A stretch of 64,000 nucleotides of DNA from a virus, in the UHGV virus genome UHGV-0098755; one strand, 5' to 3'. The notes beneath the pieces are model-generated. The model saw nothing but the letters and a program-made list of their open reading frames with translations, ran no database searches and was not told where the DNA came from. Below, piece by piece: positions 1 through 64,000 of this stretch. How positions within the stretch are numbered: position 1 is the first letter of the stretch; each line of letters begins with the position of its first letter. Position numbers and translations under genes: made by a program.

Positions 1-246
1 TTTTAATTTAGCAATTGAACCTTTAGCAGTTAATGTAAAAGGAACAATATGCATCATTTTATCGCCCATCTTTAAATCACGGTTAGTATCACCTCCAGAT
101 GTATAGGTACATAAACGAAAACCTGGTTGTTCAATTGCGTCATCAACATGAACTGAAAAAATTTGCGGTATTTTCTTCTTTGGATTTAAGTTTGTAATCG
201 GAAGAGTAGTATCTTCGTCAAATAATTCTGTAATAAGTTCCATCAT
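1..246 (-). CDS. hypothetical protein, partial (3' end beyond window start)
   Basis: Minus-strand frame opening at ATGATG (241-246), translating MMELITELFDEDTT..., runs off the window edge; absent from ORF track because truncated. Confidence 0.5.
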   Translation of the reverse strand, partial: MMELITELFDEDTTLPITNLNPKKKIPQIFSVHVDDAIEQPGFRLCTYTSGGDTNRDLKMGDKMMHIVPFTLTAKGSIAKLK

Positions 247-280
247 AGCCTCTCTAGTGTTTATTCTATTTATAAAATTA

Positions 281-296
281 AAGGCCCGAAGGCCTT
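281..296 (-). terminator. RNA stem-loop with UUCG tetraloop (AAGGCC-UUCG-GGCCUU on the minus transcript); stabiliser or weak terminator
   Basis: Inverted repeat aaggcc/cgaa/ggcctt abutting the stop codon at 296-298. Confidence 0.35.
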
Positions 297-484
297 TAAT
301 AATCTATAGGTAAGAGAGTACGATATATTTCAAACTTTGGACCTTTTTCATAAGCATCAAATGTTTCTGTAAATTTATTATAAGCGTATGCATCTACAAA
401 TTCGAGAATGACTTGTGATACAGAAGTAGAAACATCTCCACCTTCTTTTTGAGCCACGACAATTGTTTCTAAGTAAGCTTTCAT
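296..484 (-). CDS. hypothetical small early protein (62 aa)
   Basis: ORF track; start overlaps ligase stop (ATGA); in T4-like early gene block. Confidence 0.6.
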   Translation of the reverse strand: MKAYLETIVVAQKEGGDVSTSVSQVILEFVDAYAYNKFTETFDAYEKGPKFEIYRTLLPIDY

Positions 485-1941
485 AGACCAGTTACCTCAT
501 GAAAATCGCCAAATACATCTTCGAACGTATTAGCTTTAGTTTTATCTTCACGTAAACGAATCGCAATCGGAAGAAATAATTTAACGTAATCAGTGCGGCC
601 ATCAGATTTTAACCAACCATTGCATTCGCACTCTAGAATTTTTCCAATATAATAATTTTGGTTTTCCATAATGCGAGTACGGTCAAGTTCATGCGATTTT
701 ACACCGGCTTTATCTTTTAAGCCTGAACCAGCATTTACTTTAATTTTTCCACACTCTGATTCAAGAATAAATCCACCTGCTTTAGTAGGGTCTTTACGGT
801 GAGGATAAATTCCTACAATTTTTAAATCAACATCAATTACTTCTTTAAATTTATAGAGATTTTTTGAACGAGCATTTTCCCATAATCCATCGATATTTTT
901 GAGAATAATACCTTCAAGACCTTGGTCAATATACTTTTTATAAATTACCTTAGCTTCATCTAGGTTATTTACTACCTGGTTTTCAATTAAAATTACTTTA
1001 TCATATCCTGATGTCATTTGTTCTAGTTTAGAAAAACGCACATCATATTTTAAACGAAACGCCGGAAGACCATATATTTCTACCAATGGGACATAATCCC
1101 AGACCTGAAACTTCATGCATTGAGCTTCTTTTTCTGAAATAGTTCCCTTTAAAGATTTATTAGCGATTCCATTAGAAGTAGTACGTGATTCAGCTACTTC
1201 GGCGAATTCTTTGGCTTTACTGATTTCAGGAGCACCAAAAAGAAAATCTAAGCCTTCTGGTTCCTTTTTAACTTGCTCATGGTATACCAATTCGCCATCA
1301 ATTAACACACCTTCTGGATGAATCTGGCGAGCTTCAGCAGTCATTTTGATTAATTCTTCCTTAAGAAGATCTAATCCTAGATATTCATTACCAGCTCGTG
1401 ATAAAAGACGAACATCATCTAATTCATCACCTCTAACTTCAGCAAAACACCGAGCTCCATCTGCTTTTAACTGCGCAAAGGCTGGAAACTTGATATTCTT
1501 ATTAATGCCTTTTTCATCATAAGAACTTGCCAGCATTTGAGGTTGTTCAGGAATTAAACCTGGCCAAACTTTATTTGCAATAGATACTGAAGCACCGCAT
1601 TCAAGGTCTCGCATCATAACTCGACGCAAAACTTCAACATCATCCTTTTTACCATCGGTGATATATCCAATTAATTCCTCAATTGCCGCATTTCCAGTCA
1701 ATTTCCGAGTAGCTAACGTGAATTCAATGAAGTCAAGCATATCGGTAAGAGTCAACATTCCAAAACTCTGGGTAGCAATACCAGGTTTAGGCCATTTCTT
1801 GATATAATACTGTAACCCACGAGAATAAGTCAGACGATATACCCGTTTAAGCAATTCATTATCTTTATTCTTTTCAAGAATTGCTTGCTTCTGCTTAGTT
1901 GATCCAATAGATGCTATTTCATTCAGAATTTTAAGAATCAT
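481..1941 (-). CDS. 30: ATP-dependent DNA ligase (gp30)
   Basis: 486-aa ORF; N-terminus MILKILNEIASIGSTKQKQAILEKNK and KADG adenylation motif (AQLKADGARC) match my recollection of T4 DNA ligase. Confidence 0.97.
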   Translation of the reverse strand: MILKILNEIASIGSTKQKQAILEKNKDNELLKRVYRLTYSRGLQYYIKKWPKPGIATQSFGMLTLTDMLDFIEFTLATRKLTGNAAIEELIGYITDGKKDDVEVLRRVMMRDLECGASVSIANKVWPGLIPEQPQMLASSYDEKGINKNIKFPAFAQLKADGARCFAEVRGDELDDVRLLSRAGNEYLGLDLLKEELIKMTAEARQIHPEGVLIDGELVYHEQVKKEPEGLDFLFGAPEISKAKEFAEVAESRTTSNGIANKSLKGTISEKEAQCMKFQVWDYVPLVEIYGLPAFRLKYDVRFSKLEQMTSGYDKVILIENQVVNNLDEAKVIYKKYIDQGLEGIILKNIDGLWENARSKNLYKFKEVIDVDLKIVGIYPHRKDPTKAGGFILESECGKIKVNAGSGLKDKAGVKSHELDRTRIMENQNYYIGKILECECNGWLKSDGRTDYVKLFLPIAIRLREDKTKANTFEDVFGDFHEVTGL

Positions 1942-2207
1942 TGCTCATCCTTCAAGGTTTGGTTTACAGCTCTATTATAAATCAATTCATCATTAAGCTC
2001 AGGCAAAGACTTATGATATGTGGTTCTAACTTTATTTCCTTGCATCCAGTGCTTGATATAAATGAAACCTTGCTCTACACATTTTTTAAAAATTCGTTCG
2101 TCTTTTTGAGCTCGGAATTCTGGATTGCATCTAAAAAATTGATTTACGTGACCGTAATCACGTGTAGTATTACCTTCATTTTCATAAATAGTGTGAACAA
2201 CAAACAT
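1938..2207 (-). CDS. hypothetical protein (89 aa), 30.x family
   Basis: ORF track; translationally coupled to neighbours. Confidence 0.6.
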   Translation of the reverse strand: MFVVHTIYENEGNTTRDYGHVNQFFRCNPEFRAQKDERIFKKCVEQGFIYIKHWMQGNKVRTTYHKSLPELNDELIYNRAVNQTLKDEQ

Positions 2208-3046
2208 TAGAATGCTCCTTGGAAAATATTATCACCACAAGTAGGTCTATTATACAAATACTCTATACCGCCGGGTTTAATATAGTTCCATGTCTGAAAC
2301 GGATGCGTCTGATATGGATGATATAGATGATTATAAGGATTAAATCCAGGAGTTCTCCAGGTAGTGTTCCAAGGAAAAGAATCGTTTTTAATCATCTTTT
2401 CAATTACATCTTTTATAGCTTTTTCACTATCAAAACTTTCTTTATTTTCCTTTGGTGAAAAAAGCTTATTCTCTACATCGTTCCATGTATAAACTCGCTG
2501 AGCAGTTTTTGGAATACTGTCACGTTCCCCTCGAGCCATCCAATAAACAGGAACACTTAATATTTCACTCGCGTGATCGCAGTGGTGAGCGAGATCGTCA
2601 ATATAACAAATTACGTTATATTTCTCTTTTGCCTTTTTGAACAACTCTTCTTTTGAAGAATCATGGCCACACATCAGTACTTCTGAGAAGGCACCAGGAA
2701 AAAGAGCATTCAAATTAAATTGACGATTCAGCAGAGCGTCAATAGAATCACCCAGTGCTGTAACAGCTACAAAATTATAATCTTCTTTTAATTTGTTAAT
2801 TACACACAGAGCATCTTTATATGGAGACAAGTAACGAATAAAATCCGAACGATTGTATTTTTCAATTAACTTGACGCCAAGTTCTTCATCACAATTAAAA
2901 AGTTTACCAGGAGAAATAAATTTTTCATCTTGGATCATTTTTAAAATATGTTCCAACGGAAGATTATATTTCTGAGCAAAATAAGGAAGGCCTGATTGCC
3001 AGCTTAAGCATACTCCATCAATATCAGTTAAAATAGTAGGCTTCAT
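2207..3046 (-). CDS. HAD-superfamily phosphatase/nucleotidase-like protein (279 aa)
   Basis: N-terminal DxDG motif (LTDIDGVCL) typical of HAD hydrolases. Confidence 0.6.
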   Translation of the reverse strand: MKPTILTDIDGVCLSWQSGLPYFAQKYNLPLEHILKMIQDEKFISPGKLFNCDEELGVKLIEKYNRSDFIRYLSPYKDALCVINKLKEDYNFVAVTALGDSIDALLNRQFNLNALFPGAFSEVLMCGHDSSKEELFKKAKEKYNVICYIDDLAHHCDHASEILSVPVYWMARGERDSIPKTAQRVYTWNDVENKLFSPKENKESFDSEKAIKDVIEKMIKNDSFPWNTTWRTPGFNPYNHLYHPYQTHPFQTWNYIKPGGIEYLYNRPTCGDNIFQGAF

Positions 3047-3507
3047 AGAGAGTCTCTTAATAGGTTTAACACATCAATAAATTCAGCTTCGGTTAGTATT
3101 GTATCATCTTTTGTTAGACCACTAGCCATGCTGTGCTTCAAAACTTTTCCTTTCGAGGCTTGTAATGCATCACGAAAACCCTTGTTTTGAATCGCTGCTT
3201 CAAAATATGCATTTGTGTATAATTCTTTCCACGCCGGAGAGTATCTTGAAAACGGAACTCCAAGCCAGAAGAGGGTCCCACGGTCCTGAGCTCTAGCATA
3301 AGACCTTCCAGCTTGTTGAGCGGCAAGCCCGGATAACCCAAATATACGACGTTGTTGTTCAACATTTTTCACCTTGCATCCTTGGAGGAATCCTTCAAGA
3401 CCTCCAAATTGAATACCATCCATAACGAAAGGCCATTGGGCGAAATTGCTTAATGCACATGATGGCCATCTAAAATTGCTTCTTATCTCTAGCTCAGACA
3501 TTTTCAA
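3043..3507 (-). CDS. NADAR/YbiA-like (DUF1768) protein (154 aa)
   Basis: Motif ALSNFAQWPFVMDGIQFGGLEGFLQGCK resembles the conserved LSNF...PF..DG...E..FQ..K core of YbiA-type proteins. Confidence 0.55.
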   Translation of the reverse strand: MKMSELEIRSNFRWPSCALSNFAQWPFVMDGIQFGGLEGFLQGCKVKNVEQQRRIFGLSGLAAQQAGRSYARAQDRGTLFWLGVPFSRYSPAWKELYTNAYFEAAIQNKGFRDALQASKGKVLKHSMASGLTKDDTILTEAEFIDVLNLLRDSL

Positions 3508-3700
3508 TACTTATAATTTCAACATCAGCCCAATGACCATAGCAAGGAAGACGAAATTCAACTGGCCAGTTAGGGTCCTTTTCTAATATAATAGACTTAA
3601 CTTGCGGTTCTTCGTGTTCATCAGTATACGGACCTTTATACGTTACTTTATATGTGACCTTAATGTACTGAATTCCAAAAATCTTATTAATTATATTCAT
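3494..3700 (-). CDS. hypothetical protein (68 aa)
   Basis: ORF track; compact minus-strand gene array. Confidence 0.5.
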   Translation of the reverse strand: MNIINKIFGIQYIKVTYKVTYKGPYTDEHEEPQVKSIILEKDPNWPVEFRLPCYGHWADVEIISIENV

Positions 3701-3894
3701 ACTAATTCCTTTAATCCATAGATAGGAGATAATTCATCACCCATACGAAGGTCTTCATTTCCATCTACCCAAGAAACAATATAAGCCTCTTTTATTTGAA
3801 TACCACTCCATTTAAATGGAGGTAGAACCTTAGAAATTAATCCAGGTATACCAACTCCCTTTAATTCAACAGTTTGACCTAAAAAGAATTTCAT
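3697..3894 (-). CDS. hypothetical protein (65 aa)
   Basis: ORF track; stop/start overlap with neighbours. Confidence 0.5.
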   Translation of the reverse strand: MKFFLGQTVELKGVGIPGLISKVLPPFKWSGIQIKEAYIVSWVDGNEDLRMGDELSPIYGLKELV

Positions 3895-4181
3895 TAAAAC
3901 CTCATCTGAAACCCGTGTGATTTAACATTACCGCCGCCAATATCAGAAATGTTAATTTCACGCGCAATTGAAGGGTCAATATCAATTTCACGATTGAGTT
4001 TAGTGATAGCTAGGGTATCACGGCCATTTACAGTACGGAACTCTAAAGGGCAGACTACATTAACGTAGTTTTTAATCGATTCACTGGTAGGCTGCAAATG
4101 AGCAGGAAGGTCTTTAGGTGCCTTTGAGAAAACCACTTCACAGAAATTTTTGCGGGTATCAAAATAAGTAGTCATAAACAT
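3894..4181 (-). CDS. hypothetical protein (95 aa)
   Basis: ORF track; ATG at 4179-4181 preceded by GAGGAAAA Shine-Dalgarno. Confidence 0.55.
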   Translation of the reverse strand: MFMTTYFDTRKNFCEVVFSKAPKDLPAHLQPTSESIKNYVNVVCPLEFRTVNGRDTLAITKLNREIDIDPSIAREINISDIGGGNVKSHGFQMRF

Positions 4182-4197
4182 AATATTTTCCTCAATA

Positions 4198-4213
4198 GGG
4201 GGCCGAAGCCCCT
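4198..4213 (-). terminator. UUCG-tetraloop stem-loop (GGGGC-UUCG-GCCCC) between genes
   Basis: Perfect 5-bp GC stem with UUCG loop on minus transcript, between stop at 4223 and the SD of the next gene. Confidence 0.4.
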
Positions 4214-4222
4214 CATTTTATT

Positions 4223-4600
4223 TTAAATATCAAATTCGTTAAGAACTACATCAAAGATTGCTTCAAGATGCTCAGGTTTAGCTCTATTACTCAGAATATG
4301 ACGAATCCAAGTTTTAACCAGAAGCTTACGATTAACGCCATTCCAGCAAGGATGAGTCCCTAAATCGCGTTGACGAAAATCATCATCTAATGCGATTTTA
4401 AAAGAAGAACCTTCTTTCGTGATTGAAACCGTGATGCCATTTTCAAATCGCATATAAACGTAGTTAGGAGTCATATACTGTTCAATTTCGCATACTGATC
4501 CATTTTGATGTTTCCAAAGGCAGATAGTATCAATAGAACCTGCAATACCATTAGAAACATATTTACGTTCAAAGTTGATGTAGTTCATTTTATTCTCCAA
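4223..4600 (-). CDS. hypothetical protein (125 aa)
   Basis: ORF track. Confidence 0.6.
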   Translation of the reverse strand: MENKMNYINFERKYVSNGIAGSIDTICLWKHQNGSVCEIEQYMTPNYVYMRFENGITVSITKEGSSFKIALDDDFRQRDLGTHPCWNGVNRKLLVKTWIRHILSNRAKPEHLEAIFDVVLNEFDI

Positions 4601-4655
4601 GGTGTTTAATTGCGGTACAGGTATATAATATCATATCCTGTACCAAAGTAAACAA

Positions 4656-4988
4656 TTATTTTACTACTTTCCAATGCTGCATGTCAAGTTTACCAACTTT
4701 TTTCATCTTCTCAATTAAGCGTTCGGCACGTTGGCGAGCTGTAACATAATGCCATTCGCCTAATTCATTTTGTTCAATTTTTCCAACGATTACTGTATTC
4801 AATTCATAAATCCAACCAGTAAAGAAATTATGAACTTGGATTGCAAAGGTGAAATCTGTTCCCATACCTTCTGTTGTTTCTACTTCAATAATATCACCTT
4901 CAACTGCCATTAAGAACCACATAGTTTCATCATATTTACCATTGAAGCATTTAGTTTTAACTGTAGCGTTCAGATTAATCGTTTTCAT
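4656..4988 (-). CDS. hypothetical protein (110 aa)
   Basis: ORF track. Confidence 0.6.
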   Translation of the reverse strand: MKTINLNATVKTKCFNGKYDETMWFLMAVEGDIIEVETTEGMGTDFTFAIQVHNFFTGWIYELNTVIVGKIEQNELGEWHYVTARQRAERLIEKMKKVGKLDMQHWKVVK

Positions 4989-5063
4989 TTTATTCTCCTT
5001 TGTTGGTGTAAGATAATACTATCACAAAGGAACCATACTGTAAACAACTTTATGCAATCTTTG

Positions 5064-5092
5064 GAAAATAAAAAAGGACTCCCGAAGGAGTC
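5064..5092 (-). terminator. intrinsic terminator (GGACUCC-UUCG-GGAGUCC followed by a U-tract)
   Basis: 7-bp stem with UUCG loop at 5075-5092 and a run of A on the plus strand at 5064-5074, immediately after stop at 5099. Confidence 0.6.
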
Positions 5093-5098
5093 CTCAAC

Positions 5099-5317
5099 TT
5101 ATGCTTTCTGCTTACCAAAACGAGAAGCATCATCTCGAAGAACCGCACGTGCTCGGCGCATGATCTTCTCAACAGTTTGATTGATACGAGAGTTCGACCC
5201 ACGCTTGTAGCCAGCGCGTTTAGAATCACCAACTTTCTTTTCAACTGCTTTCTTTGCTTTAGCTTGTTTTGCCATTATAAATTCTCTTTTAAATGAAAAT
5301 GCAGGACTTATTGGCAT
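5099..5317 (-). CDS. small basic protein (72 aa; possibly starting at the internal ATG at 5275, MAKQAKAKK...)
   Basis: ORF track; lysine/arginine-rich; followed by intrinsic terminator. Confidence 0.5.
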   Translation of the reverse strand: MPISPAFSFKREFIMAKQAKAKKAVEKKVGDSKRAGYKRGSNSRINQTVEKIMRRARAVLRDDASRFGKQKA

Positions 5318-5394
5318 TGCCTGCGCAAGCCCTCAAGGGGAACATAGGTTTTGAATATTTACCGACAGGATAACCATAAACCTCGTCAACATAA

Positions 5395-5643
5395 TTACTT
5401 CAGTGTTACCACAAAGTGACGAACTGCTTTTCGTGCAGCAGAAGCCAGAGGCTTAGCATATTTAAGTTCATCTTTTTCCTGAAGCTCAGCAGCTAATGCA
5501 GTTTGAGCAGGATTCAGATGTTTGAAATAACGCAGGATTTCAAGAGCTTCGGCTTCAACATCAATAGATGCGCCATAGTTTTCGTGCCCATTATTCCATG
5601 CGTTTCGTTGCAGTTCAAGAGCGTGTTGTAATTGTTTAATCAT
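5395..5643 (-). CDS. rIII: rIII lysis-inhibition accessory protein
   Basis: 82 aa (MIKQLQHALELQRNAWNNGHENYG...), position between 30.x block and gene 31 as in T4. Confidence 0.85.
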   Translation of the reverse strand: MIKQLQHALELQRNAWNNGHENYGASIDVEAEALEILRYFKHLNPAQTALAAELQEKDELKYAKPLASAARKAVRHFVVTLK

Positions 5644-5790
5644 TTAAAAATTCTCGTTAGAGATTAAAACTCGGTAGTCACGTTCTTCTGAATTTCATCT
5701 TCTTTCGACAGATCTCTCAGTTGTAGACTACCACATAGAATTGTTCGGTTAACTTATTATTCCGACACCCAATTCATATTATTATTTATA

Positions 5791-6126
5791 TCACTTATAA
5801 AGACACGGAATAGCTTTATAGTGACAGGTAACAAATTTTTGTTTAATTTCTTTTGGCTGCTTAAGACCCAGAGCTACAAAAGGATGTGGAACGTTTCGAA
5901 TTTGACCAACTGGAAGAGAAGTCAAATCACCAACTTCGCAGAAACCTTCAGGAACATCAGGACCAACAGAGTGAATTACACACAGTTCAGGAACTTCACC
6001 TTGAACACGTTTACCGATAATAAGTCCTGATTCTGTAACTTCTTCATCACCGGCTTGTGCAGGTTCAGAAACTAAAATAACATATTCACCGACAGCACGA
6101 ATTGGTAGCTGTTGTACTTCAGACAT
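5791..6126 (-). CDS. 31: co-chaperonin gp31 (GroES analogue)
   Basis: 111 aa, [22 protein letters not shown] matches my recollection of T4 gp31. Confidence 0.95.
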
Positions 6127-6183
6127 CGTTTTTCCTTTTTTGTTAACAGATAAATTAATAATAACAAATAATTCTTAAAGCAT

Positions 6184-6492
6184 TTATTTACCAATAAATT
6201 GGAGCAAATGCTTAACTTTCATACCATTAACAGAAATCAATTTGTCAATAGAAAAACCTCGCCAAGCGCCAAGTTCAACATCAAATACTGGAATCATATC
6301 CGTAGATTCTTTCCGAGTAGATTCAGTCAATTTACCAGTTTGCATGGTTGGCATAAAGTCTGCATCACGAGTACCTTTCATAGTACGAATAGTACCATCA
6401 GACTTTTCAAAAACTACGTTTGAAACACCCATGGACAATTTAGTTTTCAAAATTTCACGAATTGCTACTTTCTGTTCAGTTGTCAATTTCAT
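6184..6492 (-). CDS. hypothetical protein (102 aa), 31.1-like
   Basis: ORF track; synteny. Confidence 0.6.
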   Translation of the reverse strand: MKLTTEQKVAIREILKTKLSMGVSNVVFEKSDGTIRTMKGTRDADFMPTMQTGKLTESTRKESTDMIPVFDVELGAWRGFSIDKLISVNGMKVKHLLQFIGK

Positions 6493-6729
6493 TTATTTAC
6501 CTATTACAGTTTTAATATGGGTTGTTCCACGTTCTTTAAGAGTGGAAAGCAATTTTTGGCATTTTTCTAAATCAGATTTCCAACTATACGGTCTATCAAT
6601 ACAAACCCATTCTGACTTATAATACTGCTTCCATTTAGAGAAAAAATATTTCTTATACTCTACAGCAAATGAAATGTTCTCGTTAGAATAAGAACTAATT
6701 GCTGTGAGTTGTACCAAACGAAATTTCAT
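6493..6729 (-). CDS. hypothetical protein (78 aa), 31.2-like
   Basis: ORF track; synteny. Confidence 0.55.
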   Translation of the reverse strand: MKFRLVQLTAISSYSNENISFAVEYKKYFFSKWKQYYKSEWVCIDRPYSWKSDLEKCQKLLSTLKERGTTHIKTVIGK

Positions 6730-7310
6730 TATTCACCACAGAATTCGTTGATATTTTCCCAGTTTAACTTATTCAAGTTTTTCTTAGGAACATTAAACAC
6801 TTCAATACCTGCATTTCGCAGAATATCATCCCAGCCAGGTTTATTTTTATCGTATGTTTCGCAATAAACTAGCTTTTTAATACCAGATTGAGCTATCGCT
6901 TTTGCGCAATCCGGACATGGAGAAAGTGTTACATACATAGTAGCACCTTCAATTGAAGAACCGTTTCGTGCAGCAAACAAAATTGCATTTAGTTCAGCAT
7001 GAATTTCATTTTTAGACGACCATTCAGAGTGAGCGCTACGATGTTCTTTCGCCAAGACAAAACGATCAGTTGAACCAAATGATACGCATTCAGGCTTATG
7101 ACCTTGAATGATAGTATGTTTAGGCTTATTCAACAACCAACCTTGCTCAGCAGCATAATCACAACAGTTCACACCCCCTGCGGGTGAACCATTATATCCG
7201 GTAGAAATAATACGTCCATTCTTTTCAATTACTGCTCCTACCTTCCAGGAGCAACATTTTGATTCCTGCGATACTAAATATGCAATTTGAAGTACTGTAC
7301 TCGCTTTCAT
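6729..7310 (-). CDS. cd: dCMP deaminase
   Basis: 193 aa; zinc-binding motifs HAELNAI and SPCPDCAKAI. Confidence 0.95.
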   Translation of the reverse strand: MKASTVLQIAYLVSQESKCCSWKVGAVIEKNGRIISTGYNGSPAGGVNCCDYAAEQGWLLNKPKHTIIQGHKPECVSFGSTDRFVLAKEHRSAHSEWSSKNEIHAELNAILFAARNGSSIEGATMYVTLSPCPDCAKAIAQSGIKKLVYCETYDKNKPGWDDILRNAGIEVFNVPKKNLNKLNWENINEFCGE

Positions 7311-7645
7311 TTCATAATCACCAGATAAGCAGATTTAGTAGTTTCAACACGATAAATTTCGTGACGAAGTTTAGTTATACTTTTAATAACAGAACTAATT
7401 ATATTCTGCCCATCTTTAAAGCGGTTTTTCTTATCAATAAAAACTGCGCCAGTCATCTTTTTGTGAAGCTCAACTGGATACTTCGTCACAATAATAGCAT
7501 CATACACAGAAGGATGAATACTATTCACCAGAGTGTCATTCATTAAAGTTATTCTAATGAACTGTGCTGTTTCAGAGTCAAGCGCTCTATGATCGCCAGT
7601 ATCATTTTCAAGACAATTATCAATTATATCAGTTAAATTCATCAT
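7307..7645 (-). CDS. hypothetical protein (112 aa), cd.x
   Basis: ORF track. Confidence 0.6.
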   Translation of the reverse strand: MMNLTDIIDNCLENDTGDHRALDSETAQFIRITLMNDTLVNSIHPSVYDAIIVTKYPVELHKKMTGAVFIDKKNRFKDGQNIISSVIKSITKLRHEIYRVETTKSAYLVIMK

Positions 7646-7878
7646 AGTACGCCATACACCCTTTGTGCTTCAACTAATCCATCAAAATCCAATTTGAGAT
7701 GTGTTATTTGATCACCATCATCTGGATTCACAATTACTAATACTGAACGAGGAGTTTCGGTAATAACACGAACCGATGTTTCAGGAAATCGTTCAGAAAC
7801 CTTATTTACCAATTCCTGTGCAAATAGTTTAACTTTTTCTTGGAATTCTTTAACAGTAATCGGTTTTTCACTTAGCAT
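7642..7878 (-). CDS. hypothetical protein (78 aa), cd.x
   Basis: ORF track. Confidence 0.55.
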   Translation of the reverse strand: MLSEKPITVKEFQEKVKLFAQELVNKVSERFPETSVRVITETPRSVLVIVNPDDGDQITHLKLDFDGLVEAQRVYGVL

Positions 7879-8399
7879 GTTGATCCCAGCTCCTTACTTT
7901 CAACGTTTTTAACTAATTTGACAGAAACTAATTCAGCATCTTGAGTAATCATTACCGGACCTTCTTCATACTCTTCAAGATATTCTAGAGCTTTCTTTTT
8001 AGCTTCTTCCTTCGTATCAGTTTGAGCATAGATATAAAACATACAACCAGTAATACCTACTACTTTCCACTTAATTTCTTTATCAGTTTTAATTTCAAAT
8101 TTACTTACAGAATCATCTTTTTGAACTTCTTCGAAAAAAGAATATTCTAGCATATAAGCAATTGAAAACAACGGGCTAACTTTATAGGATTCACCCATTA
8201 CATCAACAGCTTTATACCAACAATCATCAATTTCGCGTTTAATGCTAATAACATTTTTCGCAGGATCTATTTTTACTTTAAATGAATTTTCCCCAATAAA
8301 CTGGGCAATTCGTTTATTAGCCCCGCAAGTTTCATTAAAAATATCTTTATATCCAGCTTTAAAGCGATAAACCTTATCTTCTTCAAACCATTCGCTCAT
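7872..8399 (-). CDS. hypothetical protein (175 aa), cd.x
   Basis: ORF track; downstream of an early promoter. Confidence 0.6.
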   Translation of the reverse strand: MSEWFEEDKVYRFKAGYKDIFNETCGANKRIAQFIGENSFKVKIDPAKNVISIKREIDDCWYKAVDVMGESYKVSPLFSIAYMLEYSFFEEVQKDDSVSKFEIKTDKEIKWKVVGITGCMFYIYAQTDTKEEAKKKALEYLEEYEEGPVMITQDAELVSVKLVKNVESKELGSTC

Positions 8400-8429
8400 T
8401 TCAATTTCCTCATTTGTTTTGGTAGAGCT

Positions 8430-8459
8430 ATAATATCACAACTCTACCGTAAAGTAAAC
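8430..8459 (-). promoter_or_regulatory. putative sigma70-type early promoter (-35 GTTTAC, 18-nt spacer, -10 TATTAT)
   Basis: gtaaac at 8454-8459 and ataata at 8430-8435 on the plus strand; -10 flanked by inverted repeat GGTAGAG/CTCTACC. Confidence 0.45.
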
Positions 8460-8461
8460 TG

Positions 8462-8737
8462 TTAAATTGCTTTGAATTCTGATGTCTGCGATTCAAAACG
8501 AATATCGCCTTTGATAACTAACTCAGCATCAAGACCGAATACGACAATGATATGCGCAGAACTTGGATACAGCGTAATGGCAATAGAATCCACCTGGTCT
8601 GGAAGCAAAGTGTTCAATACATGAGTCACTTGAGCATGAATTCGAAGCTCAGCTGCGTTATCAAGTTTTTCAAACATATTATTAGCGATAATTTGGCTAA
8701 ACACTACTTCTACGATTTTAGAGTAAGTCGGAAACAT
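8462..8737 (-). CDS. hypothetical protein (91 aa)
   Basis: ORF track. Confidence 0.55.
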   Translation of the reverse strand: MFPTYSKIVEVVFSQIIANNMFEKLDNAAELRIHAQVTHVLNTLLPDQVDSIAITLYPSSAHIIVVFGLDAELVIKGDIRFESQTSEFKAI

Positions 8738-8801
8738 ATTTACCTCACATAATTTTCTTCAAACCAATTAATAATATCCCAAGTTTCATGATGCCAAGCC
8801 A

Positions 8802-9707
<906 letters not shown>

Positions 9708-9935
9708 TTATTTTTTCTCAACTAATGATTGAATATAATCATGTAGGTCTTTAGATGCTTTACCCCACTTATTTTGATATTCATTTTTGAGATTAGCACG
9801 TGATTGAGCTAATAAAACATCATTAGTTGGAGGTAAAGATTCTAACCGCTGAATCTGGCGTCCATAAATCATTGCAGCCATCTCGGATTCATAAATCAAT
9901 CCTTTGAGATGTTCAAATTGATGCCATGAAATCAT
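9708..9935 (-). CDS. hypothetical protein (75 aa), pseT.1-like
   Basis: ORF track. Confidence 0.55.
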   Translation of the reverse strand: MISWHQFEHLKGLIYESEMAAMIYGRQIQRLESLPPTNDVLLAQSRANLKNEYQNKWGKASKDLHDYIQSLVEKK

Positions 9936-10231
9936 TTACATTTATCCTCTTTTAGCTCTTGACGATAATAACATATCATAGTTTTCTGGTCATGTACATA
10001 TCGTTTTACATCATTAAGCCAAATACGAAATTCCTGGGAATCTTCAAATGGCATACCGACCCAAGCTTTACCATCGATAACTTTAACTTGCCAAGATAGT
10101 TTAGCTTCGTCATATGACTTTATTTGTACAGGCCAATTAGGATGAACTGTTTCTTTCTTTACTTCTAGAGGCTTTGTCGAACAACCAACTAGAAGACCAA
10201 TAGATAATATTACTGCTGATAGTTTAATCAT
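9932..10231 (-). CDS. putative lipoprotein (99 aa)
   Basis: Signal peptide with lipobox LVGC (MIKLSAVILSIGLLVGCSTK). Confidence 0.6.
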   Translation of the reverse strand: MIKLSAVILSIGLLVGCSTKPLEVKKETVHPNWPVQIKSYDEAKLSWQVKVIDGKAWVGMPFEDSQEFRIWLNDVKRYVHDQKTMICYYRQELKEDKCK

Positions 10232-10581
10232 TTAGAAAGGTCCTGGATGTCTTCTGCGAACTTGTTGAAGGAGTTGTTGATTTGTTTTTCAACCAATCCT
10301 GGCTTATGAGCCACCACATCCGCCTTCTTTGCGTCTTTGCGCAGTTTTTCATTTTCACGCTCAATAGCAGCAATTGCCTCACGATTTTTATTATTCATCG
10401 CATCAATATAATTATACTGAATTCGCAAATTATTTAATGCTAAGGCGTTTTCATTGGCCGTTTTTGTAATTTCTACAACAGACGTTTCTAATCTTTCAAT
10501 TTTATTTTTTAAAATTAAAGAAGTTCCGCCTAATGCAATTACAATTAATAGCAAACCTGTTGTCGTATTACTTAATTGCAT
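10228..10581 (-). CDS. putative membrane-anchored coiled-coil protein (117 aa)
   Basis: N-terminal hydrophobic helix GLLLIVIALGGTSLIL followed by charged heptad-like sequence. Confidence 0.6.
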   Translation of the reverse strand: MQLSNTTTGLLLIVIALGGTSLILKNKIERLETSVVEITKTANENALALNNLRIQYNYIDAMNNKNREAIAAIERENEKLRKDAKKADVVAHKPGLVEKQINNSFNKFAEDIQDLSK

Positions 10582-11078
10582 AAAGTTTTAATAACCTCTA
10601 TAATATCGTCTTGAGAAAGACCGTTAATTAAAATATGATGTTCCGCCGGAGATTTAGAAATTTTAAAGCATGCCGCAACATCTTCTGCCATATCCGATGC
10701 ACTACGATTTGGATTACTAATTCCAAGGCGGTGTTTTCCCGTCAAAGGATTAACGATGATATAGCATTTGCAGCTATTGATATGAACATTAGGTTGAGTC
10801 TGATTAATGAACACTTCACAATCATACTTAGCGAGTTGATTTTCTAAAAAGACTTTCATCTCTTCAACCGCATCAGGAAGCATATCACGGGCTTGCTCAA
10901 GACGACGATTTCGATATTCTTTAATGGTCGTTTTCCGCTTGACTTGCTTAGCTAAATCTTTCTTAAGATCGGTGATATATCCAACTCGACGATTTCCTTT
11001 GAATACAGAAATCCCATCTGTAGTATCACCGTATGCTTCAACGACCATTTCAGTAGTAATAAGTTGTAAATCCATCAT
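10572..11078 (-). CDS. alc: Alc-like host transcription terminator protein (168 aa)
   Basis: Size and position between the pseT.x block and rnlA as in T4. Confidence 0.75.
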   Translation of the reverse strand: MMDLQLITTEMVVEAYGDTTDGISVFKGNRRVGYITDLKKDLAKQVKRKTTIKEYRNRRLEQARDMLPDAVEEMKVFLENQLAKYDCEVFINQTQPNVHINSCKCYIIVNPLTGKHRLGISNPNRSASDMAEDVAACFKISKSPAEHHILINGLSQDDIIEVIKTLCN

Positions 11079-11139
11079 AAAGTCCTCATGTTATGTCAGT
11101 AAGACTACTATAACACAACACGAGGGACTTGTAAACAGC

Positions 11140-12727
<1,588 letters not shown>

Positions 12728-12734
12728 AATAAAA

Positions 12735-12750
12735 TGGGCCTTGCGGCCCA
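12735..12750 (-). terminator. stem-loop (UGGGCC-GCAA-GGCCCA) between nrdB and denA, followed by UUUUAUU
   Basis: Inverted repeat tgggcc/ttgc/ggccca between nrdB stop (12755) and denA ATG (12727). Confidence 0.45.
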
Positions 12751-12754
12751 CTCC

Positions 12755-13924
12755 TTAAAAGTATTTTTTAAAACTCATCATAACTTTATCATCAACATCA
12801 TTATCAATCTGTGCAACAAGGTAAGATGACAGTTCTACTTCTTGTGGCGCGGATTGAACATTATCAGAATTAAGATATTCACGAATCCAAGGATATGGGT
12901 GTTTAACCGGAGCATCGGTAATTGGGCATGGAAGACCACACTGTTTCATACGAGATACAGTTAAGTAATCAATAAAGCTCCACATGCTATTTGTATTTAA
13001 TCCAGGAACATCGCCATCTTTAAATAAATGAACTGCCCAGTCTTTTTCTTGACGGTTAACTTCCATGAAAATATCAACTGCTTCTTGTTCACACTCTTGA
13101 GCAATTTTAACCCATTCATCACCATCAGTACCGGATTGAAGTTGACGAATAATATATTGAGTGCCTTTAAGGTGAAGCTGTTCATCACGAGCAATGAACT
13201 TCATAATCTTGGCATTACCTTCCATGATTTCCATGTTCTTATGGAAGTTAAAGGTACATGCGAAAGATACATAAAAACGAATAGCTTCCAATGCGTTGAT
13301 TACATGAAGGCAAAGATAAAGAGATTTCATTAATGCTCGTTTAGTACATTCAACAACTTTGCCTAACTCTTCTTTACGAAATCCTTCTGATAAAATTCCT
13401 TCATAATCTTCAACCGCATTCTGATATTCACGAGTCTTAACTAGAACATCATCATAATAACGACCAATAGATTCAGCACGTTTCATGATAGCTTTATCTA
13501 ATACAATCTCATCAAATACCTTTGACGGATCAGTATAAAGATTTCGCATGATATGAGTATATGAACGACTGTGAATAGTTTCACTAAAAGTCCATGTAGC
13601 AACCCATGTATCAAGACTTGGGTCTGAAATTAATGACATAAGTACAGCAGAAGGCGCACGACCCTGAATGCTATCCAAAAGTGATTGATACTTCAGATTA
13701 TTAGTAAAAATATCCTGCTGATATTGAGGAAGCTTATTAAATTGTGCAGCATCCATCATCAAGTTTACTTCTTCAGGACGCCAGAAAAATGACAACTGCT
13801 TTTCGGTTAAATCTTCAAAAACTTTATGACGTTGAATATCATAACGCGCAATACCAAGACCTGAACCAAAAAACATAGGTTCTTTTAAAACATCAACTGG
13901 ATTTGTATTAAAAACTGTAGACAT
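12755..13924 (-). CDS. nrdB: ribonucleotide reductase small subunit, uninterrupted (no intron)
   Basis: Continuous 389-codon ORF, MSTVFNTNPVDVLKEP..., ferritin-like RNR beta subunit. Confidence 0.95.
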   Translation of the reverse strand: MSTVFNTNPVDVLKEPMFFGSGLGIARYDIQRHKVFEDLTEKQLSFFWRPEEVNLMMDAAQFNKLPQYQQDIFTNNLKYQSLLDSIQGRAPSAVLMSLISDPSLDTWVATWTFSETIHSRSYTHIMRNLYTDPSKVFDEIVLDKAIMKRAESIGRYYDDVLVKTREYQNAVEDYEGILSEGFRKEELGKVVECTKRALMKSLYLCLHVINALEAIRFYVSFACTFNFHKNMEIMEGNAKIMKFIARDEQLHLKGTQYIIRQLQSGTDGDEWVKIAQECEQEAVDIFMEVNRQEKDWAVHLFKDGDVPGLNTNSMWSFIDYLTVSRMKQCGLPCPITDAPVKHPYPWIREYLNSDNVQSAPQEVELSSYLVAQIDNDVDDKVMMSFKKYF

Positions 13925-13958
13925 ATTATTCTCGCTTATTATAGGTTTAAATATTTAA

Positions 13959-14762
13959 TCACATATTATGTATAAGCACTTCAGTCTGAAATGATGCACC
14001 TTTCTTTTGCTTCCTATACATGGTTTCAAAATATTCAATTTTGAAATTATTAGAAAGGGCCCAATCTTTTAAAATATAATTATTAATATCGTCTGATAGA
14101 TTATTAGTGATAATAAATTTAGACTTTGACCGTTTAATTTTATCTAATAATTCTAATTCATCCTTTTCTTCCCATCCTGAATATTTAAATTTAGTAGAAA
14201 GATAAGGCGGGTCAATGAATAAATTTTTGTTTTCAAAATCTAAATCTCTGAATGATTTATTACTAAATGTAAATCGGTGTTGTCTATTTTTAAATTCAGA
14301 AAATTTATCCTGCTGAGACTTATTAAAAGAAGTTCTAGAATACTTGGCTCTATTGGCGAAAGCCGCGTTATAGTTCCCATTACTAGAAAATCGGATTAAT
14401 GAACTGAATGAAAATAAATGTAGAACATAAAGATATAGTCCGTTTTTGGTTTTATCGTATTCTTTTGACAGATTATAAAAAGGTGCTGAATCTTTGTCAT
14501 TCAAATTGAAGTCTTCAATAATTTGAACTATATCATTAATTGAAGATGATTTCATCTTTTTATACATGTCTATAAGAGGAGTATTAATATCATTACATAT
14601 AACATTTCTTTGACAATTCATAGAAAATCCAAGACCGCCACAAAAAGCATCCAAAACGGGCTTATCATCAAAGCGGTTTGAAAATTGTCTAATAAATGGC
14701 ATATACTTATGCTTTGCACCTGGATATGTTATGGCAGGTAGGTCTTTCATATTATTTCTCAT
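13959..14762 (-). CDS. Dam-family N6-adenine DNA methyltransferase paralog (267 aa)
   Basis: Motif X YPGAK, motif I LDAFCGGLG, NDI, motif IV DPPY; collinear similarity to the canonical Dam at 60725-61504. Confidence 0.85.
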   Translation of the reverse strand: MRNNMKDLPAITYPGAKHKYMPFIRQFSNRFDDKPVLDAFCGGLGFSMNCQRNVICNDINTPLIDMYKKMKSSSINDIVQIIEDFNLNDKDSAPFYNLSKEYDKTKNGLYLYVLHLFSFSSLIRFSSNGNYNAAFANRAKYSRTSFNKSQQDKFSEFKNRQHRFTFSNKSFRDLDFENKNLFIDPPYLSTKFKYSGWEEKDELELLDKIKRSKSKFIITNNLSDDINNYILKDWALSNNFKIEYFETMYRKQKKGASFQTEVLIHNM

Positions 14763-14769
14763 TTGTTAG

Positions 14770-14787
14770 TGACTCGTCCATGAGTCA
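14770..14787 (-). promoter_or_regulatory. stem-loop (UGACUC-loop-GAGUCA) in the 32-nt leader of the methyltransferase gene
   Basis: 6-bp inverted repeat between nrdA stop (14795-14797) and the methyltransferase ATG (14760-14762); no strong Shine-Dalgarno. Confidence 0.3.
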
Positions 14788-14794
14788 TATTATA

Positions 14795-17059
14795 TCATAA
14801 TTTACAGGATGAACAATCTTCAGCTTTTGGAGTTTCTATTTCATAATCATCAGTACCAGAACCATCACGGGTATTATGATAATAGAAATTTTTTCCGCCA
14901 AAATACCAGAAATACAAAAGGTCATCAATCATTATTGACATTGGAACCTTTCCTTTTGGAAAAATCTGCGGGTCATAGTATGTATTCGCTGAAGCTGATT
15001 GACATACCCATTTCAGCATAATAGCTACCTGCGTAAGATAAGGTTTATTACCTTTCTTAGCTAATTTCCACGTATAATCATAGAGGTCTATGTTATGTTC
15101 AATATTGGGCACGACTTGATTAAAGGAACCCTCTTTTGATTCTTTAACAGAGACTGGTCCACGTGGAGGCTCGATACCGTTTGTACTGTTAGAAACTTGG
15201 GAAGATGACTCACACGGCATAAGTGCTGATAATGTGCTATTACGGATGCCAAAGAGCTTAAGGTCTTCCCGCAGCGCCGACCAGTCACAAACGTATTTTG
15301 GAGCTGCGATTTGGTCAATCTTTTTATTGTACCAGTCGATAGGTAATTCGCCTCGAGACCAACGAGTGTCTGAATAATATTCGCAAGGTCCTTTTTCTTT
15401 GGCGAGCTTAATGGATGCTTTAATGAGTCCATACTGTAATCTCTCAAATAGTTCATGTGTTAAATCGTTAGCATCTTCATAAGAAGCAAAGTTACTTGCC
15501 AGCCAAGCTGCATAGTTGGTAACACCTACACCGAGGTTACGACGCTTTTTAGCTTTTTCTGCTTCAGGAACTGGATATCCTTGGTAATCCAAAAGATTAT
15601 CAAGAGCACGAACTTGAACTTCTGCCAATTCATTAATTTTATCTTGGTCTTGCCAATCGAAGTTATCCAACACAAATGCAGATAACGTACACAATCCAAT
15701 TTCAGCATCAGGGCTATTCACATCATTTGTTGGAATAGCAATTTCACAACACAAGTTACTTTGACGAATAGGTGCCTTTTCACGAATAAACGGAGTATAG
15801 TTATTCGTATTATCAATGAACTGTACATAAATCCTCGCTGTTCCTGAGCGTTCAGTCATGAGCAATTCAAACAGTTCACGGGCTTTAATACGCTTTTTAC
15901 GAATATTAGGGTCTTTTTCTGCGGCTTCGTATAATTCACGGAAACGGTCTTGGTCTTTAAAATAAGAATAATAAAGTTCGCCACCCATTTCATGCGGACT
16001 GAACAAAGTAATGTAGTCGTTCTTTCCAAAACGTTCCATCATCAAATCATTCAGCTGAACGCCATAATCCATATGACGGATACGGTTTTCTTCTACGCCT
16101 TTGTTATTTTTCAAAACGAGAAGATTTTCAACTTCCAAATGCCAAATAGGATAATAAGCAGTAGCAGCGCCGCCACGAATTCCGCCTTGTGAGCATGATT
16201 TAACGGCAGTCTGAAAATGTTTCCAAAAAGGAATAACACCAGTATGGCGTACTTCACCTGTGCCAATCTTAGAACCTTCGGCACGAATCATACCAACGTT
16301 AATGCCGATTCCAGCTCGTTTAGAAATATACTCAACAATTGAAGCGGAAGCCTTATTGATAGACTTCAGCGAATCACCTGCTTCAATAACAACACACGAG
16401 CTAAATTGCCGAGTCGGAGTACGACATCCAGCCATAATAGGAGTTGGCAGTGAAATCTGTCGAGTAGATACTGCTTCATAAAAACGAATAACATGTTTTA
16501 ATCTATCAACAGGTTCATCTTGATGCAATGCCATTCCAATAGTCATAAATGCAAACTGTGGAGTTTCATAAATTTGACCAGTGGTTTTATCTTTAACGAG
16601 ATATTTTTCTTTTAATTGCATCGCCCCGGAATAAGTAAATTCCATATCCCGCTCATGCTTAATTTTTGATTCTAAAAATGTAATTTCTTCTGCTGAATAT
16701 TTTGACAGCAGTTCAGGGTCGTATTTACCTTCATTTACGCAGTAAGAAATATGGTCAATAAATGAACGCGGTTCATACTGTCCGTAAACATGCTTACGAA
16801 GAGCAAACATTAAACAGCGTGCAGCTACGTATTGATAATCAGGCTCTTCAACTGAAATAGAATTCGCAGCAGCCTTAATGACAATAGTCTGAATGTCATC
16901 AGTTGTCATTCCATCACGGAGATATGATTTAATATTTTCATATAATTCATAAGGATCTACAGATGTTCCTTCGGCTGCCCAAGATAAAACTTTAATAATT
17001 TTTTGCGGGTCAAAGCTCTGAGAAACACCACTACTTTTGATAACATTAATTAATTGCAT
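14795..17059 (-). CDS. nrdA: ribonucleotide reductase large subunit
   Basis: 754 aa; [24 protein letters not shown]-cone N-terminus; C-terminal CSSC. Confidence 0.97.
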   Translation of the reverse strand: MQLINVIKSSGVSQSFDPQKIIKVLSWAAEGTSVDPYELYENIKSYLRDGMTTDDIQTIVIKAAANSISVEEPDYQYVAARCLMFALRKHVYGQYEPRSFIDHISYCVNEGKYDPELLSKYSAEEITFLESKIKHERDMEFTYSGAMQLKEKYLVKDKTTGQIYETPQFAFMTIGMALHQDEPVDRLKHVIRFYEAVSTRQISLPTPIMAGCRTPTRQFSSCVVIEAGDSLKSINKASASIVEYISKRAGIGINVGMIRAEGSKIGTGEVRHTGVIPFWKHFQTAVKSCSQGGIRGGAATAYYPIWHLEVENLLVLKNNKGVEENRIRHMDYGVQLNDLMMERFGKNDYITLFSPHEMGGELYYSYFKDQDRFRELYEAAEKDPNIRKKRIKARELFELLMTERSGTARIYVQFIDNTNNYTPFIREKAPIRQSNLCCEIAIPTNDVNSPDAEIGLCTLSAFVLDNFDWQDQDKINELAEVQVRALDNLLDYQGYPVPEAEKAKKRRNLGVGVTNYAAWLASNFASYEDANDLTHELFERLQYGLIKASIKLAKEKGPCEYYSDTRWSRGELPIDWYNKKIDQIAAPKYVCDWSALREDLKLFGIRNSTLSALMPCESSSQVSNSTNGIEPPRGPVSVKESKEGSFNQVVPNIEHNIDLYDYTWKLAKKGNKPYLTQVAIMLKWVCQSASANTYYDPQIFPKGKVPMSIMIDDLLYFWYFGGKNFYYHNTRDGSGTDDYEIETPKAEDCSSCKL

Positions 17060-17376
17060 AAGTCCTCAACTTGAAAATCGTCTTTAAACAATCGGTTAAC
17101 TATATGAGCTATTATATCACCATGACACGGCTTTGGTTTACATGTGCATCCTAGCCTCATTCCACGTAAAGGCTCTAAATGTGCTTTAGTTATTTCTCCG
17201 GATTTAATTCGACGTATAAAATCTTTTTTGAATAATTCAATGGCAGCCTCCCGGCTGCCAGCATCTTTACCGACGTAATTTCCCCAAAATGTACCGCGGT
17301 GAATATTAACATCAAAGTCGGATTTGTATTTATTCACTACCCGGCATAGACGGCCCACGCTGGAATAATTCGTCAT
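17050..17376 (-). CDS. hypothetical protein (108 aa) with CxC...PCHGD motif
   Basis: ORF track; [14 protein letters not shown] cysteine/histidine cluster. Confidence 0.55.
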
Positions 17377-17593
17377 ATTGTTTTTCCGTTAAAACAGTAA
17401 TATCGTAGTAACAGTCAGAAGAAGTTTTAACTGTGGAAATTTTATTATCAAAATACTCACGAGTCATTTTATGAGTATAGTATTTTTTACCATAAATGGT
17501 AATAGGCTGTTCTGGTCCTGGAACTTCTAACTCGCTTGGGTTAGGAAGTGTAAAAAGAACAACGCCAGAAGTATCTTTAAATCGTAAAATCAT
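17330..17593 (-). CDS. hypothetical protein (87 aa)
   Basis: ORF track; overlaps the preceding ORF by 47 nt, so one start may be mis-set. Confidence 0.5.
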
Positions 17594-17901
17594 ATTGCCA
17601 TTTTCCCTTTAATTGCTGGATGCGATTCATAATTTTCAAGGATAAAATCTTTCGGTTTCATGTATTCAGTTAACCAGTAAAGCTGTGTTTCGGTGTCACA
17701 ATTTCCAAACTCTATAGGCCAATCAATTTTAAGTTCACATAGTTCTTTAGGCTCACGACGTAAAATTTCTTTACATTGCTCAGTATGATTCATATAGATG
17801 TGAGTATTACCACCAGAAAATATCAAATCTCCTGGGATAAGATTACACATCTTAGCTACAATATGAACTAACGAAGCATATGATGCAATATTAAATGGAA
17901 G
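17590..17901 (-). CDS. td: thymidylate synthase, exon 2
   Basis: Encodes [21 protein letters not shown]...KGKMAI; the first codon follows the intron's terminal G at 17902. Confidence 0.9.
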
Positions 17902-18917
17902 CATTATGTTCAGATAAGGTCGTTAATCTTATCCCGGAATTATATCCAGCTGCATGTCACCATGCAGAGCAGACTATATCTCCAACTTGCTAAAGCAAGT
18001 TGTCTATCGTTTCGAGTCACTTGACCCTACTCCCTAAAGGGATAGTCGTTAGGCATTTATGTAGAACCAATTCCACTTATCAGATTTTACACGGTAAGTA
18101 ACTAATCCGGATGAAATTTCAAAATATCTAGCTGCATCAGCTGCACATTCAAAAATAATCCCATCACATGAAATCTTTTTAATATTATTAGGCTTTTTAC
18201 CTTTCATCTTTTCTGATATTTTAGATTTAGTTTTGTCTGAATGCTTATGATTAAAGAATGAATTATTTTCACCTGAACGATTTCTGCATTTACTACAAGT
18301 ATAAGCAGAAGCTTGTATGCGAACACCGCATTCACAAAACTTATGGGTTTCTGGATTCCAACGCCCGTTTTTACTTCCGGGTTTACCGTAAAGAGCTTTC
18401 CGACCATCAGCGCCAAGCTTAAGCATCTTAGCTTTAACAGTTTCAGAACGTTTCTTAATAATTTCTTCTTTTAATGGATGCACAGAATATGTATCACCAA
18501 ACGTTGCATCAGCAATATTGTATCCATTAATTTTAGAATTAAGCTCTTTAATCCAAAAATTTTCTCGTTCAATAATCAAATCTTTCTCATATGGAATTTC
18601 TTCCAAAATAGAGCATTCAAACACATTACCGTGTTTGTTAAAAGACCTTTGAAGTTTTATAGAAGAATGGCATCCTTTTTCTAAGTCTTTAAAATGCCTC
18701 TTCCATCTCTTTTCAAAATCTTTAGCACTTCCTACATATACTTTATTGTTTAAAGTATTTTTAATCTGATAAATTCCACTTTTCATAAATACCTCTTTAA
18801 ATATAGAAGTATTTATTAAAGGGCAGTCCTACAATTTAGCACGGGATTGTCTACTAGAGAGGTTCCCCGTTTAGATAGATTACAAGTATAAGTCACCTTA
18901 TACTCAGGCCTCAATTA
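17902..18917 (-). mobile_element. group I self-splicing intron of td (1016 nt) carrying the I-TevI gene
   Basis: Starts UAAUUGAGGCCUGAGUAUAAGGUGACUUAUACUUG... after exon-1 GGU; ends ...AUG before exon 2; the length matches my recollection of the T4 td intron. Confidence 0.9.
18049..18786 (-). CDS. I-TevI GIY-YIG homing endonuclease
   Basis: 245 aa, MKSGIYQIKNTLNNKVYVGSAKDFEKRWKRHF... GIY-YIG N-terminus, zinc finger and C-terminal DNA-binding region. Confidence 0.95.
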   Translation of the reverse strand: MKSGIYQIKNTLNNKVYVGSAKDFEKRWKRHFKDLEKGCHSSIKLQRSFNKHGNVFECSILEEIPYEKDLIIERENFWIKELNSKINGYNIADATFGDTYSVHPLKEEIIKKRSETVKAKMLKLGADGRKALYGKPGSKNGRWNPETHKFCECGVRIQASAYTCSKCRNRSGENNSFFNHKHSDKTKSKISEKMKGKKPNNIKKISCDGIIFECAADAARYFEISSGLVTYRVKSDKWNWFYINA

Positions 18918-19466
18918 ACCCAAGAAAACATCTACTGATCGTTGATACCATTGTAAATCAAGATAACCATTACGCACATTAAACTGATAGAACATATGAC
19001 AGGGCGGTAATGCCATTTGATTGATTTCAGCTGGATTCCATGCTGAAACGATTTGACGTCGATCAGTTGGTAATTTTTTAATACGATCAATAGTTTCAAC
19101 TAATTGATCCACACCACCGAAATCACGCCATTGTTTACCGTATATAGGACCAAGTTCACCACTATGATATCCTAGGTCTTTAGCCTGGTTTTCATAGTTA
19201 TCGTCCCAAATAGTTTTACCTTGAATAAGACTACCATGAGTGCGAAGACGTAAATCATTAACATTGGTAGAACCGGAAATAAACCATAGAAGCTCAGCAA
19301 TGCAAGCTTTCCAGGCGAGCTTTTTGGTTGTTACCGCAGGAAAACCTTTGGTTAAATCCCAACGCAATTTAGTACCGAACAAAGCAATTGTTCCTGTGCC
19401 TGTTCGGTCATCGGTTTCGTAGCCATTTTCAAAAATGTCTTTAATTAAATCTTGGTATTGTTTCAT
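18918..19466 (-). CDS. td: thymidylate synthase, exon 1
   Basis: 183 codons MKQYQDLIKDIFENGYE...QRSVDVFLG; the frame is closed by the intron's first UAA. Confidence 0.9.
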
Positions 19467-19510
19467 TTAGTACCTTATATAAATTATAATACATTTTATG
19501 AAGCTAATAA

Positions 19511-19858
19511 TTAATACGGTTTAGCATCAAATTTTCTCTCAATTTCAGGCGCGAAATATAATTCTTTACCGCGTTTGGAAAAACGACCAATAATATGATA
19601 ATTATTCTCATCAAACGTGATATTACCAATATCCATAGCTTTCAACCAAATATCGATATTTCTATCCAGCTTTATGTCAAAATTCCAATACGGAGAACTA
19701 TTACCGAAAATACTGCAAGCGGATTCAGTGAAACAACTGCTATAAATCTTGTCTTTAGGAACTACTAATTGATAGACGCCTTTAATAAACTGAGGACCCT
19801 GCCACTTTGGCTGTTTTGCGTCTTCTTCTAATAGAATAGGGTAATAATTAAAATTCAT
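19511..19858 (-). CDS. uncharacterised protein (115 aa from ATG at 19858; track lists 119 aa from GTG at 19870) between frd and td
   Basis: ORF track; no recognisable motif; separate SD/promoter-like sequence before td. Confidence 0.6.
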   Translation of the reverse strand: MNFNYYPILLEEDAKQPKWQGPQFIKGVYQLVVPKDKIYSSCFTESACSIFGNSSPYWNFDIKLDRNIDIWLKAMDIGNITFDENNYHIIGRFSKRGKELYFAPEIERKFDAKPY

Positions 19859-19877
19859 ATTTTCCGCCACGCGTTAT

Positions 19878-20704
<827 letters not shown>

Positions 20705-20715
20705 ATTATCTCCTA

Positions 20716-21048
20716 TTAAAAAGGATCAGGAACATATCCACTAGCTTTAATCATTTTGATTAACGTTAGCAGTCCTTTATTAACTGCTTGTGAGATTTCA
20801 TTAAAAACTTCATCACTAAAAAGTTCTAACACACCCTTCTGAACTTTTAATTTACACCCAACAATTTCGTCATCACCTATAGTAAATTCGTTTCCGCCAA
20901 TTCCACCGAAAAACTTAATTACACCAGTTAACTGTTTTCCACGAGAATATGGGTCATGTGATAAAGTAATATGAGTCACCCCAGGTACAGTTTTAAATTG
21001 GCAGCGGATGTTTACTTGGGCAATTCCAGTTACATGAATGTCAGACAT
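20716..21048 (-). CDS. hypothetical protein (110 aa), frd.2-like
   Basis: ORF track. Confidence 0.6.
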   Translation of the reverse strand: MSDIHVTGIAQVNIRCQFKTVPGVTHITLSHDPYSRGKQLTGVIKFFGGIGGNEFTIGDDEIVGCKLKVQKGVLELFSDEVFNEISQAVNKGLLTLIKMIKASGYVPDPF

Positions 21049-21058
21049 AATATTTTCC

Positions 21059-21301
21059 TCAAACAGACTTTTTCACAATTTTCCAATCGGCTTTAAACTG
21101 CTCGACGTCAGAATGATAAATCCAGAATCCTGCGCTTTCTCCATCCTCATAAAGAGGGCATCCATCGCATTCATCTTCCCATCCCATATCACGTAAAAGA
21201 TGTTCAGCTTTTTCAACGAGTTCAGAATCTTTACCAATGATATTAAAATACCATTTACCTCTAACTTCTGAATCTTTGATGCTCTGGCGTTGTAATCTCA
21301 T
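21059..21301 (-). CDS. hypothetical protein (80 aa), frd.3-like
   Basis: ORF track. Confidence 0.6.
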   Translation of the reverse strand: MRLQRQSIKDSEVRGKWYFNIIGKDSELVEKAEHLLRDMGWEDECDGCPLYEDGESAGFWIYHSDVEQFKADWKIVKKSV

Positions 21302-21355
21302 TTTATTCTCCTTAATTGATAGGGTAATAGTATCACACTACTACCCTTCTGTAAA

Positions 21356-21736
21356 CTACTTTTTGAAAGTTTTTCGCAAAAGTTCAATGATTTCATCTAC
21401 ATTGTTTTCGTCAACAATGCAGTGAATTTTTGTTACGCCAGAAATCTTGTCTTCGACTTCATCTTCTTCAGAAGTCGGTTCTTTATACTCACGAAAACAA
21501 TGAAATTCATCTTCACAAATTTCTAAAAGTCTATCTTTGAGGTAAAAATGTTTTCCATTTGCGCATTCAATGTGTTTTACTGCTTTATATCCATTAGCGA
21601 CGGAAACTTCTTTAACTTCAAACCATCCGCCATTATCTCGAATAGCTTTAACTATTGATGAATTAGAACGTGGGCTATAATTAATAAATGTATCAATAAG
21701 TCTTGGAACAAGTTCATACTTTCTACCAGTATACAT
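21356..21736 (-). CDS. hypothetical protein (126 aa)
   Basis: ORF track; GAGGAAAA Shine-Dalgarno. Confidence 0.6.
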   Translation of the reverse strand: MYTGRKYELVPRLIDTFINYSPRSNSSIVKAIRDNGGWFEVKEVSVANGYKAVKHIECANGKHFYLKDRLLEICEDEFHCFREYKEPTSEEDEVEDKISGVTKIHCIVDENNVDEIIELLRKTFKK

Positions 21737-21756
21737 TGTGTTTTCCTCATTTTAAC

Positions 21757-21773
21757 GGGGCTGTAATAGCCCC
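21757..21773 (-). terminator. stem-loop (GGGGCU-loop-AGCCCC) between two small genes
   Basis: Inverted repeat ggggct/gtaat/agcccc between stop at 21781 and ATG at 21736. Confidence 0.4.
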
Positions 21774-21780
21774 TTGATAA

Positions 21781-22011
21781 TTATTGTTCAATCAGTCCCA
21801 TATAAAATTCTGCATCTTCAGAATCCATGCCATCACAATATTCATTAGCCATAAAGCGGGTGAGGTCTTCAAGAGGACCTTCAATGACAATAGAAAAATT
21901 GCAATAATTGGGATCATCATGAATACTTGTGATACTGAGTTCAGGATAACGATTACGAATAATTTCTTCAATATATTCAAAATCAACGATGTCAATATCA
22001 ACTTTAGCCAT
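21781..22011 (-). CDS. acidic hypothetical protein (76 aa)
   Basis: ORF track; first gene after the promoter downstream of gene 32. Confidence 0.6.
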
Positions 22012-22054
22012 ATTGTTTTCCTCTTTAATCGTCAGCAGTATTGCCGATAGTTGT

Positions 22055-22084
22055 ATAGTACCATAAAGCTTTATGCTTGTAAAC
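22055..22084 (-). promoter_or_regulatory. putative early promoter (-35 GTTTAC, 18-nt spacer, -10 TACTAT) with conserved leader
   Basis: gtaaac at 22079-22084, atagta at 22055-22060; near-identical module at 38802-38831 and 42664-42693. Confidence 0.45.
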
Positions 22085-22107
22085 CGTTTTGTGAAAAAAT
22101 TTTTGAA

Positions 22108-22134
22108 ATAAAAAAGGGGACCTCTAGGGTCCCC
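22108..22134 (-). terminator. intrinsic terminator after gene 32 (GGGGACC-loop-GGUCCCC plus U-tract)
   Basis: Hairpin at 22116-22134, A-run 22108-22115 on the plus strand. Confidence 0.6.
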
Positions 22135-22156
22135 AATTAATTAGTAATATAATCTA

Positions 22157-23065
22157 TTAAAGGTCATTCAAAAGGTCATCCAGGTCCGTGTCATCAGCAC
22201 TAGATGAACTGCCAGAGCTTGAGCTCATAAAATCATCTTCAGTTTTTGTTTTGAAGTCATCAACATTGAATGCATCCAAATCATCAGCAACTTTATCAGC
22301 TTTCTTAGCGGCAGTTGCTGCGGCACCACCCATAGCAGCAGTTCCCATAACTTGACTGAACTTAGTGCTCAGTTCTTCAAACGATTTGAATTTATCTTTA
22401 GAAGTCATTTCAGAAAGGTCAACCATTTGTTCGAACAGTTCTTTCTGGAAAGATTCATCATCAATGTTTGGAATCGCAGATTGATTCAGGAATTTAGATT
22501 CGTCGTAGTTACTAAAACCAGAAACTTGTTTAACTTTCAGTACAAAGTTAGCACCTTCCCACGGACAAGTTACATCAACCGGAGTTTCGCCCATTTCAAC
22601 ATCAACTGCAATCATTGCATTGATTTTATCCCAGATTTTCTTACCGAAACGGTATTTAAATACTTTACCTTCATTTTCTGGAGCAGCTGGGTCTTTTACT
22701 ACAAGAATGTTAGCCCAGTAAGAAGTTTTACGTTTAACAAGACCGTACTCTTTATTGTCAGTGTTATACAAATCATTTTTACTGATGTACTGACATACTG
22801 GGCAAGAATCGTAATCACCGTGGGTAGATGAACAGTTTTCAATATACCATTTACCATTTTTCTTAAAACCGTGATTTACAAGAATTGCGAATGGTGCTTG
22901 TTCATCATTTTTAGACGGAAGAAAACGAATTACTGCTTGACCGTTACCCGCATTGTCGAGTTTCAGTTTCCACTCGCCTTTATCTTCAGAAGAAAAACCA
23001 CCTTTATTTCCAGCCAGTTTAGCCATTTGTGCAGCGAGTTCAGCAGTAGATTTACGTTTAAACAT
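22157..23065 (-). CDS. 32: single-stranded DNA-binding protein gp32
   Basis: 302 aa, [24 protein letters not shown]...; acidic C-terminal tail [13 protein letters not shown]. Confidence 0.97.
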
Positions 23066-23164
23066 TTTTATTTCCTTTTTAATTTAATTAACAGTTGGTG
23101 CTATGACGATGTATGACCTCATAGCTGGTCAGTGAGATAATTATAATCTATTTATAATAAGCAA

Positions 23165-23818
23165 TTAATACTTACAAGATTTCACAGTTTCAATGAAAAC
23201 ATTTTTAGCTTTCTGTGAATCAATATTTAAAATTTTTCTATAAGCCTTTAACTTTATAGAATAATTATTCCAGACTAAATTATCAGTCTGTTCATCATGT
23301 TTATCAATTATATTTAAAAACGAATCAAGCAAGATAAACGTCTCAAACGAAATTATATTCGATTGTAGAAGTTTAAAAATATAACTTGATTGAACTTTTG
23401 GATTATATTCAAAGATTTCTTTAAAAGCAGAAACTTCAACTTTTTTACTAAAATAATAAATGTTGCGAATATCTTCTTCAAACTTAAATTTAATTTGCTT
23501 TAAGCGTCCGATATATTCACGATAAAACACAAGTGCATCAGCGTCAGAGATGTCACCAATCCAAGCATCTTGGTTAGCAACAAGATTGCTTATAAAGATT
23601 AAAGCAAGTTCCTTTAATTTATATTTTTCTGATAACTTCTGGAAAAAATACTTATCCCTTCGCTTTTGATAAGCGGCATCAGACACCCGCATGCACCAAT
23701 TATACTTAATTACATCATACTTTCCATTCATATGTTGTTTTATCATTAAGTATAATTTATAAACTGATTTACCATCAATGTATCTTTCACCACCAGCAGG
23801 CATGCGGAGTTTAATCAT
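23165..23818 (-). CDS. 59: helicase loader gp59
   Basis: 217 aa, MIKLRMPAGGERYIDGKSVYKLYLMIKQHMNGKYDVIKYNW... Confidence 0.95.
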   Translation of the reverse strand: MIKLRMPAGGERYIDGKSVYKLYLMIKQHMNGKYDVIKYNWCMRVSDAAYQKRRDKYFFQKLSEKYKLKELALIFISNLVANQDAWIGDISDADALVFYREYIGRLKQIKFKFEEDIRNIYYFSKKVEVSAFKEIFEYNPKVQSSYIFKLLQSNIISFETFILLDSFLNIIDKHDEQTDNLVWNNYSIKLKAYRKILNIDSQKAKNVFIETVKSCKY

Positions 23819-24153
23819 AGCAGAAAATCTAATGTATTAGTTTTTTCACAACGAACAACAGAAGGACGTAAAAGATTTTCGTCGATAGCTTCTGACTGAA
23901 TTTTTTCAATTATACCCGAAGGAATAAATTTAGCAAATTGAGTTTCAGGAATAGAATTTTCTTCCAAGAATGCTGTCGTAGCTTCAAGATAACTCATTCC
24001 AAACTCTTCTACCATTTTTTCAATAATAAATCCGTTTTCTTGACGATCAAGAAGCTTTGCAATTTCATCCTTTTCTTTCTTAATTGAAAGTTCTTTTTCT
24101 GAAAGACCGGTCTCATCGACCGGACGAATATCATTTAGAGAAAACTGTGTCAT
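23815..24153 (-). CDS. 33: late transcription co-activator gp33
   Basis: 112 aa from ATG at 24151-24153 (MTQFSLNDIRPVDETG...); the track ORF starts 3 codons upstream at a non-ATG codon. Confidence 0.9.
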   Translation of the reverse strand: MTQFSLNDIRPVDETGLSEKELSIKKEKDEIAKLLDRQENGFIIEKMVEEFGMSYLEATTAFLEENSIPETQFAKFIPSGIIEKIQSEAIDENLLRPSVVRCEKTNTLDFLL

Positions 24154-24400
24154 AAAGTTCAACTACCTCTTCAGTTTCAGCTTCAAACACATCACGGTTA
24201 TCTTTATGATACAAAGCTAATAGACGATTAAACATCTTACCATCAACGCCAAGTTCATCTTTGGCACGAATTCGAATATCTTTAATCAGTTCATTATAAC
24301 CGGAAATTTTCAGTTTATGATCAGATGCTTCTTTAATAAATTTAGCCAAGTCTTCGCCATGGATAGCTTCATCAAATTCAACCATTTCTTTTTTAGCCAT
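24131..24400 (-). CDS. dsbA: double-stranded DNA-binding protein DsbA
   Basis: 89 aa, MAKKEMVEFDEAIHGEDLAKFIKEASDHK... Confidence 0.9.
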   Translation of the reverse strand: MAKKEMVEFDEAIHGEDLAKFIKEASDHKLKISGYNELIKDIRIRAKDELGVDGKMFNRLLALYHKDNRDVFEAETEEVVELYDTVFSK

Positions 24401-24408
24401 TATTCACC

Positions 24409-25326
24409 TCAAAATTCATTAATGCTATTAGTTAATTTAGAAAGACCCGCTTTTACAAAATATGAATAAATTTTGCCACGCGGTGGTAATTTATATGAAT
24501 TATAGTAATTCACAATGTTTGAAGCAATATTATCAGGAATATAATCAAAATCAATTAGAACTAAATTTTCTTTATAACGATTATATTCAGATTCTGTGAG
24601 AAGCACCTTAGCTTGCTCACGGTCATTAGCAATAGCTTCAACGATTGAAGTTTTCATTGAAGGAGTTCGTTCACCTTCAACTTTGGTAAACCAAAAGTCA
24701 GATCGTACTTTAACTGAAGCAACGTTATCCTTTTTGTCGCCTTTAAGGATTTTAGTCATGCAATCAATTTCAGCAGAACCGCTTTTAATTTTAACCCATT
24801 TCTTGTGCATCGGTGACCATTGCTTAACATTTGGATATTTGTGAAGTTGAGTAAAGTCACCATCCGATGAAATGATTAAAATCTTGTGTCCTTCTAAAGA
24901 GAACTTTTTAACAAGAACAGCAATGTGGTCATCTGCTTCATACTTATCAATATCCATAACAATGTATGGCATATAAGCTTTCAATTCATCTATAACTTTA
25001 TGGCTGGATTCAAAATAACCTTCCCAGTCCCAAGTAGATTCTTCTCGTGCTTTTCCACGGTTTTTCTTATAATAATAAGCGAAATCACGACGCCAGTATC
25101 CAGATTTCGCGTTATCAATACACAGTACAATTTTAGTGTATCCAAGCGTTTTTGCTTTTTTGACATTAAACTTAATTGAGTTCAATATCAAATGACGAAC
25201 CATTGATAAATTAATTTTTTCTTTATCTGGGAAGTTTACCAAAGCGGTTGAAAGCGCAATTTGACTAAAGTCAATTAAGCAGATTCCTTCTTTGTAATCT
25301 TCATCCAACATCATTTCTAAATCCAT
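24409..25326 (-). CDS. rnh: RNase H (5'-3' flap exonuclease)
   Basis: 305 aa from ATG at 25326 (MDLEMMLDEDYKEGICLIDFSQ...). Confidence 0.95.
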   Translation of the reverse strand: MDLEMMLDEDYKEGICLIDFSQIALSTALVNFPDKEKINLSMVRHLILNSIKFNVKKAKTLGYTKIVLCIDNAKSGYWRRDFAYYYKKNRGKAREESTWDWEGYFESSHKVIDELKAYMPYIVMDIDKYEADDHIAVLVKKFSLEGHKILIISSDGDFTQLHKYPNVKQWSPMHKKWVKIKSGSAEIDCMTKILKGDKKDNVASVKVRSDFWFTKVEGERTPSMKTSIVEAIANDREQAKVLLTESEYNRYKENLVLIDFDYIPDNIASNIVNYYNSYKLPPRGKIYSYFVKAGLSKLTNSINEF

Positions 25327-25388
25327 ATGAACCTCGTTCAATTAGTGAGATTTCTATTATATACCATCCAAATCTTAAAGTAAACAAG

Positions 25389-25396
25389 TATAAATA
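25389..25396 (+). promoter_or_regulatory. T4 late promoter TATAAATA for gene 34
   Basis: Exact TATAAATA 35 nt upstream of the gene 34 ATG. Confidence 0.7.
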
Positions 25397-25430
25397 CTTA
25401 TTATTGAAAACACAATAGGAGCCCGGGAGA

Positions 25431-28400
25431 ATGGCCGAGATTAAAAGAAAGTTCAGAGCAGAAGATGGTCTGGACGCAGGTGGCGATAAAATAATCAACG
25501 TAGCTTTAGCTGATCGTACCGTAGGAACTGACGGTGTTAACGTTGATTACTTAATTCAAGAAAACACAGTTCAACAATATGATCCAACTCGTGGATATTT
25601 AAAAGATTTTGTAATCATTTATGATAACCGCTTTTGGGCTGCTATAAATGATATTCCAAAACCAGCAGGAGCTTTTAATAGCGGACGCTGGAGAGCATTA
25701 CGTACCGATGCAAACTGGATTACGGTTTCATCTGGTTCATATCAATTAAAATCTGGTGAAGCAATTTCGGTTAACACTGCAGCTGGAAATGACATTACGT
25801 TTACTTTACCGTCTTCTCCAATTGATGGTGATACTATCATTCTCCAAGATATTGGAGGAAAACCTGGAGTTAACCAAGTTTTAATTGTAGCTCCAGTGCA
25901 AAGTATTGTAAACTTTAGAGGTGAACAGGTACGTTCAGTACTAATGACTCATCCAAAGTCACAGCTAGTTTTAATTTTTAGTAATCGTCTGTGGCAAATG
26001 TATGTTGCTGATTATAGTAGAGAAGCTATAGTTGTAACACCAGCGAATACTTATCAAGCGCAATCCAACGATTTTATCGTACGTAGATTTACTTCTGCTG
26101 CACCAATTAATGTTAAACTTCCAAGATTTGCTAATCATGGCGATATTATTAATTTCGTCGATTTAGATAAACTAAATCCGCTTTATCATACAATTGTTAC
26201 TACATACGATGAAACGACTTCAATACAAGAAGTTGGAACTCATTCCATTGAAGGCCGTACAACGATTGACGGTTTCTTGATGTTTGATGATAATGAGAAA
26301 TTGTGGAGATTGTTTGACGGGGATAGTAAAGCGCGTTTACGCATTATAACGACTAATTCTAATATTCGTCCAAATGAAGAAGTTATGGTATTTGGTGCGA
26401 ATAACGGAACAACTCAGACAATTGAACTTCAGCTTCCAACTAATATTTCCGTTGGTGATACTGTTAAAATTTCCATGAATTACATGAGAAAAGGACAAAC
26501 AGTTAAAATCAAAGCTGCAGGTGAAGATAAAATTGCTTCTTCAGTTCAATTGCTGCAATTCCCAAAACGTTCAGAGTATCCGCCTGAAACTAAATGGGTG
26601 ACTGTTCAAGAATTGGTTTTTAACGGCGAAACTAATTATGTTCCAGTTTTACAGCTTGCTTATATAGAAGATTCTGATGGAAAATACTGGGTTGTACAAC
26701 AAAACGTTCCAACTGTAGAAAGAGTTGATTCTTTAAATGATTCTACTAGAGCAAGATTAGGCGTAATTGCTTTAGCTACACAAGCTCAAGCTAATGTCGA
26801 TTTAGAAAATTCTCCACAAAAAGAATTAGCAATTACTCCAGAAACATTAGCTAACCGTACTGCTACAGAAACTCGCAGAGGTATTGCAAGAATAGCAACT
26901 ACTGCTCAAGTGAATCAGAACACCACATTCTCTTTTGCTGATGATATTATCATCACTCCTAAAAAGCTGAATGAAAGAACTGCTACAGAAACTCGTAGAG
27001 GTGTTGCTGAAATTGCTACGCAGCAAGAAACTAATGCAGGTACTGATGATACTACAATCATTACTCCTAAAAAGCTTCAAGCTCGTCAAGGTTCTGAATC
27101 ATTATCTGGTATTGTAACTTTTGTATCTACTGCAGGTGCTACTCCAGCTTCTAGCCGTGAATTAAATGGTACGAATGTTTATAATAAAAACACTAATAAT
27201 TTAGTCGTTTCGCCTAAAGCTTTGGATCAGTATAAAGCTACTCCAACACAGCAAGGTGCAGTAATTTTAGCAGTTGAAAGTGAAGTAATTGCTGGACAAA
27301 GTCAGCAAGGATGGGCAAATGCTGTTGTAACGCCAGAAACGTTACATAAAAAGACATCAACTGATGGAAGAATTGGTTTAATTGAAATTGCTACGCAAAG
27401 TGAAGTTAATACAGGAACTGATTATACTCGTGCAGTCACTCCTAAAACTTTAAATGACCGTAAAGCAACTGAAAGTTTAAGTGGTATAGCTGAAATTGCT
27501 ACGCAAGTTGAATTCGACGCAGGCGTCGACGATACTCGTATCTCTACACCATTAAAAATTAAAACCAGATTTAATAGTACTGATCGTACTTCTGTTGTTG
27601 CTCTATCTGGATTAGTTGAATCAGGAACTCTCTGGGACCATTATACCCTTAATATTCTTGAAGCAAATGAGACACAGCGTGGTACACTTCGTGTAGCTAC
27701 ACAAGTTGAAGCTGCTGCAGGAACATTAGATAATGTTTTAATAACTCCTAAAAAGCTTTTAGGTACTAAATCTACCGAATCGCAGGAAGGTGTTATTAAA
27801 GTTGCAACTCAGTCTGAAACTGTGGCTGGAACGTCAGCAAATACTGCTGTATCTCCAAAAAATTTAAAATGGATTGTGCAGAGTGAACCTACTTGGGCAG
27901 CAACTACTGCGATAAGAGGCTTTGTTAAAACTTCATCTGGTTCAATTACATTCGTTGGTAATGACACAGTTGGTTCTACACAGGACTTAGAGCTATACGA
28001 GAAAAATAGCTATGCAGTATCACCGTATGAATTAAACCGTGTATTAGCAAATTATTTGCCGTTAAAAGCAAAAGCTGCTGATACAAATTTATTGGATGGT
28101 CTAGATTCATCTCAGTTCATTCGTAGGGATATTGCACAGACGGTTAATGGTTCACTAACCTTAACCCAACAAATGAATCTGAGTGCCCCTCTTGTATCAT
28201 CTAGTACTGCTACGTTTGGTGGATCAGTTTCGGCAAATAGTACATTAACTATTTCTAATACTGGAACGGCAACTCGTCTGATTTTTGAGAAAGGACCTCA
28301 GACTGGAACTAACCCAGCGCAGACGATGGCTATCAAAGTTTGGGGAAATCAGTTTGGTGGAGGATCAGATACAGCACGTTCTACTGTATTTGAAGTTGGT

Positions 28401-29300
28401 GATGAAACATCTTATCACTTTTATTCTCAACGTAATAAAGACGGGAATATAGCGTTTAGCATTAATGGTACTGTAATGCCAATAAATATTAATGCTTCCG
28501 GTTTGATGAATGTGAATGGCGTTGCAACATTCGGTCGTTCAGTTACTGCTAATGGCGAATTCACCAGTAAATCAGCAAATGCCTTTAGAGCAATAAATGG
28601 TAATTATGGATTCTTTATCAGGAATGATGGCGGTAGCACATATTTTATGCTCACTGCATCTGGTGATCAGACTGGCGGATTTAATGGATTACGTCCTTTA
28701 GCTATTAACAATGCATCTGGTCAAGTAACGATTGGTGAAGGCTTAATCGTTGCCAAAGGTGTTACTATAAACTCAGGTGGCTTAACTGTTAACTCGAGAA
28801 TTCGTTCTCAGGGTAATAAAACATCTGATTTATATACCCGTGCGCCAACATCTGATACAGTAGGATTCTGGTCAATCGATATTAATGATTCAGCTACTTA
28901 TAACCAATTCCCGGGTTATTTTAAAATGGTTGAAAAAACTAATGAAGTGACTGGGCTTCCATACTTAGAACGTGGCGAAGAAGTTAAATCTCCTGGTACA
29001 CTGACTCAGTTTGGTAACACACTTGATTCGCTTTACCAAGATTGGATTACTTATCCAACAACTCCAGAAGCACGTACAACCCGTTGGACACGTACATGGC
29101 AGAAAACCAAAAACTCTTGGTCGAGTTTTGTTCAGGTATTTGATGGAGGTAACCCTCCTCAACCATCTGATATCGGTGCTTTACCATCTGATAATGCTAC
29201 AATGGGGAATCTTACTATTCGTGATTTCTTACGAATTGGTAATGTTCGCATTGTTCCTGACCCAGTGAATAAATCTGTTAAATTTGAATGGGTTGAATAA
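25431..29300 (+). CDS. 34: long tail fibre proximal subunit gp34
   Basis: 1289 aa; internal ~40-aa repeats (TPKKL..RTATETRRG..IATQ..). Confidence 0.97.
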   Translation: MAEIKRKFRAEDGLDAGGDKIINVALADRTVGTDGVNVDYLIQENTVQQYDPTRGYLKDFVIIYDNRFWAAINDIPKPAGAFNSGRWRALRTDANWITVSSGSYQLKSGEAISVNTAAGNDITFTLPSSPIDGDTIILQDIGGKPGVNQVLIVAPVQSIVNFRGEQVRSVLMTHPKSQLVLIFSNRLWQMYVADYSREAIVVTPANTYQAQSNDFIVRRFTSAAPINVKLPRFANHGDIINFVDLDKLNPLYHTIVTTYDETTSIQEVGTHSIEGRTTIDGFLMFDDNEKLWRLFDGDSKARLRIITTNSNIRPNEEVMVFGANNGTTQTIELQLPTNISVGDTVKISMNYMRKGQTVKIKAAGEDKIASSVQLLQFPKRSEYPPETKWVTVQELVFNGETNYVPVLQLAYIEDSDGKYWVVQQNVPTVERVDSLNDSTRARLGVIALATQAQANVDLENSPQKELAITPETLANRTATETRRGIARIATTAQVNQNTTFSFADDIIITPKKLNERTATETRRGVAEIATQQETNAGTDDTTIITPKKLQARQGSESLSGIVTFVSTAGATPASSRELNGTNVYNKNTNNLVVSPKALDQYKATPTQQGAVILAVESEVIAGQSQQGWANAVVTPETLHKKTSTDGRIGLIEIATQSEVNTGTDYTRAVTPKTLNDRKATESLSGIAEIATQVEFDAGVDDTRISTPLKIKTRFNSTDRTSVVALSGLVESGTLWDHYTLNILEANETQRGTLRVATQVEAAAGTLDNVLITPKKLLGTKSTESQEGVIKVATQSETVAGTSANTAVSPKNLKWIVQSEPTWAATTAIRGFVKTSSGSITFVGNDTVGSTQDLELYEKNSYAVSPYELNRVLANYLPLKAKAADTNLLDGLDSSQFIRRDIAQTVNGSLTLTQQMNLSAPLVSSSTATFGGSVSANSTLTISNTGTATRLIFEKGPQTGTNPAQTMAIKVWGNQFGGGSDTARSTVFEVGDETSYHFYSQRNKDGNIAFSINGTVMPININASGLMNVNGVATFGRSVTANGEFTSKSANAFRAINGNYGFFIRNDGGSTYFMLTASGDQTGGFNGLRPLAINNASGQVTIGEGLIVAKGVTINSGGLTVNSRIRSQGNKTSDLYTRAPTSDTVGFWSIDINDSATYNQFPGYFKMVEKTNEVTGLPYLERGEEVKSPGTLTQFGNTLDSLYQDWITYPTTPEARTTRWTRTWQKTKNSWSSFVQVFDGGNPPQPSDIGALPSDNATMGNLTIRDFLRIGNVRIVPDPVNKSVKFEWVE

Positions 29301-29308
29301 GAGGTATT

Positions 29309-30424
29309 ATGGAAAAATTTATGGCAGAGTTTGGACAAGGATATGTCCAAACGCCATTTTTATCGGAAAGTAATTCAGTAAGATACAAAATAAGTATAGC
29401 GGGTTCTTGCCCGCTTTCTACAGCAGGACCATACGTTAAATTTCAGGATAATCCTGTAGGAAGTCAAACATTTAGCGCAGGCCTTCATTTAAGAGTTTTT
29501 GACCCTTCCACCGGAGCATTAGTTGATAGTAAGTCATATGCTTTTTCGACTTCAAATGATACTACATCTGCCGCTTTTGTTAGCTTCATGAATTCTTTGA
29601 CAAATAATAGAATTGTTGCTATATTAACTAACGGAAAGGTTAATTTTCCTCCTGAAGTAGTATCTTGGTTAAGAACCGCAGGAACGTCTGCTTTTCCATC
29701 TGACTCTATATTGTCAAGATTTGACGTATCATATGCTGCTTTTTATACTTCTTCTAAAAGAGCTATTGCATTAGAGCATGTTAAATTAAGTAATAGAAAA
29801 AGCACAGACGACTATCAAACTATTTTAGATGTTGTATTTGACAGTTTAGAGGACGTTGGAGCCACAGGATTTCCTAAAAGAACATACGAAAGCGTTGAGC
29901 AATTCATGTCGGCGGTTGGCGGAACTAATAACGAAATTGCACGTTTACCAACTTCATCCGCGATAAGTAAACTCTCTGATTATAATTTAGTTCCTGGTGA
30001 TGTTCTTTATCTTAAAGCTCAGTTATATGCTGATGCGGATTTACTTGCGCTTGGAACCACAAATATATCCATCCGTTTTTATAATGCATCTAATGGATAT
30101 ATTTCTTCAACACAAGCTGAGTTCACCGGACAAGCTGGGTCTTGGGAATTAAAGGAAGATTATGTAGTTGTTCCAGAAAACGCTGTCGGATTTACGATAT
30201 ATGCACAAAGAACAGCACAAGCTGGTCAAGGTGGCATGAGAAATTTAAGCTTTTCTGAAGTGTCAAGAAATGGCGGAATTTCAAAACCTGCTGAATTTGG
30301 CGTCAATGGTATTCGAGTTAATTATGTCTGTGAATCTGCTTCACCTCCAGATATAATGGTACTTCCTACACAAGCATCGTCTAAAACTGGTAAAGTGTTT
30401 GGACAAGAATTTAGAGAAGTTTAA
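29309..30424 (+). CDS. 35: long tail fibre hinge protein gp35
   Basis: 371 aa, operon position between 34 and 36. Confidence 0.95.
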   Translation: MEKFMAEFGQGYVQTPFLSESNSVRYKISIAGSCPLSTAGPYVKFQDNPVGSQTFSAGLHLRVFDPSTGALVDSKSYAFSTSNDTTSAAFVSFMNSLTNNRIVAILTNGKVNFPPEVVSWLRTAGTSAFPSDSILSRFDVSYAAFYTSSKRAIALEHVKLSNRKSTDDYQTILDVVFDSLEDVGATGFPKRTYESVEQFMSAVGGTNNEIARLPTSSAISKLSDYNLVPGDVLYLKAQLYADADLLALGTTNISIRFYNASNGYISSTQAEFTGQAGSWELKEDYVVVPENAVGFTIYAQRTAQAGQGGMRNLSFSEVSRNGGISKPAEFGVNGIRVNYVCESASPPDIMVLPTQASSKTGKVFGQEFREV

Positions 30425-30429
30425 ATTGA

Positions 30430-30452
30430 GGGAGCCTTCGGGTTCCCTTTTT
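30430..30452 (+). terminator. intrinsic terminator after gene 35 (GGGAGCC-UUCG-GGUUCCC plus UUUUU)
   Basis: Hairpin 30430-30447 followed by T-run 30448-30452. Confidence 0.6.
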
Positions 30453-30455
30453 CTT

Positions 30456-30463
30456 TATAAATA
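30456..30463 (+). promoter_or_regulatory. T4 late promoter TATAAATA for gene 36
   Basis: Exact TATAAATA 24 nt upstream of the gene 36 ATG. Confidence 0.7.
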
Positions 30464-30486
30464 CTATTAAAATAAAGGGGCATACA

Positions 30487-31149
30487 ATGGCTGATTTAAA
30501 AGTAGGTTCAACAACCGGAGGCTCTGTCATTTGGCATCAAGGAAATTTTCCATTGAATCCAGCCGGTGACGATGTACTCTATAAATCATTTAAAATATAT
30601 TCAGAATACAATAAACCACAAGCTGTTGATAACGATTTTGTTTCTAAAGCTAATGGTGGTACTTACGCCGCGACTGTTCGATTTAATGGAGGCGTACATG
30701 TTCCTACTATAGGTAGTAGTCAACAGTGCGGCGTTTATCCAGGTAATGGTGATAATGCTACTTTTGCTGTAACAAATATCGATATTGTTTCGTGGAATGG
30801 TATTGGTTTTAAATCATCACAAGGTTCAGCAGACCGAACTGTTGTAATTAATGCACGTAATGGTGATATTAGTACAAAAGGCATTGTGATAGCAGTAGGT
30901 CAAGTAAAAAGTAACGCAGCTGCTCCTATAGAAGCTCGTGATCTTACTAGAAAGGACTACGTCGATGGAGCAATAAATACTGTTACGGCAAATGCGAACT
31001 CTAGAGTGTTACGATCTGGCGACACTATGACAGGTAACTTAACTGCGCCAAACTTTTTCTCACAGAATCCCGCATCTCAACCTTCACATGTTCCACGATT
31101 TGACCAAATCGTAATTAAGGATTCTGTTCAAGATTTCGGCTATTATTAA
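30487..31149 (+). CDS. 36: long tail fibre distal connector gp36
   Basis: 220 aa, [29 protein letters not shown]... Confidence 0.95.
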
Positions 31150-31157
31150 GAGGACTT

Positions 31158-34100
31158 ATGGCTACTTTAAAACAAATACAATTTAAAAGAAGCAAAACCG
31201 CAGGTGCACGTCCTGCTGCTTCAGTATTAGCCGAAGGTGAATTGGCTATAAACTTAAAAGATAGAACACTTTTTACTAAAGATGATTCAGGAAATATCAT
31301 TGATTTAAGTATTTCCGCTGGCGGTAATATCAGTGGAAATATCACTCAAACTGGTGATTATTTACAAAATGGAACATATAATCTTAATGGAAACCAGTTT
31401 GTTTATGCTGGTAAATATATTGAATTCCTGCCTAAAACCGCGGGTAATGGTGCTTGGGCAAACCAACATAAAAATAAAGCTCCTATCTTTACCGATTTGA
31501 GTTCAACTACTTCTACTTCAGAATACCATCCGCTAATTAAACAACGCTATAAAGATGGAACTTTTTCTGTTGGTACGTTAGTAAATGAAGGAAGTTTTAA
31601 AATTCAATATATCAATGAATCTGGTGATTCAAAATATTGGACTTTTAATCGAAACGGTAGTTTTATTGTAGATAATGGCAATATTGAAGCTCGTGCTGGT
31701 AATATTTCGGCTTCAGGTAATATTAACTCGGCAACTGGATTTGTTTCTGCTCCACAGATTAATACAAAAACCATAGTTTTTGATACAAAAGCCTTTGGGC
31801 AATACGATTCACAGTCATTAGTTCAATATGTTTATCCTGGAACCGGTGAAACAAACGGAATCAATTACCTTCGTAAAGTTCGAGCTAAATCAGGCGGAAC
31901 CATTTACCATGAAATCGCTTCTGCGCAGACCGGTAAGAATGATGAAATTTCTTGGTGGACCGGAAATACACTTACTACTAAATTAATGGGTCTTCGTAAT
32001 GATGGCGCAATGGTATTACGTCGTTCACTTGCTATTGGCACAATTACCGCCGACGAAAATACTAACAACTACGGTTCTCCTACTCCAATGGGAGAAAGAT
32101 ATATTGCTTTGGGCGATGCTGCCACTGGTTTAAAATACATTAAGCAGGGTGTTTATGATTTAGTAGGTAATTGGAATTCTGTTGCTTCTATTACTCCTGA
32201 CAGTTTCCGTAGTACTCGTAAAGGTATATTTGGTCGTTCCGAGGACCAAGGCGCAACTTGGATAATGCCTGGAACCAACGCCGCGCTTTTATCGGTTCAA
32301 ACACAAGCTGATAATAACAATGCTGGAGACGGACAAACCCATATCGGGTACAATTCTGGCGGTAAAATGAACCACTATTTCCGTGGTACAGGTCAGATGA
32401 ATATCAATACCCAACAAGGTATGGAAATTAACCCGGGTATTTTGAAATTGGTAACTGGCTCTAATAATGTACAGTTTTATGCTGATGGCACTATTTCTTC
32501 TATCCAACCTGTTAAATTAGATAACGAATTATTTTTAAATAATTCTAATAATACCGCAGGCCTTAAATTTGGCGCCCCTAGCAAAGTTGATGGCTCGAGA
32601 ACTATCCAGTGGAACGCCGGGACCCGCCCGGGTCAGAACAAAAACTATGTGACCATGAAAGCATGGGGTAACGCATTCGACTCCACTGCCGGTAATCGTG
32701 AAACCGTATTTGAATTGTATGACGGCCAGGGCTATCATTTTTGTTCTCAACGTTTAGCACCGACGGGTTCTGAAACTGTTGGTGCTCTTCAATTCAGAAT
32801 TTCCGGCGCTTTACGTGTGGGTGGTGGTATTATATCGGCTGGTTCTATTGCTACTGAATCAAGTTTAGTTGCTAATAATGGATTGTCTGTAAACGGACAA
32901 GCCAAATTTGGCGGAACAGCAAATGCATTGAGAATTTGGAACGCCGAATATGGCGCTATTTTCCGTCGTTCAGAAACAGCATTGCACATTATTCCTACTC
33001 TTAAAGACCAAGGAGAAAATGGCGAAATAGGTAATCTTCGTCCATTGAGCATCGCACTTCATAACGGTATGGTACAAATGCGCCATTCTGTCACGTTAGG
33101 CGATGATGGCAGAGGTGGCAATATGATTACCGTGGACAATGACAGCAAACTTGTCGTGGTAACTTCTAATGCCAGATTAAGCCCTAATTTCCGCATGCAA
33201 ATAGGTCAGTCATCTTATATTGATGCTGAATGTACTGATGCTGTTCGCCCGGCAGGCGCGGGTTCATTTGCTTCTCAGAATAATGAAAATGTCCGTGCGC
33301 CGTTCTATATGAATATTAATCGCACAGATACAAGTACTTACGTTCCTATTTTAAAACAACGCTATGTTCAAGGAAATAGCTGTTATTCTTTAGGTACTTT
33401 AATAAATGGCGGTAACTTCAGAGTTCATTATCATGAAGGTGGTGATAATGGTTCAACTGGTCCTTTAATTAAAGACTTTGGATGGGAATTTACTCGTTCC
33501 GGTGATTTTATATCTCCTAAGCGTGTTTCTGCTGGTGGTTCAGTTTATTTAGGTACGGATGGTAATATCACTGGCGGTTCATTACCTAACTTTGCTAACC
33601 TGAACACAACTTTAGAACGTAGAGTTAAGGTCGGAACTTGGTCCGGTAGTTCAACTGCAGGATGGTATAAATTTGCTACTGTAACTATGCCACAATCAGT
33701 TTCTACCGTCCAATTTAAGATTATAGGTGGTAATGGATATAATGCCAATTCACCAGAACAGGCTACAATTACTGAAGTAGTTCTTCGTACCAGTAATAAC
33801 AATCCTAAAGGTATTAACGCCACTTTATGGGGGCGCACGGGTAATGGATTTACTAATATAGCAACAATTAATACCTCCGGTGATGATTATGACGTTTATC
33901 TGTATGCTGGGACTTATGCAGACAAACTTATAGTTGAATATGACGCCACAGAAAATACCCGTTATATTTCGGTAATTGGACTTAATGGTGGATATCAAAC
34001 ACCAGTAACAGAATTACCCGCTGGTCATCTGCGCGGTCAAGTGTATATGATGTACTCTGATGCTCAGATACCTTATCCGGTCGGTGCTCCGATTCCGTGG

Positions 34101-34775
34101 CCGAGTGATTCAGTTCCTGCTGGATTTGCTTTGATGGAAGGTCAGACCTTTGATAAGTCCGCATATCCAAAGTTAGCTGTTGCATATCCTAGCGGTGTTA
34201 TTCCAGATATGCGCGGGCAAACTATCAAGGGTAAACCAAGTGGTCGTGCTGTTTTGAGCGCTGAGGCAGATGGTGTTAAGGCTCATAGCCATAGTGCATC
34301 GGCTTCAAGTACTGACTTAGGTACTAAAACCACATCAAGTTTCGACTATGGTACTAAGACGACAAGTAGTTTCGACTATGGTACTAAGACCAGTAATAAT
34401 ACTGGTGCTCATACGCATAGTTTGAGCGGTTCCACAAACACCGCCGGTGCGCACAGCCACACAAGCGCTCTTTATGCGGGAAGTAACAACTCTCCTGGTA
34501 CTGGTGCTATAAGAGGATCCGCCGGTTCTGGTAATACGCTTGGAACTTCTTCTTCTGGGGCACATTCGCACTCTATATCTGGTACTGCTGCAAGCGCAGG
34601 CGCTCACGCACATACTGTTGGTATTGGTGCTCATACCCATACAGTTGGTATTGGTGCTCACACCCATTCAGTAGCAATTGGTTCACATGGGCATACAATA
34701 ACTGTAAATAGTACAGGTAATACAGAAAACACGGTTAAAAACATTGCTTTTAACTATATCGTTCGTTTAGCATAA
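31158..34775 (+). CDS. 37: long tail fibre distal subunit gp37 (receptor-recognising tip)
   Basis: 1205 aa; [13 protein letters not shown]... N-terminus; C-terminal HxH His-box repeats ending [11 protein letters not shown]. Confidence 0.95.
34320..34391 (+). repeat. imperfect 30-nt tandem repeat inside gene 37 (encodes [10 protein letters not shown] x2 plus a partial copy)
   Basis: ggtactaaaaccacatcaagtttcgactat / ggtactaagacgacaagtagtttcgactat / ggtactaagacc. Confidence 0.7.
34614..34667 (+). repeat. 27-nt tandem duplication inside gene 37 (encodes TVGIGAHTH x2)
   Basis: actgttggtattggtgctcatacccat / acagttggtattggtgctcacacccat. Confidence 0.7.
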
Positions 34776-34778
34776 GGA

Positions 34779-34796
34779 GAGGGGCTTCGGCCCCTT
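34779..34796 (+). promoter_or_regulatory. UUCG-tetraloop stem-loop between genes 37 and 38, overlapping the gene 38 Shine-Dalgarno
   Basis: GGGGC-UUCG-GCCCC at 34781-34794 with flanking pairs; AAGGAGAGGGG precedes it. Confidence 0.4.
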
Positions 34797-34802
34797 CTAA
34801 AT

Positions 34803-35354
34803 ATGAAAATATATCATTATTATTTTGACACTAAAGAATTTTACAAAGAAGAAAATTACAAACCGGTTAAAGGTCTTGGTCTTCCCGCTCATTCAACAAT
34901 TAAAAAACCTTTAGAACCTAAAGAAGGATACGCAGTTGTATTTGATGAACGTATTCAGGATTGGATTTATGAAGAAGACCATCGCGGTAAACGGGCTTGG
35001 ACTTTTAATAAAGAAGAAATCTTAATAACTGACATAGGAAGCCCGGTTGGTATAACTTTTGATGAACCCGGCGAATTTGATATATGGACTGATGATGGTT
35101 GGAAAGAAGACGAAACATATAAACGCGTTTTAATTCGTAATAGAAAAATTGAAGAATTATATAAAGAATTCCAAGTATTGAATAATATGATCGAAGCTTC
35201 AGTTGCAAATAAAAAGGAAAAATTCTATTATCAAAACCTTAAACGGTTCTTTGCTCTTTTAGAAAAGCATGAGCATCTAGGTGGTGAATTTCCTAAATGG
35301 CCTGAAAAAGAACGGAAGCCTTGGTATAAGCGTTTATTCAGGAATTACGTATAA
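34803..35354 (+). CDS. 38: tail fibre assembly chaperone gp38 (T4 type)
   Basis: 183 aa, MKIYHYYFDTKEFYKEENYKPVKGLGLP... Confidence 0.95.
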   Translation: MKIYHYYFDTKEFYKEENYKPVKGLGLPAHSTIKKPLEPKEGYAVVFDERIQDWIYEEDHRGKRAWTFNKEEILITDIGSPVGITFDEPGEFDIWTDDGWKEDETYKRVLIRNRKIEELYKEFQVLNNMIEASVANKKEKFYYQNLKRFFALLEKHEHLGGEFPKWPEKERKPWYKRLFRNYV

Positions 35355-35357
35355 ATA
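35350..35357 (+). promoter_or_regulatory. T4 late promoter TATAAATA for holin gene t (overlaps gene 38 stop)
   Basis: Exact TATAAATA 18 nt upstream of the t ATG; AAGGAGGG Shine-Dalgarno. Confidence 0.7.
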
Positions 35358-35375
35358 TCCTTAAAAGGAGGGTCT

Positions 35376-36032
35376 ATGGCAGCACCTAGAATATCATTTT
35401 CGCCCTCTGATATTCTGTTTGGTGTTCTAGATCGCTTGTTCAAAGATAACGCTACCGGGAAAGTTCTTGCTTCCCGGGTAGCTGTCGTAATTCTTTTGTT
35501 TATAATGGCGATTGTTTGGTATAGGGGAGATAGTTTCTTTGAGTACTATAAGCAATCAAAGTATGAAACATACAGTGAAATTATTGAAAAGGAAAGAACT
35601 GCACGCTTTGAATCTGTCGCCCTGGAACAACTCCAGATAGTTCATATATCATCTGAGGCAGACTTTAGTGCGGTGTATTCTTTCCGCCCTAAAAACTTAA
35701 ACTATTTTGTTGATATTATAGCATACGAAGGAAGATTACCTTCAACAATAACTGAAAAATCACTTGGAGGATATCCTGTTGATAAAACTATGGATGAATA
35801 TACAGTTCATTTAAATGGACGTCACTATTATTCCAATTCAAAATTTGCTTTTTTACCAACTAAAAAGCCTACTCCCGAAATAAATTACATGTATAGTTGT
35901 CCATATTTCAATTTGGATAATATCTATGCTGGAACGATAACCATGTACTGGTATAGAAATGATCATATAAGTAATGACCGCCTTGAATCAATATGTGCTC
36001 AGGCGGCCAGAATATTAGGAAGGGCTAAATAA
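35376..36032 (+). CDS. t: holin T
   Basis: 218 aa, MAAPRISFSPSDILFGVLDRLF... with one transmembrane helix and a large periplasmic domain. Confidence 0.95.
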   Translation: MAAPRISFSPSDILFGVLDRLFKDNATGKVLASRVAVVILLFIMAIVWYRGDSFFEYYKQSKYETYSEIIEKERTARFESVALEQLQIVHISSEADFSAVYSFRPKNLNYFVDIIAYEGRLPSTITEKSLGGYPVDKTMDEYTVHLNGRHYYSNSKFAFLPTKKPTPEINYMYSCPYFNLDNIYAGTITMYWYRNDHISNDRLESICAQAARILGRAK

Positions 36033-36305
36033 TTATTTGTTCGTATACATCTCTAGATATCGATATACACTCTCAAAACCCTCGTTGAATTCGTCGATGA
36101 GGGTTTTCTTATCTTCTTGGGTTAATTCAGAAACAATTTTACGGAATGAATTCTGATTTAACTTTCTACCTTCATGTGTTACTCCAATCTCATTCAGAAA
36201 TGCAATAAAATTAGCACGATTCTCAACAATATCTTCTCTGGAAAATTTAATCAAAATAGATGCAATAGTAATAATTTCACGAACTGTATCAATGTTTTTA
36301 TTCAT
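36033..36305 (-). CDS. asiA: anti-sigma70 factor AsiA
   Basis: 90 aa, MNKNIDTVREIITIASILIKFSREDIVENRANF... Confidence 0.95.
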   Translation of the reverse strand: MNKNIDTVREIITIASILIKFSREDIVENRANFIAFLNEIGVTHEGRKLNQNSFRKIVSELTQEDKKTLIDEFNEGFESVYRYLEMYTNK

Positions 36306-36317
36306 TAACTATACCAC

Positions 36318-36470
36318 TCAATTAGTTGACTTTGTTATAATATCATCAGACACTTGATTTGTAAACTGGTCTGTGTTATTTTCTTCAAAAATTTTTTCTA
36401 CGAATTCCTTGAACGATTCACGTTCCTGAGCTACATTATGCTCGATTACCTTTTCAAGATTATGACTCAT
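36318..36470 (-). CDS. small hypothetical protein (50 aa), below ORF-track cut-off
   Basis: ATG at 36468-36470 overlaps the arn stop (ATGA); MSHNLEKVIEHNVAQERESFKEF... Confidence 0.5.
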   Translation of the reverse strand: MSHNLEKVIEHNVAQERESFKEFVEKIFEENNTDQFTNQVSDDIITKSTN

Positions 36471-36745
36471 TCGAAATAATCTTCAATTTCGTAATCATGG
36501 ACATAAATCATTATAGTTTTTAATACATCATCAATACTTTTTCCTGGAGCTGGAATTACGTAAAAATATCCCGCCTTTGAGTTATCTTTATAAGTTCCAA
36601 CCAAGAAATCATTATTTTCAAGATGTAGTTCTTCAACTAATTCATCGACAATTGAGTGGTATAAATTTGGTAGAAACTTATATAGCTTTTCTAGAATATC
36701 AATTTTGATTGTATATTGAACCACAGATTGAGAATCAATAATCAT
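36467..36745 (-). CDS. arn: Arn-like anti-restriction (McrBC inhibitor) protein
   Basis: 92 aa acidic protein adjacent to asiA, as in T4. Confidence 0.75.
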   Translation of the reverse strand: MIIDSQSVVQYTIKIDILEKLYKFLPNLYHSIVDELVEELHLENNDFLVGTYKDNSKAGYFYVIPAPGKSIDDVLKTIMIYVHDYEIEDYFE

Positions 36746-36828
36746 AGACCTTCCCCTTATGTTTCTGTTTGCGATTAGATTCTTTAAACGCTTTCTTCTT
36801 ATCTTTATGAACAGAAGCTTTATTAAAA

Positions 36829-37047
36829 TTATGTTTTGCGACTAAATTGTTCATAGTGCTGAATCACCTCTCTCAAACATTTGCATGTGAATGAAAACTT
36901 TTTAGCTACACCACATTCAAATATATGTTCTCTTAAATCACGTGTGTCAGTATATCCCATCTCAACAATAAAATGCCGTATTAGATTTTTATCTTTATCA
37001 TTGAGAGAGTTAAAATAATCGGATTTTGAATTAATTTCCCTGGCCAA
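36829..37047 (-). CDS. hypothetical protein (72 aa) with CxxC...CxC cluster
   Basis: ORF track. Confidence 0.55.
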   Translation of the reverse strand: MAREINSKSDYFNSLNDKDKNLIRHFIVEMGYTDTRDLREHIFECGVAKKFSFTCKCLREVIQHYEQFSRKT

Positions 37048-37327
37048 ATTGAATCACCTTCAGTTGACGTTTTAGTTCTTTTATCATCTCTTCGTTCATC
37101 GCAATATAAAGATCGCGTAAAGCAGGTTTTAGCATTCCATTTATTGGGGAACTAAATGGACATACATAATCTTTTCCTACGAGCTTTTTAGCGAATTCCA
37201 TATTACAGAACTGAAATGCCGGTTCATTGGCATAAATTCCCCATTTGGTTGACATCATTTTATTGGCATATTCCAATGCTTGAATTTGATTAGTAATTCC
37301 ATCAATTTGAAACTTTTTAATATTCAT
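37031..37327 (-). CDS. hypothetical protein (98 aa)
   Basis: ORF track. Confidence 0.55.
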   Translation of the reverse strand: MNIKKFQIDGITNQIQALEYANKMMSTKWGIYANEPAFQFCNMEFAKKLVGKDYVCPFSSPINGMLKPALRDLYIAMNEEMIKELKRQLKVIQFGQGN

Positions 37328-37788
37328 TAGTAAAGGTCCTCAGAGTAAAGTTCTTTTTCACTACCGCCGCGTTCAATACGTACTTGTCCAGCGTAAGTTG
37401 CAATAATCATTGCTTCTTCACGTGTCCAATAATTACTATATTGGTCAATAAACCCTTGGTCATCATCACAAACTTGTTGAGTAACTAATTGGGGTTTAAC
37501 TACATCTAAAACTTCGGCCATATCTTTAGAATAATGACGAGCACCCGGAATAATAAGAGTTCGTCCATCTTTTAATTTAAAACGGTTGGCTGCACAAACA
37601 ATTCGTCGTTGATACTTTTGGTTTTCATCCCAGTATGCAGACTGCCAACAGATTTCAGGAACTTCTTTTAGAATATCTTCTTCTGTGCATTTATAACCAT
37701 GTGCTTTAAATTTTTCAACAAGACTTTCTGGAGTTTCACGAGATAAAGGAACATTCAGCATTTTTAAACGATTAATAAATGGATTCAT
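37327..37788 (-). CDS. hypothetical protein (153 aa)
   Basis: ORF track. Confidence 0.6.
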
Positions 37789-38114
37789 TTAAACCATCCT
37801 TTAATACGCTGCCACAAAGTTTTCTGTTGAGCTTTGTTAACACCAATTGAGCGAATAACTGGTTGAGATTCCTGGAATTCTTTATAATCAGCGAGGTAAA
37901 TTTCGTAAGCTGAATCCGTAAAGGAACTTATCGCTGCCATGAAATTGTTGCGAATACCTACTGGAGCATCTTTACTTTCACGAATAATCATGTATTTACC
38001 GGTCTTAATCTTTACGATAGTTCCAAGATAAGCTCCATGGTACCAGATATCCCACCCCTCTTGAGTGGGTTCTGCACAACGACGAAGTTCATTGATAATT
38101 TCTAACTTGTTCAT
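37785..38114 (-). CDS. hypothetical protein (109 aa)
   Basis: ORF track. Confidence 0.6.
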
Positions 38115-38124
38115 TATTTATTCC

Positions 38125-38760
38125 TCACAGTTCAGATGCTACAGTAATTACAGCTTCAATGTTTTCTGCCGAGCGTTTAATGTCAAGATACACATTACCG
38201 TTTTTAGCGATTTTACATGACATTCCGATATCAGTAAATTTCTGAATATGATGTTCCATCATTTTGTATCCAAAAATTCGCATATTTCCATTGTTGTTAA
38301 TTTCAAAATTACGAATTCCGTGAGTGCGTTTTTCTAAAATAGCGAGATAGTTACTGCGATAAGTTTCAACCTTTTTAAGAACAAATCCATTTTCATCTAA
38401 AAGTTTTAACATGAAGTCTTTATCTTCTTCCATATCAGAAGTAATCTCACGAGCTTTACGAGTTGCTCGTTTTTTCAGCAGTTCTGGAGCATTTTCCTGC
38501 GCGTATAAAGTTGCTGCGTTTGAAATAATATCTTGAGCTTCACCTGTAATGATTAATCCATCACCAGATTTCTCCACCAGGCCTTTTTTAATCAATACCC
38601 CAATATTACTATTAACTACTGCATTACCTAAATCTGGATGCACCTCACGAACTTCTGCGGCTGTAATGAAATCTTTCTTAGCAATAGTAATTAAAATCGC
38701 AGCAGTTTTTTCATTCAGAACATCGTTAGAAGCTTTGATGATGTAAGTTACTTTAGACAT
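38125..38760 (-). CDS. motA: middle transcription activator MotA
   Basis: 211 aa, MSKVTYIIKASNDVLNEKTAAILITIAKKDFIT... Confidence 0.95.
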   Translation of the reverse strand: MSKVTYIIKASNDVLNEKTAAILITIAKKDFITAAEVREVHPDLGNAVVNSNIGVLIKKGLVEKSGDGLIITGEAQDIISNAATLYAQENAPELLKKRATRKAREITSDMEEDKDFMLKLLDENGFVLKKVETYRSNYLAILEKRTHGIRNFEINNNGNMRIFGYKMMEHHIQKFTDIGMSCKIAKNGNVYLDIKRSAENIEAVITVASEL

Positions 38761-38801
38761 TTTCTAATCTCCGTAATTCTGTATCAGTAGTTGATAGTTG
38801 T

Positions 38802-38831
38802 ATAGTACCATAGAATGCTTTGGTTGTAAAC
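38802..38831 (-). promoter_or_regulatory. putative early promoter for motA (-35 GTTTAC, 18-nt spacer, -10 TACTAT) with conserved leader
   Basis: gtaaac at 38826-38831, atagta at 38802-38807; leader ACAACUAUCAACUACUGAUACAG shared with other loci. Confidence 0.5.
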
Positions 38832-38856
38832 CGTTTTGTGAAAAAATTTTTGAAAT

Positions 38857-38882
38857 AAAAAAGGGAGAGCCGAGGCTCTCCC
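38857..38882 (-). terminator. intrinsic terminator (GGGAGAGC-loop-GCUCUCCC plus U6)
   Basis: Hairpin 38863-38882, A-run 38857-38862 on the plus strand. Confidence 0.6.
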
Positions 38883-38887
38883 TAAAA

Positions 38888-39037
38888 TTACTGCATGAAT
38901 GTGATAACTATCATGATAACACGTTGAATTCCGAACGCAAGAAGACCTCCTGCTACGGCTGGAACAACGCCTAAACCCGCCAGTAAAATGCTACCAGATA
39001 CTAATGCAGCGCTTGTAATACCTATGAATGGACTCAT
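38888..39037 (-). CDS. small hydrophobic membrane peptide (49 aa), below ORF-track cut-off
   Basis: MSPFIGITSAALVSGSILLAGLGVVPAVAGGLLAFGIQRVIMIVITFMQ; ATG overlaps the gene 52 stop (ATGA). Confidence 0.55.
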   Translation of the reverse strand: MSPFIGITSAALVSGSILLAGLGVVPAVAGGLLAFGIQRVIMIVITFMQ

Positions 39038-40362
39038 TTGATTTCCTCTAAATCTTTGGTGTATTCAGTAACTACATCAGTAGTTTTCCAATATTCGTTT
39101 TCTTCTTTTTTAGCTTTAGCTTCTTCAGCAAGTTTCTTCGCTTCATCGGAAGTCATATGAAAAATATTCATTCCAACTAGTTTATCAACATAAGAAGAAT
39201 ACATATCGATTTTCGAAAGTTCTTCGGTCAGTTCTTTACGAGTTTTACCTTGTACAACAATTTCACCTGAAATTACTTTCTTAATGAAATGTGCCTTGGC
39301 AAAGGCTAAACGAAATGCTGATTCAGTTTCTTTGATTTTGTTATCAATTCGTTTTTGGACATAAGTTTTACGAACTTCAACAAAGTCTTTAATTAAATCA
39401 ACTACGTTATCGTAAACTTGCAGCTTTCCTTTTTCATTAATGACGGTAATATTCTGGGAACGACGCTCAATCAACCCGAAGTCTTTCATGATTTTTGCAT
39501 GGCGTTCTTCTTCGTTATCGCTCAAAGAGTATTCTTTGCGGAATTTAATTTTAAAGCCAAAACCATGCTCACCACAAGCATCATCCCACGTAATGAAGCC
39601 TTTATCTTCAAGCGGGTCTAAGATTTTACTCACATAAGTTTCACGATCATACTTATACGGAATCTCAGTGATGTGCATTTGAGTTCGTGAAGTAAACTTA
39701 TATGTTCCACGAATTTCATATTGTCCATCAATTTCAACGACTTCACCACGAAATTCTGGGAATTCTACCTTCGGTTTAGTTACTTTCTTTCCTTGAAGAG
39801 CTTGCAGTACAGCTTTCTTAACAGAAGAAACGCTATGAGGAAGAATGTAAGTTGCATAACCAGTTGCAATACCGGAAACGCCATTAAGAAGAACAGTAGG
39901 AATAACAGGCAAATAGAAAGCAGGCGGAATGTGTTCTTTATCTTGATGTACCGGAGCATATTCAGTATCTTTATATACGTTATAGAAATTTTTACTTACA
40001 CGAGCAAAAATATAACGACTTGCTGCTGCTTTTTGAACGGTACGAGAACCAAAGTTTCCTTGACCATCTAATAGAGGAAAGTTATTATTCCAAGTATTAG
40101 CCATCAAAGCACCTGCGTCTTGCGCAGAGTTTTCACCATGATGATATCCAAGGTCCGCTACACCACCTGCAATAGAAGCGAGTTTGTGAAACTTATCTTT
40201 ATTTCCTCGTGCCAAATCAAGAGCTCGAGCAATAACAAATCGTTGAACTGGCTTAAATCCATCAATCATATTTGGAATGGCACGATTTTCAACCGTGTAC
40301 ATAGCATAAGCCAATGCTTCATTATCAATGATACTTTTTAAATCGCGATTATTCAGTTGCAT
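39034..40362 (-). CDS. 52: DNA topoisomerase II medium subunit gp52
   Basis: 442 aa, GyrA-like breakage-reunion domain; MQLNNRDLKSIIDNEALAYAMYTVENRAIP. Confidence 0.95.
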   Translation of the reverse strand: MQLNNRDLKSIIDNEALAYAMYTVENRAIPNMIDGFKPVQRFVIARALDLARGNKDKFHKLASIAGGVADLGYHHGENSAQDAGALMANTWNNNFPLLDGQGNFGSRTVQKAAASRYIFARVSKNFYNVYKDTEYAPVHQDKEHIPPAFYLPVIPTVLLNGVSGIATGYATYILPHSVSSVKKAVLQALQGKKVTKPKVEFPEFRGEVVEIDGQYEIRGTYKFTSRTQMHITEIPYKYDRETYVSKILDPLEDKGFITWDDACGEHGFGFKIKFRKEYSLSDNEEERHAKIMKDFGLIERRSQNITVINEKGKLQVYDNVVDLIKDFVEVRKTYVQKRIDNKIKETESAFRLAFAKAHFIKKVISGEIVVQGKTRKELTEELSKIDMYSSYVDKLVGMNIFHMTSDEAKKLAEEAKAKKEENEYWKTTDVVTEYTKDLEEIK

Positions 40363-40366
40363 AAAT

Positions 40367-40507
40367 TTACCATACTAGTGAATGTAGTGCCATAATAACA
40401 TCAGAAATGAAAAGCACGACTTGAATTAATCCGAACATTACTCCATAATATAGTGCTACCAATAAAGCAGCAAGGGCTACTGAGTAGCCCAAGATTTTCT
40501 TAATCAT
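40367..40507 (-). CDS. small hydrophobic membrane peptide (46 aa)
   Basis: MIKKILGYSVALAALLVALYYGVMFGLIQVVLFISDVIMALHSLVW; start overlaps the end of the ac-like ORF. Confidence 0.5.
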   Translation of the reverse strand: MIKKILGYSVALAALLVALYYGVMFGLIQVVLFISDVIMALHSLVW

Positions 40508-40655
40508 TAGATAACAACGCAAATGTTAAATATGCACACATACCCTGAGCTAAAGCTTGCGAAAACACGCTGCTGACATCAATACAGATAGTTAAAACAC
40601 ATGCTACTATCCAACAAATAAATGAAATAACTCCTAATAATTTTGCGATATTCAT
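40500..40655 (-). CDS. ac: Ac-like small membrane protein (51 aa)
   Basis: MNIAKLLGVISFICWIVACVLTICIDVSS...; GAGGAAAA Shine-Dalgarno; position next to stp as in T4. Confidence 0.55.
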   Translation of the reverse strand: MNIAKLLGVISFICWIVACVLTICIDVSSVFSQALAQGMCAYLTFALLSND

Positions 40656-40662
40656 ATTTTCC

Positions 40663-40743
40663 TCACTGGCGTCCGAAGACGCCTTTAGTTTTAAGATTAT
40701 TACGATAGAACTGCATCACGTGTTCGTTATGGAAATTACTCAT
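40663..40743 (-). CDS. stp: Stp peptide (suppressor of three-prime phosphatase; PrrC/EcoprrI modulator)
   Basis: 26-aa [29 protein letters not shown] matching my recollection of T4 Stp; contains GGCGUC-UUCG-GACGCC hairpin. Confidence 0.85.
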
Positions 40744-41201
40744 TAATATGCCTGCAAAACAAATTTAAAGTTATCAGCCAACATACGGTTCATTTCTTCA
40801 AGTGTTTGATACTCAGAATGATGATTACGAGTAAACGCCAAAGCTAACTGACCTTTACCAAATCCCGTCGTCAGAGGTTTCATCTTAGAAGCAGGCAGAT
40901 AAAACACTGTGTATGGAACATTGTTATTTGCAATAGTACGCGCAAGTTGAGACCGGCGTTGACGAATATGACTTAAAACCGCACTGAATCCTTGCTTAGA
41001 ACGCTGATTACCTACATAAAATCGCGCAGATACACACGGACTATCAAATGGACGACCATCTAATTTACTTACTAAAAAGTAAAATCCAGGTTTAGATAAA
41101 ATATCTTTATGTGGAACTCCCAAAAACCATTCACCGTTCTTGATTGTACCAATAACGGTAGCGCCTGCATTGTTCAGATCAGTAACAGTCATATATTTCA
41201 T
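40743..41201 (-). CDS. ndd: nucleoid disruption protein Ndd
   Basis: 152 aa from ATG at 41201 ([25 protein letters not shown]...) with GAGGAAA Shine-Dalgarno; the track ORF starts 16 codons upstream. Confidence 0.85.
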
Positions 41202-41261
41202 ATTAATTTCCTCTAAATTATTTTCTACTCCAAGGCCGCATGAATACACACGGCCATTAAA

Positions 41262-41477
41262 TTAATCATCGCAGTCGACGCTTAATTCCCAGAACTCTTC
41301 TACAGTATAAGTTTCAGTATCATTTTCAATACAGAAACGTTCATTACTATTATTTGCTAAAGTAGCATTAACTGTCGGTTTCTCGCTAGTGCTCTTAAGA
41401 GGTGAAATACGAATTAACTGATCACCGTTATCTAAACAAAAAATTTCACCAACTTTTACATCTTTAAAACTTTTCAT
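41262..41477 (-). CDS. hypothetical protein (71 aa), ndd.x
   Basis: ORF track. Confidence 0.55.
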   Translation of the reverse strand: MKSFKDVKVGEIFCLDNGDQLIRISPLKSTSEKPTVNATLANNSNERFCIENDTETYTVEEFWELSVDCDD

Positions 41478-41592
41478 AATTCACCTCAGGGAGTATAAAA
41501 TCCAAATGCAGTTGTTGACCATCCCATCCAATATGGAAAATTTGCGCCAATGTAAAACATAAGAATATAAAACCAAATGTTTAGTAAATTCA

Positions 41593-41790
41593 TCATTTTA
41601 CACCATTCCAAATTGTTTCAACTACGGATTTTAAACCATTTTGATGAATATCAATTCCGACTACTGTCATCAAATAGATTCCAACCACAACTGAACCCAA
41701 GGCAAAAATCAGCATGAAAATGAATAAAGCTGGAAAAATATTATCGAAAAACCATTCCATAAATGTAAAAGCACTGCGTTTACGCTTCAT
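41593..41790 (-). CDS. small membrane protein (65 aa from ATG at 41790)
   Basis: Hydrophobic core FPALFIFMLIFALGSVVVGIYLMTVVGI; GAGGAAAA Shine-Dalgarno. Confidence 0.5.
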   Translation of the reverse strand: MKRKRSAFTFMEWFFDNIFPALFIFMLIFALGSVVVGIYLMTVVGIDIHQNGLKSVVETIWNGVK

Positions 41791-41797
41791 ATTTTCC

Positions 41798-41911
41798 TCA
41801 CATAAATCCAAAGTAAGCGTTTAATACATCAATCATTAAAACGATTGGGAATATACTCAAAACTACTAGTATTATAACTACATTCCATATAGCTTTAACA
41901 ATCTTTTTCAT
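41798..41911 (-). CDS. small membrane peptide (37 aa from ATG at 41911)
   Basis: MKKIVKAIWNVVIILVVLSIFPIVLMIDVLNAYFGFM; GGAGGAACAGAA Shine-Dalgarno; the track's 69-aa version reads through the promoter. Confidence 0.45.
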   Translation of the reverse strand: MKKIVKAIWNVVIILVVLSIFPIVLMIDVLNAYFGFM

Positions 41912-41938
41912 TTCTGTTCCTCCGTAGTTGATAGGGTA

Positions 41939-41968
41939 ATAATACCACAGAGGAACAGTCTTGTAAAC
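41939..41968 (-). promoter_or_regulatory. putative early promoter (-35 GTTTAC, 18-nt spacer, -10 TATTAT)
   Basis: gtaaac at 41963-41968, ataata at 41939-41944. Confidence 0.45.
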
Positions 41969-42153
41969 AACTTTTTTAAAAATATTCGTAATAAATGTGA
42001 ATACCAACTACTACTGCTGAAACTTGTACAACCCACCATGCACAAGCAATAAGTACAGAATTCAAAATTTTCATAATAACCTCATCACAAAAGTAAATGT
42101 TAAACAAATTACTGGAATACTAATTAACCAAACAAAACACCACCATAATGAAC

Positions 42154-42426
42154 TCATAGTTCAATCTCAGCGATTTTCATTTCATTACTATTAATAGCCG
42201 CTTTAAGACTATCTGAAAGAATTACATTCCAGTGGTCATTCATATGACCATTGACTAAGCGTGTAATTTCTTCGGGAGTTGAAAAATAAGGCGTATCAGA
42301 CTCCCAGTGCGATAGTCCCAAGCGAGTATAAATCATACCTTCATCATCGCTAGAATATTCAACTGACACAAACTCATCAGTTATTTTATGTTTAGCGTAA
42401 TAAAATTTAAATTTCATTTTACTCAA
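42154..42426 (-). CDS. hypothetical protein (90 aa)
   Basis: ORF track. Confidence 0.55.
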   Translation of the reverse strand: MSKMKFKFYYAKHKITDEFVSVEYSSDDEGMIYTRLGLSHWESDTPYFSTPEEITRLVNGHMNDHWNVILSDSLKAAINSNEMKIAEIEL

Positions 42427-42629
42427 TAATCCGCTAAAAGATCGACGATTGCATCACGAAGACACTTATTCGCAATACGTTTAAGAGCAATTTCAGTTTC
42501 TGGGGCATTTTGAATAATCATTGAATTCAATTCAGCCTCAGCAAACTGAAGTTCTTTAACTAATTCAGCTTTATATTTTCCTTGTCCTTTCTTAGCTTTT
42601 GCTCGTTTTAGTTCAGCTGTAGTAAACAT
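42423..42629 (-). CDS. hypothetical protein (68 aa from ATG at 42629)
   Basis: GGAGAATAAA Shine-Dalgarno before MFTTAELKRAKAKKG...; the track's 102-aa version reads through the upstream promoter. Confidence 0.55.
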   Translation of the reverse strand: MFTTAELKRAKAKKGQGKYKAELVKELQFAEAELNSMIIQNAPETEIALKRIANKCLRDAIVDLLADY

Positions 42630-42663
42630 TTTATTCTCCAAATCTGTATCAGTTGATAGTTGT

Positions 42664-42693
42664 ATAGTACCACAGTCCTTGTGGTATGTAAAC
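42664..42693 (-). promoter_or_regulatory. putative early promoter (-35 GTTTAC, 18-nt spacer, -10 TACTAT), spacer palindrome CCACAAGGACUGUGG
   Basis: gtaaac at 42688-42693, atagta at 42664-42669. Confidence 0.5.
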
Positions 42694-42712
42694 CGTTTTG
42701 TGAAAAATTTTT

Positions 42713-43270
42713 TTAAATGGAAAGATACCATCCGTTGTAGTTGCTTTTTCTTACAACCTTACGAAGGTCTTCTCTATCACCGATGAACTTCGGAGTGTAC
42801 TGGATGACACCTGGATAAATTTCTTTAGTGTTGAATATAATTATACAGTCAGCGACTTGATGATTCAGAATGGGCCCTAGATTTATTCCAGAACCGTATG
42901 GATACTCTCCGCTGCATCCTGTTGTTACAGAAATCCAACGTGAGTCAGTTTGGTGTGTCTTAACTTCTACACGAAGCCCGCAGTATCTTGGATGCGCCAA
43001 TACATCCCATGCGTATGTATACGGGTCATTAACATCCTCTTGGCCTTTGTTAACATACCCGCTTAGCCAATCTGCTACAAAAAACTCTGCATACACAGCG
43101 ATACGGCATCTTTCGATGACTTCTGCTTTATCCTGATTTGGATTTTGTTTTAAAGAGTATCTTGCTGTATCAGCAATTTTGACCTTCATTTCACTAGTCA
43201 AGTCATTGTTCGACATGGTAAATGCCGGAATCTGAAACAGTCTCTGTAAACCCGGATTCGTTTTCTGCAT
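42713..43270 (-). CDS. denB: endonuclease IV
   Basis: 185 aa, position between ndd.x genes and rIIB as in T4. Confidence 0.8.
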   Translation of the reverse strand: MQKTNPGLQRLFQIPAFTMSNNDLTSEMKVKIADTARYSLKQNPNQDKAEVIERCRIAVYAEFFVADWLSGYVNKGQEDVNDPYTYAWDVLAHPRYCGLRVEVKTHQTDSRWISVTTGCSGEYPYGSGINLGPILNHQVADCIIIFNTKEIYPGVIQYTPKFIGDREDLRKVVRKSNYNGWYLSI

Positions 43271-43327
43271 TGAACTTTCCTTTTACGTCGGAATCACTGA
43301 TATTCATACAATAAATCATAGTTTCCC

Positions 43328-43352
43328 TTAAAACAAAAGGGCCGAAGCCCTT
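43328..43352 (-). terminator. terminator-like UUCG hairpin (AAGGGC-UUCG-GCCCUU) followed by a U-rich tract
   Basis: Hairpin 43337-43352 immediately after stop at 43356. Confidence 0.5.
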
Positions 43353-43355
43353 ATT

Positions 43356-43550
43356 TTATTTGAATTGCGCAATTCTTTTTTCTAAACAATCTGCGTAAGA
43401 TTTCATTGAGATGAACTGTGAAAGCAGTAATTCTTGTTCAACTTCATTAATCGTTAGAAACTTTGTGCTTTCTAAAAATTTGCTCAGTGCATTAATTTTG
43501 AGCATTAATTGATCGTATTCTTCTTTTACTCGTGCTTGATAACCTAACAT
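43356..43550 (-). CDS. hypothetical protein (64 aa)
   Basis: ORF track. Confidence 0.55.
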   Translation of the reverse strand: MLGYQARVKEEYDQLMLKINALSKFLESTKFLTINEVEQELLLSQFISMKSYADCLEKRIAQFK

Positions 43551-43564
43551 AATTTTCCTTAGTT

Positions 43565-43580
43565 AAGGGCCGAAGCCCTT
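43565..43580 (-). terminator. UUCG hairpin (AAGGGC-UUCG-GCCCUU) overlapping the rIIB stop
   Basis: Same hairpin sequence as at 43337-43352. Confidence 0.4.
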
Positions 43581-44517
43581 ATTTAAATTGTTCAGTAACG
43601 TCTTCAACTACTTCGTATTGGCAGGTACGCATTTTAGCATCGTTGTAATCAATCGGAATTGATACTACATCACGCGGATGCACTTTAACTTTTACAACTC
43701 GACTGGTTGAACTGCCAAAGTGACGAATATAAGATTTAGAACACACATGCAGACCACGAGAACAAGTTTGTGTATCATCGTCATTCACACGAGTACGTGG
43801 CATTTTAACTACTTTACCCGGACTGTTATCAAAGGTGTTTGAGTGACAGTCAAAGTAGTTGTCACGAACTACTTTCCAAGCATAGAAGTAACCATCTTCG
43901 GTGATTTCAATATCGTTTGCTACCAAGAAATCAAAGAGTCGAGATACCGCTTTTTGGCTTGGGTTTTCCAACAGATTTTCCAAGAACGGAAAATAAAATT
44001 CAAAGTTTTCACCTTTTTCCATCGAATCGAGAATACGATCAACTAAACCAGACCGCAATTCAATATTTTGATAGAACAAGCTTCCACCTTCAATTCGAAC
44101 ATCACCAGAAATATATTTTTCAACAGCGCGACGAACATTAATTTTTTGCGCAGCTTCTTCCAACTTATCTGCTACAAGCAGATTAAGAATTTCCTGGAAG
44201 TTTGAATGAGTATTAGGAGTTGCGTTATAAGTTACACCGTCAACAGTAATTGAAATGAATTTTTTAGATGCATTCCAAATAATATCAGATTTAGCAACTG
44301 GAGCAATAACTGCATCGCTATTAACTTTAACTGTAATATCACCGCTAATAGTAACTTTGGAACGCTCAGCTTCTTCAGCATTTTTCAAAACACGACGGAT
44401 GGTGTCAACCGATACACCTTGCCAATCAGCCAATTCCTGCTGAGTATAATTACCACTTGAATACAGTTTAACAATTTCAGCTTGTTCGTTTTTGGTCAGG
44501 CATTTAATATTGTACAT
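43579..44517 (-). CDS. rIIB: rIIB membrane-associated protein
   Basis: 312 aa, MYNIKCLTKNEQAEIVKLYSSGNYTQQELADWQG... Confidence 0.95.
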   Translation of the reverse strand: MYNIKCLTKNEQAEIVKLYSSGNYTQQELADWQGVSVDTIRRVLKNAEEAERSKVTISGDITVKVNSDAVIAPVAKSDIIWNASKKFISITVDGVTYNATPNTHSNFQEILNLLVADKLEEAAQKINVRRAVEKYISGDVRIEGGSLFYQNIELRSGLVDRILDSMEKGENFEFYFPFLENLLENPSQKAVSRLFDFLVANDIEITEDGYFYAWKVVRDNYFDCHSNTFDNSPGKVVKMPRTRVNDDDTQTCSRGLHVCSKSYIRHFGSSTSRVVKVKVHPRDVVSIPIDYNDAKMRTCQYEVVEDVTEQFK

Positions 44518-44528
44518 AATTTTCCTTA

Positions 44529-46706
44529 TTAGGCCGCAAGGGCCTTCATAGTTTTAGCGATTTGAGAAACTTCATCATCACTTAAAGAGTTGCGATAACC
44601 GATGAAGTCGGAAACAATACGGAATTTCTTGGTAAACTCAGCAACCATTTTATCACTGTTTTTTGAAGCATTACGTGATAATTCATCAAAAAGATTAGTT
44701 ACTGTCCAGATGTCATGACCGATGGTACCTTTTCCACCGTTGAAATATATACCCTGCAATGAACTAACCATATTACCAAGGCGAGTATATTCTTCGGAAA
44801 CTTCATCTACACTGAAGTACTTCATCATAAAATCTAGTTCAGGATACTTAATAATTTTATCAATATATCGTTTAGCTGAACTTGAATAACCTACATACTT
44901 ATCATAATCTACATCATCAAAAGCATCTACATATAAATCACGCAAAGTTTCAAAAATACATTGGCACTGACCAAGTTCTTTTACCTTTTTCTGCAAAAGC
45001 GGACGAATAACATAAAATTCATTAATGCCAATAAGATTAGCCATACGAATCAAAATATTCGTAGATGGATGACAAAGCGATGTAGTGCCATCCATAGAGA
45101 AAATATCAGAACGATGCATGTATGCTACATAACCAGTAATTTCATCTGCTTCTGACGTAAGTGTAAACAGTTCCTCTTTTTCCCAGCGCCCGTCTTTAAT
45201 TTCAAACTTAAACGCAGTAGCAGCTTTAGGACGAGGAGCTTTACTTTTAACTGCCTTCGGAATATAACTTTTAACTAAAGCTTCAATTTCTGACAAATAA
45301 TGAATGTTAACTTCATCACTTTCAAACATTGCCATAATATCAGGGAGTAAATCAATCTGCGATTCTACTTCCGGATTAATAAACAGAAGACGCTCATTAT
45401 GATGAATATTCAAAGTGTTATTAAATTCACTATCATCTAACGCATGTGCTAATCCACGGACAATATTAACACGATTTTTAATATTATCAATAACGATATT
45501 AATTTTTGTTGTATTAATGCCAAACAGACGATAACTTGATGCAATGGCTGAAGTTTCATGGCTTTGCTTAATGCGTTTCAGTCGAGGGTCAAGATTTACT
45601 TCATACACAACCCCTGCATTACATAACTTACTGTCAGGTTCAAACATGCTCTGCATCTTCTTATATGACAGATTTTTAGTCGTGAATTTGACTGAATTGC
45701 TAATCATATAATCTCGAGCAGAATATCCCATCTTCATCAATTCACGGTATGTATGACGAGGAGATGTAGATTCTTTAAATCGTTTTACATCTTCATTAAA
45801 TGCTTTCTCACTGAGCTCTTTAACACGCTCAATAATATTTTTACGAGTACGATCATCTAATGAAAGAGCTTCGCGTGATGGAGCAATATCAAGTGAACCC
45901 ATTGGAAACTTAATGTAATTCACTTCATTGCGGATGCTTAACCAGTTACGATCTCTAATAACACCATCAATAGGATAAACAATGCCGCCATAGATAGCAT
46001 ACAATCCACCGCGATCAGGCCAGTATCTTTCTGGATTTACGCCGTAATAGTCATCAAAATCCGGAAAATAATCAATTTCGCGGTCAAGACCATTAATGAT
46101 AGCCAAATCTTTGAACGGTCGCATGATATAAGAAACTTCATAAGCAAAGTTTCTAAAGTCTTTTTCTTCAACTGGAACTACGATTTCAATACCAGTTTTA
46201 TCATCTGGACCCATTTCTTTTACGAATGTAGGTTTAATCTGCGGACCGTCACCATCCATGTAAGCTACATAACCACGAATTTCGCCTTTATGATATGAAG
46301 TAATACTAAATGTATCAGTATAACTAAACGGAGATTTAGAACCTAAACCAAATCCACCAATGAAATCGTTAGATTCAGCCTTGGATGAACTAAAGTATGA
46401 ATTATACAACCCAGGAGAATTATCATCACCCTGAATATCAAAATCGCTCATACCTGGACCAAAATCACGACAAACAAATCGCGGGTCTAATCGTCCGGGA
46501 ACTTGAATGATAAATTTTTCAGGATTTCCATTGAGAGCATGGGCATCAATCATATTAGTAATCAATTCACGGACTACTGCGCGAATCTTGTTTGTATACA
46601 AATCAGATGATAGAATTTTAAATACTTTAGGAGATGCTGTGATGCTAAATGCTTTTGATTTAGAACCATTACCAAGAATTGTTTCTTTTTCAGTGGTGAT
46701 AATCAT
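44529..46706 (-). CDS. rIIA: rIIA protein (GHKL-type ATPase fold)
   Basis: 725 aa, [30 protein letters not shown]... Confidence 0.95.
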
Positions 46707-46716
46707 AATTTCCTCA

Positions 46717-46920
46717 TTAATTCATATTGCGTTTAATAACTTCAGCAACTTCTAGTAGTTCATCTTTAGTTGCAGTGTCGGATTGAATTTTATCTCTAAT
46801 ATCCTTAAAGCGGTTTTTAAACTCTTCGGCTTCTCCCATATCGAAAAAGCGTTGAATGATTCTATATTCTCGATGAACTGCTTTATCAAAAAGTTCTAAA
46901 TTTACTCTATATGATTTCAT
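46717..46920 (-). CDS. hypothetical protein (67 aa), rIIA.1-like
   Basis: ORF track; downstream of a strong early promoter. Confidence 0.6.
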
Positions 46921-46945
46921 TTCAATATCCTCATTTGCCCAATTA

Positions 46946-46975
46946 ATTATACCACATCCTTGTGGTAAAGTAAAC
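46946..46975 (-). promoter_or_regulatory. early promoter (-35 GTTTAC, 18-nt spacer, extended -10 TGGTATAAT)
   Basis: gtaaac at 46970-46975, attata at 46946-46951; spacer palindrome CCACAAGGAUGUGG. Confidence 0.55.
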
Positions 46976-48792
46976 TATTGGCTCATCCATTCTTTACGAA
47001 GGTCAGCATTATCTCCCATGAGCATTTCAAAAAGTTCTTTCCAATTCTCAGGAAGTTTAACAACATCATATACTGGATTTTGAATCATCTCACGATATTC
47101 AGATTTTTCCAAAGAGCCAAGTCCCTTAATATAACGGATGTTATGTTTAGGTAGAGCATCTTTGGCACTCTCATATTCAGCGACTGTATAAAACCATTCT
47201 TGTTTTTTACCGACCTGAGCGATGATTACAGGAGTTTTGACAAAGCGAATTCTTCCTTGTTCAAACAGTTCTGGCCAATTACTGAAAAATCCGAGCAGAG
47301 AAGGATAAATGCTTCCTAGACCATCGTGGTCAGCGTCAGTCATAATAGCAATATTATGATAATTCAAGTTTTCGGCTTTTTCACCAAGAACTAATCCAGT
47401 GATTGCGCAAATATCAAACAGTTCTTTGTTTTTAAGCATATCAGCATATGACATACCCCAACTGTTGAGAACTTTACCACGTAATGGATAACCACCATGA
47501 AGTTCTTTATCACGAACATCAATAAGATATCCAATAGCAGAATCACCCTCAGTCAAGAAAAGAGTAGTATCAGCATCTTTACCACAAAGATTCGCTTTGA
47601 TATGTTTATGAACCTTAGCTTTAGAAGCCTTTTTAGCTGCTTTAGTTTCTGCTGCTTTTTCTGCCGCCAATTTACGAGCTAATGCTGCTTCAATAATCGG
47701 CATCAAAATCGCTTCATTATTCAAAATAGCACGTGAAATCTTTTTAGCATCAAGTTGAATATGACTACGGATTTCACCAAAAGGAGAAGTAAGTCGTTCT
47801 TTAGTTTGAGAATCAAATCGCATGTTTTTCATATCACGAACAAACATAACGATAGTCAAACATTCTTTAACGCGTGCTTTAGTTACATCAATTTTGAACT
47901 TGCGTTTGATTTGTGGAATAAGGTCTTCACAAATATCATCCATAACACAGTCAATGTGATGGCCACCATTCTTAGTATGAATGTTATTGACGTACGTCAA
48001 CTGACGAAAACCATCCGGTGAACGACCAACCGCAATAGAACAGTTTTCTTGTTCTTGAACGATAGCATGTTCATCATATTGGCGTGCATATTTCTTAAAA
48101 TTACCCTGAACCTTTTTACCATTAAAGGTAAATTGAATATCAGGATAAACTACTGCAAGTGTCTGGAGACGATCCAGTGTAATGTCAAGATAAACTTGGG
48201 ACAACTCATTAGTTTCAAATGACATAAAATCAGGAATGAAAGTAACACGAGTTCCTTTCCATTTTCCAGGAATATCTTCCCATGATTTATTTTCCATGCC
48301 ATTTGAACAACGAACTACAATATTATTTTGACCATCACCAGTTTCACCGACAAACATCACAGAAAAAATGTTTGTCAAACTAGAACCAACACCATTCATA
48401 CCGCCAGTGACGCGTTCTTTATCATCACCGAAGTTACCACCTGCTTTTGGAATAGTCCATGCAGCAACAGGACCAGGAATTTCTTCACCGGTAGGTGTTT
48501 TAACCATAGCCTGTGGAATACCGCGACCGTTATCTTCAACTGTTACTTGATTGTTTTTAATAGTAACATTAATTTTATTTGCGAATTTAAACTTAGTACG
48601 AATACCTTCATCTACTGAGTTATCGATAATTTCATCAATAAGCTTAACAAGACCAGGTACATACTGAACACTTTCCCATTTACCAAACAGAAAGCGCTCA
48701 TGCATTTCATTAGCTGAAGAGCCAATGTACATGCCGCTACGCTTTTTGATATGTTCAATATCGCTCAGAATTTTAATTTCATTCTTAATCAT
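46975..48792 (-). CDS. 39: DNA topoisomerase II large subunit gp39, unsplit (ATPase plus C-terminal region in one ORF)
   Basis: 605 aa from ATG at 48792 (MIKNEIKILSDIEHIKKRSGMYIGS...); continuous through the region that is gene 60 in T4. Confidence 0.95.
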   Translation of the reverse strand: MIKNEIKILSDIEHIKKRSGMYIGSSANEMHERFLFGKWESVQYVPGLVKLIDEIIDNSVDEGIRTKFKFANKINVTIKNNQVTVEDNGRGIPQAMVKTPTGEEIPGPVAAWTIPKAGGNFGDDKERVTGGMNGVGSSLTNIFSVMFVGETGDGQNNIVVRCSNGMENKSWEDIPGKWKGTRVTFIPDFMSFETNELSQVYLDITLDRLQTLAVVYPDIQFTFNGKKVQGNFKKYARQYDEHAIVQEQENCSIAVGRSPDGFRQLTYVNNIHTKNGGHHIDCVMDDICEDLIPQIKRKFKIDVTKARVKECLTIVMFVRDMKNMRFDSQTKERLTSPFGEIRSHIQLDAKKISRAILNNEAILMPIIEAALARKLAAEKAAETKAAKKASKAKVHKHIKANLCGKDADTTLFLTEGDSAIGYLIDVRDKELHGGYPLRGKVLNSWGMSYADMLKNKELFDICAITGLVLGEKAENLNYHNIAIMTDADHDGLGSIYPSLLGFFSNWPELFEQGRIRFVKTPVIIAQVGKKQEWFYTVAEYESAKDALPKHNIRYIKGLGSLEKSEYREMIQNPVYDVVKLPENWKELFEMLMGDNADLRKEWMSQ

Positions 48793-48844
48793 CACTTATC
48801 CTCGTTTGGTTTCGGGAATATTATACTCCAATAATCATAAAGCT

Positions 48845-48862
48845 AAAGGCCCGAAGGCCTTT
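48845..48862 (-). terminator. UUCG hairpin (AAAGGCC-UUCG-GGCCUUU) after the lipoprotein gene
   Basis: Inverted repeat abutting stop at 48862. Confidence 0.4.
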
Positions 48863-49131
48863 TATTTAAAACGAATAGTCGAATCCTTGAAGAATAGTCC
48901 AGAACATACTGTTCCTTCTACTTTCTGCCCAGTAGGTCCAATAGCACGAAATCCAGTATGCTGGAAATCATTTTCAGAGCAACCGAACCAATTATATCCA
49001 GTGATTTCAATATTAGTAAAACCACTTGAAGACAAAACTTTGGTTGCATTATCAGCATCAGTACATCCTATTAAAGACACTGCTAATACTAATGCTGCAA
49101 TAGAACGATTAATATATTTCATAATTTTCAC
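48862..49131 (-). CDS. putative lipoprotein (89 aa)
   Basis: Signal peptide with lipobox LIGC (MKIMKYINRSIAALVLAVSLIGCTD). Confidence 0.6.
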   Translation of the reverse strand: MKIMKYINRSIAALVLAVSLIGCTDADNATKVLSSSGFTNIEITGYNWFGCSENDFQHTGFRAIGPTGQKVEGTVCSGLFFKDSTIRFK

Positions 49132-49499
49132 TTAAATTTAATGGCTTGAAGAAGACTAATAACTCTCAAGCGGCTTCTTTCATCTTTAACTGTAAAGGAA
49201 AGAGGGTCACCAGATTTCATAGTGATAGTGCATTCAAAATCAAAATTTTCGGGAACTTCTTCGAAGAAGTCAAATTCTTCAGCATAAATTAGAACATTAC
49301 TCTGAAAACTGTGAAGAATTTTTCCGTCATTTCCAGATGCTGTACTAATCATCGTAACATTATGACCTTTCATATCTTCAACGATAAATTCGCTTGTAGA
49401 TATTACAGCATTAATAGAACCATTCCTATAAATAGCAGACATTAGATATTTCTTTTCTTCGCCTTCGCGAATACGATATTTCTTACCGATTTTAAACAT
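49128..49499 (-). CDS. hypothetical protein (about 123 aa from ATG at 49499)
   Basis: The track ORF starts at GTG 49505; ATG two codons downstream follows an AAGGGTG Shine-Dalgarno. Confidence 0.55.
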   Translation of the reverse strand: MFKIGKKYRIREGEEKKYLMSAIYRNGSINAVISTSEFIVEDMKGHNVTMISTASGNDGKILHSFQSNVLIYAEEFDFFEEVPENFDFECTITMKSGDPLSFTVKDERSRLRVISLLQAIKFK

Positions 49500-49501
49500 A
49501 A

Positions 49502-49678
49502 TCACCCTTTAAGTAAGTCGTAAAATCCACCATTCACATGCTTAGGAGCGGAAACTAACCGAATAGCAATCCGATGACAATCAGGACATACATCAGTATC
49601 CCTTTCAGAAATTTTCTTGATTTTTTCGTATTCTTTTGCGCAGTCTTTGGATTGACATTTATAATCATAAAGAGGCAT
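49502..49678 (-). CDS. zinc-ribbon protein (58 aa), below ORF-track cut-off
   Basis: MPLYDYKCQSKDCAKEYEKIKKISERDTDVCPDCHR... two CxxC pairs; stop overlaps the next start (ATGA). Confidence 0.55.
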   Translation of the reverse strand: MPLYDYKCQSKDCAKEYEKIKKISERDTDVCPDCHRIAIRLVSAPKHVNGGFYDLLKG

Positions 49679-49680
49679 AA

Positions 49681-50100
49681 TTATTCCTTAAAGTGAGCTT
49701 TCAACATCTGATACAATGACCATGCCTGTTCATTATTTTCAATAGTAACTTTCATTACCGGGAATTCTGTGAAATCTTCTATTTGTTCTTGCTCTTCCTG
49801 CTCTTGTTCTTCAGCAGCCTGATATGGATTTTCAACTTCATCAAAGAACCCAGCTTCGTTAGTAGAGAGCCAGATAAAGTTTTCGTCAAGGATATCACCG
49901 CCGGCACAACGTTTGAGTACACCTATGGATGTCATAATTTTAGTAGGACGCCCAAGATAATCAGCATCTAAAATTTTAAAAGGCTCCATACCTAAACGTC
50001 GTGCATAGATTCCGTTATCAGTATGGTCTTTAATAAAATTTTCTTGAGCTTGTTTATTTTTAAATTGATACCATTTATTAACTTCAAATTTAATAGCCAT
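49681..50100 (-). CDS. hypothetical protein (139 aa), possibly goF-like by position
   Basis: ORF track; acidic [10 protein letters not shown] stretch. Confidence 0.6.
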
Positions 50101-50315
50101 TAATAAATTTCCTTCCAGTAAGTTGTGCCGTCTTCAGTAATTTCACGAAATACACCGTAAATTGGCTGTTTATCACCGACTTTCTCATACACATAAACCG
50201 AAGTCAAGTGAGTAAACTTGCTAGTGTGTTCCTTTTGAACTACTACCAAATTTGGATCAAATAATACATCTTCAAATTCGTCATTAGTGCAATTCTGAAC
50301 AATTTTACGTTTCAT
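50100..50315 (-). CDS. hypothetical protein (71 aa)
   Basis: ORF track. Confidence 0.55.
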
Positions 50316-50328
50316 TACAATTTCCTCA

Positions 50329-50607
50329 TTAATTGAACAGTGGAGCGATACGTTTCAGAAGAGTAGCAGCACCTTTGGCGAATTTTACATCATGAAAAAC
50401 AGTTTCTTCTGTAACAACTCGAGCTTTAATATTTTCACAATCCCAATTTTTACGAACAATCTTCAAAAGCTGCAGTAAATCTTTACATTCAGCAATATCG
50501 ATAACACATCCACGAGAATCTTCCATTATCGCACGATAACCGTAAGCCATACCATAATCGTTGAAAGATTGCTCGATGATAATTAAGTTTTCCATTTTAT
50601 TCTCCAA
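50329..50607 (-). CDS. hypothetical protein (92 aa)
   Basis: ORF track; downstream of a palindromic promoter/leader module. Confidence 0.55.
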   Translation of the reverse strand: MENKMENLIIIEQSFNDYGMAYGYRAIMEDSRGCVIDIAECKDLLQLLKIVRKNWDCENIKARVVTEETVFHDVKFAKGAATLLKRIAPLFN

Positions 50608-50692
50608 GTTATTTTCTGTATCAGTAGTTGATATTGATATAGTACCATAATCAACTACTGATGTATATAGTTTTATGAAAAAAATTTAAACT

Positions 50693-51181
50693 TTATGCAT
50701 AGAGAGCATTGCTATAGTGTTTAATCCAACTTTCAGGAATGACTTTGTATGTTCCTAAAAATACCACATTGTACAGCTTAACACCATCTTCTACCCATTG
50801 ATCGGTAATGTATCCACACATAGCACGAGTATAAACAACCCTTCCATCGTCTTTGATAAAGTTAAATTCACAAGGAGCAATGAACTTAATAGCTTGACCG
50901 AGTTTCCACTTAAAGTCTACACCTACATGCGAAGTATCAATCGTTTCAATTCCTTTAGCAGGAACAGCTTTCAAAAACGCAGATTCAAGAAATTTCGCAC
51001 GAACATAGCCAAACTGGGGTTTAGACTTTCCATCTTTAGGAATGATACGCACTTTTACTTCAGAATCTTCATCTTTAACACCGTGTTTAAGCTGAATGCT
51101 TACAATTTCGACCAATTTTCCTGCTGCTTTAGAACGGGATTTATCAGATACACGAGCTAATTCACCAATATTAATAATCAT
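50693..51181 (-). CDS. motB: MotB-like protein (162 aa)
   Basis: Size and position upstream of dexA as in T4; C-terminal GYITDQWVEDGVKLYNVV shared with the next ORF. Confidence 0.6.
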   Translation of the reverse strand: MIINIGELARVSDKSRSKAAGKLVEIVSIQLKHGVKDEDSEVKVRIIPKDGKSKPQFGYVRAKFLESAFLKAVPAKGIETIDTSHVGVDFKWKLGQAIKFIAPCEFNFIKDDGRVVYTRAMCGYITDQWVEDGVKLYNVVFLGTYKVIPESWIKHYSNALYA

Positions 51182-51257
51182 AGTTATCTCTCACTTGTTA
51201 AAAAGATTTTATACTTCACGGGACCATTATACTCTGGTCCCAAGAGTTTGTAAACTA

Positions 51258-51800
51258 TTAATTTAAAATAGCTACCACCGCACTACGAGGTACTACACTA
51301 AAATCACCTGCATGAACAACGTTCAGAAGTTCAACACCATCTTCAATCCATTGGTCTGTTACCCAACCACAGACCGAAATAAATGGAGTCTTGATAGCTA
51401 CTGCATGAGTCAAAAGGTCAGTAGGATCGCATTCTTGAAAGAGGATAAGCTCTGCTTCAAAGACTATAGTTTTAATTACTTCATCATTATCTAAGCGATG
51501 TGCTCGAATCACGTAAGCTTTATTCTTATCATACCAGTTACTTTTTGAAAAGCTTTTAACCACAAACTCGCCTTCACCAAAAGCATTAGTCAATGCTTTA
51601 TAACCCAAATTTAGTTCAGTAGTTTTAATTTCAGTTTCAACCAGTTTGTAGGTTTTGCCAATTTCGATGGTCCGAGCAGTCATAAATGTTTCCTTAATTT
51701 CTAATGGTTTAACAAGAGTGCCGTACATGCTTGCTATATCCATATCAAACGGTTTATCTACAGGATTCGGTGTGTATTCAGGATTATAATTAAATTTCAT
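51258..51800 (-). CDS. MotB paralog (180 aa), motB.1-like
   Basis: C-terminal GWVTDQWIEDGVELLNVV homologous to the preceding ORF. Confidence 0.6.
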   Translation of the reverse strand: MKFNYNPEYTPNPVDKPFDMDIASMYGTLVKPLEIKETFMTARTIEIGKTYKLVETEIKTTELNLGYKALTNAFGEGEFVVKSFSKSNWYDKNKAYVIRAHRLDNDEVIKTIVFEAELILFQECDPTDLLTHAVAIKTPFISVCGWVTDQWIEDGVELLNVVHAGDFSVVPRSAVVAILN

Positions 51801-51802
51801 AA

Positions 51803-52342
51803 TTATCTCATTTCAATAAAATCTACGAGTTCAGCATGCGATTTGCGGAACATTACTTGGTGCCCACCAATGATAACTTCATCTTCAGGAACTTCGTATA
51901 CAGCGAGATAAAATCCTTTAGAAGATAATTCTTCCCGTTCTTCTCGCGTGAACCATCTCATCATATCATATTCGCTAGCGAAAGCAAAATGATAAAGACC
52001 TATAAACCATCCTGGAATATGATATTCTACTCCAACATAATCTTTCTTGAACTTAGTATTAATTACTATATTAGCGTTTTTAACTAATAGTTTATCTTCG
52101 TGTGGTAAAGGAATTCTTTTATTATTATCGCTATGATGCATAAAATTAGGTCTGTCATAACCTACGTGTAATAGCCACTCTTCGCTCCATGAATCTATTA
52201 TACTCCTGTACGGCGTTATTTGAACACAAAGATTTCGACGTATTGTTATAGCATCTTCATAATCAAGAATACTAAACGATGATTCAACACGATAAATTTT
52301 CATTTTATTATCCTCAGTAGCTATGGTGTTATAATACCACAA
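51803..52342 (-). CDS. hypothetical protein (179 aa), motB.2-like
   Basis: ORF track. Confidence 0.6.
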   Translation of the reverse strand: MWYYNTIATEDNKMKIYRVESSFSILDYEDAITIRRNLCVQITPYRSIIDSWSEEWLLHVGYDRPNFMHHSDNNKRIPLPHEDKLLVKNANIVINTKFKKDYVGVEYHIPGWFIGLYHFAFASEYDMMRWFTREEREELSSKGFYLAVYEVPEDEVIIGGHQVMFRKSHAELVDFIEMR

Positions 52343-52366
52343 CTAACCGAGGAAGTAAACAACTTT

Positions 52367-53050
52367 TTATCGTTTTGTTGGAAGAGACAGAGGATCGCAT
52401 TCTTCCTCTGACGGAGCGTCTTCAAGACCCATAGCATATCGCAAAGCATACTTCATCATCAGGATGTCTTTCGCACAGTCATGAATAGAATCATGCGCAA
52501 CGAATCCATCTAAAGTTCCTTTTGGAAGAGGACACGTGGTCATATCACGAACAAGCAGAAGTGCTTCAATTCTGGTACGAATATCACGCTGATTCCAGAA
52601 TTTACATGGTTCTAACTTAAATGTGTCAAGTTCATTCTCGGAAACGCCGTTAAGACGTTGAATATCACGAATGAGATCGACTAAAATTGGAAAATCAAAC
52701 GACATTCCACGGCACCAGCCTTGAGATTTCCAAGGATCGATGTTATGTGCATTGATGTAATCATTAAATTTTGCAATACCATCGATAGTGCTTACATCTT
52801 CATCTGATGGCGCAATATTTTTTCGAGCTTCAGGAGACTGATTTTTCCACCATTCGATAGTGCTTTTAGTAAAAAGACGATGTCCTTTTTGACTTTTTAA
52901 ATCAAATTTGATTTTAATGCCGCGCGAAACTAATTCATCAAATGATTCAACCACTTCTGGGTTAGGGTCAAAGGCAATAACAGCCAAATCAATAACAGCT
53001 GCTTTTTCACCGCTTCCCATTGTTTCAAAATCTATAATAAAATCAAACAT
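52367..53050 (-). CDS. dexA: exonuclease A (DnaQ-like 3'-5' exonuclease)
   Basis: 227 aa, MFDFIIDFETMGSGEKAAVIDLAVIAF... with the DxE exonuclease motif. Confidence 0.9.
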   Translation of the reverse strand: MFDFIIDFETMGSGEKAAVIDLAVIAFDPNPEVVESFDELVSRGIKIKFDLKSQKGHRLFTKSTIEWWKNQSPEARKNIAPSDEDVSTIDGIAKFNDYINAHNIDPWKSQGWCRGMSFDFPILVDLIRDIQRLNGVSENELDTFKLEPCKFWNQRDIRTRIEALLLVRDMTTCPLPKGTLDGFVAHDSIHDCAKDILMMKYALRYAMGLEDAPSEEECDPLSLPTKR

Positions 53051-53292
53051 TAAATTTTCCTTGCTAAATCGCGAATTTGACCTACAGTATAATCTTGGAT
53101 ATAAACTTTATTAATGGGCTCATCAATAAATTTTGCCATAGATTCAATATCTTTTTGTATCTCTTCAAGACTGTATACTATCTTTGAAGCTTTTTCGCGA
53201 ATAGTAACATTATCAGGTCCTGGATTTTCCTCAATGACAGCTTTAACATTTGTCATAAGAGATTTAAACTGATGTAAACTTAATTCAATCAT
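53050..53292 (-). CDS. hypothetical protein (80 aa), dexA.1-like
   Basis: ORF track; paralogous to the next ORF. Confidence 0.55.
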   Translation of the reverse strand: MIELSLHQFKSLMTNVKAVIEENPGPDNVTIREKASKIVYSLEEIQKDIESMAKFIDEPINKVYIQDYTVGQIRDLARKI

Positions 53293-53545
53293 TAATAACC
53301 GCCTTATAAAGATGGCTAATTTCGCCTAAAATATAATCACTGATTGTAACAGTTTTCACTTCACCACAAAAGAATTCTAACGCAATCAAATCTCGTTCAA
53401 TTTCTTCCAATTGAAGCATTAACTTGCCTGATTCAATTTTTACATTTCTGCGATTTTTACTATAAGCTATTTCATATATTTCGCTCACTTTATCTTGAAG
53501 TAGATAAAACTGGTCTTTAGTTATTTCCACGAATAGCTTCCTCAA
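53285..53545 (-). CDS. hypothetical protein (86 aa), dexA.2-like
   Basis: ORF track. Confidence 0.55.
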   Translation of the reverse strand: MRKLFVEITKDQFYLLQDKVSEIYEIAYSKNRRNVKIESGKLMLQLEEIERDLIALEFFCGEVKTVTISDYILGEISHLYKAVIND

Positions 53546-53551
53546 ATTTAA

Positions 53552-54871
53552 TCATACATAAAACACATCATAACGACCGCGTGTTACACCAACATAAAGA
53601 AGCTGTTGAGCCAATTCAGCGTCTGCATAATGAATACAGGGTGTATAGATGAAAGCACGGTCTACAGACATACCCTGTGCTTTATGGAATGTTGACGCAG
53701 GAAGTGCTTTCACTTTACTAAATTGTGATTTAGCATCCCAAAAATCACTCCATGGAGCCTTTCCGCCTTTATTCCAATTTTTGTAAGTTTCTGCCGTTTT
53801 ACCTAAAAATAAGTTAAACTTATACAGCTCTTCATCAGATGAAATTATTTTAATCTTTTCACGATAATATTCATCATCGCCGTAAGTTTCTACTGTTAAA
53901 TCCCAATGACGAATTAGATATTCTCCAGGAACACCACGAGCTTTAACAAATGTTGATGTATACTCTGCTTCTATAATACGAACTAATTGCCCGTTATTAA
54001 AAATAATTTCTGACACAGGCTTTCCATCAATTTTATATGTTTTAATTAATGGTTCCTGCATTACAATAATTTCACCGACAATAAAATCTTTATCAGTTTC
54101 AAAAATCTTTTTACGAATAATGCTATTTAACTTATCAACAGATTTATTCGTAAATGCCATTACACGATTTTCAAACAAATCATCTAGTGATTTGACGATT
54201 GAAAAATAATTTACCATAAAATCGCGTAAAGCGGTATCACCAGTAAATCCACGTACTCCATGCCCGTCAACAATTTTATCATAAATCCACTTACCGTTAC
54301 GAACATCAGTAGCTACATCAATAATAGGAGCATTACTGCGTTTAACTTCAGTGAGTTCACACTGATAAAAGTCTTTGTGTGTAAAGAATGGACTGATATA
54401 AGCAGTGTTTTCTCCTGGGTCAACAGGTCTAATTTGCTTATTATCACCTATTCCAATTATAGTACACCACGATGGAATAGTTGAAAGCAGAATTTTAAAT
54501 AGCTTTCTATCATACATTGACACTTCGTCGCAGATTAATACTCTGCATTTAGCCAAATCTGGTACTTCTTTTTGTTCAAAAAGAACGTTTTCTTCGTATG
54601 TTACTGGGTTAATTTTGAGAATACTGTGAATAGTACTCGCTTCTTTCCCTGATAGTTTTGAAAGAATCTTTTTAGCTGCATGTGTAGGAGCTGCTAAAAT
54701 AATGCCAGTTTCGCCTGTAGATATTAAAGCTTCAATGATGAACTTAGTAAGAGTAGTCTTACCAGTACCGGCAGGTCCATTAATAGTTACATGATGTTTC
54801 TTTTCTTTGATAGCCCTCATAACGATGTTAAAGGCATTTTTCTGGCCTTTTGTCAAATCATCAAATGTCAT
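53552..54871 (-). CDS. dda: Dda DNA helicase (SF1B)
   Basis: 439 aa; Walker A GPAGTGKTT; MTFDDLTKGQKNAFNIVMRAIKEKKHHVTINGPAGTGKT. Confidence 0.95.
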   Translation of the reverse strand: MTFDDLTKGQKNAFNIVMRAIKEKKHHVTINGPAGTGKTTLTKFIIEALISTGETGIILAAPTHAAKKILSKLSGKEASTIHSILKINPVTYEENVLFEQKEVPDLAKCRVLICDEVSMYDRKLFKILLSTIPSWCTIIGIGDNKQIRPVDPGENTAYISPFFTHKDFYQCELTEVKRSNAPIIDVATDVRNGKWIYDKIVDGHGVRGFTGDTALRDFMVNYFSIVKSLDDLFENRVMAFTNKSVDKLNSIIRKKIFETDKDFIVGEIIVMQEPLIKTYKIDGKPVSEIIFNNGQLVRIIEAEYTSTFVKARGVPGEYLIRHWDLTVETYGDDEYYREKIKIISSDEELYKFNLFLGKTAETYKNWNKGGKAPWSDFWDAKSQFSKVKALPASTFHKAQGMSVDRAFIYTPCIHYADAELAQQLLYVGVTRGRYDVFYV

Positions 54872-55179
54872 CGTAAATTCCCTGCAATTGGTATACTAAC
54901 AATACGCCCAGTATCTAAAATTCGCTGATATAATCTTTGTGTGTCTACATCAGGCTTAACATGTTTAACTTCTATTTTATTAAACCAAAACTTGCGTGGA
55001 GTCTCAACTAATCTCGGAATTCCCATACCTAAAGCTAGTTGATACTGCTCTTTAAGAGTAGTAAATACTTTATCAGCAATCTCCCTTTCAAAAAATACAG
55101 CAGGGCGATGTTCATCAAGAGGAACAGGCACCGCAAATCCATCTTTATCTCTATACACTATCGCATATACATAAAACAT
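54868..55179 (-). CDS. hypothetical protein (103 aa), dda.1-like
   Basis: ORF track. Confidence 0.55.
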   Translation of the reverse strand: MFYVYAIVYRDKDGFAVPVPLDEHRPAVFFEREIADKVFTTLKEQYQLALGMGIPRLVETPRKFWFNKIEVKHVKPDVDTQRLYQRILDTGRIVSIPIAGNLR

Positions 55180-55180
55180 A

Positions 55181-55927
55181 TTATCCTCGGATAAGTTTAA
55201 AAATTGAACAATTTAGCGGGTATCCTCTTTTCAGTTTAAGTTTATCAATAAAAGACAAATTTTGATACCGCTCTACACCTTGAATAATTTTATCACACAT
55301 ATCATATTGCATTTCTGCTTCTGACAACTTTTTCACAGTTTTCCAATCCGAGCCTTTAAGAAGAACGTTCAGTTTAACAACTTCAGCGCCTTCTGCTATA
55401 CGAGAACCATCAATACGAGCTTTGAGTGCTATAATCGTTAGCTTAACGTCAGAGGTTTGTTTTGATTTAGAAAGCTGGGAAATGTGCTCAATTCGGTTTT
55501 CGCGTTTTTTCTGTATAGCTTTAATTTGATTATAAGTCTTTTTGATTTTAGCCCATTTCTTTTCATCTAAATTTAGTTTATGAACTTTTTTCGCAGATGA
55601 ACGACCAATTCGCAAAGCAAATAAATCACGCTTTTCAATCAACTCTTCTAAAGTATAATCAGAACGAAACGTATTATACTTTTTCTTTACTGCAATAACA
55701 TTCCCTTTAATGTATCCAACGTTATTATCAAAACGTTCTAATGATAATTTCTCTCCTTCAATACGATTATCAAAAGGTTCTCCCGAGTAAGCACAAACTT
55801 TCTGATCTAAAATGTTCTTAATGTAATTGAAGTCTAAGTTAAAATCTTTAGAACGTCTTTTAGCAGATGCCTGAGTATGCTCTAGACGACGTTTAATTTT
55901 ACGAATTTGATTATTAGTCAGTTTCAT
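55181..55927 (-). CDS. basic lysine-rich protein (248 aa), possibly Srd-like by position
   Basis: ORF track; located between dda.1 and modA as srd is in T4; the name is uncertain. Confidence 0.5.
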   Translation of the reverse strand: MKLTNNQIRKIKRRLEHTQASAKRRSKDFNLDFNYIKNILDQKVCAYSGEPFDNRIEGEKLSLERFDNNVGYIKGNVIAVKKKYNTFRSDYTLEELIEKRDLFALRIGRSSAKKVHKLNLDEKKWAKIKKTYNQIKAIQKKRENRIEHISQLSKSKQTSDVKLTIIALKARIDGSRIAEGAEVVKLNVLLKGSDWKTVKKLSEAEMQYDMCDKIIQGVERYQNLSFIDKLKLKRGYPLNCSIFKLIRG

Positions 55928-55956
55928 ATTTTTCTCACGGACGGTTGACTACTTAT

Positions 55957-55986
55957 ACTATAACATTTTTACTTCAGGTTGTAAAC
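55957..55986 (-). promoter_or_regulatory. putative early promoter (-35 GTTTAC, 18-nt spacer, -10 TATAGT)
   Basis: gtaaac at 55981-55986, actata at 55957-55962. Confidence 0.5.
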
Positions 55987-56043
55987 AACTTTATGTAAAA
56001 ATGCTTTAAAAATTTCATGGTATAATGAATCTAAGTCCTTCCA

Positions 56044-56646
56044 TTATAGATTAAATCCTTCAAAATCAAGAGTATAGATAGTGTATGTTGAATACTTTTT
56101 GTACTCATATCTATCTGCAATTCTAAATACACTTCCAGCTGGTATCATTACTTCTTGTTCATCTGAAACTAATTCCATATTACGATAGCGATGGCTATCC
56201 GGAAACTTAAAACTTGGACTATATTCTTTACAACGTAGAGCTTTTATAGCATACTCCTGGAAATTAAATACCATAGGAGCTTTGAATTCAAAAATAACTT
56301 GTGTATTGTATTCTAATCCAGAAGCAAAATGTAGAGCTATATTTTTATCATATGAAGCTGATACTACTTTATCAAATGTAATAATATCAATTCCTTGATT
56401 TAACACCTGCTTAGTTTCAACTGGAACACCTCTCCAAAGAGGTTTATCGTTTGGAACCAAACGAGATTTGATTATTTCATTTAACCAAGAATGATCGTCT
56501 GGCTTATTAGTAATACAATGAATTAAAAGTTCAATTTCGGATAAATTAAACCCTTCAGAAAGTAATTCTTCACGAATAGAAGCACGCACCGATGCATCCA
56601 TTGATTTTATTTTAAAATCTTTTAGTTGCATTACTGAGTATTTCAT
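56044..56646 (-). CDS. modA: ADP-ribosyltransferase ModA
   Basis: 200 aa; ART-type EQE motif (SDEQEVMIPAGS); tandem with a 207-aa paralog. Confidence 0.8.
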   Translation of the reverse strand: MKYSVMQLKDFKIKSMDASVRASIREELLSEGFNLSEIELLIHCITNKPDDHSWLNEIIKSRLVPNDKPLWRGVPVETKQVLNQGIDIITFDKVVSASYDKNIALHFASGLEYNTQVIFEFKAPMVFNFQEYAIKALRCKEYSPSFKFPDSHRYRNMELVSDEQEVMIPAGSVFRIADRYEYKKYSTYTIYTLDFEGFNL

Positions 56647-57266
56647 TCAACTACCTCAATATCATAAACTTTAAATGTTCCAAATGAATCGTGTAATTTT
56701 TCTTTTGAAATAGAAGTTATTCTATACTTTCCAATTGGAATCATCCATTCTTGTTCACGCACAATCATCATTAAGTTATCAGTACGCTCTGAATCTAGCC
56801 CATCAGTATCTTCATACGTGTACTTGAACTCAGTATTAGGAGAAGAAAGTATAATATCGCTGATATGGTCAGAATAATTAAAAGCTTTATCAGTTTTTAA
56901 GCGGAATATTATTTTAGTAAAATATTCAGCATAAGAAAAAGAACATGCTGTGAGTAAACTAGTAGTAAATGAATCTACCCTGTTCGTTGAAAACACTTCT
57001 CCAACTTGTAAATCTTTAATAAGTTCTTTTGTCGATTTTGATATACCACGATATAACTGATAAGGCGATTTAGTTAAATGCTTTTTAATGATTTTATTCA
57101 ACTGCCGATGAAGAGCTTCATTCTTTTTGGCTTCCATACATTGCCAAAGAACAGACTGCTCAAAGTCAGTAAATTTTTCACAGACCTTTTTATACATATC
57201 ATATTGAAAATCAACGCTTTCAGCTTTTATAGATAACTGTTCAACATCTGCAAGATTAATAATCAT
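56643..57266 (-). CDS. modB: ADP-ribosyltransferase ModB
   Basis: 207 aa; EQE motif (VREQEWMIPIGK); paralog of the preceding ORF. Confidence 0.8.
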   Translation of the reverse strand: MIINLADVEQLSIKAESVDFQYDMYKKVCEKFTDFEQSVLWQCMEAKKNEALHRQLNKIIKKHLTKSPYQLYRGISKSTKELIKDLQVGEVFSTNRVDSFTTSLLTACSFSYAEYFTKIIFRLKTDKAFNYSDHISDIILSSPNTEFKYTYEDTDGLDSERTDNLMMIVREQEWMIPIGKYRITSISKEKLHDSFGTFKVYDIEVVE

Positions 57267-57333
57267 GATAGCCTCCGTATACTTCAGAAGCTATCATATC
57301 ATCGTTAGAAAGGAAAGTAAACAACTTTTTGAA

Positions 57334-57516
57334 TTATTTTGCCCAGGGAGCCCAGGGCGGAGGGTCAAGATGGTATGAAGCTAGTTCTTCTAGAAGAGCA
57401 TCTGGGGCTTCAATTCCATAATTCTGTAATACTATACGGTACTCTTTCTTATAATCACTGGAATCATTCTGGATATTCGTAGAATGATTATCTTCTAACA
57501 TCTCAAATAAATCCAT
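57334..57516 (-). CDS. hypothetical protein (60 aa)
   Basis: ORF track. Confidence 0.45.
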   Translation of the reverse strand: MDLFEMLEDNHSTNIQNDSSDYKKEYRIVLQNYGIEAPDALLEELASYHLDPPPWAPWAK

Positions 57517-57524
57517 ATTAATTC

Positions 57525-57995
57525 CTAGCGATAAAAACCAAAATGACGATTAGCTTCAGCAATCTTTCTTTCTTCTTCGGACATTCTCCAGCGTAGTCCA
57601 ACATCAAAATGAGCCCAGACCATCCTAACAAATGCATTTATATCTTTAATATCTTCAATAATGAATGTTTTACTTTTAGAAGGTTGACTCGCTAATTTAA
57701 CTTTATCGTCTTCAAACAGGTCAAAAAGACCATATTCATGAGCTCTTTTATAGCCTTTAATAGTTAAAGCTTCAGAAGAAGAAAACGGTGAATCAGTATT
57801 CTGCAAAATATCTTCAGTATGCTTTATAATTAGAATAACATTTTCTGGATATTTTCTTTCTTTTATATCTTTAATTAAAATATCCGGATTTTCTGCTAAA
57901 GGAATAATTAATGAGCACTCTTTATCAAGTGTATTTACCGATTTACCTTCTTTAGACATAAATTCTATTGAATAATGTTTTGCTACTTCAATCAT
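57525..57995 (-). CDS. hypothetical protein (156 aa)
   Basis: ORF track. Confidence 0.6.
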
Positions 57996-58152
57996 GTGAT
58001 TTCCTCTTGCCTACTAATGGGCCGTCAGGAATTTTGTTTTCCTGGATATATTTCTCATTTTCTTCCATCATTTTACTGCCAATTTTAAGAAGCAAATCCA
58101 TTGCTTCATTTGCTTTAGCCTTGGCCTCTTCTAACGTCATGTTCTTGTTCAT
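57988..58152 (-). CDS. small hypothetical protein (54 aa), below ORF-track cut-off
   Basis: [34 protein letters not shown]...; start and stop both overlap neighbours (ATGA). Confidence 0.45.
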
Positions 58153-58352
58153 GATTTATCACCGTAAATATCTCTCATCAATTTAAGCGCTGAGCGTTCT
58201 AATTTCTTTTCTTTCTCGGCACTAATCATTGATTTCATCCATTCTTCTGATTCGTTCTGCATTTCTTTATTTGCCTGTTCAACCCAACCATCATCAATAT
58301 ACATTGAGTTTGGTCTATTGAACCATTCAAGCATCTTCTTCAGAACTTTCAT
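58149..58352 (-). CDS. hypothetical protein (67 aa), possibly srh-like
   Basis: ORF track; position. Confidence 0.5.
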
Positions 58353-58824
58353 TTATTTTACCTAAAACAATAGTAGGAGCATAGTCAAATTTATGAATTT
58401 TTAGCAAATTTGGGTTTAAATTATTCCATAAAGAGGTAATAAAATATGATAACGCATTTTCTTCTGTAATTATAAATTTATTTCCCTTATCTATTTTCCA
58501 GTCATATATTGAATCATATGAATATAATGGCAACGGTTTATTGTTATAATATGCTTCGGCAACATCAATATAGTTAGATTTAGTAAATGCTTGAATTGAC
58601 ATAAATGGAGAATTTCGTACAGTTTCAATAATACCAATCTTTTTAAGTTTTATTTCAACATCTTCTGGAACTGGCATTGAAATAAAATCTTCTACTAGAT
58701 ACATGTTATTATCATATCTTTTATCAATCATTACTGCTACTGTAATTGGAATATCTTTAGCAAACGCCATGCTATCACTGCTAATATACATTTCAAACAA
58801 AATCGCTTCCATAATTTTCCTCAA
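58327..58824 (-). CDS. hypothetical protein (165 aa), possibly mrh-like
   Basis: ORF track; position. Confidence 0.55.
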
Positions 58825-59162
58825 TCACAAGATGTAGATGAACAACCAGAATCACAAGAACTTCCACATGAATCGCCCGTCCATACATGAACAGGAACAT
58901 TAGTATCATATAAATCAGAACTAGACTGTGTATTCTGCGTATTAGATGATGTAGTAGGTGTTGACCAGCGCCAAGGATTTTTATAATATTCTTGGGCTTC
59001 TTCATAAGTCATAGTAACTGCTTCTACTGTTCCATCTCCCATATAAACATATTCAACTACAGTTAAAGGAAGGTAGTCATTTGAAATAGGAACTACACCT
59101 TCCCCAGGAACTGTAGAGAAAAAATCCGTAAAGAAACTTTTAAACCAATTAAAGATAAACAT
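58821..59162 (-). CDS. hypothetical protein (113 aa) with Cys/Ser-rich C-terminal tail
   Basis: C-terminus [20 protein letters not shown]. Confidence 0.6.
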
Positions 59163-59368
59163 TACAAAAAGCCTCTTTTGAATTCGACTTGCTTTTCACC
59201 ATAATCATATCGAATCTCTGCATTAAATTCGACAGAACCATCTGCGTACATCATAAATGAATGCACAACAACTTCTGTAGACCATGGTTGCAATTCATAT
59301 TTCTTCATTACATGCCGTGAAATGATAATATCTAAATCTTCATTTGGTTTAATCCAGCGATTTAACAT
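59162..59368 (-). CDS. hypothetical protein (68 aa)
   Basis: ORF track; first gene after the promoter at 59395-59424. Confidence 0.55.
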   Translation of the reverse strand: MLNRWIKPNEDLDIIISRHVMKKYELQPWSTEVVVHSFMMYADGSVEFNAEIRYDYGEKQVEFKRGFL

Positions 59369-59394
59369 AGTGCTCTCCTCTATAAGATAATTCT

Positions 59395-59424
59395 ATTATA
59401 CCACACTCATTTTGATATGTAAAC
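59395..59424 (-). promoter_or_regulatory. early promoter (-35 GTTTAC, 18-nt spacer, extended -10 TGGTATAAT)
   Basis: gtaaac at 59419-59424, attata at 59395-59400 preceded by cc (TGG on the minus strand). Confidence 0.6.
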
Positions 59425-59434
59425 TGCAAAAACG

Positions 59435-59459
59435 AAAAAAGGAACCCCGAAGGATTCCT
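59435..59459 (-). terminator. intrinsic terminator after soc (AGGAAUCC-UUCG-GGGUUCCU plus U-tract)
   Basis: Hairpin 59440-59459, A-run 59435-59440 on the plus strand. Confidence 0.55.
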
Positions 59460-59467
59460 TAAATTAT

Positions 59468-59725
59468 TTAACCACCAATACCTGGAGTTGGCGTAACAGT
59501 CCAAAGACCTTCATTTGCAGTAATCCAATCAGCACGCTGATTTTCTTCATATACTGTTGAATATGCTGCTTTTTCTGAAGGAAATGTCTGATAATGAGCC
59601 CCAGAAATTTTGTGAACATCAGAATAAAGAGGGAAAGCTACAGAAATTTCTTTACCCTGAATTTTACCACCGTTAACTGCTTGGTCAAATGTTTTAATAT
59701 TAACATAACCGCGAGTACTAGCCAT
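59468..59725 (-). CDS. soc: small outer capsid protein Soc
   Basis: 85 aa, MASTRGYVNIKTFDQ...KEISVAFPLYSDVHKISGAHYQTFPSEKAAYSTVYEENQR. Confidence 0.85.
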   Translation of the reverse strand: MASTRGYVNIKTFDQAVNGGKIQGKEISVAFPLYSDVHKISGAHYQTFPSEKAAYSTVYEENQRADWITANEGLWTVTPTPGIGG

Positions 59726-59741
59726 GTAATTCTCCTTTTAT

Positions 59742-59951
59742 TTAAATTACATGACTATTTATAATAAATTCTCGCGGAACGTTAAAATATCCAATTTTAG
59801 TTAATATAACAACATCACCATTAATAATTACCGGAGAATAATCTTCTGGAGCATTAAATTTCCAATGGGCTCTAATATTATATCCATCAGAACCAAATGC
59901 TCGACTAGCCGGTCTCCCGGCTTTTTGCCATGCGTAGAAATCAAATTTCAT
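59742..59951 (-). CDS. hypothetical protein (69 aa)
   Basis: ORF track; occupies the soc-56 interval. Confidence 0.55.
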   Translation of the reverse strand: MKFDFYAWQKAGRPASRAFGSDGYNIRAHWKFNAPEDYSPVIINGDVVILTKIGYFNVPREFIINSHVI

Positions 59952-60142
59952 TTTGAATGCTCTATAATTAATTTTAAAGCTTCTTCACTGACAAAAATTT
60001 CGTCAGGACCTTCTATAACTTCAACCATATGAAGTTGATTAGTTAAGAGCTCACACACGAGCTCTTTGTTATAATCTTTAAATAGCTGGTCAATACGTTT
60101 CTTATGGGCTTTCTTAAGCTGACGTTTATTTAAACGAGCCAT
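59948..60142 (-). CDS. hypothetical protein (64 aa)
   Basis: ORF track. Confidence 0.55.
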   Translation of the reverse strand: MARLNKRQLKKAHKKRIDQLFKDYNKELVCELLTNQLHMVEVIEGPDEIFVSEEALKLIIEHSK

Positions 60143-60660
60143 TAATAGCCTCGGTCTTGACGAGCGAAATTTTCAGCATTTTTCAGATAATAAAGTTTAA
60201 AGATTTCTTCAGCTGACATTCCAAGAGCAATGAATTTATTCATGAAAAAGTGAAATTGGTCAATTAGTTCAAATTTAATTTCAAGTTGATCTTCAGGAGA
60301 TAAATCTTGAATTTTCTTGGATTGCATTTCAGAATAACGTTTCTTCCAAGGTTTCCATACAGCAGAAGCTTCTTTTTCGCCATTGCTCATACCACCAAGA
60401 GAAGTATATAGCTCGCGAGTTTCGTCTGCGATATAATCGTCTTGGTTTCGCAGCCAAGCAAGAACTTCTCCCGCAGTTTCAAGTGAATCGGGATGACGAT
60501 TTGTTTCTGGTTTATCGTTAGCCAAACGAATCTGTAAATGCCGCTGCATGTCAAGCATAACCTGCAATGGGTCAATACTGTGCATAATATACTCAGCATA
60601 TGCACGATTTGCTTTATCAACACCTTCGATCAAATGAGCACATTCATTAAAGTAAGCCAT
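60142..60660 (-). CDS. 56: dCTP pyrophosphatase gp56 (MazG-like)
   Basis: 172 aa from ATG at 60660 (MAYFNECAHLIEGVDKA...); the track ORF starts 5 codons upstream. Confidence 0.9.
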   Translation of the reverse strand: MAYFNECAHLIEGVDKANRAYAEYIMHSIDPLQVMLDMQRHLQIRLANDKPETNRHPDSLETAGEVLAWLRNQDDYIADETRELYTSLGGMSNGEKEASAVWKPWKKRYSEMQSKKIQDLSPEDQLEIKFELIDQFHFFMNKFIALGMSAEEIFKLYYLKNAENFARQDRGY

Positions 60661-60724
60661 TATTTTTCCTTTCAATTCATCAATAAGTTAAATAATTATA
60701 TCATTTGAATATGTAAGCAATTAA

Positions 60725-61513
<789 letters not shown>

Positions 61514-61540
61514 TCATTTATTGCAGCAAAAACGAATTGT

Positions 61541-61548
61541 GATAAATA
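61541..61548 (+). promoter_or_regulatory. late-promoter-like element GATAAATA (7/8 match to TATAAATA) upstream of the plus-strand small ORF
   Basis: Located 22 nt upstream of the ATG at 61571; AAGGAGG Shine-Dalgarno at 61557-61563. Confidence 0.35.
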
Positions 61549-61570
61549 TTATTTTTAAGGAGGACAGCGC

Positions 61571-61771
61571 ATGGTACAAAAATTAATGGCACTTGTTAAT
61601 GCCATCAAAGGTAATAAAAAACGTATAGCTTTTACTATTTCTGCTATGATAGGAATTTTACTTTGGAATTTTGTTTTATCGCCAGTTGCTATTGCTCATG
61701 GCGTTAGTATTCCAGTAGTTACTCTTGATACATTCGTAGATTTAGCATTTGCTTTAGTTGGGTTAATTTAA
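61571..61771 (+). CDS. small two-helix membrane protein (66 aa) on the plus strand between dam and 61
   Basis: Perfect AAGGAGG Shine-Dalgarno 7 nt before ATG; two hydrophobic segments; no competing minus-strand ORF in the gap; stop overlaps the gene 61 stop. Confidence 0.5.
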   Translation: MVQKLMALVNAIKGNKKRIAFTISAMIGILLWNFVLSPVAIAHGVSIPVVTLDTFVDLAFALVGLI

Positions 61772-62796
61772 ATCTTAGCATATTTAGATAACCGCATTTT
61801 AGCCATTAACCCCTGGGCAATATTATTTTTCATATATTCCATAATTTGTTCAGGGGTTGCACCTTCCTTTCTAATCATATCATTAACATCTTTTGATTTC
61901 CAGGGAGATTTATCCCAAAACATAACCCTTTCTCCTGCATCAACTAATTTAGTCATTCGTTTAATAGTGTCAGGGTGACGAGGTTCATTATCTAAGACCC
62001 ACACTCGTCTATCTTTAAATGGAACAACTTCTAGGTCTAATTGACCACCCGTAATAGCTATACCATTTTCAATAAAAAGTGAATCTATAGGTCCTTCTAG
62101 AACATATACATCACCATCTTTAACCCGTTCGACTCCATAGATTTTTGTTGCCTCAGGATAAGCTTTGATGGTGATATATTTTTGAGGAGCATCTTTCTTT
62201 AATGCACGTCCTTGAAAAGACTCAGCTTTTCCATTAGCATTATAAATTGGAATAACAAGACGAGGCTCAGAAATTTCCTTTTTATATGTTCCCGGTGCTA
62301 TGCTATTAACTAATTTAGGCCATTCGGTTGTAAACCAAAGATATTTCCATTTATCCTTTGGAATACAACGAGCTTTTACATATTTTATAACTGGATGGTC
62401 TTCCACCAGTTTATCTAATCTAACGCATGACGGAAGAGATTTAATTATTTTCTTCTCAGGTTGTTTAGGAAGTTCTTTAGGTTTTTCTACTGGACGACTT
62501 TTACCTTTTTCTTTTCTTATTTCAAAGATATACTCACGATATAAATCAGGTTCAAACTCCTTTAAATATATTCCGATTGGTGCATGATAGTTACAGTTAT
62601 AGCAATGAATATTTCCTTCATTATTATCGCCATAATACCATCCACGGGCTTTATTTTGATCGGTTTTTGAATCTCCACAAACAGGGCATCTAAACCGTAA
62701 TTTAAAAGTTGAACTATTATTTACTTGTGTGAATTTAGGTAAATGAGCTAGCGCACGATATGCAAACTCATTATCAATCCAAGGTATTGATGACAT
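61768..62796 (-). CDS. 61: DNA primase gp61
   Basis: 342 aa; zinc-ribbon CPVCGDSK...CYNC and TOPRIM region. Confidence 0.95.
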   Translation of the reverse strand: MSSIPWIDNEFAYRALAHLPKFTQVNNSSTFKLRFRCPVCGDSKTDQNKARGWYYGDNNEGNIHCYNCNYHAPIGIYLKEFEPDLYREYIFEIRKEKGKSRPVEKPKELPKQPEKKIIKSLPSCVRLDKLVEDHPVIKYVKARCIPKDKWKYLWFTTEWPKLVNSIAPGTYKKEISEPRLVIPIYNANGKAESFQGRALKKDAPQKYITIKAYPEATKIYGVERVKDGDVYVLEGPIDSLFIENGIAITGGQLDLEVVPFKDRRVWVLDNEPRHPDTIKRMTKLVDAGERVMFWDKSPWKSKDVNDMIRKEGATPEQIMEYMKNNIAQGLMAKMRLSKYAKI

Positions 62797-62799
62797 TTT

Positions 62800-62964
62800 T
62801 TACTCTTCTTTTTCTTTAGATTCCTCTTTTTTCTTTTTAGGAATCTGTTCAGGACCTTTATTTACTACAGCGCCTGACGTTGTTCCAGTAGAGATATTTT
62901 CAGGATTACCACCTGAATCTCCAGCGACCATATCTTCTTTGATAAATTCTTTAAACGTTTTCAT
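62800..62964 (-). CDS. small hypothetical protein (54 aa), 61.1-like, below ORF-track cut-off
   Basis: MKTFKEFIKEDMVAGDSGGNPENISTGTTSGAVVNKGPEQIPKKKKEESKEKEE. Confidence 0.5.
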   Translation of the reverse strand: MKTFKEFIKEDMVAGDSGGNPENISTGTTSGAVVNKGPEQIPKKKKEESKEKEE

Positions 62965-62976
62965 ATTAGCCTCTAA

Positions 62977-63270
62977 TTATTCACCTACCACTTCAGCGAT
63001 GATATTTTTATTATTGAAGTTTTTATCACAATACAGAACGTAATTATACTGCATTACACCACCAGACTTAAGCTGTTTTTGTACTTCAGCTTTCATTTCA
63101 GGGTGATCACGCTCAACAATATTCATAATATCTGCTTCAATCTGAGTTTCAACCTCAGTCTGATCTGCAGTCATAGACCATTCGCACAAATCTTTATCAT
63201 AACCTGCCATAGCAGGCTGAGCAGCACAAGAAGCCAAAGCAAAAATTGCAGCAAAAACAAATTTTTTCAT
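62977..63270 (-). CDS. sp: Spackle periplasmic protein (superinfection exclusion/lysozyme inhibitor)
   Basis: 97 aa with N-terminal signal peptide MKKFVFAAIFALASCAAQPAMAG. Confidence 0.8.
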   Translation of the reverse strand: MKKFVFAAIFALASCAAQPAMAGYDKDLCEWSMTADQTEVETQIEADIMNIVERDHPEMKAEVQKQLKSGGVMQYNYVLYCDKNFNNKNIIAEVVGE

Positions 63271-63330
63271 GATAATCTCCTCAGTAGTTTATGTTTATAT
63301 AGTATCTCAATTTCCAACAAAAGTAAACAG

Positions 63331-63630
63331 TTATTTTAAAACTTCTGCGTAATCACATGTTACAAACTGTTTCTCTAGCTTAACGATCTTACGAAAATAC
63401 CTTTTACACTGACGAATCTGTCGCTTCGTAGGACGTACAGCAAACTTAATAAATTCCACTCGACCAAATGGAGGACTTTCTTCTGCTGGAATATCTAACA
63501 CCAATTCCCACGTATCTGCAATAAGTGCTTTAAATTGTGTATTTTTCCTGACGTTATACGGAGTAGGTTTAAATAAAACAATATGCATATTATCCTCGGC
63601 AATCCACTTCACATACTTTCTTGTCATCAA
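63331..63630 (-). CDS. hypothetical protein (99 aa)
   Basis: ORF track. Confidence 0.55.
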   Translation of the reverse strand: MMTRKYVKWIAEDNMHIVLFKPTPYNVRKNTQFKALIADTWELVLDIPAEESPPFGRVEFIKFAVRPTKRQIRQCKRYFRKIVKLEKQFVTCDYAEVLK

Positions 63631-63772
63631 TGAAAGCTTTAACTAATGCTTTATTAACTTCAGCATACTGAGTAGTAGCCCATTGAACGTCATCTTTCAT
63701 CATTGTGGTTTCTTTAGTAAACATGCTTTCGTTCTTAAACCACCCCATAAAAACTACCTTTACCAATTCCAT
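63590..63772 (-). CDS. dmd: Dmd antitoxin (discriminator of mRNA degradation)
   Basis: 60 aa, MELVKVVFMGWFKNESMFTKETTMMKDDVQWATTQYAEVNK... Confidence 0.8.
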   Translation of the reverse strand: MELVKVVFMGWFKNESMFTKETTMMKDDVQWATTQYAEVNKALVKAFIDDKKVCEVDCRG

Positions 63773-63801
63773 AACAATCTCCTCATTTAACCAACAAGAC
63801 T

Positions 63802-63831
63802 ACTATACCATAGTCTCGTCAGCTTGTAAAC
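63802..63831 (-). promoter_or_regulatory. putative early promoter (-35 GTTTAC, 18-nt spacer, -10 TATAGT)
   Basis: gtaaac at 63826-63831, actata at 63802-63807; -10 flanked by inverted repeat AGACUA/UAGUCU. Confidence 0.5.
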
Positions 63832-64000
63832 TAAAATTTTAATTCATTCGCCAAAGCATCTAACTGAGCTCGAGTGGATTCATTTCTTTGATAGCGGTTC
63901 TGTTCAGCCTGAATTTGTTGTGAACCTGCTACTTCACTCACTTCAGTTGGAGTAGAATCTTGTTCAATTTCTACCCATTTCTGATTTCCTTTTTGAACAC
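63831..64000 (-). CDS. partial CDS (C-terminal end; 5' part beyond window), possibly gene 41 helicase by position
   Basis: Open minus-strand frame ending ...QNRYQRNESTRAQLDALANELKF with stop TAG at 63831-63833. Confidence 0.4.
   Translation of the reverse strand, partial: VQKGNQKWVEIEQDSTPTEVSEVAGSQQIQAEQNRYQRNESTRAQLDALANELKF

Follow-up and report, generated by a model that had tools for sequence, protein, structure and literature searches.

The DNA analysed here, a window of 64,000 nucleotides, carries the backbone of a T-even phage throughout its length:

1..64000, no strand: T-even (Tequatrovirus) backbone, collinear with T4 positions 125,260 to 168,903 and then 1 to 20,781 (from the 5' end of alt to the 3' end of gene 41)

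A single collinear blastn chain joins positions 1-64000 to T4 (NC_000866) and runs through the T4 origin, with block identities of 75-98.6%, mostly 94-97%, and an overall nucleotide identity of 94.7% over 91.1% aligned. Among the 114 T4 entries (genes or exons) in this interval, 102 are present at full length, 3 in part and 9 are absent; tblastn matched 105 of them in unchanged order, and the median amino acid identity is 97.8% with 102 entries at full length. An earlier sequence-only reading had described almost every gene as agreeing with T4 in order and length, and the order is indeed kept, as is length in the 102 entries, but not in gp37 (1205 versus 1026 aa). In the window, 5.7 kb have no T4 counterpart. 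Twelve ORFs are missing from T4, and all window-specific ORFs fall into PHROG families that already exist. The accessory genes of the hydroxymethylcytosine lifestyle that belong inside the window (56 dCTPase, alc, denA, denB and arn) are all present; gene 42, a-gt and b-gt, of the hydroxymethylcytosine and glucosylation set, fall outside it.

Six T4 homing-endonuclease loci, taken from Table 1 of PMC2988022, lie in the interval, and five of them (the nrdB intron with I-TevIII, mobE, segG, mobA and segF) are empty here. Outside gene 37, T4 has 5.2 kb that the window lacks, and these five loci make up about 3.7 kb of it. The features concerned are the following:

12755..13924, minus strand: intronless nrdB, 389 aa; the equivalents of T4 exon 2 and exon 1 meet at 13257/13260
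17590..19466, minus strand: td, interrupted by a group I intron (18917-17902); exon 1 spans 19466-18918 and exon 2, with the stop codon, 17901-17590, as aligned with T4 td
18049..18786, minus strand: 245-aa ORF for the homing endonuclease I-TevI, contained in the td intron; 95% identity to its T4 counterpart
23066..23164, no strand: short spacer between genes 32 and 59; segG (T4 147,909-148,541) absent
46975..48795, minus strand: gene 39 for the large subunit of topoisomerase II, unsplit; 605/606 aa, with 99.7% identity to T2 gp39
59742..60142, minus strand: two small ORFs replacing T4 segF, 69 aa (phrog_5773) and 64 aa (phrog_5782)
60142..60675, minus strand: dCTPase gene 56; T2/BGP type, with 98-99% identity to those two and 69% to T4

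Nine endonuclease queries against the window matched I-TevI only; mobE, segG, mobA, segF and I-TevIII were not found. At nrdA/nrdB, 32/59, gene 39 and soc/56, the flanking genes are contiguous in the uninvaded state, with the nrdA/nrdB and soc/56 slots filled by other ORFs (a second Dam-family methyltransferase, Dam2, and the two small ORFs, respectively). In gene 39, T4 gp39 residues 1-473 abut gp60 residues 27-160, without the 50-nt bypass, 60.1 or mobA. The unsplit gene 39, the intronless nrdB and the lack of seg and mob genes had all been read correctly from the sequence. The td intron, 1016 nt long with T4 exon junctions and about 99% identical to that of T4, is recognized by the Rfam model Intron_gpI at 38.9 bits (E=7.6e-8), below the gathering score of 50; together with its intact GIY-YIG ORF it is predicted to be a mobile group I intron. 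The 3' end of td is only about 60% identical to T4 and BGP-like, and the intron is flanked by a putative co-conversion footprint. The 5' part of nrdB is the most diverged part of that gene (83% nucleotide identity to T4); the nrdB 5' end is the target of MobE (PMC2790892). Among conserved genes, divergence from T4 is greatest in gene 56, targeted by SegF, and at the nrdB 5' end, targeted by MobE. In most of the differences it is T4, not the window phage, that holds the unusual state.

A second set of differences consists of small cassettes, together with a repeated regulatory element:

7872..8399, minus strand: 175-aa ORF between cd.2 and cd.3, phrog_3710; T6 and BGP carry it at 99-100% identity, T4 and T2 lack it
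8769..8779, no strand: cd.4/cd.5 loss junction; T4 133,651-133,969 missing, that is, cd.4 and most of cd.5
19511..19870, minus strand: phrog_1928 ORF of 119 aa in the td/frd interval; T4 lacks it, while T2, T6 and BGP carry it at 96-98% identity
20459..21048, minus strand: in the frd/frd.1 interval, an 81-aa ORF (phrog_3183) and a 110-aa ORF (DUF7247/phrog_3566)
22030..22143, minus strand: PeSL-like composite repeat in the gene 32/frd.3 interval, made up of a terminator and an early promoter of the T4 type
42154..42731, minus strand: two ORFs between ndd.6 and denB, 90 aa (phrog_2390, 99% in T6) and 102 aa (phrog_4535, 96% in T2)
49128..49505, minus strand: 125-aa ORF between 39.1 and 39.2, phrog_622; absent in T4
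50329..50607, minus strand: 92-aa ORF between cef and motB, phrog_3720; among the four references, full length only in T2
51258..51800, minus strand: 180-aa ORF replacing T4 motB.1, phrog_2333; C-terminal 32 aa 56% identical to MotB
62964..62977, no strand: 61.1/sp junction without gene 61.2; same arrangement in RB3, RB5-RB10 and others

The ORF between td and frd had been noticed before and is confirmed as absent from T4. Copies related to the 22030-22143 repeat lie at 38777-38890, 41914-41991, 42639-42752, 50614-50687, 21308-21383 and 5009-5072, and G+C stem-loops with T runs occur at 38862-38883 and 22110-22135. T4-type early-promoter motifs of the form GTTTAC-N17-18-TAnnAT occur 16 times on the minus strand versus 1.4 expected, and are carried by repeat families D1-D3 and D5; a generic sigma70 scan revealed no enrichment. 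The arrangement recalls PeSL (promoter-early stem-loop) shuffling, in which a strong sigma70-like early promoter and an adjacent stem-loop terminator flank variable ORFs (Arbiol et al. 2010, PMC2839356). Four cassette edges (8397/8430, 21314/21327, 42627/42639 and 50588/50614) have a repeat of family D1-D3 or D5 no more than 40 nt away, but just 4 of about 22 indel edges abut a repeat and most cassettes are not flanked on both sides; moreover, the association is confounded, since both indel edges and repeats are confined to intergenic DNA.

The third region of difference is the distal long tail fibre:

31158..34775, plus strand: gene 37 for the distal part of the long tail fibre, product 1205 aa; T2-like (71.5%) over residues 1-968, with a T4-type C-terminal domain at residues ~972-1205
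34359..34631, plus strand: gp37 tip segment replacing T4 residues ~907-978; no nucleotide match in T4, T2, T6 or BGP
34803..35354, plus strand: T4-type gp38, 183 aa, 95.6% identical to T4

By these matches gp37, which exceeds its T4 counterpart by 179 aa, is a chimera of a T2-like shaft on a T4-type tip. The altered tip that had been proposed is present, as both a replacement and an extension, and just outside the segment lie extra TSSFDYGTK and HTHTVGIGA units (~34353-34382 and ~34637-34663, residues ~1066-1075 and ~1161-1169). Similar tips were found in 13 phage records, the best being that of phage F2 (96.8%). Unlike the T4-type gp38 of the window, the gp38 proteins of T2, T6 and BGP are of the unrelated adhesin type. 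The expectation that departures from T4 would cluster at known hotspots also holds: five of the six homing-endonuclease loci differ, and the rest are early intergenic cassettes and the tail-fibre gene. The sequence-only reading had missed the td intron with its intact I-TevI, about ten more cassette gains and losses, and the greater length of gp37.

What fills the slot between nrdA and nrdB? This slot is empty in T2 and holds mobE in T4 and T6 (with nrdB.1 in T4); in the window phage it is occupied by the extra methyltransferase already pointed out by the earlier reading, present beside the ordinary dam:

13959..14762, minus strand: Dam2, predicted Dam-family N6-adenine DNA methyltransferase, 267 aa, likely start 14750; assigned from PF02086 and similarity to T4 Dam
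60725..61504, minus strand: the ordinary T-even dam gene; 259-aa product with 97% identity to T4 Dam

By motif and profile criteria, Dam2 is a predicted D12-class N6-adenine methyltransferase: it scores 85.1 bits against PF02086 (cutoff 22), and the AdoMet motif FCGGLG and the catalytic motif DPPY are invariant in all four protein clusters that make up the family among 5.8 billion proteins. Dam2 is the only rare feature among the window's differences, being found in 8 of 50,697 phage records. Its best solved-structure match is T4 Dam (PDB 1YFJ, 1Q0S; E=3.6e-37), with which it shares PF02086, FCGGL, DPPY and residues K11, F111, S112 and R130 (T4 Dam numbering), but it is only 34-36% identical to T4 Dam and lies between nrdA and nrdB, whereas T4 dam lies between 56 and 61. 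The DNA-recognition hairpin, whose residue roles in T4 Dam were reportedly worked out by Horton and colleagues in 2005, is partly conserved (K11, F111, S112, R116, R130) and altered at P126, replaced by A or S, and by a six-residue insertion after R130. We tentatively speculate, as a possibility that we consider doubtful, that Dam2 might methylate a site other than GATC and, if so, could protect this T-even sub-lineage from adenine-methylation-sensitive restriction or defence; its protection would then reach systems that canonical Dam and glucosyl-HMC leave uncovered.

The base-by-base comparison was made with four reference genomes: T4, T2 (AP018813), T6 and vB_Eco_BGP (OZ035849; BGP). The window is similarly distant from T2, T6 and BGP (94.3-95.2% nucleotide identity), and over the same interval T4 is as far from T2 (94.2%) and T6 (95.1%) as the window is from T4. 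Across 128 bins of 500 nt the best-matching reference flips among the four, so that the nearest relative changes at a sub-kilobase scale, and at many loci the match at 97-100% identity is with T2, T6 or BGP rather than T4. Mismatches are distributed heterogeneously (chi-square 995, df 309, p=5e-73), with all 14 split patterns populated, and the module matrix places the window's combination of modules in none of the four references. The anatomy of the window, its identities, this matrix and the phylogenetic incongruence were observed directly, and the mosaic label given to the window earlier is upheld by the module combination, the flipping nearest reference and the mismatch heterogeneity: the mosaic is genuine.

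We propose, with a probability of roughly 0.9 for the explanation as a whole, that the window comes from a natural T-even phage and that three known processes acting on a conserved collinear backbone account for the differences from T4. Selfish homing-endonuclease elements would be present or absent, with five sites invaded in T4 remaining uninvaded here. Small early-gene cassettes would be gained, lost and replaced in hyperplastic intergenic regions, with exchange probably taking place through homologous recombination, both at repeated terminator/early-promoter elements and in the conserved genes on either side. Domain shuffling of the long tail fibre would have yielded a T2-like gp37 shaft with a T4-type, gp38-chaperone-dependent receptor-binding tip bearing a variant head. 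Pervasive homologous recombination among co-infecting T-even phages would, in turn, make the nearest relative switch every few hundred bases. The recombination mechanisms in this proposal would follow those in published work on T4 and RB49.

The origin of the sequence bears on how its mosaic structure is to be read. Stretches of 6.8 kb and 23.6 kb of the window match the ENA human-gut contig ERZ917836 k127_35778 at 100% identity, which indicates a metagenome assembly rather than an isolate; the earlier description of an isolate distinct from T4 thus stands as regards the distinction and fails as regards isolate status. A MEGAHIT-style k127 contig from short reads, in a setting where long near-identical T-even stretches favour mis-joins, raises the prospect that the mosaic is partly an artefact, a chimera of at least two co-occurring T-even phages. 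We regard this as very unlikely: genes are intact across all joints, the exact Dam2 protein occurs on nine contigs and the exact gp37 protein on four, several of them 50-200 kb long, and the ends of the 168,827-bp contig overlap by 127 nt, as expected of a complete circular assembly. Furthermore, the patterns among T4, T2, T6 and BGP reveal cultured isolates that are mosaic at an equally fine scale, and cultured phages carry both the Dam2 family and the gp37 tip variant.

Could the window instead belong to an already described T-even phage, such as T2, T6, one of the RB phages or a further sequenced isolate? Matches occur in over 1000 phage records, in 480 of them across 80% or more of the first 25 kb and with identities of 95-99%, and each module is closely matched somewhere. 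In the phage collection searched, which runs to August 2025, no record exceeded 97% identity across any chunk of 14-25 kb, the best products of coverage and identity for three chunks were about 0.92, 0.91 and 0.95, and no record covered gene 37 above 87% coverage and 83% identity. With a module combination unlike that of T4, T2, T6 or BGP, a described phage is very improbable, although a closer relative for parts of the window may exist. T4 as the source, whether the phage proper or a form derived from it in the laboratory through a few insertions and deletions, is suggested by gene order, full-length genes, protein identity and the T4-type gp38, and is practically untenable given substitutions in every block, an identity of 94.7% over the 91% of the window that aligns rather than near 100%, a distance from T4 equal to that of T2 and T6, the 5.7 kb without counterpart and the many loci closer to other phages.

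We therefore return to a natural phage shaped by the three processes above. The window very probably represents about 38% of a T-even genome of the genus Tequatrovirus assembled from a human gut metagenome, and the phage is, in all likelihood, a sibling lineage of T4, T2 and T6 and not a T4 variant. The ICTV guideline for a genus is a nucleotide similarity (identity x aligned fraction) of at least about 70% to the type species; within the 64-kb window the value against T4 is 0.947 x 0.911 = 0.86, and gene content and order are T4-collinear. For a species, at least 95% over the full length is the guideline, and for this window alone the values are 0.86 (T4), 0.85 (T2), 0.85 (T6) and 0.91 (BGP). 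The region sampled here is the most plastic third of a T-even genome, so that identity to known phages across complete genomes may exceed 94-95%. The phage is an ordinary new member of Tequatrovirus, whose departures from T4 (missing endonuclease genes, cassette swaps and a tail-fibre tip reshuffle) are of well-understood kinds.

Among known phages, T4 shares with the window its gene order, the T4-type gp38, the td intron with I-TevI and a gp37 C-terminal collar that is 100% identical, and differs in having the nrdB intron with I-TevIII, nrdB.1, mobE, segG, mobA, 60.1, the gene-60 bypass, segF, cd.4/cd.5 and 61.2. T2 resembles the window in the unsplit gene 39, the intronless nrdB, the td-frd ORF (also in T6), the two small ORFs at the segF site, the type of gene 56 and the ORFs of 92 and 102 aa, and its gp37 shaft is similar (71.5% over 968 aa); at 94.3% nucleotide identity, T2 lacks the td intron, Dam2 and the 175-aa ORF, and its gp37 C-terminus, like its adhesin-type gp38, differs from that of the window. 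BGP is the best overall match in the phage collection (95.2% identity over 95% aligned), with most of the same small cassettes and a Dam2 homologue in the same nrdA-nrdB slot (81% amino acid, 82.5% nucleotide identity). BGP differs from the window by carrying cd.4/cd.5, 61.2 and an nrdB intron that contains full-length I-TevIII, by the adhesin type of its gp38 and by the lack of a td intron.

The window is an ordinary member, not described before, of the very well-known phage genus Tequatrovirus, and adds one more uncultured gut Tequatrovirus, probably at species level. Each of three window parts, searched by megablast against 50,697 phage records, matched ~760–1,090 records, mostly T4-like coliphages, and over chunks of 14–25 kb no record exceeded ~96–97% identity. 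By blastn, positions 1–64000 form one collinear chain on T4 (125,260 to 168,903/1 to 20,781), with block identities mostly of 94–97%. The sequence-only reading had described a mosaic T4-like backbone from an isolate distinct from T4, with almost every gene matching T4 in order and length. The check for near-100% identity to the T4 reference was negative: a base-by-base count gives 94.7% over 91.1% of the window. The description of the genes is correct, the exceptions being gp37 (1205 versus 1026 aa) and a fused gene 39; of 114 T4 genes or exons wholly inside the interval, 102 are full length, 3 partial and 9 absent, their order is unchanged, and the median amino-acid identity is 97.8%. Counted in the same way, the window is 94.3% identical to T2, 94.6% to T6 and 95.2% (over 95.3% aligned) to Escherichia phage vB_Eco_BGP (BGP), the top hit overall in the database, while T4 itself is 94.2% identical to T2 and 95.1% to T6 in this interval. 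Being about equally far from T4, T2, T6 and BGP, the window therefore represents a lineage that is a sibling to the classical T-evens.

A presence/absence matrix confirms the mosaic, since its combination of modules is found in none of these four phages. Among them, a 175-aa ORF is common to T6 and BGP, a 92-aa ORF occurs in T2 only, I-TevI is common to T4 and T6, the T4-type gp38 occurs in T4 only, and a second Dam-family methyltransferase (Dam2) in BGP only. The best reference switches between 500-nt bins (BGP in 50, T2 in 35, T4 in 27, T6 in 16), the division of mismatches among the four references differs strongly from one part of the window to another (chi-square 995, df 309, p=5e-73), and all possible sharing patterns are populated. 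The heterogeneity and the sharing patterns together indicate recombination rather than a single tree.

Could a chimeric assembly lie behind the mosaic? Exact-protein look-ups led to two loci whose DNA matches the window at 100% identity, over 6,804 bases in one and 23,618 in the other; both loci lie on contig k127_35778 (168,827 bp; ENA ERZ917836, run ERR1190715, PRJEB12123), from a human gut metagenome. The window is distinct from T4, as claimed, but is a metagenome-assembled phage rather than a demonstrated isolate. By arithmetic on the coordinates of the two loci (L008 and L013), the two ends of the contig share a 127-nt overlap, which suggests a complete circular assembly of ~168.7 kb. The arbitrary start point of this contig falls inside the window. 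A chimera is unlikely because every gene across every joint is intact, the gp37 and Dam2 proteins recur in exactly this form on several long contigs, and equally fine-grained mosaics are seen in cultured T-evens. Identity as T4, T2, T6, an RB phage or BGP was rejected on identity and module content, and an already known T-even is excluded by these together with gene 37 coverage in phage records.

The proposed clustering of differences at hotspots is borne out. Outside gene 37, ~5.2 kb of T4 DNA is absent (sums from blastn); ~3.7 kb of this (71%) consists of five homing-endonuclease elements, mobE, segG, mobA, segF and I-TevIII, which lie exactly where Edgell et al. 2010 (PMC2988022, Table 1) list the insertions. 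The predicted lack of seg and mob genes is real. T4, with 15 homing endonuclease genes, is an oddity among T-evens (PMC2988022), and their lack here is the normal T-even state. Nine homing-endonuclease queries gave no match in the window beyond I-TevI. Among conserved genes, divergence from T4 is greatest in the endonuclease targets, namely gene 56 (SegF) and, for MobE, the 5' end of nrdB (PMC2790892). As anticipated, nrdB is intronless, a single 389-aa ORF in which the T4 exons abut at 13257/13260, and gene 39 is unsplit, a single ORF of 605/606 aa that is 99.7% identical to T2 gp39; T4 gp39 1–473 and gp60 27–160 align contiguously on it, with no 50-nt bypass, 60.1 or mobA. The sequence-only reading missed an intron in td:

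17590–19466, minus strand: td
17902–18917, within td: group I intron, 1016 nt

I-TevI is intact within this intron (245 aa, 95% identical to T4), and the window therefore does carry a homing endonuclease. The intron is ~99% identical to that of T4, exon identity falls with distance from it, and the final ~120 nt of td, only ~60% identical to T4, match BGP, a phage without the intron. Intron homing is expected to leave such a footprint of co-conversion (PMC2988022), and the pattern looks like a co-conversion tract from an earlier homing event whose target was a BGP-like td. An Rfam search of the whole window gave no match at gathering thresholds, the td intron appearing only at relaxed ones. 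A tRNA scan of the window was empty; no tRNA is expected in this part of the T-even map.

The other indels consist of entire ORFs situated between early genes. The predicted frd–td ORF (119 aa, 19511–19870) is present in T2, T6 and BGP and absent from T4; the following changes had been missed.

Additional differences from T4
Between cd.2 and cd.3: the 175-aa ORF
cd.4/cd.5: lost
Between frd and frd.1: two ORFs
Between ndd.6 and denB: two ORFs
Between 39.1 and 39.2: one ORF
Between cef and motB: one ORF
51258–51800, minus strand: 180-aa ORF with MotB-like C-terminus, replacing T4 motB.1
In place of segF: two small ORFs
Gene 56: T2-type, 69% to T4, 98–99% to T2 and BGP
61.2: absent

Every one of these ORFs is assignable to existing PHROG families, and the junction without 61.2 is common, for example in RB3. 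The 180-aa ORF and the adjacent MotB (50693–51181, minus strand) have in common a 32-aa C-terminal segment (56% identity, E=2e-12), also seen as a DNA repeat (D6; 50775–50818/51328–51371). The 175-aa ORF, a 125-aa ORF, frd.2 and goF were considered as one paralogous family on shared weak PHROG hits, and this was rejected, pairwise BLASTP giving no match. A T4 intergenic stretch of 124 nt (130,659–130,782, between 30.9 and rIII) is missing at window 5392/5393, with no ORF affected.

T4-type early promoter motifs number 16 on the minus strand against 1.4 expected, whereas a generic sigma70 scan found 60 promoters against 67 expected; enrichment is confined to the T4-specific GTTTAC-type pattern. 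A repeat family of 64–98 nt joins a G+C stem-loop terminator to a T4-type early promoter (GTTTAC-N17-18-TAnnAT).

Terminator–promoter repeats
22030–22143
38777–38890
41914–41991
42639–42752
50614–50687
21308–21383
5009–5072

Such a repeat is found no more than 40 nt from each of four cassette edges. Shuffling of modules mediated by promoter-early stem-loops (PeSLs) has been described (PMC2839356), and the position of these edges would fit it; because cassettes and repeats both lie in intergenic DNA, which confounds the association, we consider it no more than plausible.

The tail fibre gp37 is itself a chimera: residues 1–968 are closer to T2 (71.5%) than to T4 (60%) and are followed by a T4-type tip, which comes with a T4-type gp38. 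The C-terminal domain is T4-type and the collar region 100% identical. The altered tip that had been noticed is real, the counterpart of T4 residues ~907–978 being replaced (34359–34631, plus strand). Extra copies, relative to T4, of TSSFDYGTK and HTHTVGIGA (34353–34382 and 34637–34663, plus strand; residues ~1066–1075 and ~1161–1169) flank the tip segment and lengthen the His-rich needle. No phage record exceeds 87% coverage and 83% identity for gene 37, and the tip variant is known in 13 phage records (best, phage F2, 96.8%). An exact 48-mer of the tip had no match in IMG/VR; a 32-mer found, in JGI metagenomes, one 5.5-kb contig with a related gp37 only 94% identical. That contig (PPYE01645373.1) combines its related tip with a different shaft. 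The T2-like shaft with a variant T4-type tip is a practical lead that may serve host-range engineering.

T-even plasticity here comprises a conserved backbone, the absence of many T4 homing endonucleases, swapped early-gene cassettes and shuffled tail-fibre domains. Published mechanisms account for the peculiarities relative to T4, and no new biology is needed. The value of the analysis is mainly that of a negative result, textbook T-even genome plasticity, which again shows T4 to be the exception at most polymorphic loci.

The one uncommon feature of the window, and the sole lead with some novelty, is the extra methyltransferase, rightly recognized from the start and of practical interest as a rare second Dam-like enzyme.

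13959–14762, minus strand: Dam2, 267-aa D12-class adenine methyltransferase (PF02086, 85 bits)
60725–61504: the normal dam

In the T6 record (NC_054907, 15638–17453) there is no dam between gene 56 and gene 61, and tblastn of T4 Dam gave no match in the T6 loci compared. Full-length Dam2 matches occur in only 8 phage records, five at ~96–97% identity, and in only 4 clusters of a 5.8-billion-protein collection. Dam2 stands between nrdB and nrdA, in place of T4 nrdB.1 and mobE, and this location recurs in every retrieved context (L008–L011 and L015–L017, at 3001–3804), including variants 76–81% identical on more distant T4-like contigs. In T2 nothing occupies this slot, and in T4 and T6 it holds mobE. 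Among solved structures, T4 Dam comes closest (E=3.6e-37, ~34–36% identity). Dam2 is probably active as an enzyme; its target may be GATC or another sequence. The AdoMet motif (FCGGL), the catalytic motif (DPPY) and residues K11, F111, S112 and R130 (T4 Dam numbering) are all invariant. Our literature searches on T4 Dam DNA-contact residues returned no residue-level text. Dam2 differs from T4 Dam by P126 to A/S and six inserted residues, in what we take to be the DNA-recognition hairpin of T4 Dam.

Follow-up and report, generated by a model that had tools for sequence, protein, structure and literature searches.

Among the described DNA adenine methylases, the enzyme of phage T4 is the closest to the gene reported here. 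T4Dam (M.EcoT4Dam; PDB 1Q0S, 1YF3, 1YFJ, 1YFL) is a GATC-specific enzyme of the D12 alpha class, encoded by an orphan gene that lies between genes 56 and 61, and its role in vivo is still considered unclear in a review (PMC12707154). EcoDam (PDB 2G1P, 4RTJ and others), a host enzyme involved in replication and mismatch repair, and DpnM (2DPM) belong to the same family. The residues through which EcoDam contacts its target have been described: R124 reads the guanine of base pair 4, L122 and P134 touch base pair 3, Y119 intercalates, N120 hydrogen-bonds, and K9 and Y138 serve base pair 1, which is read less strictly (PMC4417163).

Another described system is comparable by its genomic location. 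MobE and related free-standing homing endonuclease genes occupy the intergenic region between nrdA and nrdB, and the gap of T4 holds mobE together with nrdB.1.

We report here a gene encoding a Dam-family protein (hereafter the methylase) in the nrdA-nrdB gap of the virus genome UHGV-0098755, of which a stretch of 64,000 nucleotides (hereafter the window) was analysed. The window also harbors a canonical T4-type dam gene (Table 1). The reading that we favour is that of an active stand-alone Dam-family DNA adenine methylase with a GATC-like target, a statement to which, taken as a whole, we give a probability of about 0.6; taken as a separate claim, an active DNA adenine methylase of the Dam family is highly probable. 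Its activity, expression timing, target sequence and protective role are what we infer from the observations below.

Table 1. Features of the methylase locus and of the canonical dam gene in the window.
Feature	Position	Strand	Basis and remarks
Methyltransferase ORF	13959..14762	minus	Program-made ORF, uninterrupted, 267 codons (267 aa)
Most likely methyltransferase CDS	13959..14750	minus	263 aa, begins MKDLPAITYPGAK; ORF, PF02086, homologue starts, dN/dS 0.04-0.19 in frame
YPGAK, N-terminal motif, aa 13-17	14712..14726	minus	Alignment to T4Dam; Lys17 = T4Dam K11 = EcoDam K9
Motif I, FCGGLG (AdoMet binding, FxGxG), aa 40-45	14628..14645	minus	Read from sequence
NDI motif, aa 57-59			Read from sequence
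Target-recognition hairpin, aa 119-138 (FSSLIRFSSNGNYNAAFANR)	14349..14408	minus	HMMER alignments to T4Dam and EcoDam, column statistics, AF2 pLDDT 85-92
Motif IV, DPPY (catalytic), aa 184-187	14202..14213	minus	Read from sequence
Methylase cassette, 820 bp	13949..14768	minus	Leader with GAG ribosome-binding site, gene and 10 nt past the stop; relative to empty-slot wV7
TATAAT (14789-14794) and 6-bp stem-loop (14770-14787; TGACTC-ATGGAC-GAGTCA)	14770..14794	minus	Directly past the nrdA stop
nrdA, neighbour of the methylase	14795..17059	minus	ORF
nrdB, neighbour of the methylase	12755..13924	minus	ORF
Canonical T4-type dam, 259 aa	60725..61504	minus	Between gene 56 (dCTPase) and gene 61 (primase); TIGR00571 234.7 bits

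Family, fold and motifs of the methylase

The encoded protein matches the Pfam family PF02086 (MethyltransfD12) with an E-value of 8.2e-24 and 85.1 bits (gathering cutoff 22) over profile positions 1-251 of 253, and this is the sole Pfam family that matches it at E-values up to 0.1. It is assigned to PHROG 56 (phrog_56, "DNA methyltransferase"), and GenBank already labels it "DNA adenine methylase" or "putative methylase" in several records; no publication dealing with it, or with T-even phages that carry both Dams, came up in a literature search. On the NCBIfam model TIGR00571 ("dam") it reaches 93.1 bits, under the curated cutoff of 114.85 and below the canonical Dam of the window (Table 1), which itself matches T4Dam (PDB 1yfj) over residues 1-259 with an E-value of 3.9e-173.

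The two Dam proteins of the window align collinearly with 34% identity over 268 columns (BLASTP, E 5e-41). Given this identity and its other locus, the methylase is not the orthologue of T4 dam, the true orthologue being the canonical gene between genes 56 and 61. The gene likewise does not belong to a Type II restriction-modification system, its immediate neighbours being nrdA and nrdB in every carrier examined. Nor is it a mobE-like homing endonuclease, since it matches PF02086 only and its gene of 792-804 nt takes up the 820-bp cassette.

Among solved structures, a sequence search gives T4Dam as the closest relative (E 4e-37), with EcoDam and DpnM at about 1e-5. The AF2 model, built on an alignment of homologues, has a pLDDT of 89.6 and a pTM of 0.88; Foldseek places T4Dam on top (TM 0.80-0.89), then EcoDam (0.70-0.80) and DpnM, and the model displays the Dam fold, that is, a Rossmann-type catalytic domain and a helical/hairpin DNA-binding domain. 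EcoDam and DpnM thus have family and fold in common with the methylase, but show an identity of about 16-18% in the structural alignment, and EcoDam further differs as a host enzyme from what is here a phage accessory gene. The likeness to T4Dam is closer and includes the D12 alpha-class fold, about 250 collinear residues and the shared motifs, as well as the status of orphan gene of a T-even phage and a GC content of 0.287 in both. Besides its locus and its sub-cutoff TIGR00571 score, the methylase differs from T4Dam by a short deletion past DPPY and by changes in and around the recognition hairpin that are described below.

In an alignment of 74 homologues, residues G42 and G43 of the cofactor motif and D184, P186 and Y187 of the catalytic motif are invariant, and both motifs are also invariant within the clade formed by the methylase and its nearest relatives. 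The cofactor motif, the hairpin and the catalytic motif follow each other in the same order as in T4Dam. Estimates of dN/dS are low between alleles (0.04-0.19) as well as between the window and relatives about 96% identical to it (0.036), and the gene is under purifying selection. It encodes an intact N6-adenine methyltransferase of the D12/Dam family. The true start is probably Met5 (ATG at 14750), which would give a protein of 263 aa, because codon 1 is ACG in the relative 236Ecol005PP and the versions of Klebsiella phages start with MKDL.

A sequence-only reading of this DNA had described a 267-aa ORF with the alpha-class motif set, aligned collinearly and at low identity with the T4-type Dam of the same window. 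The ORF is present, YPGAK, FCGGLG, NDI and DPPY can all be read in it, and the Pfam match and the BLASTP alignment agree with that description; the catalytic residues have not been lost. The coordinates it gave are those of the ORF, but they came without a strand, both methylase genes being on the minus strand, and the start probably has to be moved to Met5.

The methylase has few close relatives. Among 5.8 billion proteins, its clade comprises four clusters at 90% identity (76-100% identical to it), everything else being at most 38% identical, and the best matches outside the clade are the Dams of T4-like phages. Similarly, an exhaustive HMMER search of 1.84 billion representatives returned a single 50% representative for the clade and a next match at 34% identity (E 1.5e-28), and scans of IMG/VR for wider relatives found none. 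From these sequence comparisons, the methylase is best explained as belonging to a side branch, deep and isolated, of the Dam lineage of T4-like phages.

The nrdA-nrdB slot and its cassette

With the gene and its flanks as megablast query, the methylase was found in the slot in 8 of 905 phage records. A further carrier, Klebsiella phage PhiKpNIH-6 (Marfavirus, 77% amino acid identity), was recovered by tblastn, bringing the carrier genomes in the phage collection to nine. Every recovered context is nrdA-nrdB, in Tequatrovirus, Gelderlandvirus CF-SP2, fDHCT2, Marfavirus PhiKpNIH-6 and three metagenomic contigs (L002-L004), and across the three genera and the metagenomic contigs the slot is occupied at 76-81% identity. 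The methylase is best explained as a rare accessory gene of long standing, bound to the nrdA-nrdB gap, which is prone to recombination.

In an evenly spread sample of the 905 matching records, the gap is mostly empty, the flanks being contiguous in T2H, AR1 and wV7, and in a substantial minority it holds a homing endonuclease (mobE in T4, RB59 and RB10; "homing endonuclease" in VEc20, JEP6 and KMB39). The methylase resembles MobE and its relatives in occupying the identical slot, in its patchy distribution and in its spread among near-identical genomes with sharp mosaic boundaries. Unlike them, it has no nuclease domain and shows no evidence of self-mobilisation, and would be cargo moved through the homology of its flanks.

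The junctions of the cassette were determined by visual comparison of the intergenic sequences of the window, of wV7 (nrdA-nrdB gap of 52 nt) and of six other carriers. The insertion point lies between a conserved TATAAT-plus-hairpin element and the ribosome-binding region of nrdB. This element occurs in the empty-slot wV7 and in all carriers, and is part of the nrdA-nrdB intergenic region, outside the cassette; one compensatory change from A-U to G-C was seen in its stem in a Klebsiella-phage contig. No T-run follows the stem-loop, and the terminator scan made no call there. A mobile-element signature or direct repeats at the cassette ends were looked for and rejected, as the ends display only similar ribosome-binding and start contexts (GAGAAATAATATG and GAGAATAATATG) and a trivial AAC microhomology. 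The initiation contexts of the methylase (14751-14763, minus strand) and of nrdB in carrier phages (13925-13937, minus strand) are near-identical, and the start region of nrdB co-varies with the presence of the cassette, since the empty-slot wV7 has GCGGAAAATTTATG before nrdB.

The three genes nrdA, methylase and nrdB lie on one strand, 32-44 nt and 34 nt apart, and no terminator-like site was detected by the terminator scan in either gap flanking the methylase. For these reasons the methylase would be co-transcribed with nrdA and nrdB in a pre-replicative nucleotide-metabolism unit. A scan for sigma-70 promoters gave 29 hits versus 22 ± 5 in shuffled sequences, which is uninformative because the DNA is AT-rich.

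The nrdB gene is intronless in the window, and that of BGP is interrupted, at the equivalent of about 13257-13264, by an intron that carries a homing endonuclease; just upstream of this point (about 13260-13420), the identity of the window to BGP and L004 falls to 64-71% amid 96-100%, a dip that looks like a co-conversion tract. The nrdA gene of 236Ecol005PP is split by the insertion of a "putative mobile endonuclease" at about the equivalent of 15691-15711, an insertion that the window lacks. Further along, the thymidylate synthase gene is split (17590-19466, minus strand) into exon ORFs of 183 aa and 104 aa, with an ORF for a 245-aa GIY-YIG endonuclease between them (18049..18786), which is the td intron/I-TevI arrangement as in T4.

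Two types of methylase alleles were distinguished. Type A, with the hairpin SSLIRFSSNGNYNAAF, is found in the window, in four Tequatrovirus records about 96% identical to it (T4_ev240, NR1, ECO07P2 and 236Ecol005PP) and in the Marfavirus-like versions; type B, with the hairpin SSMLKFSKDDKYIASF, is found in BGP, contig L004, CF-SP2 and fDHCT2. They differ most in the N-terminal DNA-binding half and in the hairpin, including an Arg to Lys change at the position that contacts G4. Diversifying selection on the hairpin was rejected, as pN/pS in sliding windows of 30 codons peaks at 0.63. The nrdA genes of BGP and L004 are 99% identical to that of the window, but their methylases only 80%: up to the nrdA stop the nucleotide sequences agree at 97-99%, at precisely that point the agreement drops to 71-75%, and it rises again toward the 3' end of the methylase. 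This sharp drop, together with the high synonymous divergence between alleles (dS 0.65-0.89), points to the exchange of long-separated alleles through conserved flanks and not to fast protein evolution.

The GC content of the methylase (0.287) is below that of nrdA (0.383) and of the window (0.353), and places it among the lowest 1% of windows of 800 bp. Low GC was rejected as an indication of foreign origin, since the canonical dam of the window has the same GC content and the GC3 of the methylase (0.231) equals that of nrdB. These equalities and the pattern of allele exchange argue against a recent foreign acquisition.

Most related records also lack the canonical dam gene, which is matched in about a third of them (no more than about 200 of 586). 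Its co-occurrence with the methylase was assessed with a chimeric query joining the methylase locus and the dam gene of the window: BGP is the only one of the eight carrier records with both genes, the other seven lacking canonical dam. Results of tblastn (457 places in 455 records) are consistent with BGP as the single double-Dam record, since PhiKpNIH-6 is one of the two records hit twice, its "second" place being the 3' end of the same gene, split by the linear ends of the record. In T4_ev240, for instance, genes 56 and 61 are separated by 267 bp (L005 2051-2317) devoid of dam. The canonical gene thus accompanies the methylase in one of nine carriers, or in two of ten once the window is counted. 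Compared with the overall frequency of about one third, and in carriers that are phylogenetically clustered, this is indistinguishable from independence, and neither mutual exclusion nor linkage was retained. Both Dam genes are accessory and show no association, and the methylase is the only Dam in most carriers, which makes the present phage an unusual case with its two Dam genes.

The GATC content of the window was also considered. Out of 256 tetramers, GATC is the most under-represented, with 68 sites and an observed/expected ratio of 0.32 under a second-order Markov model or 0.33 from base composition; the next-lowest palindrome is CTAG, at 0.66. Such depletion is notable in a phage with two Dam-family enzymes. 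It also counts against a GATC-like target of the methylase, since a further enzyme acting on GATC would find few sites to modify and bring no evident benefit.

Several claims of the sequence-only reading concern this locus. It had described the slot as that of mobE in T4, found the gene AT-richer than nrdA and seen no adjacent nuclease partner, all of which agrees with the present data, the nearest nuclease gene being the conserved denA beyond nrdB. The homology search likewise indicates that the methylase is not a core gene at this position. Its proposal of an acquired orphan methyltransferase stands as regards the orphan status, but not as a recent foreign import, given the same slot in three genera at 76-81% identity, nearest relatives that are T4-like Dams and a GC content equal to that of canonical dam. 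It was also right that this phage encodes two Dam-family enzymes, but the pairing is incidental, BGP being the only one of the nine carriers that also has canonical dam.

Recognition residues and likely target

The hairpin of the methylase can be compared residue by residue with those of EcoDam and T4Dam. In the HMMER alignment, F119, S120, L122, R124 and A134 fall on identical EcoDam numbers, so that the numbering of both hairpins coincides (Y119/F119, N120/S120, L122/L122 and R124/R124, EcoDam residue given first), with Ala in place of Pro134 of EcoDam. The same residues correspond to F111, S112, M114, R116 and P126 of T4Dam, K17 and R138 corresponding to K11 and R130. Residue types match T4Dam at the K11, F111, S112, R116 and R130 positions, and the methylase differs by Leu for Met114 (as EcoDam), by Ala for Pro126 and by an insertion of six residues, AKYSRT, directly after R138 and the hairpin. 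Across an alignment of 116 homologues of T4-like Dams, the residue at the R116 position never varies, that at the K11 position is kept in 115, and the F, S and R130 columns are nearly invariant. On the contrary, the P126 column is variable (N in 53, P in 42, A in 10 and S in 4). This position is Ala134 in the methylase of the window and Ser in two of the four clusters of the clade (P0002 and P0003).

Because the residues aligned with the conserved base-contact positions are kept (Lys17, Phe119, Ser120, Leu122, Arg124 and Arg138), a GATC or near-GATC target appears, on balance, the most likely one, and a non-GATC specificity is not favoured. Ala134 is not diagnostic in this respect, since the Pro position is unconserved among T4-like Dams generally. 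Discrimination at the third or first base pair may nevertheless be loosened, because Ala replaces a Pro that packs on the third pair and because of the six-residue insertion past the hairpin, which could add or alter contacts beside the R130-equivalent. The hypermethylating dam-h change of T4 is reportedly a replacement of Pro126 by Ser (P126S), attributed to Miner, Schlagman and Hattman in 1989, at the position of Ala134 of the methylase; if so, some loosened specificity is plausible. Specificity may also vary within the clade, since the type B allele has Lys at a position that is occupied by Arg in all 116 T4-like Dams. This Lys could matter for the target of type B enzymes; the allele of the window has Arg.

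By homology, the methylase would act as an orphan S-adenosylmethionine-dependent DNA N6-adenine methyltransferase in the manner of T4Dam. Its beta-hairpin would enter the major groove, where the aromatic Phe119 would intercalate, and the target adenine would be flipped to the DPPY pocket and then methylated. At the level of populations, the cassette would move among phages by homologous exchange via its conserved flanks, and the double-Dam state of this phage would most likely result from ordinary reassortment.

A second Dam locus in T4-like phages

Other accounts of the locus have to be weighed against this reading. The enzyme might have a different or broadened specificity, either naturally Dam-h-like or directed to a new motif, and protect the phage where the canonical Dam cannot, for instance against a type III or an adenine-sensitive host system, which would explain the presence of two Dams. 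This account, which is that of the sequence-only reading, is tentative and we find it unlikely, although several features suggest it: Ala134 (Ser in P0002 and P0003) replaces the Pro that contacts base pair 3 in EcoDam, six residues are inserted past the hairpin, identity to T4 Dam is 34% with a TIGR00571 score under the cutoff, divergence between the two old alleles is greatest in the hairpin, where Arg gives way to Lys, and in the N-terminal half that binds DNA, and GATC sites are few in the genome. However, the remaining aligned contact residues are conserved in the allele of the window, the Pro position is unconserved among T4-like Dams, and the hairpin bears no signal of diversifying selection (maximum pN/pS 0.63). 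Moreover, the methylase is the sole Dam in eight of the nine carrier genomes and is therefore not generally a complement to canonical Dam. Also unlikely is the proposal that the whole clade represents a naturally relaxed or re-targeted Dam, marked by Ala or Ser at the reported dam-h position and by an extra loop, whose two ancient alleles (Arg/Lys) would have different targets.

The opposite account is a redundant passenger, in which a GATC isomethylase, gained through recombination with a carrier phage lacking dam, would have no selective effect in the double-Dam genome. The lack of association between the dam loci (both in two of ten carriers, window included, against about a third expected) and the mosaic boundaries at conserved flanks, which indicate that the cassette moves by homologous exchange, are in line with it. 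We nevertheless consider it improbable, as strong purifying selection acts clade-wide, also when the window is compared with its relatives of 96% identity, and speaks for a function in carriers generally, although redundancy in this one genome would be compatible with it. The same selection, with dN/dS of 0.04-0.19, tells against a decaying or non-catalytic remnant, or a protein other than a DNA methylase such as an RNA m6A enzyme or a DNA-binding regulator. The score below the curated dam subfamily cutoff is compatible with such a protein, and EcoDam has been reported to bind non-GATC sites, with possible implications for methylation-independent repression (PMC4417163). However, the ORF is full-length, none of the cofactor and catalytic motifs is damaged or varies, and the confident AF2 model matches the structures of T4Dam-DNA complexes end to end, which leaves this account very improbable. 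An active stand-alone Dam-family methylase with a GATC-like target remains our preferred reading.

Should the target simply be GATC, the methylase would be an ordinary isomethylase. A specificity other than GATC would make it a minor new entry among the counter-defence enzymes of phages, and would be new in the Dam family. If the relaxed or re-targeted reading were true, the slot would provide T-even phages with an exchangeable cassette of anti-restriction specificity, and single-, double- and no-Dam phages would be available to test the role of adenine methylation in hydroxymethylcytosine-containing phages. The methylase is also a further instance of exchangeable cargo in the nrdA-nrdB gap, which acts as a hotspot for it. 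T4-like phages have two independent, individually dispensable Dam loci, and the natural isolates with neither, either or both of them form a comparative panel for methylome and host-range work.

Follow-up and report, generated by a model that had tools for sequence, protein, structure and literature searches.

Architecture of T-even long tail fibre tips

In T-even phages, the distal subunit of the long tail fibre is gp37, and gene 37 is known to be mosaic in these phages (PMC3157838). The gp37 of T4, which comprises 1026 aa in NC_000866, ends in a tip (PDB 2XGF; D10-D11) that contains a collar, an out-and-back needle with seven HxH motifs and a head-forming segment of 34 aa. The limits of the T4 tip domains used here for mapping are those of Islam et al. 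2019 (PMC6957217), where the 'tip' subdomain covers residues 932-959 only, is 28 aa long and is rich in glycine. The residues of T4 that bind LPS and OmpC, as shown by mutation, are listed in PMC6957217 and PMC5221442, and variability of the gp37 head domain has already been reported in T4-type phages (Vitt et al. 2024). T2 gp37 (1341 aa) is built differently: further shaft and an S74 intramolecular chaperone come after an internal module at roughly aa 820-960, and the adhesin is a separate protein, gp38. A study of T4-like Yersinia phages (PMC7917993) concerns such T2-type gp38 adhesins and is not relevant to the gp37 described below.

A mosaic gene 37 of the T4 type

The window analysed here is a stretch of 64,000 nucleotides from the virus genome UHGV-0098755. 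Gene 37 is an ATG-started ORF at positions 31158-34775 on the plus strand and encodes a protein of 1205 aa, 179 more than in T4; the lengths given in a preliminary description of this DNA (1205 against about 1026 aa) were both borne out. In alignments, this protein is 69% identical to T4 gp37, 84% to the gp37 of moha and 82% to that of AV117. An antisense ORF of 110 aa (34335-34667) was dismissed because all of it falls within the repeat-rich part of the coding region and its translation is of low complexity.

A nucleotide identity profile calculated per 30 aa revealed that the nearest relative of gene 37 switches sharply at module boundaries. None of the GenBank phages retrieved with megablast spans more than 86% of the gene, and their shaft modules differ. 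Both observations could be expected if the assembly had joined several co-occurring T-even phages into a gene that does not exist as such. This is, however, extremely improbable: the ORF is intact and all of its junctions are in frame, and the identical 1205-aa protein is present in a public collection (as P0002) on four contigs from three sources, the longest of 168,827 bp. Moreover, isolated phages encode proteins of the same architecture and near-equal length, namely the gp37 of F2 (1204 aa) and a 1203-aa homologue that is 89% identical (P0003), and T-even gene 37 was already known to be mosaic (PMC3157838). By its sequence, gp37 is thus a new mosaic allele, all modules of which are already present in sequenced phages. 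Considering sequence homology, module boundaries, the distribution of modules among phages and the predicted fold of an insert, it is very probably a T4-type distal fibre protein that acts as its own adhesin and has been recombined from modules circulating among Tevenvirinae.

Gene 38 lies immediately downstream (34803-35354, plus strand). Its 183-aa product is identical to T4 gp38 at 175 positions (96%), which confirms it as the T4-type tail fibre assembly chaperone and rules it out as a T2-type adhesin. The S74 chaperone domain (PF13884) was not matched in gp37 in the Pfam search, whereas T2-type homologues do match it. Because gp37 has the T4-type collar and needle end instead of the T2-type S74 domain, it should itself carry the adhesin, in agreement with the earlier proposal that receptor specificity resides in this protein. 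A C(UUCG)G hairpin is located between the two genes, at 34780-34795 on the plus strand, flanked by an AAGGAG Shine-Dalgarno-like sequence (34774-34779) and the ATG of gene 38 (34803). Its RNA fold has an energy of -15.6 kcal/mol (z = -2.9), and T4 has an almost identical element.

Distribution of the additional residues

According to the gap analysis, the largest difference from T4 is an insertion of 143 aa (aa 821-963), followed by a net gain of 17 aa in the N-terminal shaft (aa 60-210), where T4 gp37 is unlike the protein studied here over aa 61-205. Two in-frame duplications of 10 and 9 aa add a further 19 aa to the needle stem, and gains and losses of 3 aa cancel out in the head. The greater length, which the preliminary description had placed beside a change in the tip, lies almost, though not quite, wholly in the shaft, an outcome named in advance as counting against that description: 160 of the 179 residues are found there, 19 in the needle stem and none in the head.

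The insertion (33618-34046, plus strand) is a predicted jelly-roll beta-sandwich 'knob' directly before the collar. Interpretation of the initial AF2 model was confined to the insert domain, as pLDDT values were a poor 31-37 in the collar (aa 966-1045); an eight-stranded, two-sheet beta-sandwich is predicted for it with moderate model confidence. Its counterpart in T2 gp37 is the internal module mentioned above, with approximately 54% aa identity over 95% of the length of the insert. Unlike in T2, the module is here followed immediately by the collar and needle of the T4 type. The module, sited between shaft and collar, is common to T2-type gp37, other phage fibres and tailspikes. Jelly-rolls with 8-14% identity to the insert occur as the C-terminal sandwich of Pantoea stewartii WceF (6TGF) and in Acinetobacter phage tailspikes (6C72, 8OQ0 and 5W5P). 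There, the sandwich comes after a catalytic beta-helix; the insert, by contrast, is part of a fibre shaft that is not enzymatic.

In tailspikes that degrade glycans and in EPS depolymerases, this fold is located distal to the catalytic beta-helix, and an exhaustive HMMER search showed the module to be shuffled among fibres of unrelated phages. Both could suggest that the insert acts as an additional, lectin-like site of receptor binding (e.g. for O-antigen or capsule glycans) that aids host range along with the tip. We regard this as quite unlikely. The insert DNA is 98-100% identical among the window, moha and AV117, phages with different heads and from different genera; F2 also carries the module. 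Since the insert is nearly identical despite the different heads, a structural cassette fits better than a specificity determinant. Furthermore, the sandwich of WceF, the best structural match, has no described glycan-binding role and is interconnected by salt bridges in the trimer (PMC7949094), and scores against galectin and CBM remained at the generic jelly-roll level. The fuller version of the proposal, in which a lateral glycan knob would complement a terminal OmpC/LPS head and serve as a host-range cassette exchanged between T2- and T4-type fibres, is less likely still. If it were true, T4-type fibres of this class would bear two receptor-binding elements on one polypeptide. Most likely, we infer, the insert is one more structural knob on the fibre.

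Collar and needle stem

The C-terminal 235 residues of gp37 would adopt the T4 architecture, beginning with the collar domain. Its N-terminal part (34068-34280, plus strand; aa 971-1041) corresponds to T4 D10 residues 811-881 and contains a match to PF07484 (aa 976-1023, E = 9e-11). Over aa 991-1050, the collar DNA is 100% identical to that of T4. A phmmer search against the PDB aligned aa 967-1205 with residues 23-242 of 2xgf_A (E = 4e-90), and gaps in this alignment were limited to the 10-aa and 9-aa units and to the gain and loss of 3 aa in the head.

The needle stem was delimited by alignment to 2XGF. The ascending strand (34281-34460, plus strand; aa 1042-1101) bears three HxH motifs at aa 1043, 1085 and 1099, and the descending strand (34563-34721, plus strand; aa 1136-1188) bears five at aa 1136, 1150, 1159, 1168 and 1177. 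The motifs are spaced by 39, 11, (34), 11, 6, 6 and 6 residues, compared with 29, 11, (34), 11, 6 and 6 in T4, the bracketed value being the head segment. The C-terminal return to the collar (34722-34772, plus strand; aa 1189-1205) corresponds to T4 residues 1010-1026. The last 34 aa of the protein, including the 12 residues at the extreme C-terminus, are identical to T4, so this end and the flanking HxH repeats are indeed T4-like, as had been noted from the sequence.

Two in-frame tandem repeats detected with TRF account for the longer stem. The first (34320-34392, plus strand) has a 30-nt unit in 2.4 copies and encodes the same 10-residue string twice; it has one copy more than T4, the surplus being aa 1070-1079. 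The second (34602-34682, plus strand) has a 27-nt unit in about three copies and encodes (A/S)H(T/G)H(T/S)V(G/A)IG; here the surplus copy (aa 1163-1171) supplies the eighth HxH, so that T4 has seven motifs and this protein eight through a matched pair of 10-aa and 9-aa units. In 99 clusters of T4-type homologues, a 39-aa outgoing segment occurred with four returning HxH in 85+4 clusters, and a 29-aa segment with three in five. As segment length and HxH number co-occur across clusters, the two stem duplications are coupled and the form with eight HxH (89 of the 99 clusters) is the norm. It follows that T4 is the short form and that the needle described here is no special expansion. Laboratory host-range mutants of T4 described by Tetart et al. 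in 1996 (J Mol Biol 258:726) are reported to carry duplications of a small gp37 domain. They resemble the present case in that short units delimited by His-containing motifs are tandemly duplicated, in frame, in the tip region. However, the extra units are here located in the stem and not in the head, form a matched pair and represent the majority natural state, and a host-range-expanding His-box duplication of that type was ruled out.

We propose that gp37 trimerises assisted by gp57A and by gp38, the T4-type chaperone encoded next to it. Each chain would leave the collar and return to it as a long hairpin, and the three hairpins would interlock to form a needle, with octahedral iron sites of three HxH motifs each holding it together; metal binding is predicted from the motifs. 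The additional 10-aa outgoing unit and the additional 9-aa HxH returning unit would keep the hairpin in register and lengthen the needle by one repeat.

A predicted head of T4 size and another sequence type

Between the third and the fourth HxH lies the predicted receptor-binding surface, the head (tip) segment (34461-34562, plus strand; aa 1102-1135). The 43-residue string quoted in the preliminary description is found at aa 1097-1139 (nt 34446-34574) and includes this segment. Its description as Gly/Ser-rich is accurate, as Gly and Ser make up 16 of its 34 residues, compared with 11 of 34 in T4, and it has one aromatic residue where T4 has four. From this it had been concluded that a short linker replaces the receptor-binding head domain of T4. 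A flexible linker of this kind would leave gp37 with no folded head and a specificity radically altered or moved elsewhere. The composition (47% Gly+Ser, a single aromatic) and the match to T4 at only 9 of 31 aligned residues (~29%) would be compatible with it. The segment is, nevertheless, exactly as long as that of T4 (34 aa; T4 932-965), and it aligns to T4 932-959 plus flank. The alignment to the T4 tip structure called for at the outset spans the whole region, and no larger head domain of T4 exists there: its own subdomain is equally small and glycine-rich (PMC6957217). Given its alignment with this subdomain, the segment is very probably the equivalent of the head domain and no short linker.

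The structural glycines point in the same direction. Even at this low identity, the segment retains G938 and G964 of T4 (G1108 and G1134 in this protein); A950-I951 and A955-G956 are conserved as well. An AF2 monomer model of aa 973-1205, based on an alignment of 39 sequences, was uninformative (pLDDT 53, pTM 0.18), as expected of an interdigitated trimer, and the assignment of the head fold therefore rests on the alignment at ~29% identity.

Among homologues, we distinguished about 12 head types with lengths of 32-67 aa. The head studied here belongs to one of them, 'TSALYAG', which is represented by 15 sequences on fibres of 1061-1218 aa. Variation within this type is confined to nine positions (aa 1109-1112, 1115-1118 and 1124), a discrete pattern that would be unexpected for a free linker. 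The type is also borne by AV117, a viable phage that depends on OmpC. Taken together, a replacement of the head by a linker is hardly credible. Instead, the 34 residues at the turn of the hairpin would fold into a small head, rich in glycine and in contact with the receptor, of the size of the T4 head and of another sequence type.

The closest relatives of the tip are F2, GiZh, JQD51, ECO07P2 and AV117 (92-97% identical tip DNA), all of which share the needle with eight HxH and the TSALYAG head type. For head and needle, the DNA is 96-100% identical to F2, GiZh and JQD51. The heads of GiZh and JQD51 are identical to the present one at 32 of 34 residues, and that of F2 (35 aa) has the same two substitutions and one extra Ser. 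At positions 1117 and 1124, S and G are found in most relatives, but A and S in the head studied here.

Receptor and specificity

Among these five relatives, receptor data are available for AV117, which uses OmpC and waaC-dependent LPS: it does not plate on ECOR4 delta-ompC or delta-waaC and plates on delta-waaR (PMC10844046). AV117 and the present gp37 are identical at 27 of 34 head residues and at 70 of 70 residues of the stem and C-terminus (aa 1136-1205). By transfer from AV117, the closest characterised relative, we infer that OmpC in combination with the LPS core is the most likely receptor of this head, with a strain-level specificity unlike that of T4.

A different primary receptor, such as another porin or a particular LPS core type alone, would imply that the receptor class itself differs from that of T4 and AV117. 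In the alignments, the receptor determinants of T4 are retained at G938, I951 and A955 only; the other 11 of the 14 residues are replaced or deleted. The seven head residues that differ from AV117 fall in the likely contact surface, at polymorphic and presumably contacting positions, and phages with this head type have been recorded on varied hosts (O111, O157, E. fergusonii and EAEC). Still, the only experimental datum for the head type, that of AV117, is OmpC plus inner LPS core, and OmpC serves T4-type phages whose head sequences are quite unlike one another. Besides T4 and AV117, AV118 also uses OmpC with a different head (PMC10844046), so that head type and receptor are not related one-to-one. 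We therefore consider another primary receptor unlikely. An altered fine specificity is plausible because only three of the 14 T4 determinants are conserved, and the finer specificity probably differs from that of T4. The altered host range suggested in the preliminary description is thus plausible for fine specificity; for a change of receptor class, the requirement of AV117 for OmpC and LPS core argues against it.

The nine polymorphic sites of the TSALYAG type align to T4 939/942-945, 948-951 and 957, and overlap the T4 LPS/OmpC determinants. Residues 1109-1112, 1115-1118 and 1124 are candidate specificity sites of this head type.

Implications for T4-type fibres

With this, the domains of a further natural gp37 allele are correctly mapped, which is of modest practical value. 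For phage engineering, the junctions visible in the nucleotide sequence at ~aa 810/821, ~aa 965-990 and ~aa 1080 mark three natural swap points for the shaft, insert, collar and needle/head cassettes. Among T4-type adhesins, T4 itself, with seven HxH motifs and without the insert, stands out as the atypical short form.

Genomic context of gp37

The distal subunit of the long tail fibre, gp37, is encoded by an ORF of 1205 codons on the plus strand (31158..34775), the final 261 codons of which correspond to 33990-34775. Upstream lie a 1289-aa gp34 homologue and then ORFs of 371 and 220 aa at the positions of genes 35 and 36. Downstream, a 183-aa gp38 ORF (34803..35354, plus strand) is followed by a 218-aa holin-sized ORF and then, on the other strand, by a 90-aa ORF. 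The order matches the T4 annotation 34-35-36-37-38-t-asiA, and the 12 kb flanking gp37 are ~96% identical to many Tequatrovirus genomes; the region is a T4-like late-gene block. The 183-aa ORF shares 175 of its 183 residues with T4 gp38, the assembly chaperone. A Pfam scan of gp37 placed a phage tail Collar domain at aa 976-1023 and retrieved no S74 chaperone domain. Given a T4-type Collar, no S74 domain and a T4-like gp38, the fibre is T4-type rather than T2-type, and gp37 is its own adhesin. On both the chaperone and the adhesin, the preliminary description was borne out.

Gene 38 has a single Shine-Dalgarno-like sequence, AAGGAG (34774-34779), which shares bases with the stop codon of gene 37 and precedes the ATG by about 24 nt. 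A C(UUCG)G hairpin (34780-34795), stable at -15.6 kcal/mol (z = -2.9), separates the two. T4 has a near-identical element, the 3' arm of which is one C shorter. We take this layout to resemble the 'split' ribosome-binding sites of T4 genes 38 and 25. In such sites, the hairpin draws the Shine-Dalgarno sequence and the AUG together.

Location of the additional residues

We aligned gp37 with T4 gp37 (1026 aa, NC_000866) and its closest full-length GenBank relatives, moha and AV117, and counted the gaps. One block of 143 aa (aa 821-963), between a 10-residue shaft peptide and the collar, makes up the bulk of the excess. A net 17 aa come from the N-terminal shaft (aa 60-210), which is divergent, and none from the middle shaft. 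Two short units, an in-frame 30-nt and a 27-nt repeat according to Tandem Repeats Finder, add 10 aa (aa 1070-1079, a second copy of a 10-residue unit) and 9 aa (aa 1163-1171, an additional VGIGAHTH(T/S) unit). Gains and losses of 3 aa cancel out in the head, the segment between the third and fourth HxH motifs (aa 1102-1135). The shaft thus holds 160 of the 179 extra residues, the needle stem formed by the HxH strands 19 and the head none. The preliminary description was wrong about the site of the added length.

Within the N-terminal shaft, aa 61-205 (31338-31772; net +17 aa) match T4 at only 29/115 aligned residues (~25%) and share ~85% identity with moha and AV117. The stretch is a second module swap within gene 37, near the gp36 junction.

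The head segment and the T4 tip

Residues 967-1205 align to the T4 tip crystal structure 2XGF (HMMER, E = 4e-90). In T4, the collar D10 comprises residues 811-881 and 1010-1026, the stem 882-931 and 960-1009, and the 'tip' subdomain only 932-959 (Islam et al., PMC6957217). The preliminary description had placed a Gly/Ser-rich linker here instead of a larger T4 head domain. Its peptide, 12-residue C-terminus and HxH motifs are all present in gp37; its sequence was accurate and its comparison with T4 wrong, since the segment between the HxH motifs is 34 aa long both in the window (1102-1135) and in T4 (932-965). Glycine and serine make up 16/34 residues in the window head versus 11/34 in T4, with one aromatic residue versus four, and glycines are essential in T4's own tip (PMC6957217).

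Two independent alignments gave the same register (1110-1126 to T4 943-959), and both show G938, A950-I951, A955-G956, N959 and G964 (T4 numbering) conserved; T4 G964 has been described as structurally essential. Fourteen T4 residues have been tied by mutation to LPS/OmpC binding: I933, N937, G938, T939, G940, V941, G942, G943, K945, S947, Y949, I951, Y953 and A955 (PMC6957217, PMC5221442). Only G938, I951 and A955 are kept, and the head, homologous to that of T4 in position and size, would thus present a different surface.

Natural distribution of the head and needle

At the DNA level, the tip (34260-34775) is 96.7% identical to F2, 95.5% to AV117 and 91-94% to GiZh, JQD51, ECO07P2, ECCR664, PNJ-9 and S1P5QW. 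Two residues separate the head protein from that of GiZh and JQD51, the same two plus one extra Ser from that of F2, and seven from that of AV117. Judged from sequence, head and needle together are a known natural type.

We surveyed 99 clusters of T4-type gp37 homologues from a collection of 5.8 billion proteins. Eight HxH motifs were found in 89 clusters, and the commonest spacing, 39,11,[head],11,6,6,6, is that of the window (85/99). The seven-motif spacing of T4, 29,11,[head],11,6,6, occurred in only five clusters, and T4 is an unusual short form among T4-type gp37 proteins. Across the survey, outgoing segments of 39 aa pair with four returning motifs and those of 29 aa with three. Outgoing length therefore tracks the returning motif count, and the two extra units are coupled, so that the hairpin stays in register. 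The window needle would carry one additional iron site and be one repeat longer than that of T4.

About a dozen sequence types of head segment, 32-67 aa long, could be told apart. One of them, TSALYAG, is found in the window, F2, GiZh, JQD51, ECO07P2 and AV117 and comprised 15 sequences (nine distinct) in fibres of 1061-1218 aa. It varies only at 1109-1112, 1115-1118 and 1124, equivalent to T4 939/942-945, 948-951 and 957, which are largely receptor-contact patches. A folded receptor-binding surface would be expected to vary in this way; a spacer would not.

Four further clusters (P0044, P0084, P0101 and P0115) have six HxH motifs, a 67-aa head (NRGNMEISG...) and the spacing 39,[head],6,6,6, and so lack the inner HxH pair on either strand. 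They show that the needle/head boundary is itself plastic.

A 110-aa minus-strand ORF (34335-34667) lies wholly inside the repeat-rich needle-coding region. Its translation is of low complexity and rich in Ser, Thr, Arg and Cys; the ORF seems to reflect the repeated Gly/His/Thr codons of the sense strand and not a gene.

The 143-aa insert

The insert (nt 33618-34046) lies mostly just upstream of 33990-34775. Its identity to the Mosigvirus phages moha and AV117 is 99% for protein and 98-100% for nucleotides; it is 70-86% identical to F2, TH54, TH57 and others, and ~54% to a segment of T2 gp37. Among the best 120 homologues, it was found in 26 T4-type and 20 T2-type gp37 proteins. No Pfam model covered it in the gp37 scan, and HMMER against the PDB retrieved no solved structure matching it by sequence. 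AlphaFold2, with a 36-sequence alignment, predicted a jelly-roll beta-sandwich of about ten strands (pLDDT about 70-86). Searched exhaustively with HMMER, 1.84 billion representatives yielded 160 homologous clusters; in the eight representatives scanned, Pfam identified lambdoid side-tail-fibre, Gp34_trimer and S74 domains. Some fibres, P0124, P0126 and P0128 among them, match the insert in two separate stretches, suggesting that a single fibre can hold the module more than once, in tandem or otherwise repeated. In our reading, the insert is a structural knob that has been shuffled between fibres as a module. A lectin-like auxiliary role is unlikely. The insert is near-identical between phages with different heads, which argues against a specificity determinant.

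A mosaic gene 37

In a 30-codon sliding comparison at the nucleotide level, the nearest relative changes abruptly along gp37: GiZh and T4 (aa 1-60); moha, AV117 and GiZh (aa 241-330, 94-98%); T4 (aa 391-420, 98%); moha and AV117 (aa 811-960, 98-100%); T4 (aa 991-1050, 100%); and F2, GiZh and JQD51 (aa 1081-1205, 96-100%). By megablast, coverage of the gene by any one GenBank phage reaches 86% at most. An assembly artefact was rejected: four contigs of up to 168,827 bp, drawn from three sources, encode the identical protein, and a 1203-aa homologue with 89% identity exists. The window gp37 is a real recombinant allele, and such mosaicism has been amply described for gene 37 (PMC3157838).

Likely receptor

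The head domain is the main difference among T4-type gp37 proteins, and in experiments ECOR4 delta-ompC and delta-waaC, unlike delta-waaR, did not support plating of AV117 (Vitt et al. 2024, PMC10844046). AV117 and the window share 27/34 head residues and 70/70 of the returning stem. By this analogy, the best-supported reading is that the window fibre uses OmpC and the LPS inner core, the same receptor logic as T4. We infer rather than assign OmpC because the seven AV117 differences sit in the probable contact surface. An altered host range, as first proposed, is thus upheld in part: AV117 points to T4 receptor logic, whereas fine specificity probably differs, with three of 14 T4 determinants kept. 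All components of this gp37 are closely matched in sequenced phages, and the variability of T4-type heads has already been published; any differences at the strain level would stem from the polymorphic head residues.

Follow-up and report, generated by a model that had tools for sequence, protein, structure and literature searches.

Tandem repeats in the gp37 needle of a T-even phage as probable outgoing and returning halves of one conserved stem repeat

The closest described system is the distal tip of the T4 long tail fibre, where the needle domain D11 (residues 882-1009) of gp37 is inserted into the collar domain D10, to which residues 1010-1026 also belong (PMC6957217). The stem of this needle consists of two arms of 50 residues each (882-931 and 960-1009), and the receptor-contacting tip subdomain (932-959) sits between the arms and outside the stem (PMC6957217). 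The T4 stem is known to be trimeric and six-stranded, with metal ions held octahedrally by pairs of HxH motifs (PMC6957217, PMC12609058). Seven iron atoms lie along the needle, and among the contacts described, G921 packs on F970 and G964 on H929 of the neighbouring chain (PMC6957217). Since the chain doubles back at the head, it forms a six-strand needle barrel, and it has been suggested that the number of HxH motifs scales with needle length (PMC12609058). Variation in this part of the fibre has been reported as well. As summarised in passages of two later papers (PMC3157838, PMC7002106), Tetart et al. (1996, 1998) described for the T-even adhesins that segments near the C-terminal end of gene 37 were duplicated in frame and that brief conserved motifs served as sites of recombination. 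According to the same passages, these duplications were laboratory-selected, affected the small adhesin domain and changed the host range; those in T4 gene 37 are reported there to have extended it to Yersinia (Tetart et al. 1996, in PMC7002106).

The DNA analysed here, called the window, is a stretch of 64,000 nucleotides from the virus genome UHGV-0098755. It is a T-even phage genome, with about 95% nucleotide identity between positions 40000-60000 and many Escherichia and Shigella T4-like phages, although no record identical to the window was found in the searched collection. No tRNA genes were found within the 64 kb. On the plus strand, the open reading frame at 31158-34775 is gene 37, encoding a distal long tail fibre subunit of the T4 gp37 type with 1205 amino acids, which matches the PHROG 295 tail fibre protein with an E-value of 1e-113. 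Its C-terminal 248 residues match the T4 gp37 tip structure (PDB 2XGF) at E 1.6e-91 with phmmer, and the alignment (query 58-305, chain 14-242) extends from the collar through the two arms of the stem to the return segment at the C-terminus. A sequence-only reading of this DNA had flagged tandem duplications in what it took to be the His-box region of a gp37 needle, within the last 460 nt of this frame, and the 2XGF match bears out that assignment.

Gene 37 is followed by a frame of 183 amino acids and then by one of 218. The first of these (34803-35354, plus strand) encodes a gene 38-type tail fibre assembly chaperone, as judged from its match to PHROG 105 (tail fibre assembly, E 1.2e-43); a Pfam search of the 183-residue protein returned no family, whereas PHROGs did assign one. 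The gene at the same position in T4T and GiZh is annotated as gp38 or as distal long tail fibre assembly catalyst, and a dedicated chaperone of the gp38/Tfa type directly downstream of gene 37 is what a T4-type tip is expected to have. Between the two genes (34774-34805), a Shine-Dalgarno sequence AAGGAG overlaps the stop codon of gene 37 and lies 23 nt before the ATG at 34803, with a GGGGC-UUCG-GCCCC hairpin (34781-34794; minimum free energy -15.6 kcal/mol, z -2.3) separating it from that ATG. This DNA is 100% identical to T4, and we take the arrangement to be the known split ribosome-binding site of T4 gene 38, in which the hairpin brings the Shine-Dalgarno sequence and the AUG together. At the other end of the gene, the shaft (31158-34085) is a mosaic and about 180 amino acids longer than that of T4 (1205 versus 1026 for the whole proteins), and the largest coverage of gene 37 by any phage record is 86%. 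The stretch preceding the collar (about residues 830-970) has no Pfam match and is absent from T4, and it also occurs in other long gp37 proteins (P0134 and P0137).

The C-terminal part of the protein, all encoded on the plus strand, can be read as a succession of T4-like elements. A phage tail collar domain at residues 976-1023 (34083-34226; Pfam PF07484, E 9e-11, 42 bits against a cut-off of 24) immediately precedes the stem, as in a T4-type tip. The first HxH motif (HSH, residues 1043-1045, 34284-34292), equivalent to T4 H883/H885, marks the base of the ascending arm. It is followed by an array of histidine-free units of about ten residues at 34293-34409, delimited by Tandem Repeats Finder and by the unit sequences, which contains the 30-nt repeat of the sequence-only reading. 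This array comprises the degenerate unit A0 (SASASSTDL, 34293-34319), the 10-residue units A1 (34320-34349) and A2 (34350-34379), and the degenerate 10-residue unit A3 (34380-34409). The arm then continues into a 14-residue HxH unit at 34410-34460, from HTH at 1085-1087 to HSH at 1099-1101, which was placed by the HxH positions and by the Pfam family PF03335 (Phage_fiber, a 14-residue repeat; residues 1080-1093, 25.5 bits, cut-off 20). The best match to this family is thus the 14-residue HxH unit beside the tip, and neither the 10-residue FDY units nor the 9-residue HxH units are covered by it.

Between the third and fourth HxH motifs lies a variable tip or head segment (34461-34562), homologous in position to the T4 tip subdomain 932-959 (PMC6957217) and, by analogy, presumed to hold the receptor-binding loops. 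Its sequence differs from that of T4 and is common to F2, AV117, GiZh and a Shigella sonnei protein (P0001). On the far side of the tip, a descending 14-residue HxH unit (34563-34613, HSH 1136-1138 to HAH 1150-1152) is paired one-to-one with its ascending counterpart across the family, and it runs into a descending array of four 9-residue HxH units, D1 to D4 (34602-34709), again delimited by Tandem Repeats Finder and the unit sequences and containing the 27-nt repeat of the sequence-only reading. A conserved C-terminal segment of 21 amino acids (34710-34772), whose DNA lies within the 100% identity to T4 that starts at about 34700, then returns to the collar. Altogether, the gene 37 protein has eight HxH motifs, at residues 1043, 1085, 1099, 1136, 1150, 1159, 1168 and 1177, compared with seven in T4. 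Three stand before and five after the 34-residue tip segment. A central variable segment flanked by HxH series is characteristic of a T4-type tip; in T4 itself the motifs come in the same order ahead of and behind this segment, and a gp38-type chaperone gene likewise follows. T4 differs from the window in having one motif fewer, another tip sequence and an unrelated, shorter shaft upstream of about 34085.

Both arrays are real tandem repeats, in frame within the gene 37 frame, and Tandem Repeats Finder and the translation agree with the sequence-only reading on where they lie. The 30-nt array was detected at 34320-34392 (2.4 copies, 86% matches, score 111) and the 27-nt array at 34602-34672 or 34682 (2.6-3.0 copies, 83-86% matches, scores 100 and 85). 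No further tandem array with a score of at least 60 was found by this program in the 64-kb window. In the protein, the 30-nt array reads as one 10-residue unit present twice and then a degenerate third, and the 27-nt array reads as AHAHTVGIG, AHTHTVGIG, AHTHSVAIG and SHGHTITVN. The pair of TVGIGAHTH units at 34614-34667, which had been described as a twofold repeat, is indeed the best-matching phase (25 of 27 nt), but the full array consists of four 9-residue units. Likewise, the idea that both repeats contribute additional metal-binding HxH units holds for the 27-nt unit only, since the 30-nt unit contains no histidine, and the gain over T4 amounts to a single motif. The copies are few (two to four) and imperfect (83-93% identical), with adjacent 27-nt copies differing at 4-9 of 27 nt and paralogous 30-nt copies at 5-7 of 30 nt. 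Because the two units A1 and A2, although identical in protein, differ at 5 of 30 nt, all of them synonymous and including a serine codon switch from TCA to AGT, they are not the product of a recent duplication. A minus-strand frame of 110 amino acids (34335-34667) spans both arrays; it is of low complexity and rich in Ser, Thr, Cys and Arg, and we did not retain it as a gene, since its presence seems to follow mechanically from the repetitive coding strand, rich in His, Gly and Thr.

Comparison with the solved T4 structure suggests what these arrays are. The alignment to 2XGF is continuous save for two gaps, one of 10 and one of 9 residues, which fall exactly at the two arrays. Relative to T4, the window thus has exactly one extra 10-residue unit in the ascending arm and exactly one extra 9-residue unit (HTHTVGIGA) in the descending arm, giving stem arms of 60 and 59 residues as against 50 and 50. 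The T4 numbering used here reproduces every residue named in the two structural papers (PMC6957217, PMC12609058), and both of the published contacts fit a simple antiparallel register in which the positions of facing residues sum to about 1891. This register places TDL 892-894 across from H998-H1000 and FDY 902-904 across from H989-H991. We infer from the two contacts and the domain boundaries that FDY units and HxH units would face each other height for height.

On these grounds, we consider it very probable that the needle found in T4-type gp37 and lambda Stf is built on a single structural repeat, old and conserved, of which one array is the outgoing half and the other the returning half. 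The chain would climb from the collar to the receptor-binding tip and fold back, and three such chains would form a six-stranded stem in whose core metal ions are lined up, every chain contributing one HxH pair to the binding of each ion. One layer of the stem would then be made of a histidine-free unit of about ten residues going up (xxSS[F/T]D[Y/L]GTK) and a 9-residue unit coming down ([A/S]HxHxVxIG), the three chains surrounding one metal ion per 10/9 layer, and a second type of layer would be formed by the 14-residue HxH units on each side of the tip. With four 10/9 layers here and three in T4, the stem would be one layer longer (about 60+59 versus 50+50 residues), and eight metal sites would be expected instead of seven. 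Units would be gained or lost in pairs, because both arms must stay equal in length, and the conserved unit sequences may double as short patches of homology for swaps of needle and tip cassettes between fibres. An AlphaFold2 model of the monomer (233-residue C-terminus, alignment of 44 sequences) was poor, with a mean pLDDT of 55 and a pTM of 0.22, as expected for an obligate intertwined, metal-bound trimer.

Equal copy numbers in the two arms would be anticipated because the T4 stem is published as an antiparallel hairpin with arms of 50 and 50 residues (PMC6957217, PMC12609058). We show here that the copy numbers are indeed coupled across homologous needles. The HxH spacing was parsed in 216 unique complete C-terminal needles, drawn from the best 120 of 2237 homologues (E <= 1e-10, 90%-cluster search), 144 further representatives (50%-cluster search), 80 IMG/VR loci, 12 GenBank phages and the window. 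Throughout this set, the spacing between the first and second HxH motifs (12 + 10n residues) rises in step with the count of trailing 9-residue spacings, with six states observed. A spacing of 22 residues goes with one trailing 9-residue spacing (2 needles), 32 with two (104 needles), 41 or 42 with three (96 needles), 52 with four (8 needles), 62 with five (1 needle) and 73 with six (1 needle). The 14-residue HxH units are likewise matched across the tip, with none on either side in 80 needles, one on each side in 132 and two on each side in 2. The copy numbers of the two arrays are thus locked together in 215 of the 216 unique needles, a count that is not to be read as a probability, given that the homologues are linked by descent and recombination; co-inheritance of whole cassettes could account for part of the coupling. 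We infer selection to be its cause.

Five needles do not conform to this pattern. On inspection by eye, four of them (P0017, P0037, P0205 and P0237) owe their deviation to the loss or gain of a single histidine, and their lengths conform. The sole true exception is L051 (IMG/VR 3300030021_000020, about 2130-2200 of the locus), which has two FDY units and three C-terminal HxH units. It is one 9-residue unit short through a clean deletion of 27 nt, the DNA being otherwise locally identical to that of phage R5505. It may represent a real contraction, in which case an unmatched needle may be tolerated, or a defective genome or an assembly error. As for the conforming needles, the expansions look independent rather than descended from one inherited event, because the unit sequences differ between lineages. 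T-evens and lambda-like fibres have FDY-FDY, whereas P0016, P0041 and P0103 carry FDY-PDL-FDY (so P0016 and P0041) or FDY-TDL-FDY, and TVSTFDY/GTTSFDY alternate in P0168; there are also two different contractions, P0254 keeping FDY and P0256 keeping TDL.

A more far-reaching proposal, which we regard as possible rather than probable, is that needle length is quantised by a strict pairing, such that each added 9-residue HxH unit needs one 10-residue FDY unit and the 14-residue units are paired in the same way. Stems would then be built of one to six layers, the units would serve as landing pads for recombination, and the number of layers could act as a slowly evolving ruler for the reach of the tip through the host surface. 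An explicit statement of the pairing rule was not found in the literature examined, and the rule follows naturally from the solved structure.

The repeat layout is, judged by comparison of the deposited sequences, old and stable. Eleven of the twelve T-even isolates that were fetched (F2, AV117, ECO07P2, GiZh, PNJ-9, S1P5QW, AV116, AV122, TH57, C6 and R5505, from the genera Tequatrovirus, Mosigvirus, Gaprivervirus and Dhakavirus) share the exact stem spacings of the window, T4 being the odd one out, and this holds although the spacing across their tips ranges from 35 to 56 residues. When a 126-nt query across the two-unit ascending array was used, 169 of 300 matching phage records covered at least 80% of it, compared with only 52% coverage in T4 and RB59. 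Unit A2, with its AGT-AGT serine codons, is identical in nucleotide sequence in the window, F2, AV117, ECO07P2, GiZh and PNJ-9, whereas paralogous A copies within one genome share only 22-28 of 30 nt. Since the same copy is more alike across phages than two copies are within one phage, the duplication predates these phages. A departure from this pattern is seen in AV122 (L089), where D1 and D2 are the same at 27 of 27 nt, against 19-23 of 27 in the other phages compared, which points to conversion or renewed duplication in the AV122 lineage not long ago.

The relatives share the window's needle to different extents. The gp37 proteins of F2, AV117, ECO07P2, GiZh, PNJ-9 and S1P5QW have the spacings 42, 14, 37/38, 14, 9, 9, 9 of the window and essentially the same tip. 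F2 and AV117 are 94-95% identical to the window over 34100-34800. These six phages differ from it at scattered positions in the collar, where the window equals T4, and in their shafts. Outside the T-evens, the C-termini of lambdoid prophage Stf proteins in E. coli, Shigella and Enterobacter have the same collar, needle, tip, units and pairing rule, but their short N-terminal parts belong to another type of fibre and most have either a three-layer T4-like stem or no 14-residue units. A 293-residue 'tail fiber protein' in a bacterial assembly of Shigella sonnei (P0001) is 89% identical to the window across the collar, needle and tip, including the loops of the tip. Fibres in bacterial genomes such as this one are presumably prophage, and the similarity indicates that the needle cassette has been exchanged between virulent T-even phages and bacterially encoded fibres.

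Mosaicism is also evident at the DNA level within the window. Compared with T4, the window is 100% identical over 34096-34339 and again from about 34700 through the stop codon and the intergenic hairpin, divergent between 34339 and about 34700, and unrelated upstream of about 34085. The junctions with T4-like DNA therefore lie within A1 on the left and within D3/D4 on the right. F2 and AV117, whose collars are unlike that of the window, match it at 100% across the cassette that runs from A2 through D2, and in S1P5QW and AV116 the identity sets in where A2 meets A3. By these alignments, the arrays coincide with the recombination junctions of a swapped needle/tip cassette. In the window, the 3' half of A1 (34335-34349, AGTTTCGACTAT) equals the 3' half of A2 (34365-34379), unlike that of F2, AV117, ECO07P2 and T4, which reads AGCTTTGACTAT. 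Two independent synonymous changes could have produced this, or else a conversion tract of very small extent where T4-type and F2-type DNA meet.

The sequence-only reading had proposed that expansion and contraction of the repeats could form a hypervariable mechanism for tuning the fibre tip. In such a device, frequent slippage or unequal crossing-over would generate host-range variants within populations. Several observations lean that way: copy number differs between T4 and the window and ranges widely across the family, L051 has cleanly lost a single unit, the two identical D units of AV122 suggest occasional conversion, A1 of the window resembles A2 of the same gene, and not A1 of F2 or T4, in its 3' half, and, in a passage of PMC7002106, laboratory-selected duplications of T4 gene 37 are reported to have widened the host range to Yersinia. 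Such a contingency locus, however, would be expected to show copy-number polymorphism among close isolates and many near-identical, slippage-prone copies. Here, the 11 T-evens of four genera are alike despite quite different tips, with T4 differing, the layout is common in phage records, and there are only two to four imperfect copies (83-93%). In addition, each copy is closer to its counterpart in other phages than to its neighbour, the copy numbers of the two arrays are locked together with an unmatched state in a single needle out of 216, and the arrays lie in the stem rather than in the receptor-contacting tip (PMC6957217). The laboratory duplications of Tetart et al. are reported to concern a small adhesin domain bounded by His boxes and to change the host range; the arrays of the window are fixed, ancient stem units present in many phages, and the tip at 34461-34562 is excluded from them. 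We thus regard a hypervariable device as very unlikely. The cases of AV122, the A1 half-unit and L051 are hints of rare homogenisation or contraction, exceptions that do not amount to a mechanism. Copy number is constant among close relatives (11 of 12), where the hypervariability idea fails by the standard that the sequence-only reading itself had set, but does differ across the wider family, and the idea survives only as slow, paired change on an evolutionary scale.

Even if the arrays are halves of one structure, their coupling might reflect linkage alone, with needle-plus-tip cassettes moving as blocks and arms of equal length having no structural need. The region is indeed a mosaic in which a cassette holding both arrays has been swapped whole, between flanks 100% identical to T4 and with a cassette 100% identical to F2 and AV117. 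But the junctions fall inside the arrays, so that unmatched recombinants should be frequent if they were tolerated, and one has been seen. Moreover, six or more copy-number states are seen, built from different unit sequences, and separate events in both arms were needed for each, and the published equal arms of 50 and 50 residues form one antiparallel stem (PMC6957217, PMC12609058). Linkage as the only cause is accordingly very unlikely indeed. There is finally the question of artefact, which the sequence-only reading had itself raised. Assemblers classically go wrong on short tandem repeats, but nothing that points to such an error was found here. The same layout recurs with identical copy-specific synonymous substitutions in F2, AV117, ECO07P2, GiZh and PNJ-9, and the same arrays with these copy-specific substitutions are found in many independently sequenced phages and prophages; the crystallised T4 protein has one copy fewer of each unit, and scores of 100-111 in Tandem Repeats Finder, with no other array in the 64 kb, are further points against an error of assembly or sequencing and against a fortuitous resemblance. 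The probability of either is negligible.

The reading that we favour, in which the two arrays are the rising and falling halves of one stem repeat, means for annotation that the flagged repeats are ordinary stem units of a T4-type fibre tip and no special device for variability. The structural repeat is already known and its layout here is common, occurring in prophage fibres and in numerous deposited phage sequences; the explicit pairing rule is mildly new. That there should be an eighth metal site is a minor prediction open to testing. For the engineering of fibre tips in phage therapy, stem units would have to be added or removed as matched pairs on both sides of the tip, and the unit boundaries would offer natural, proven junctions for swapping tip cassettes.
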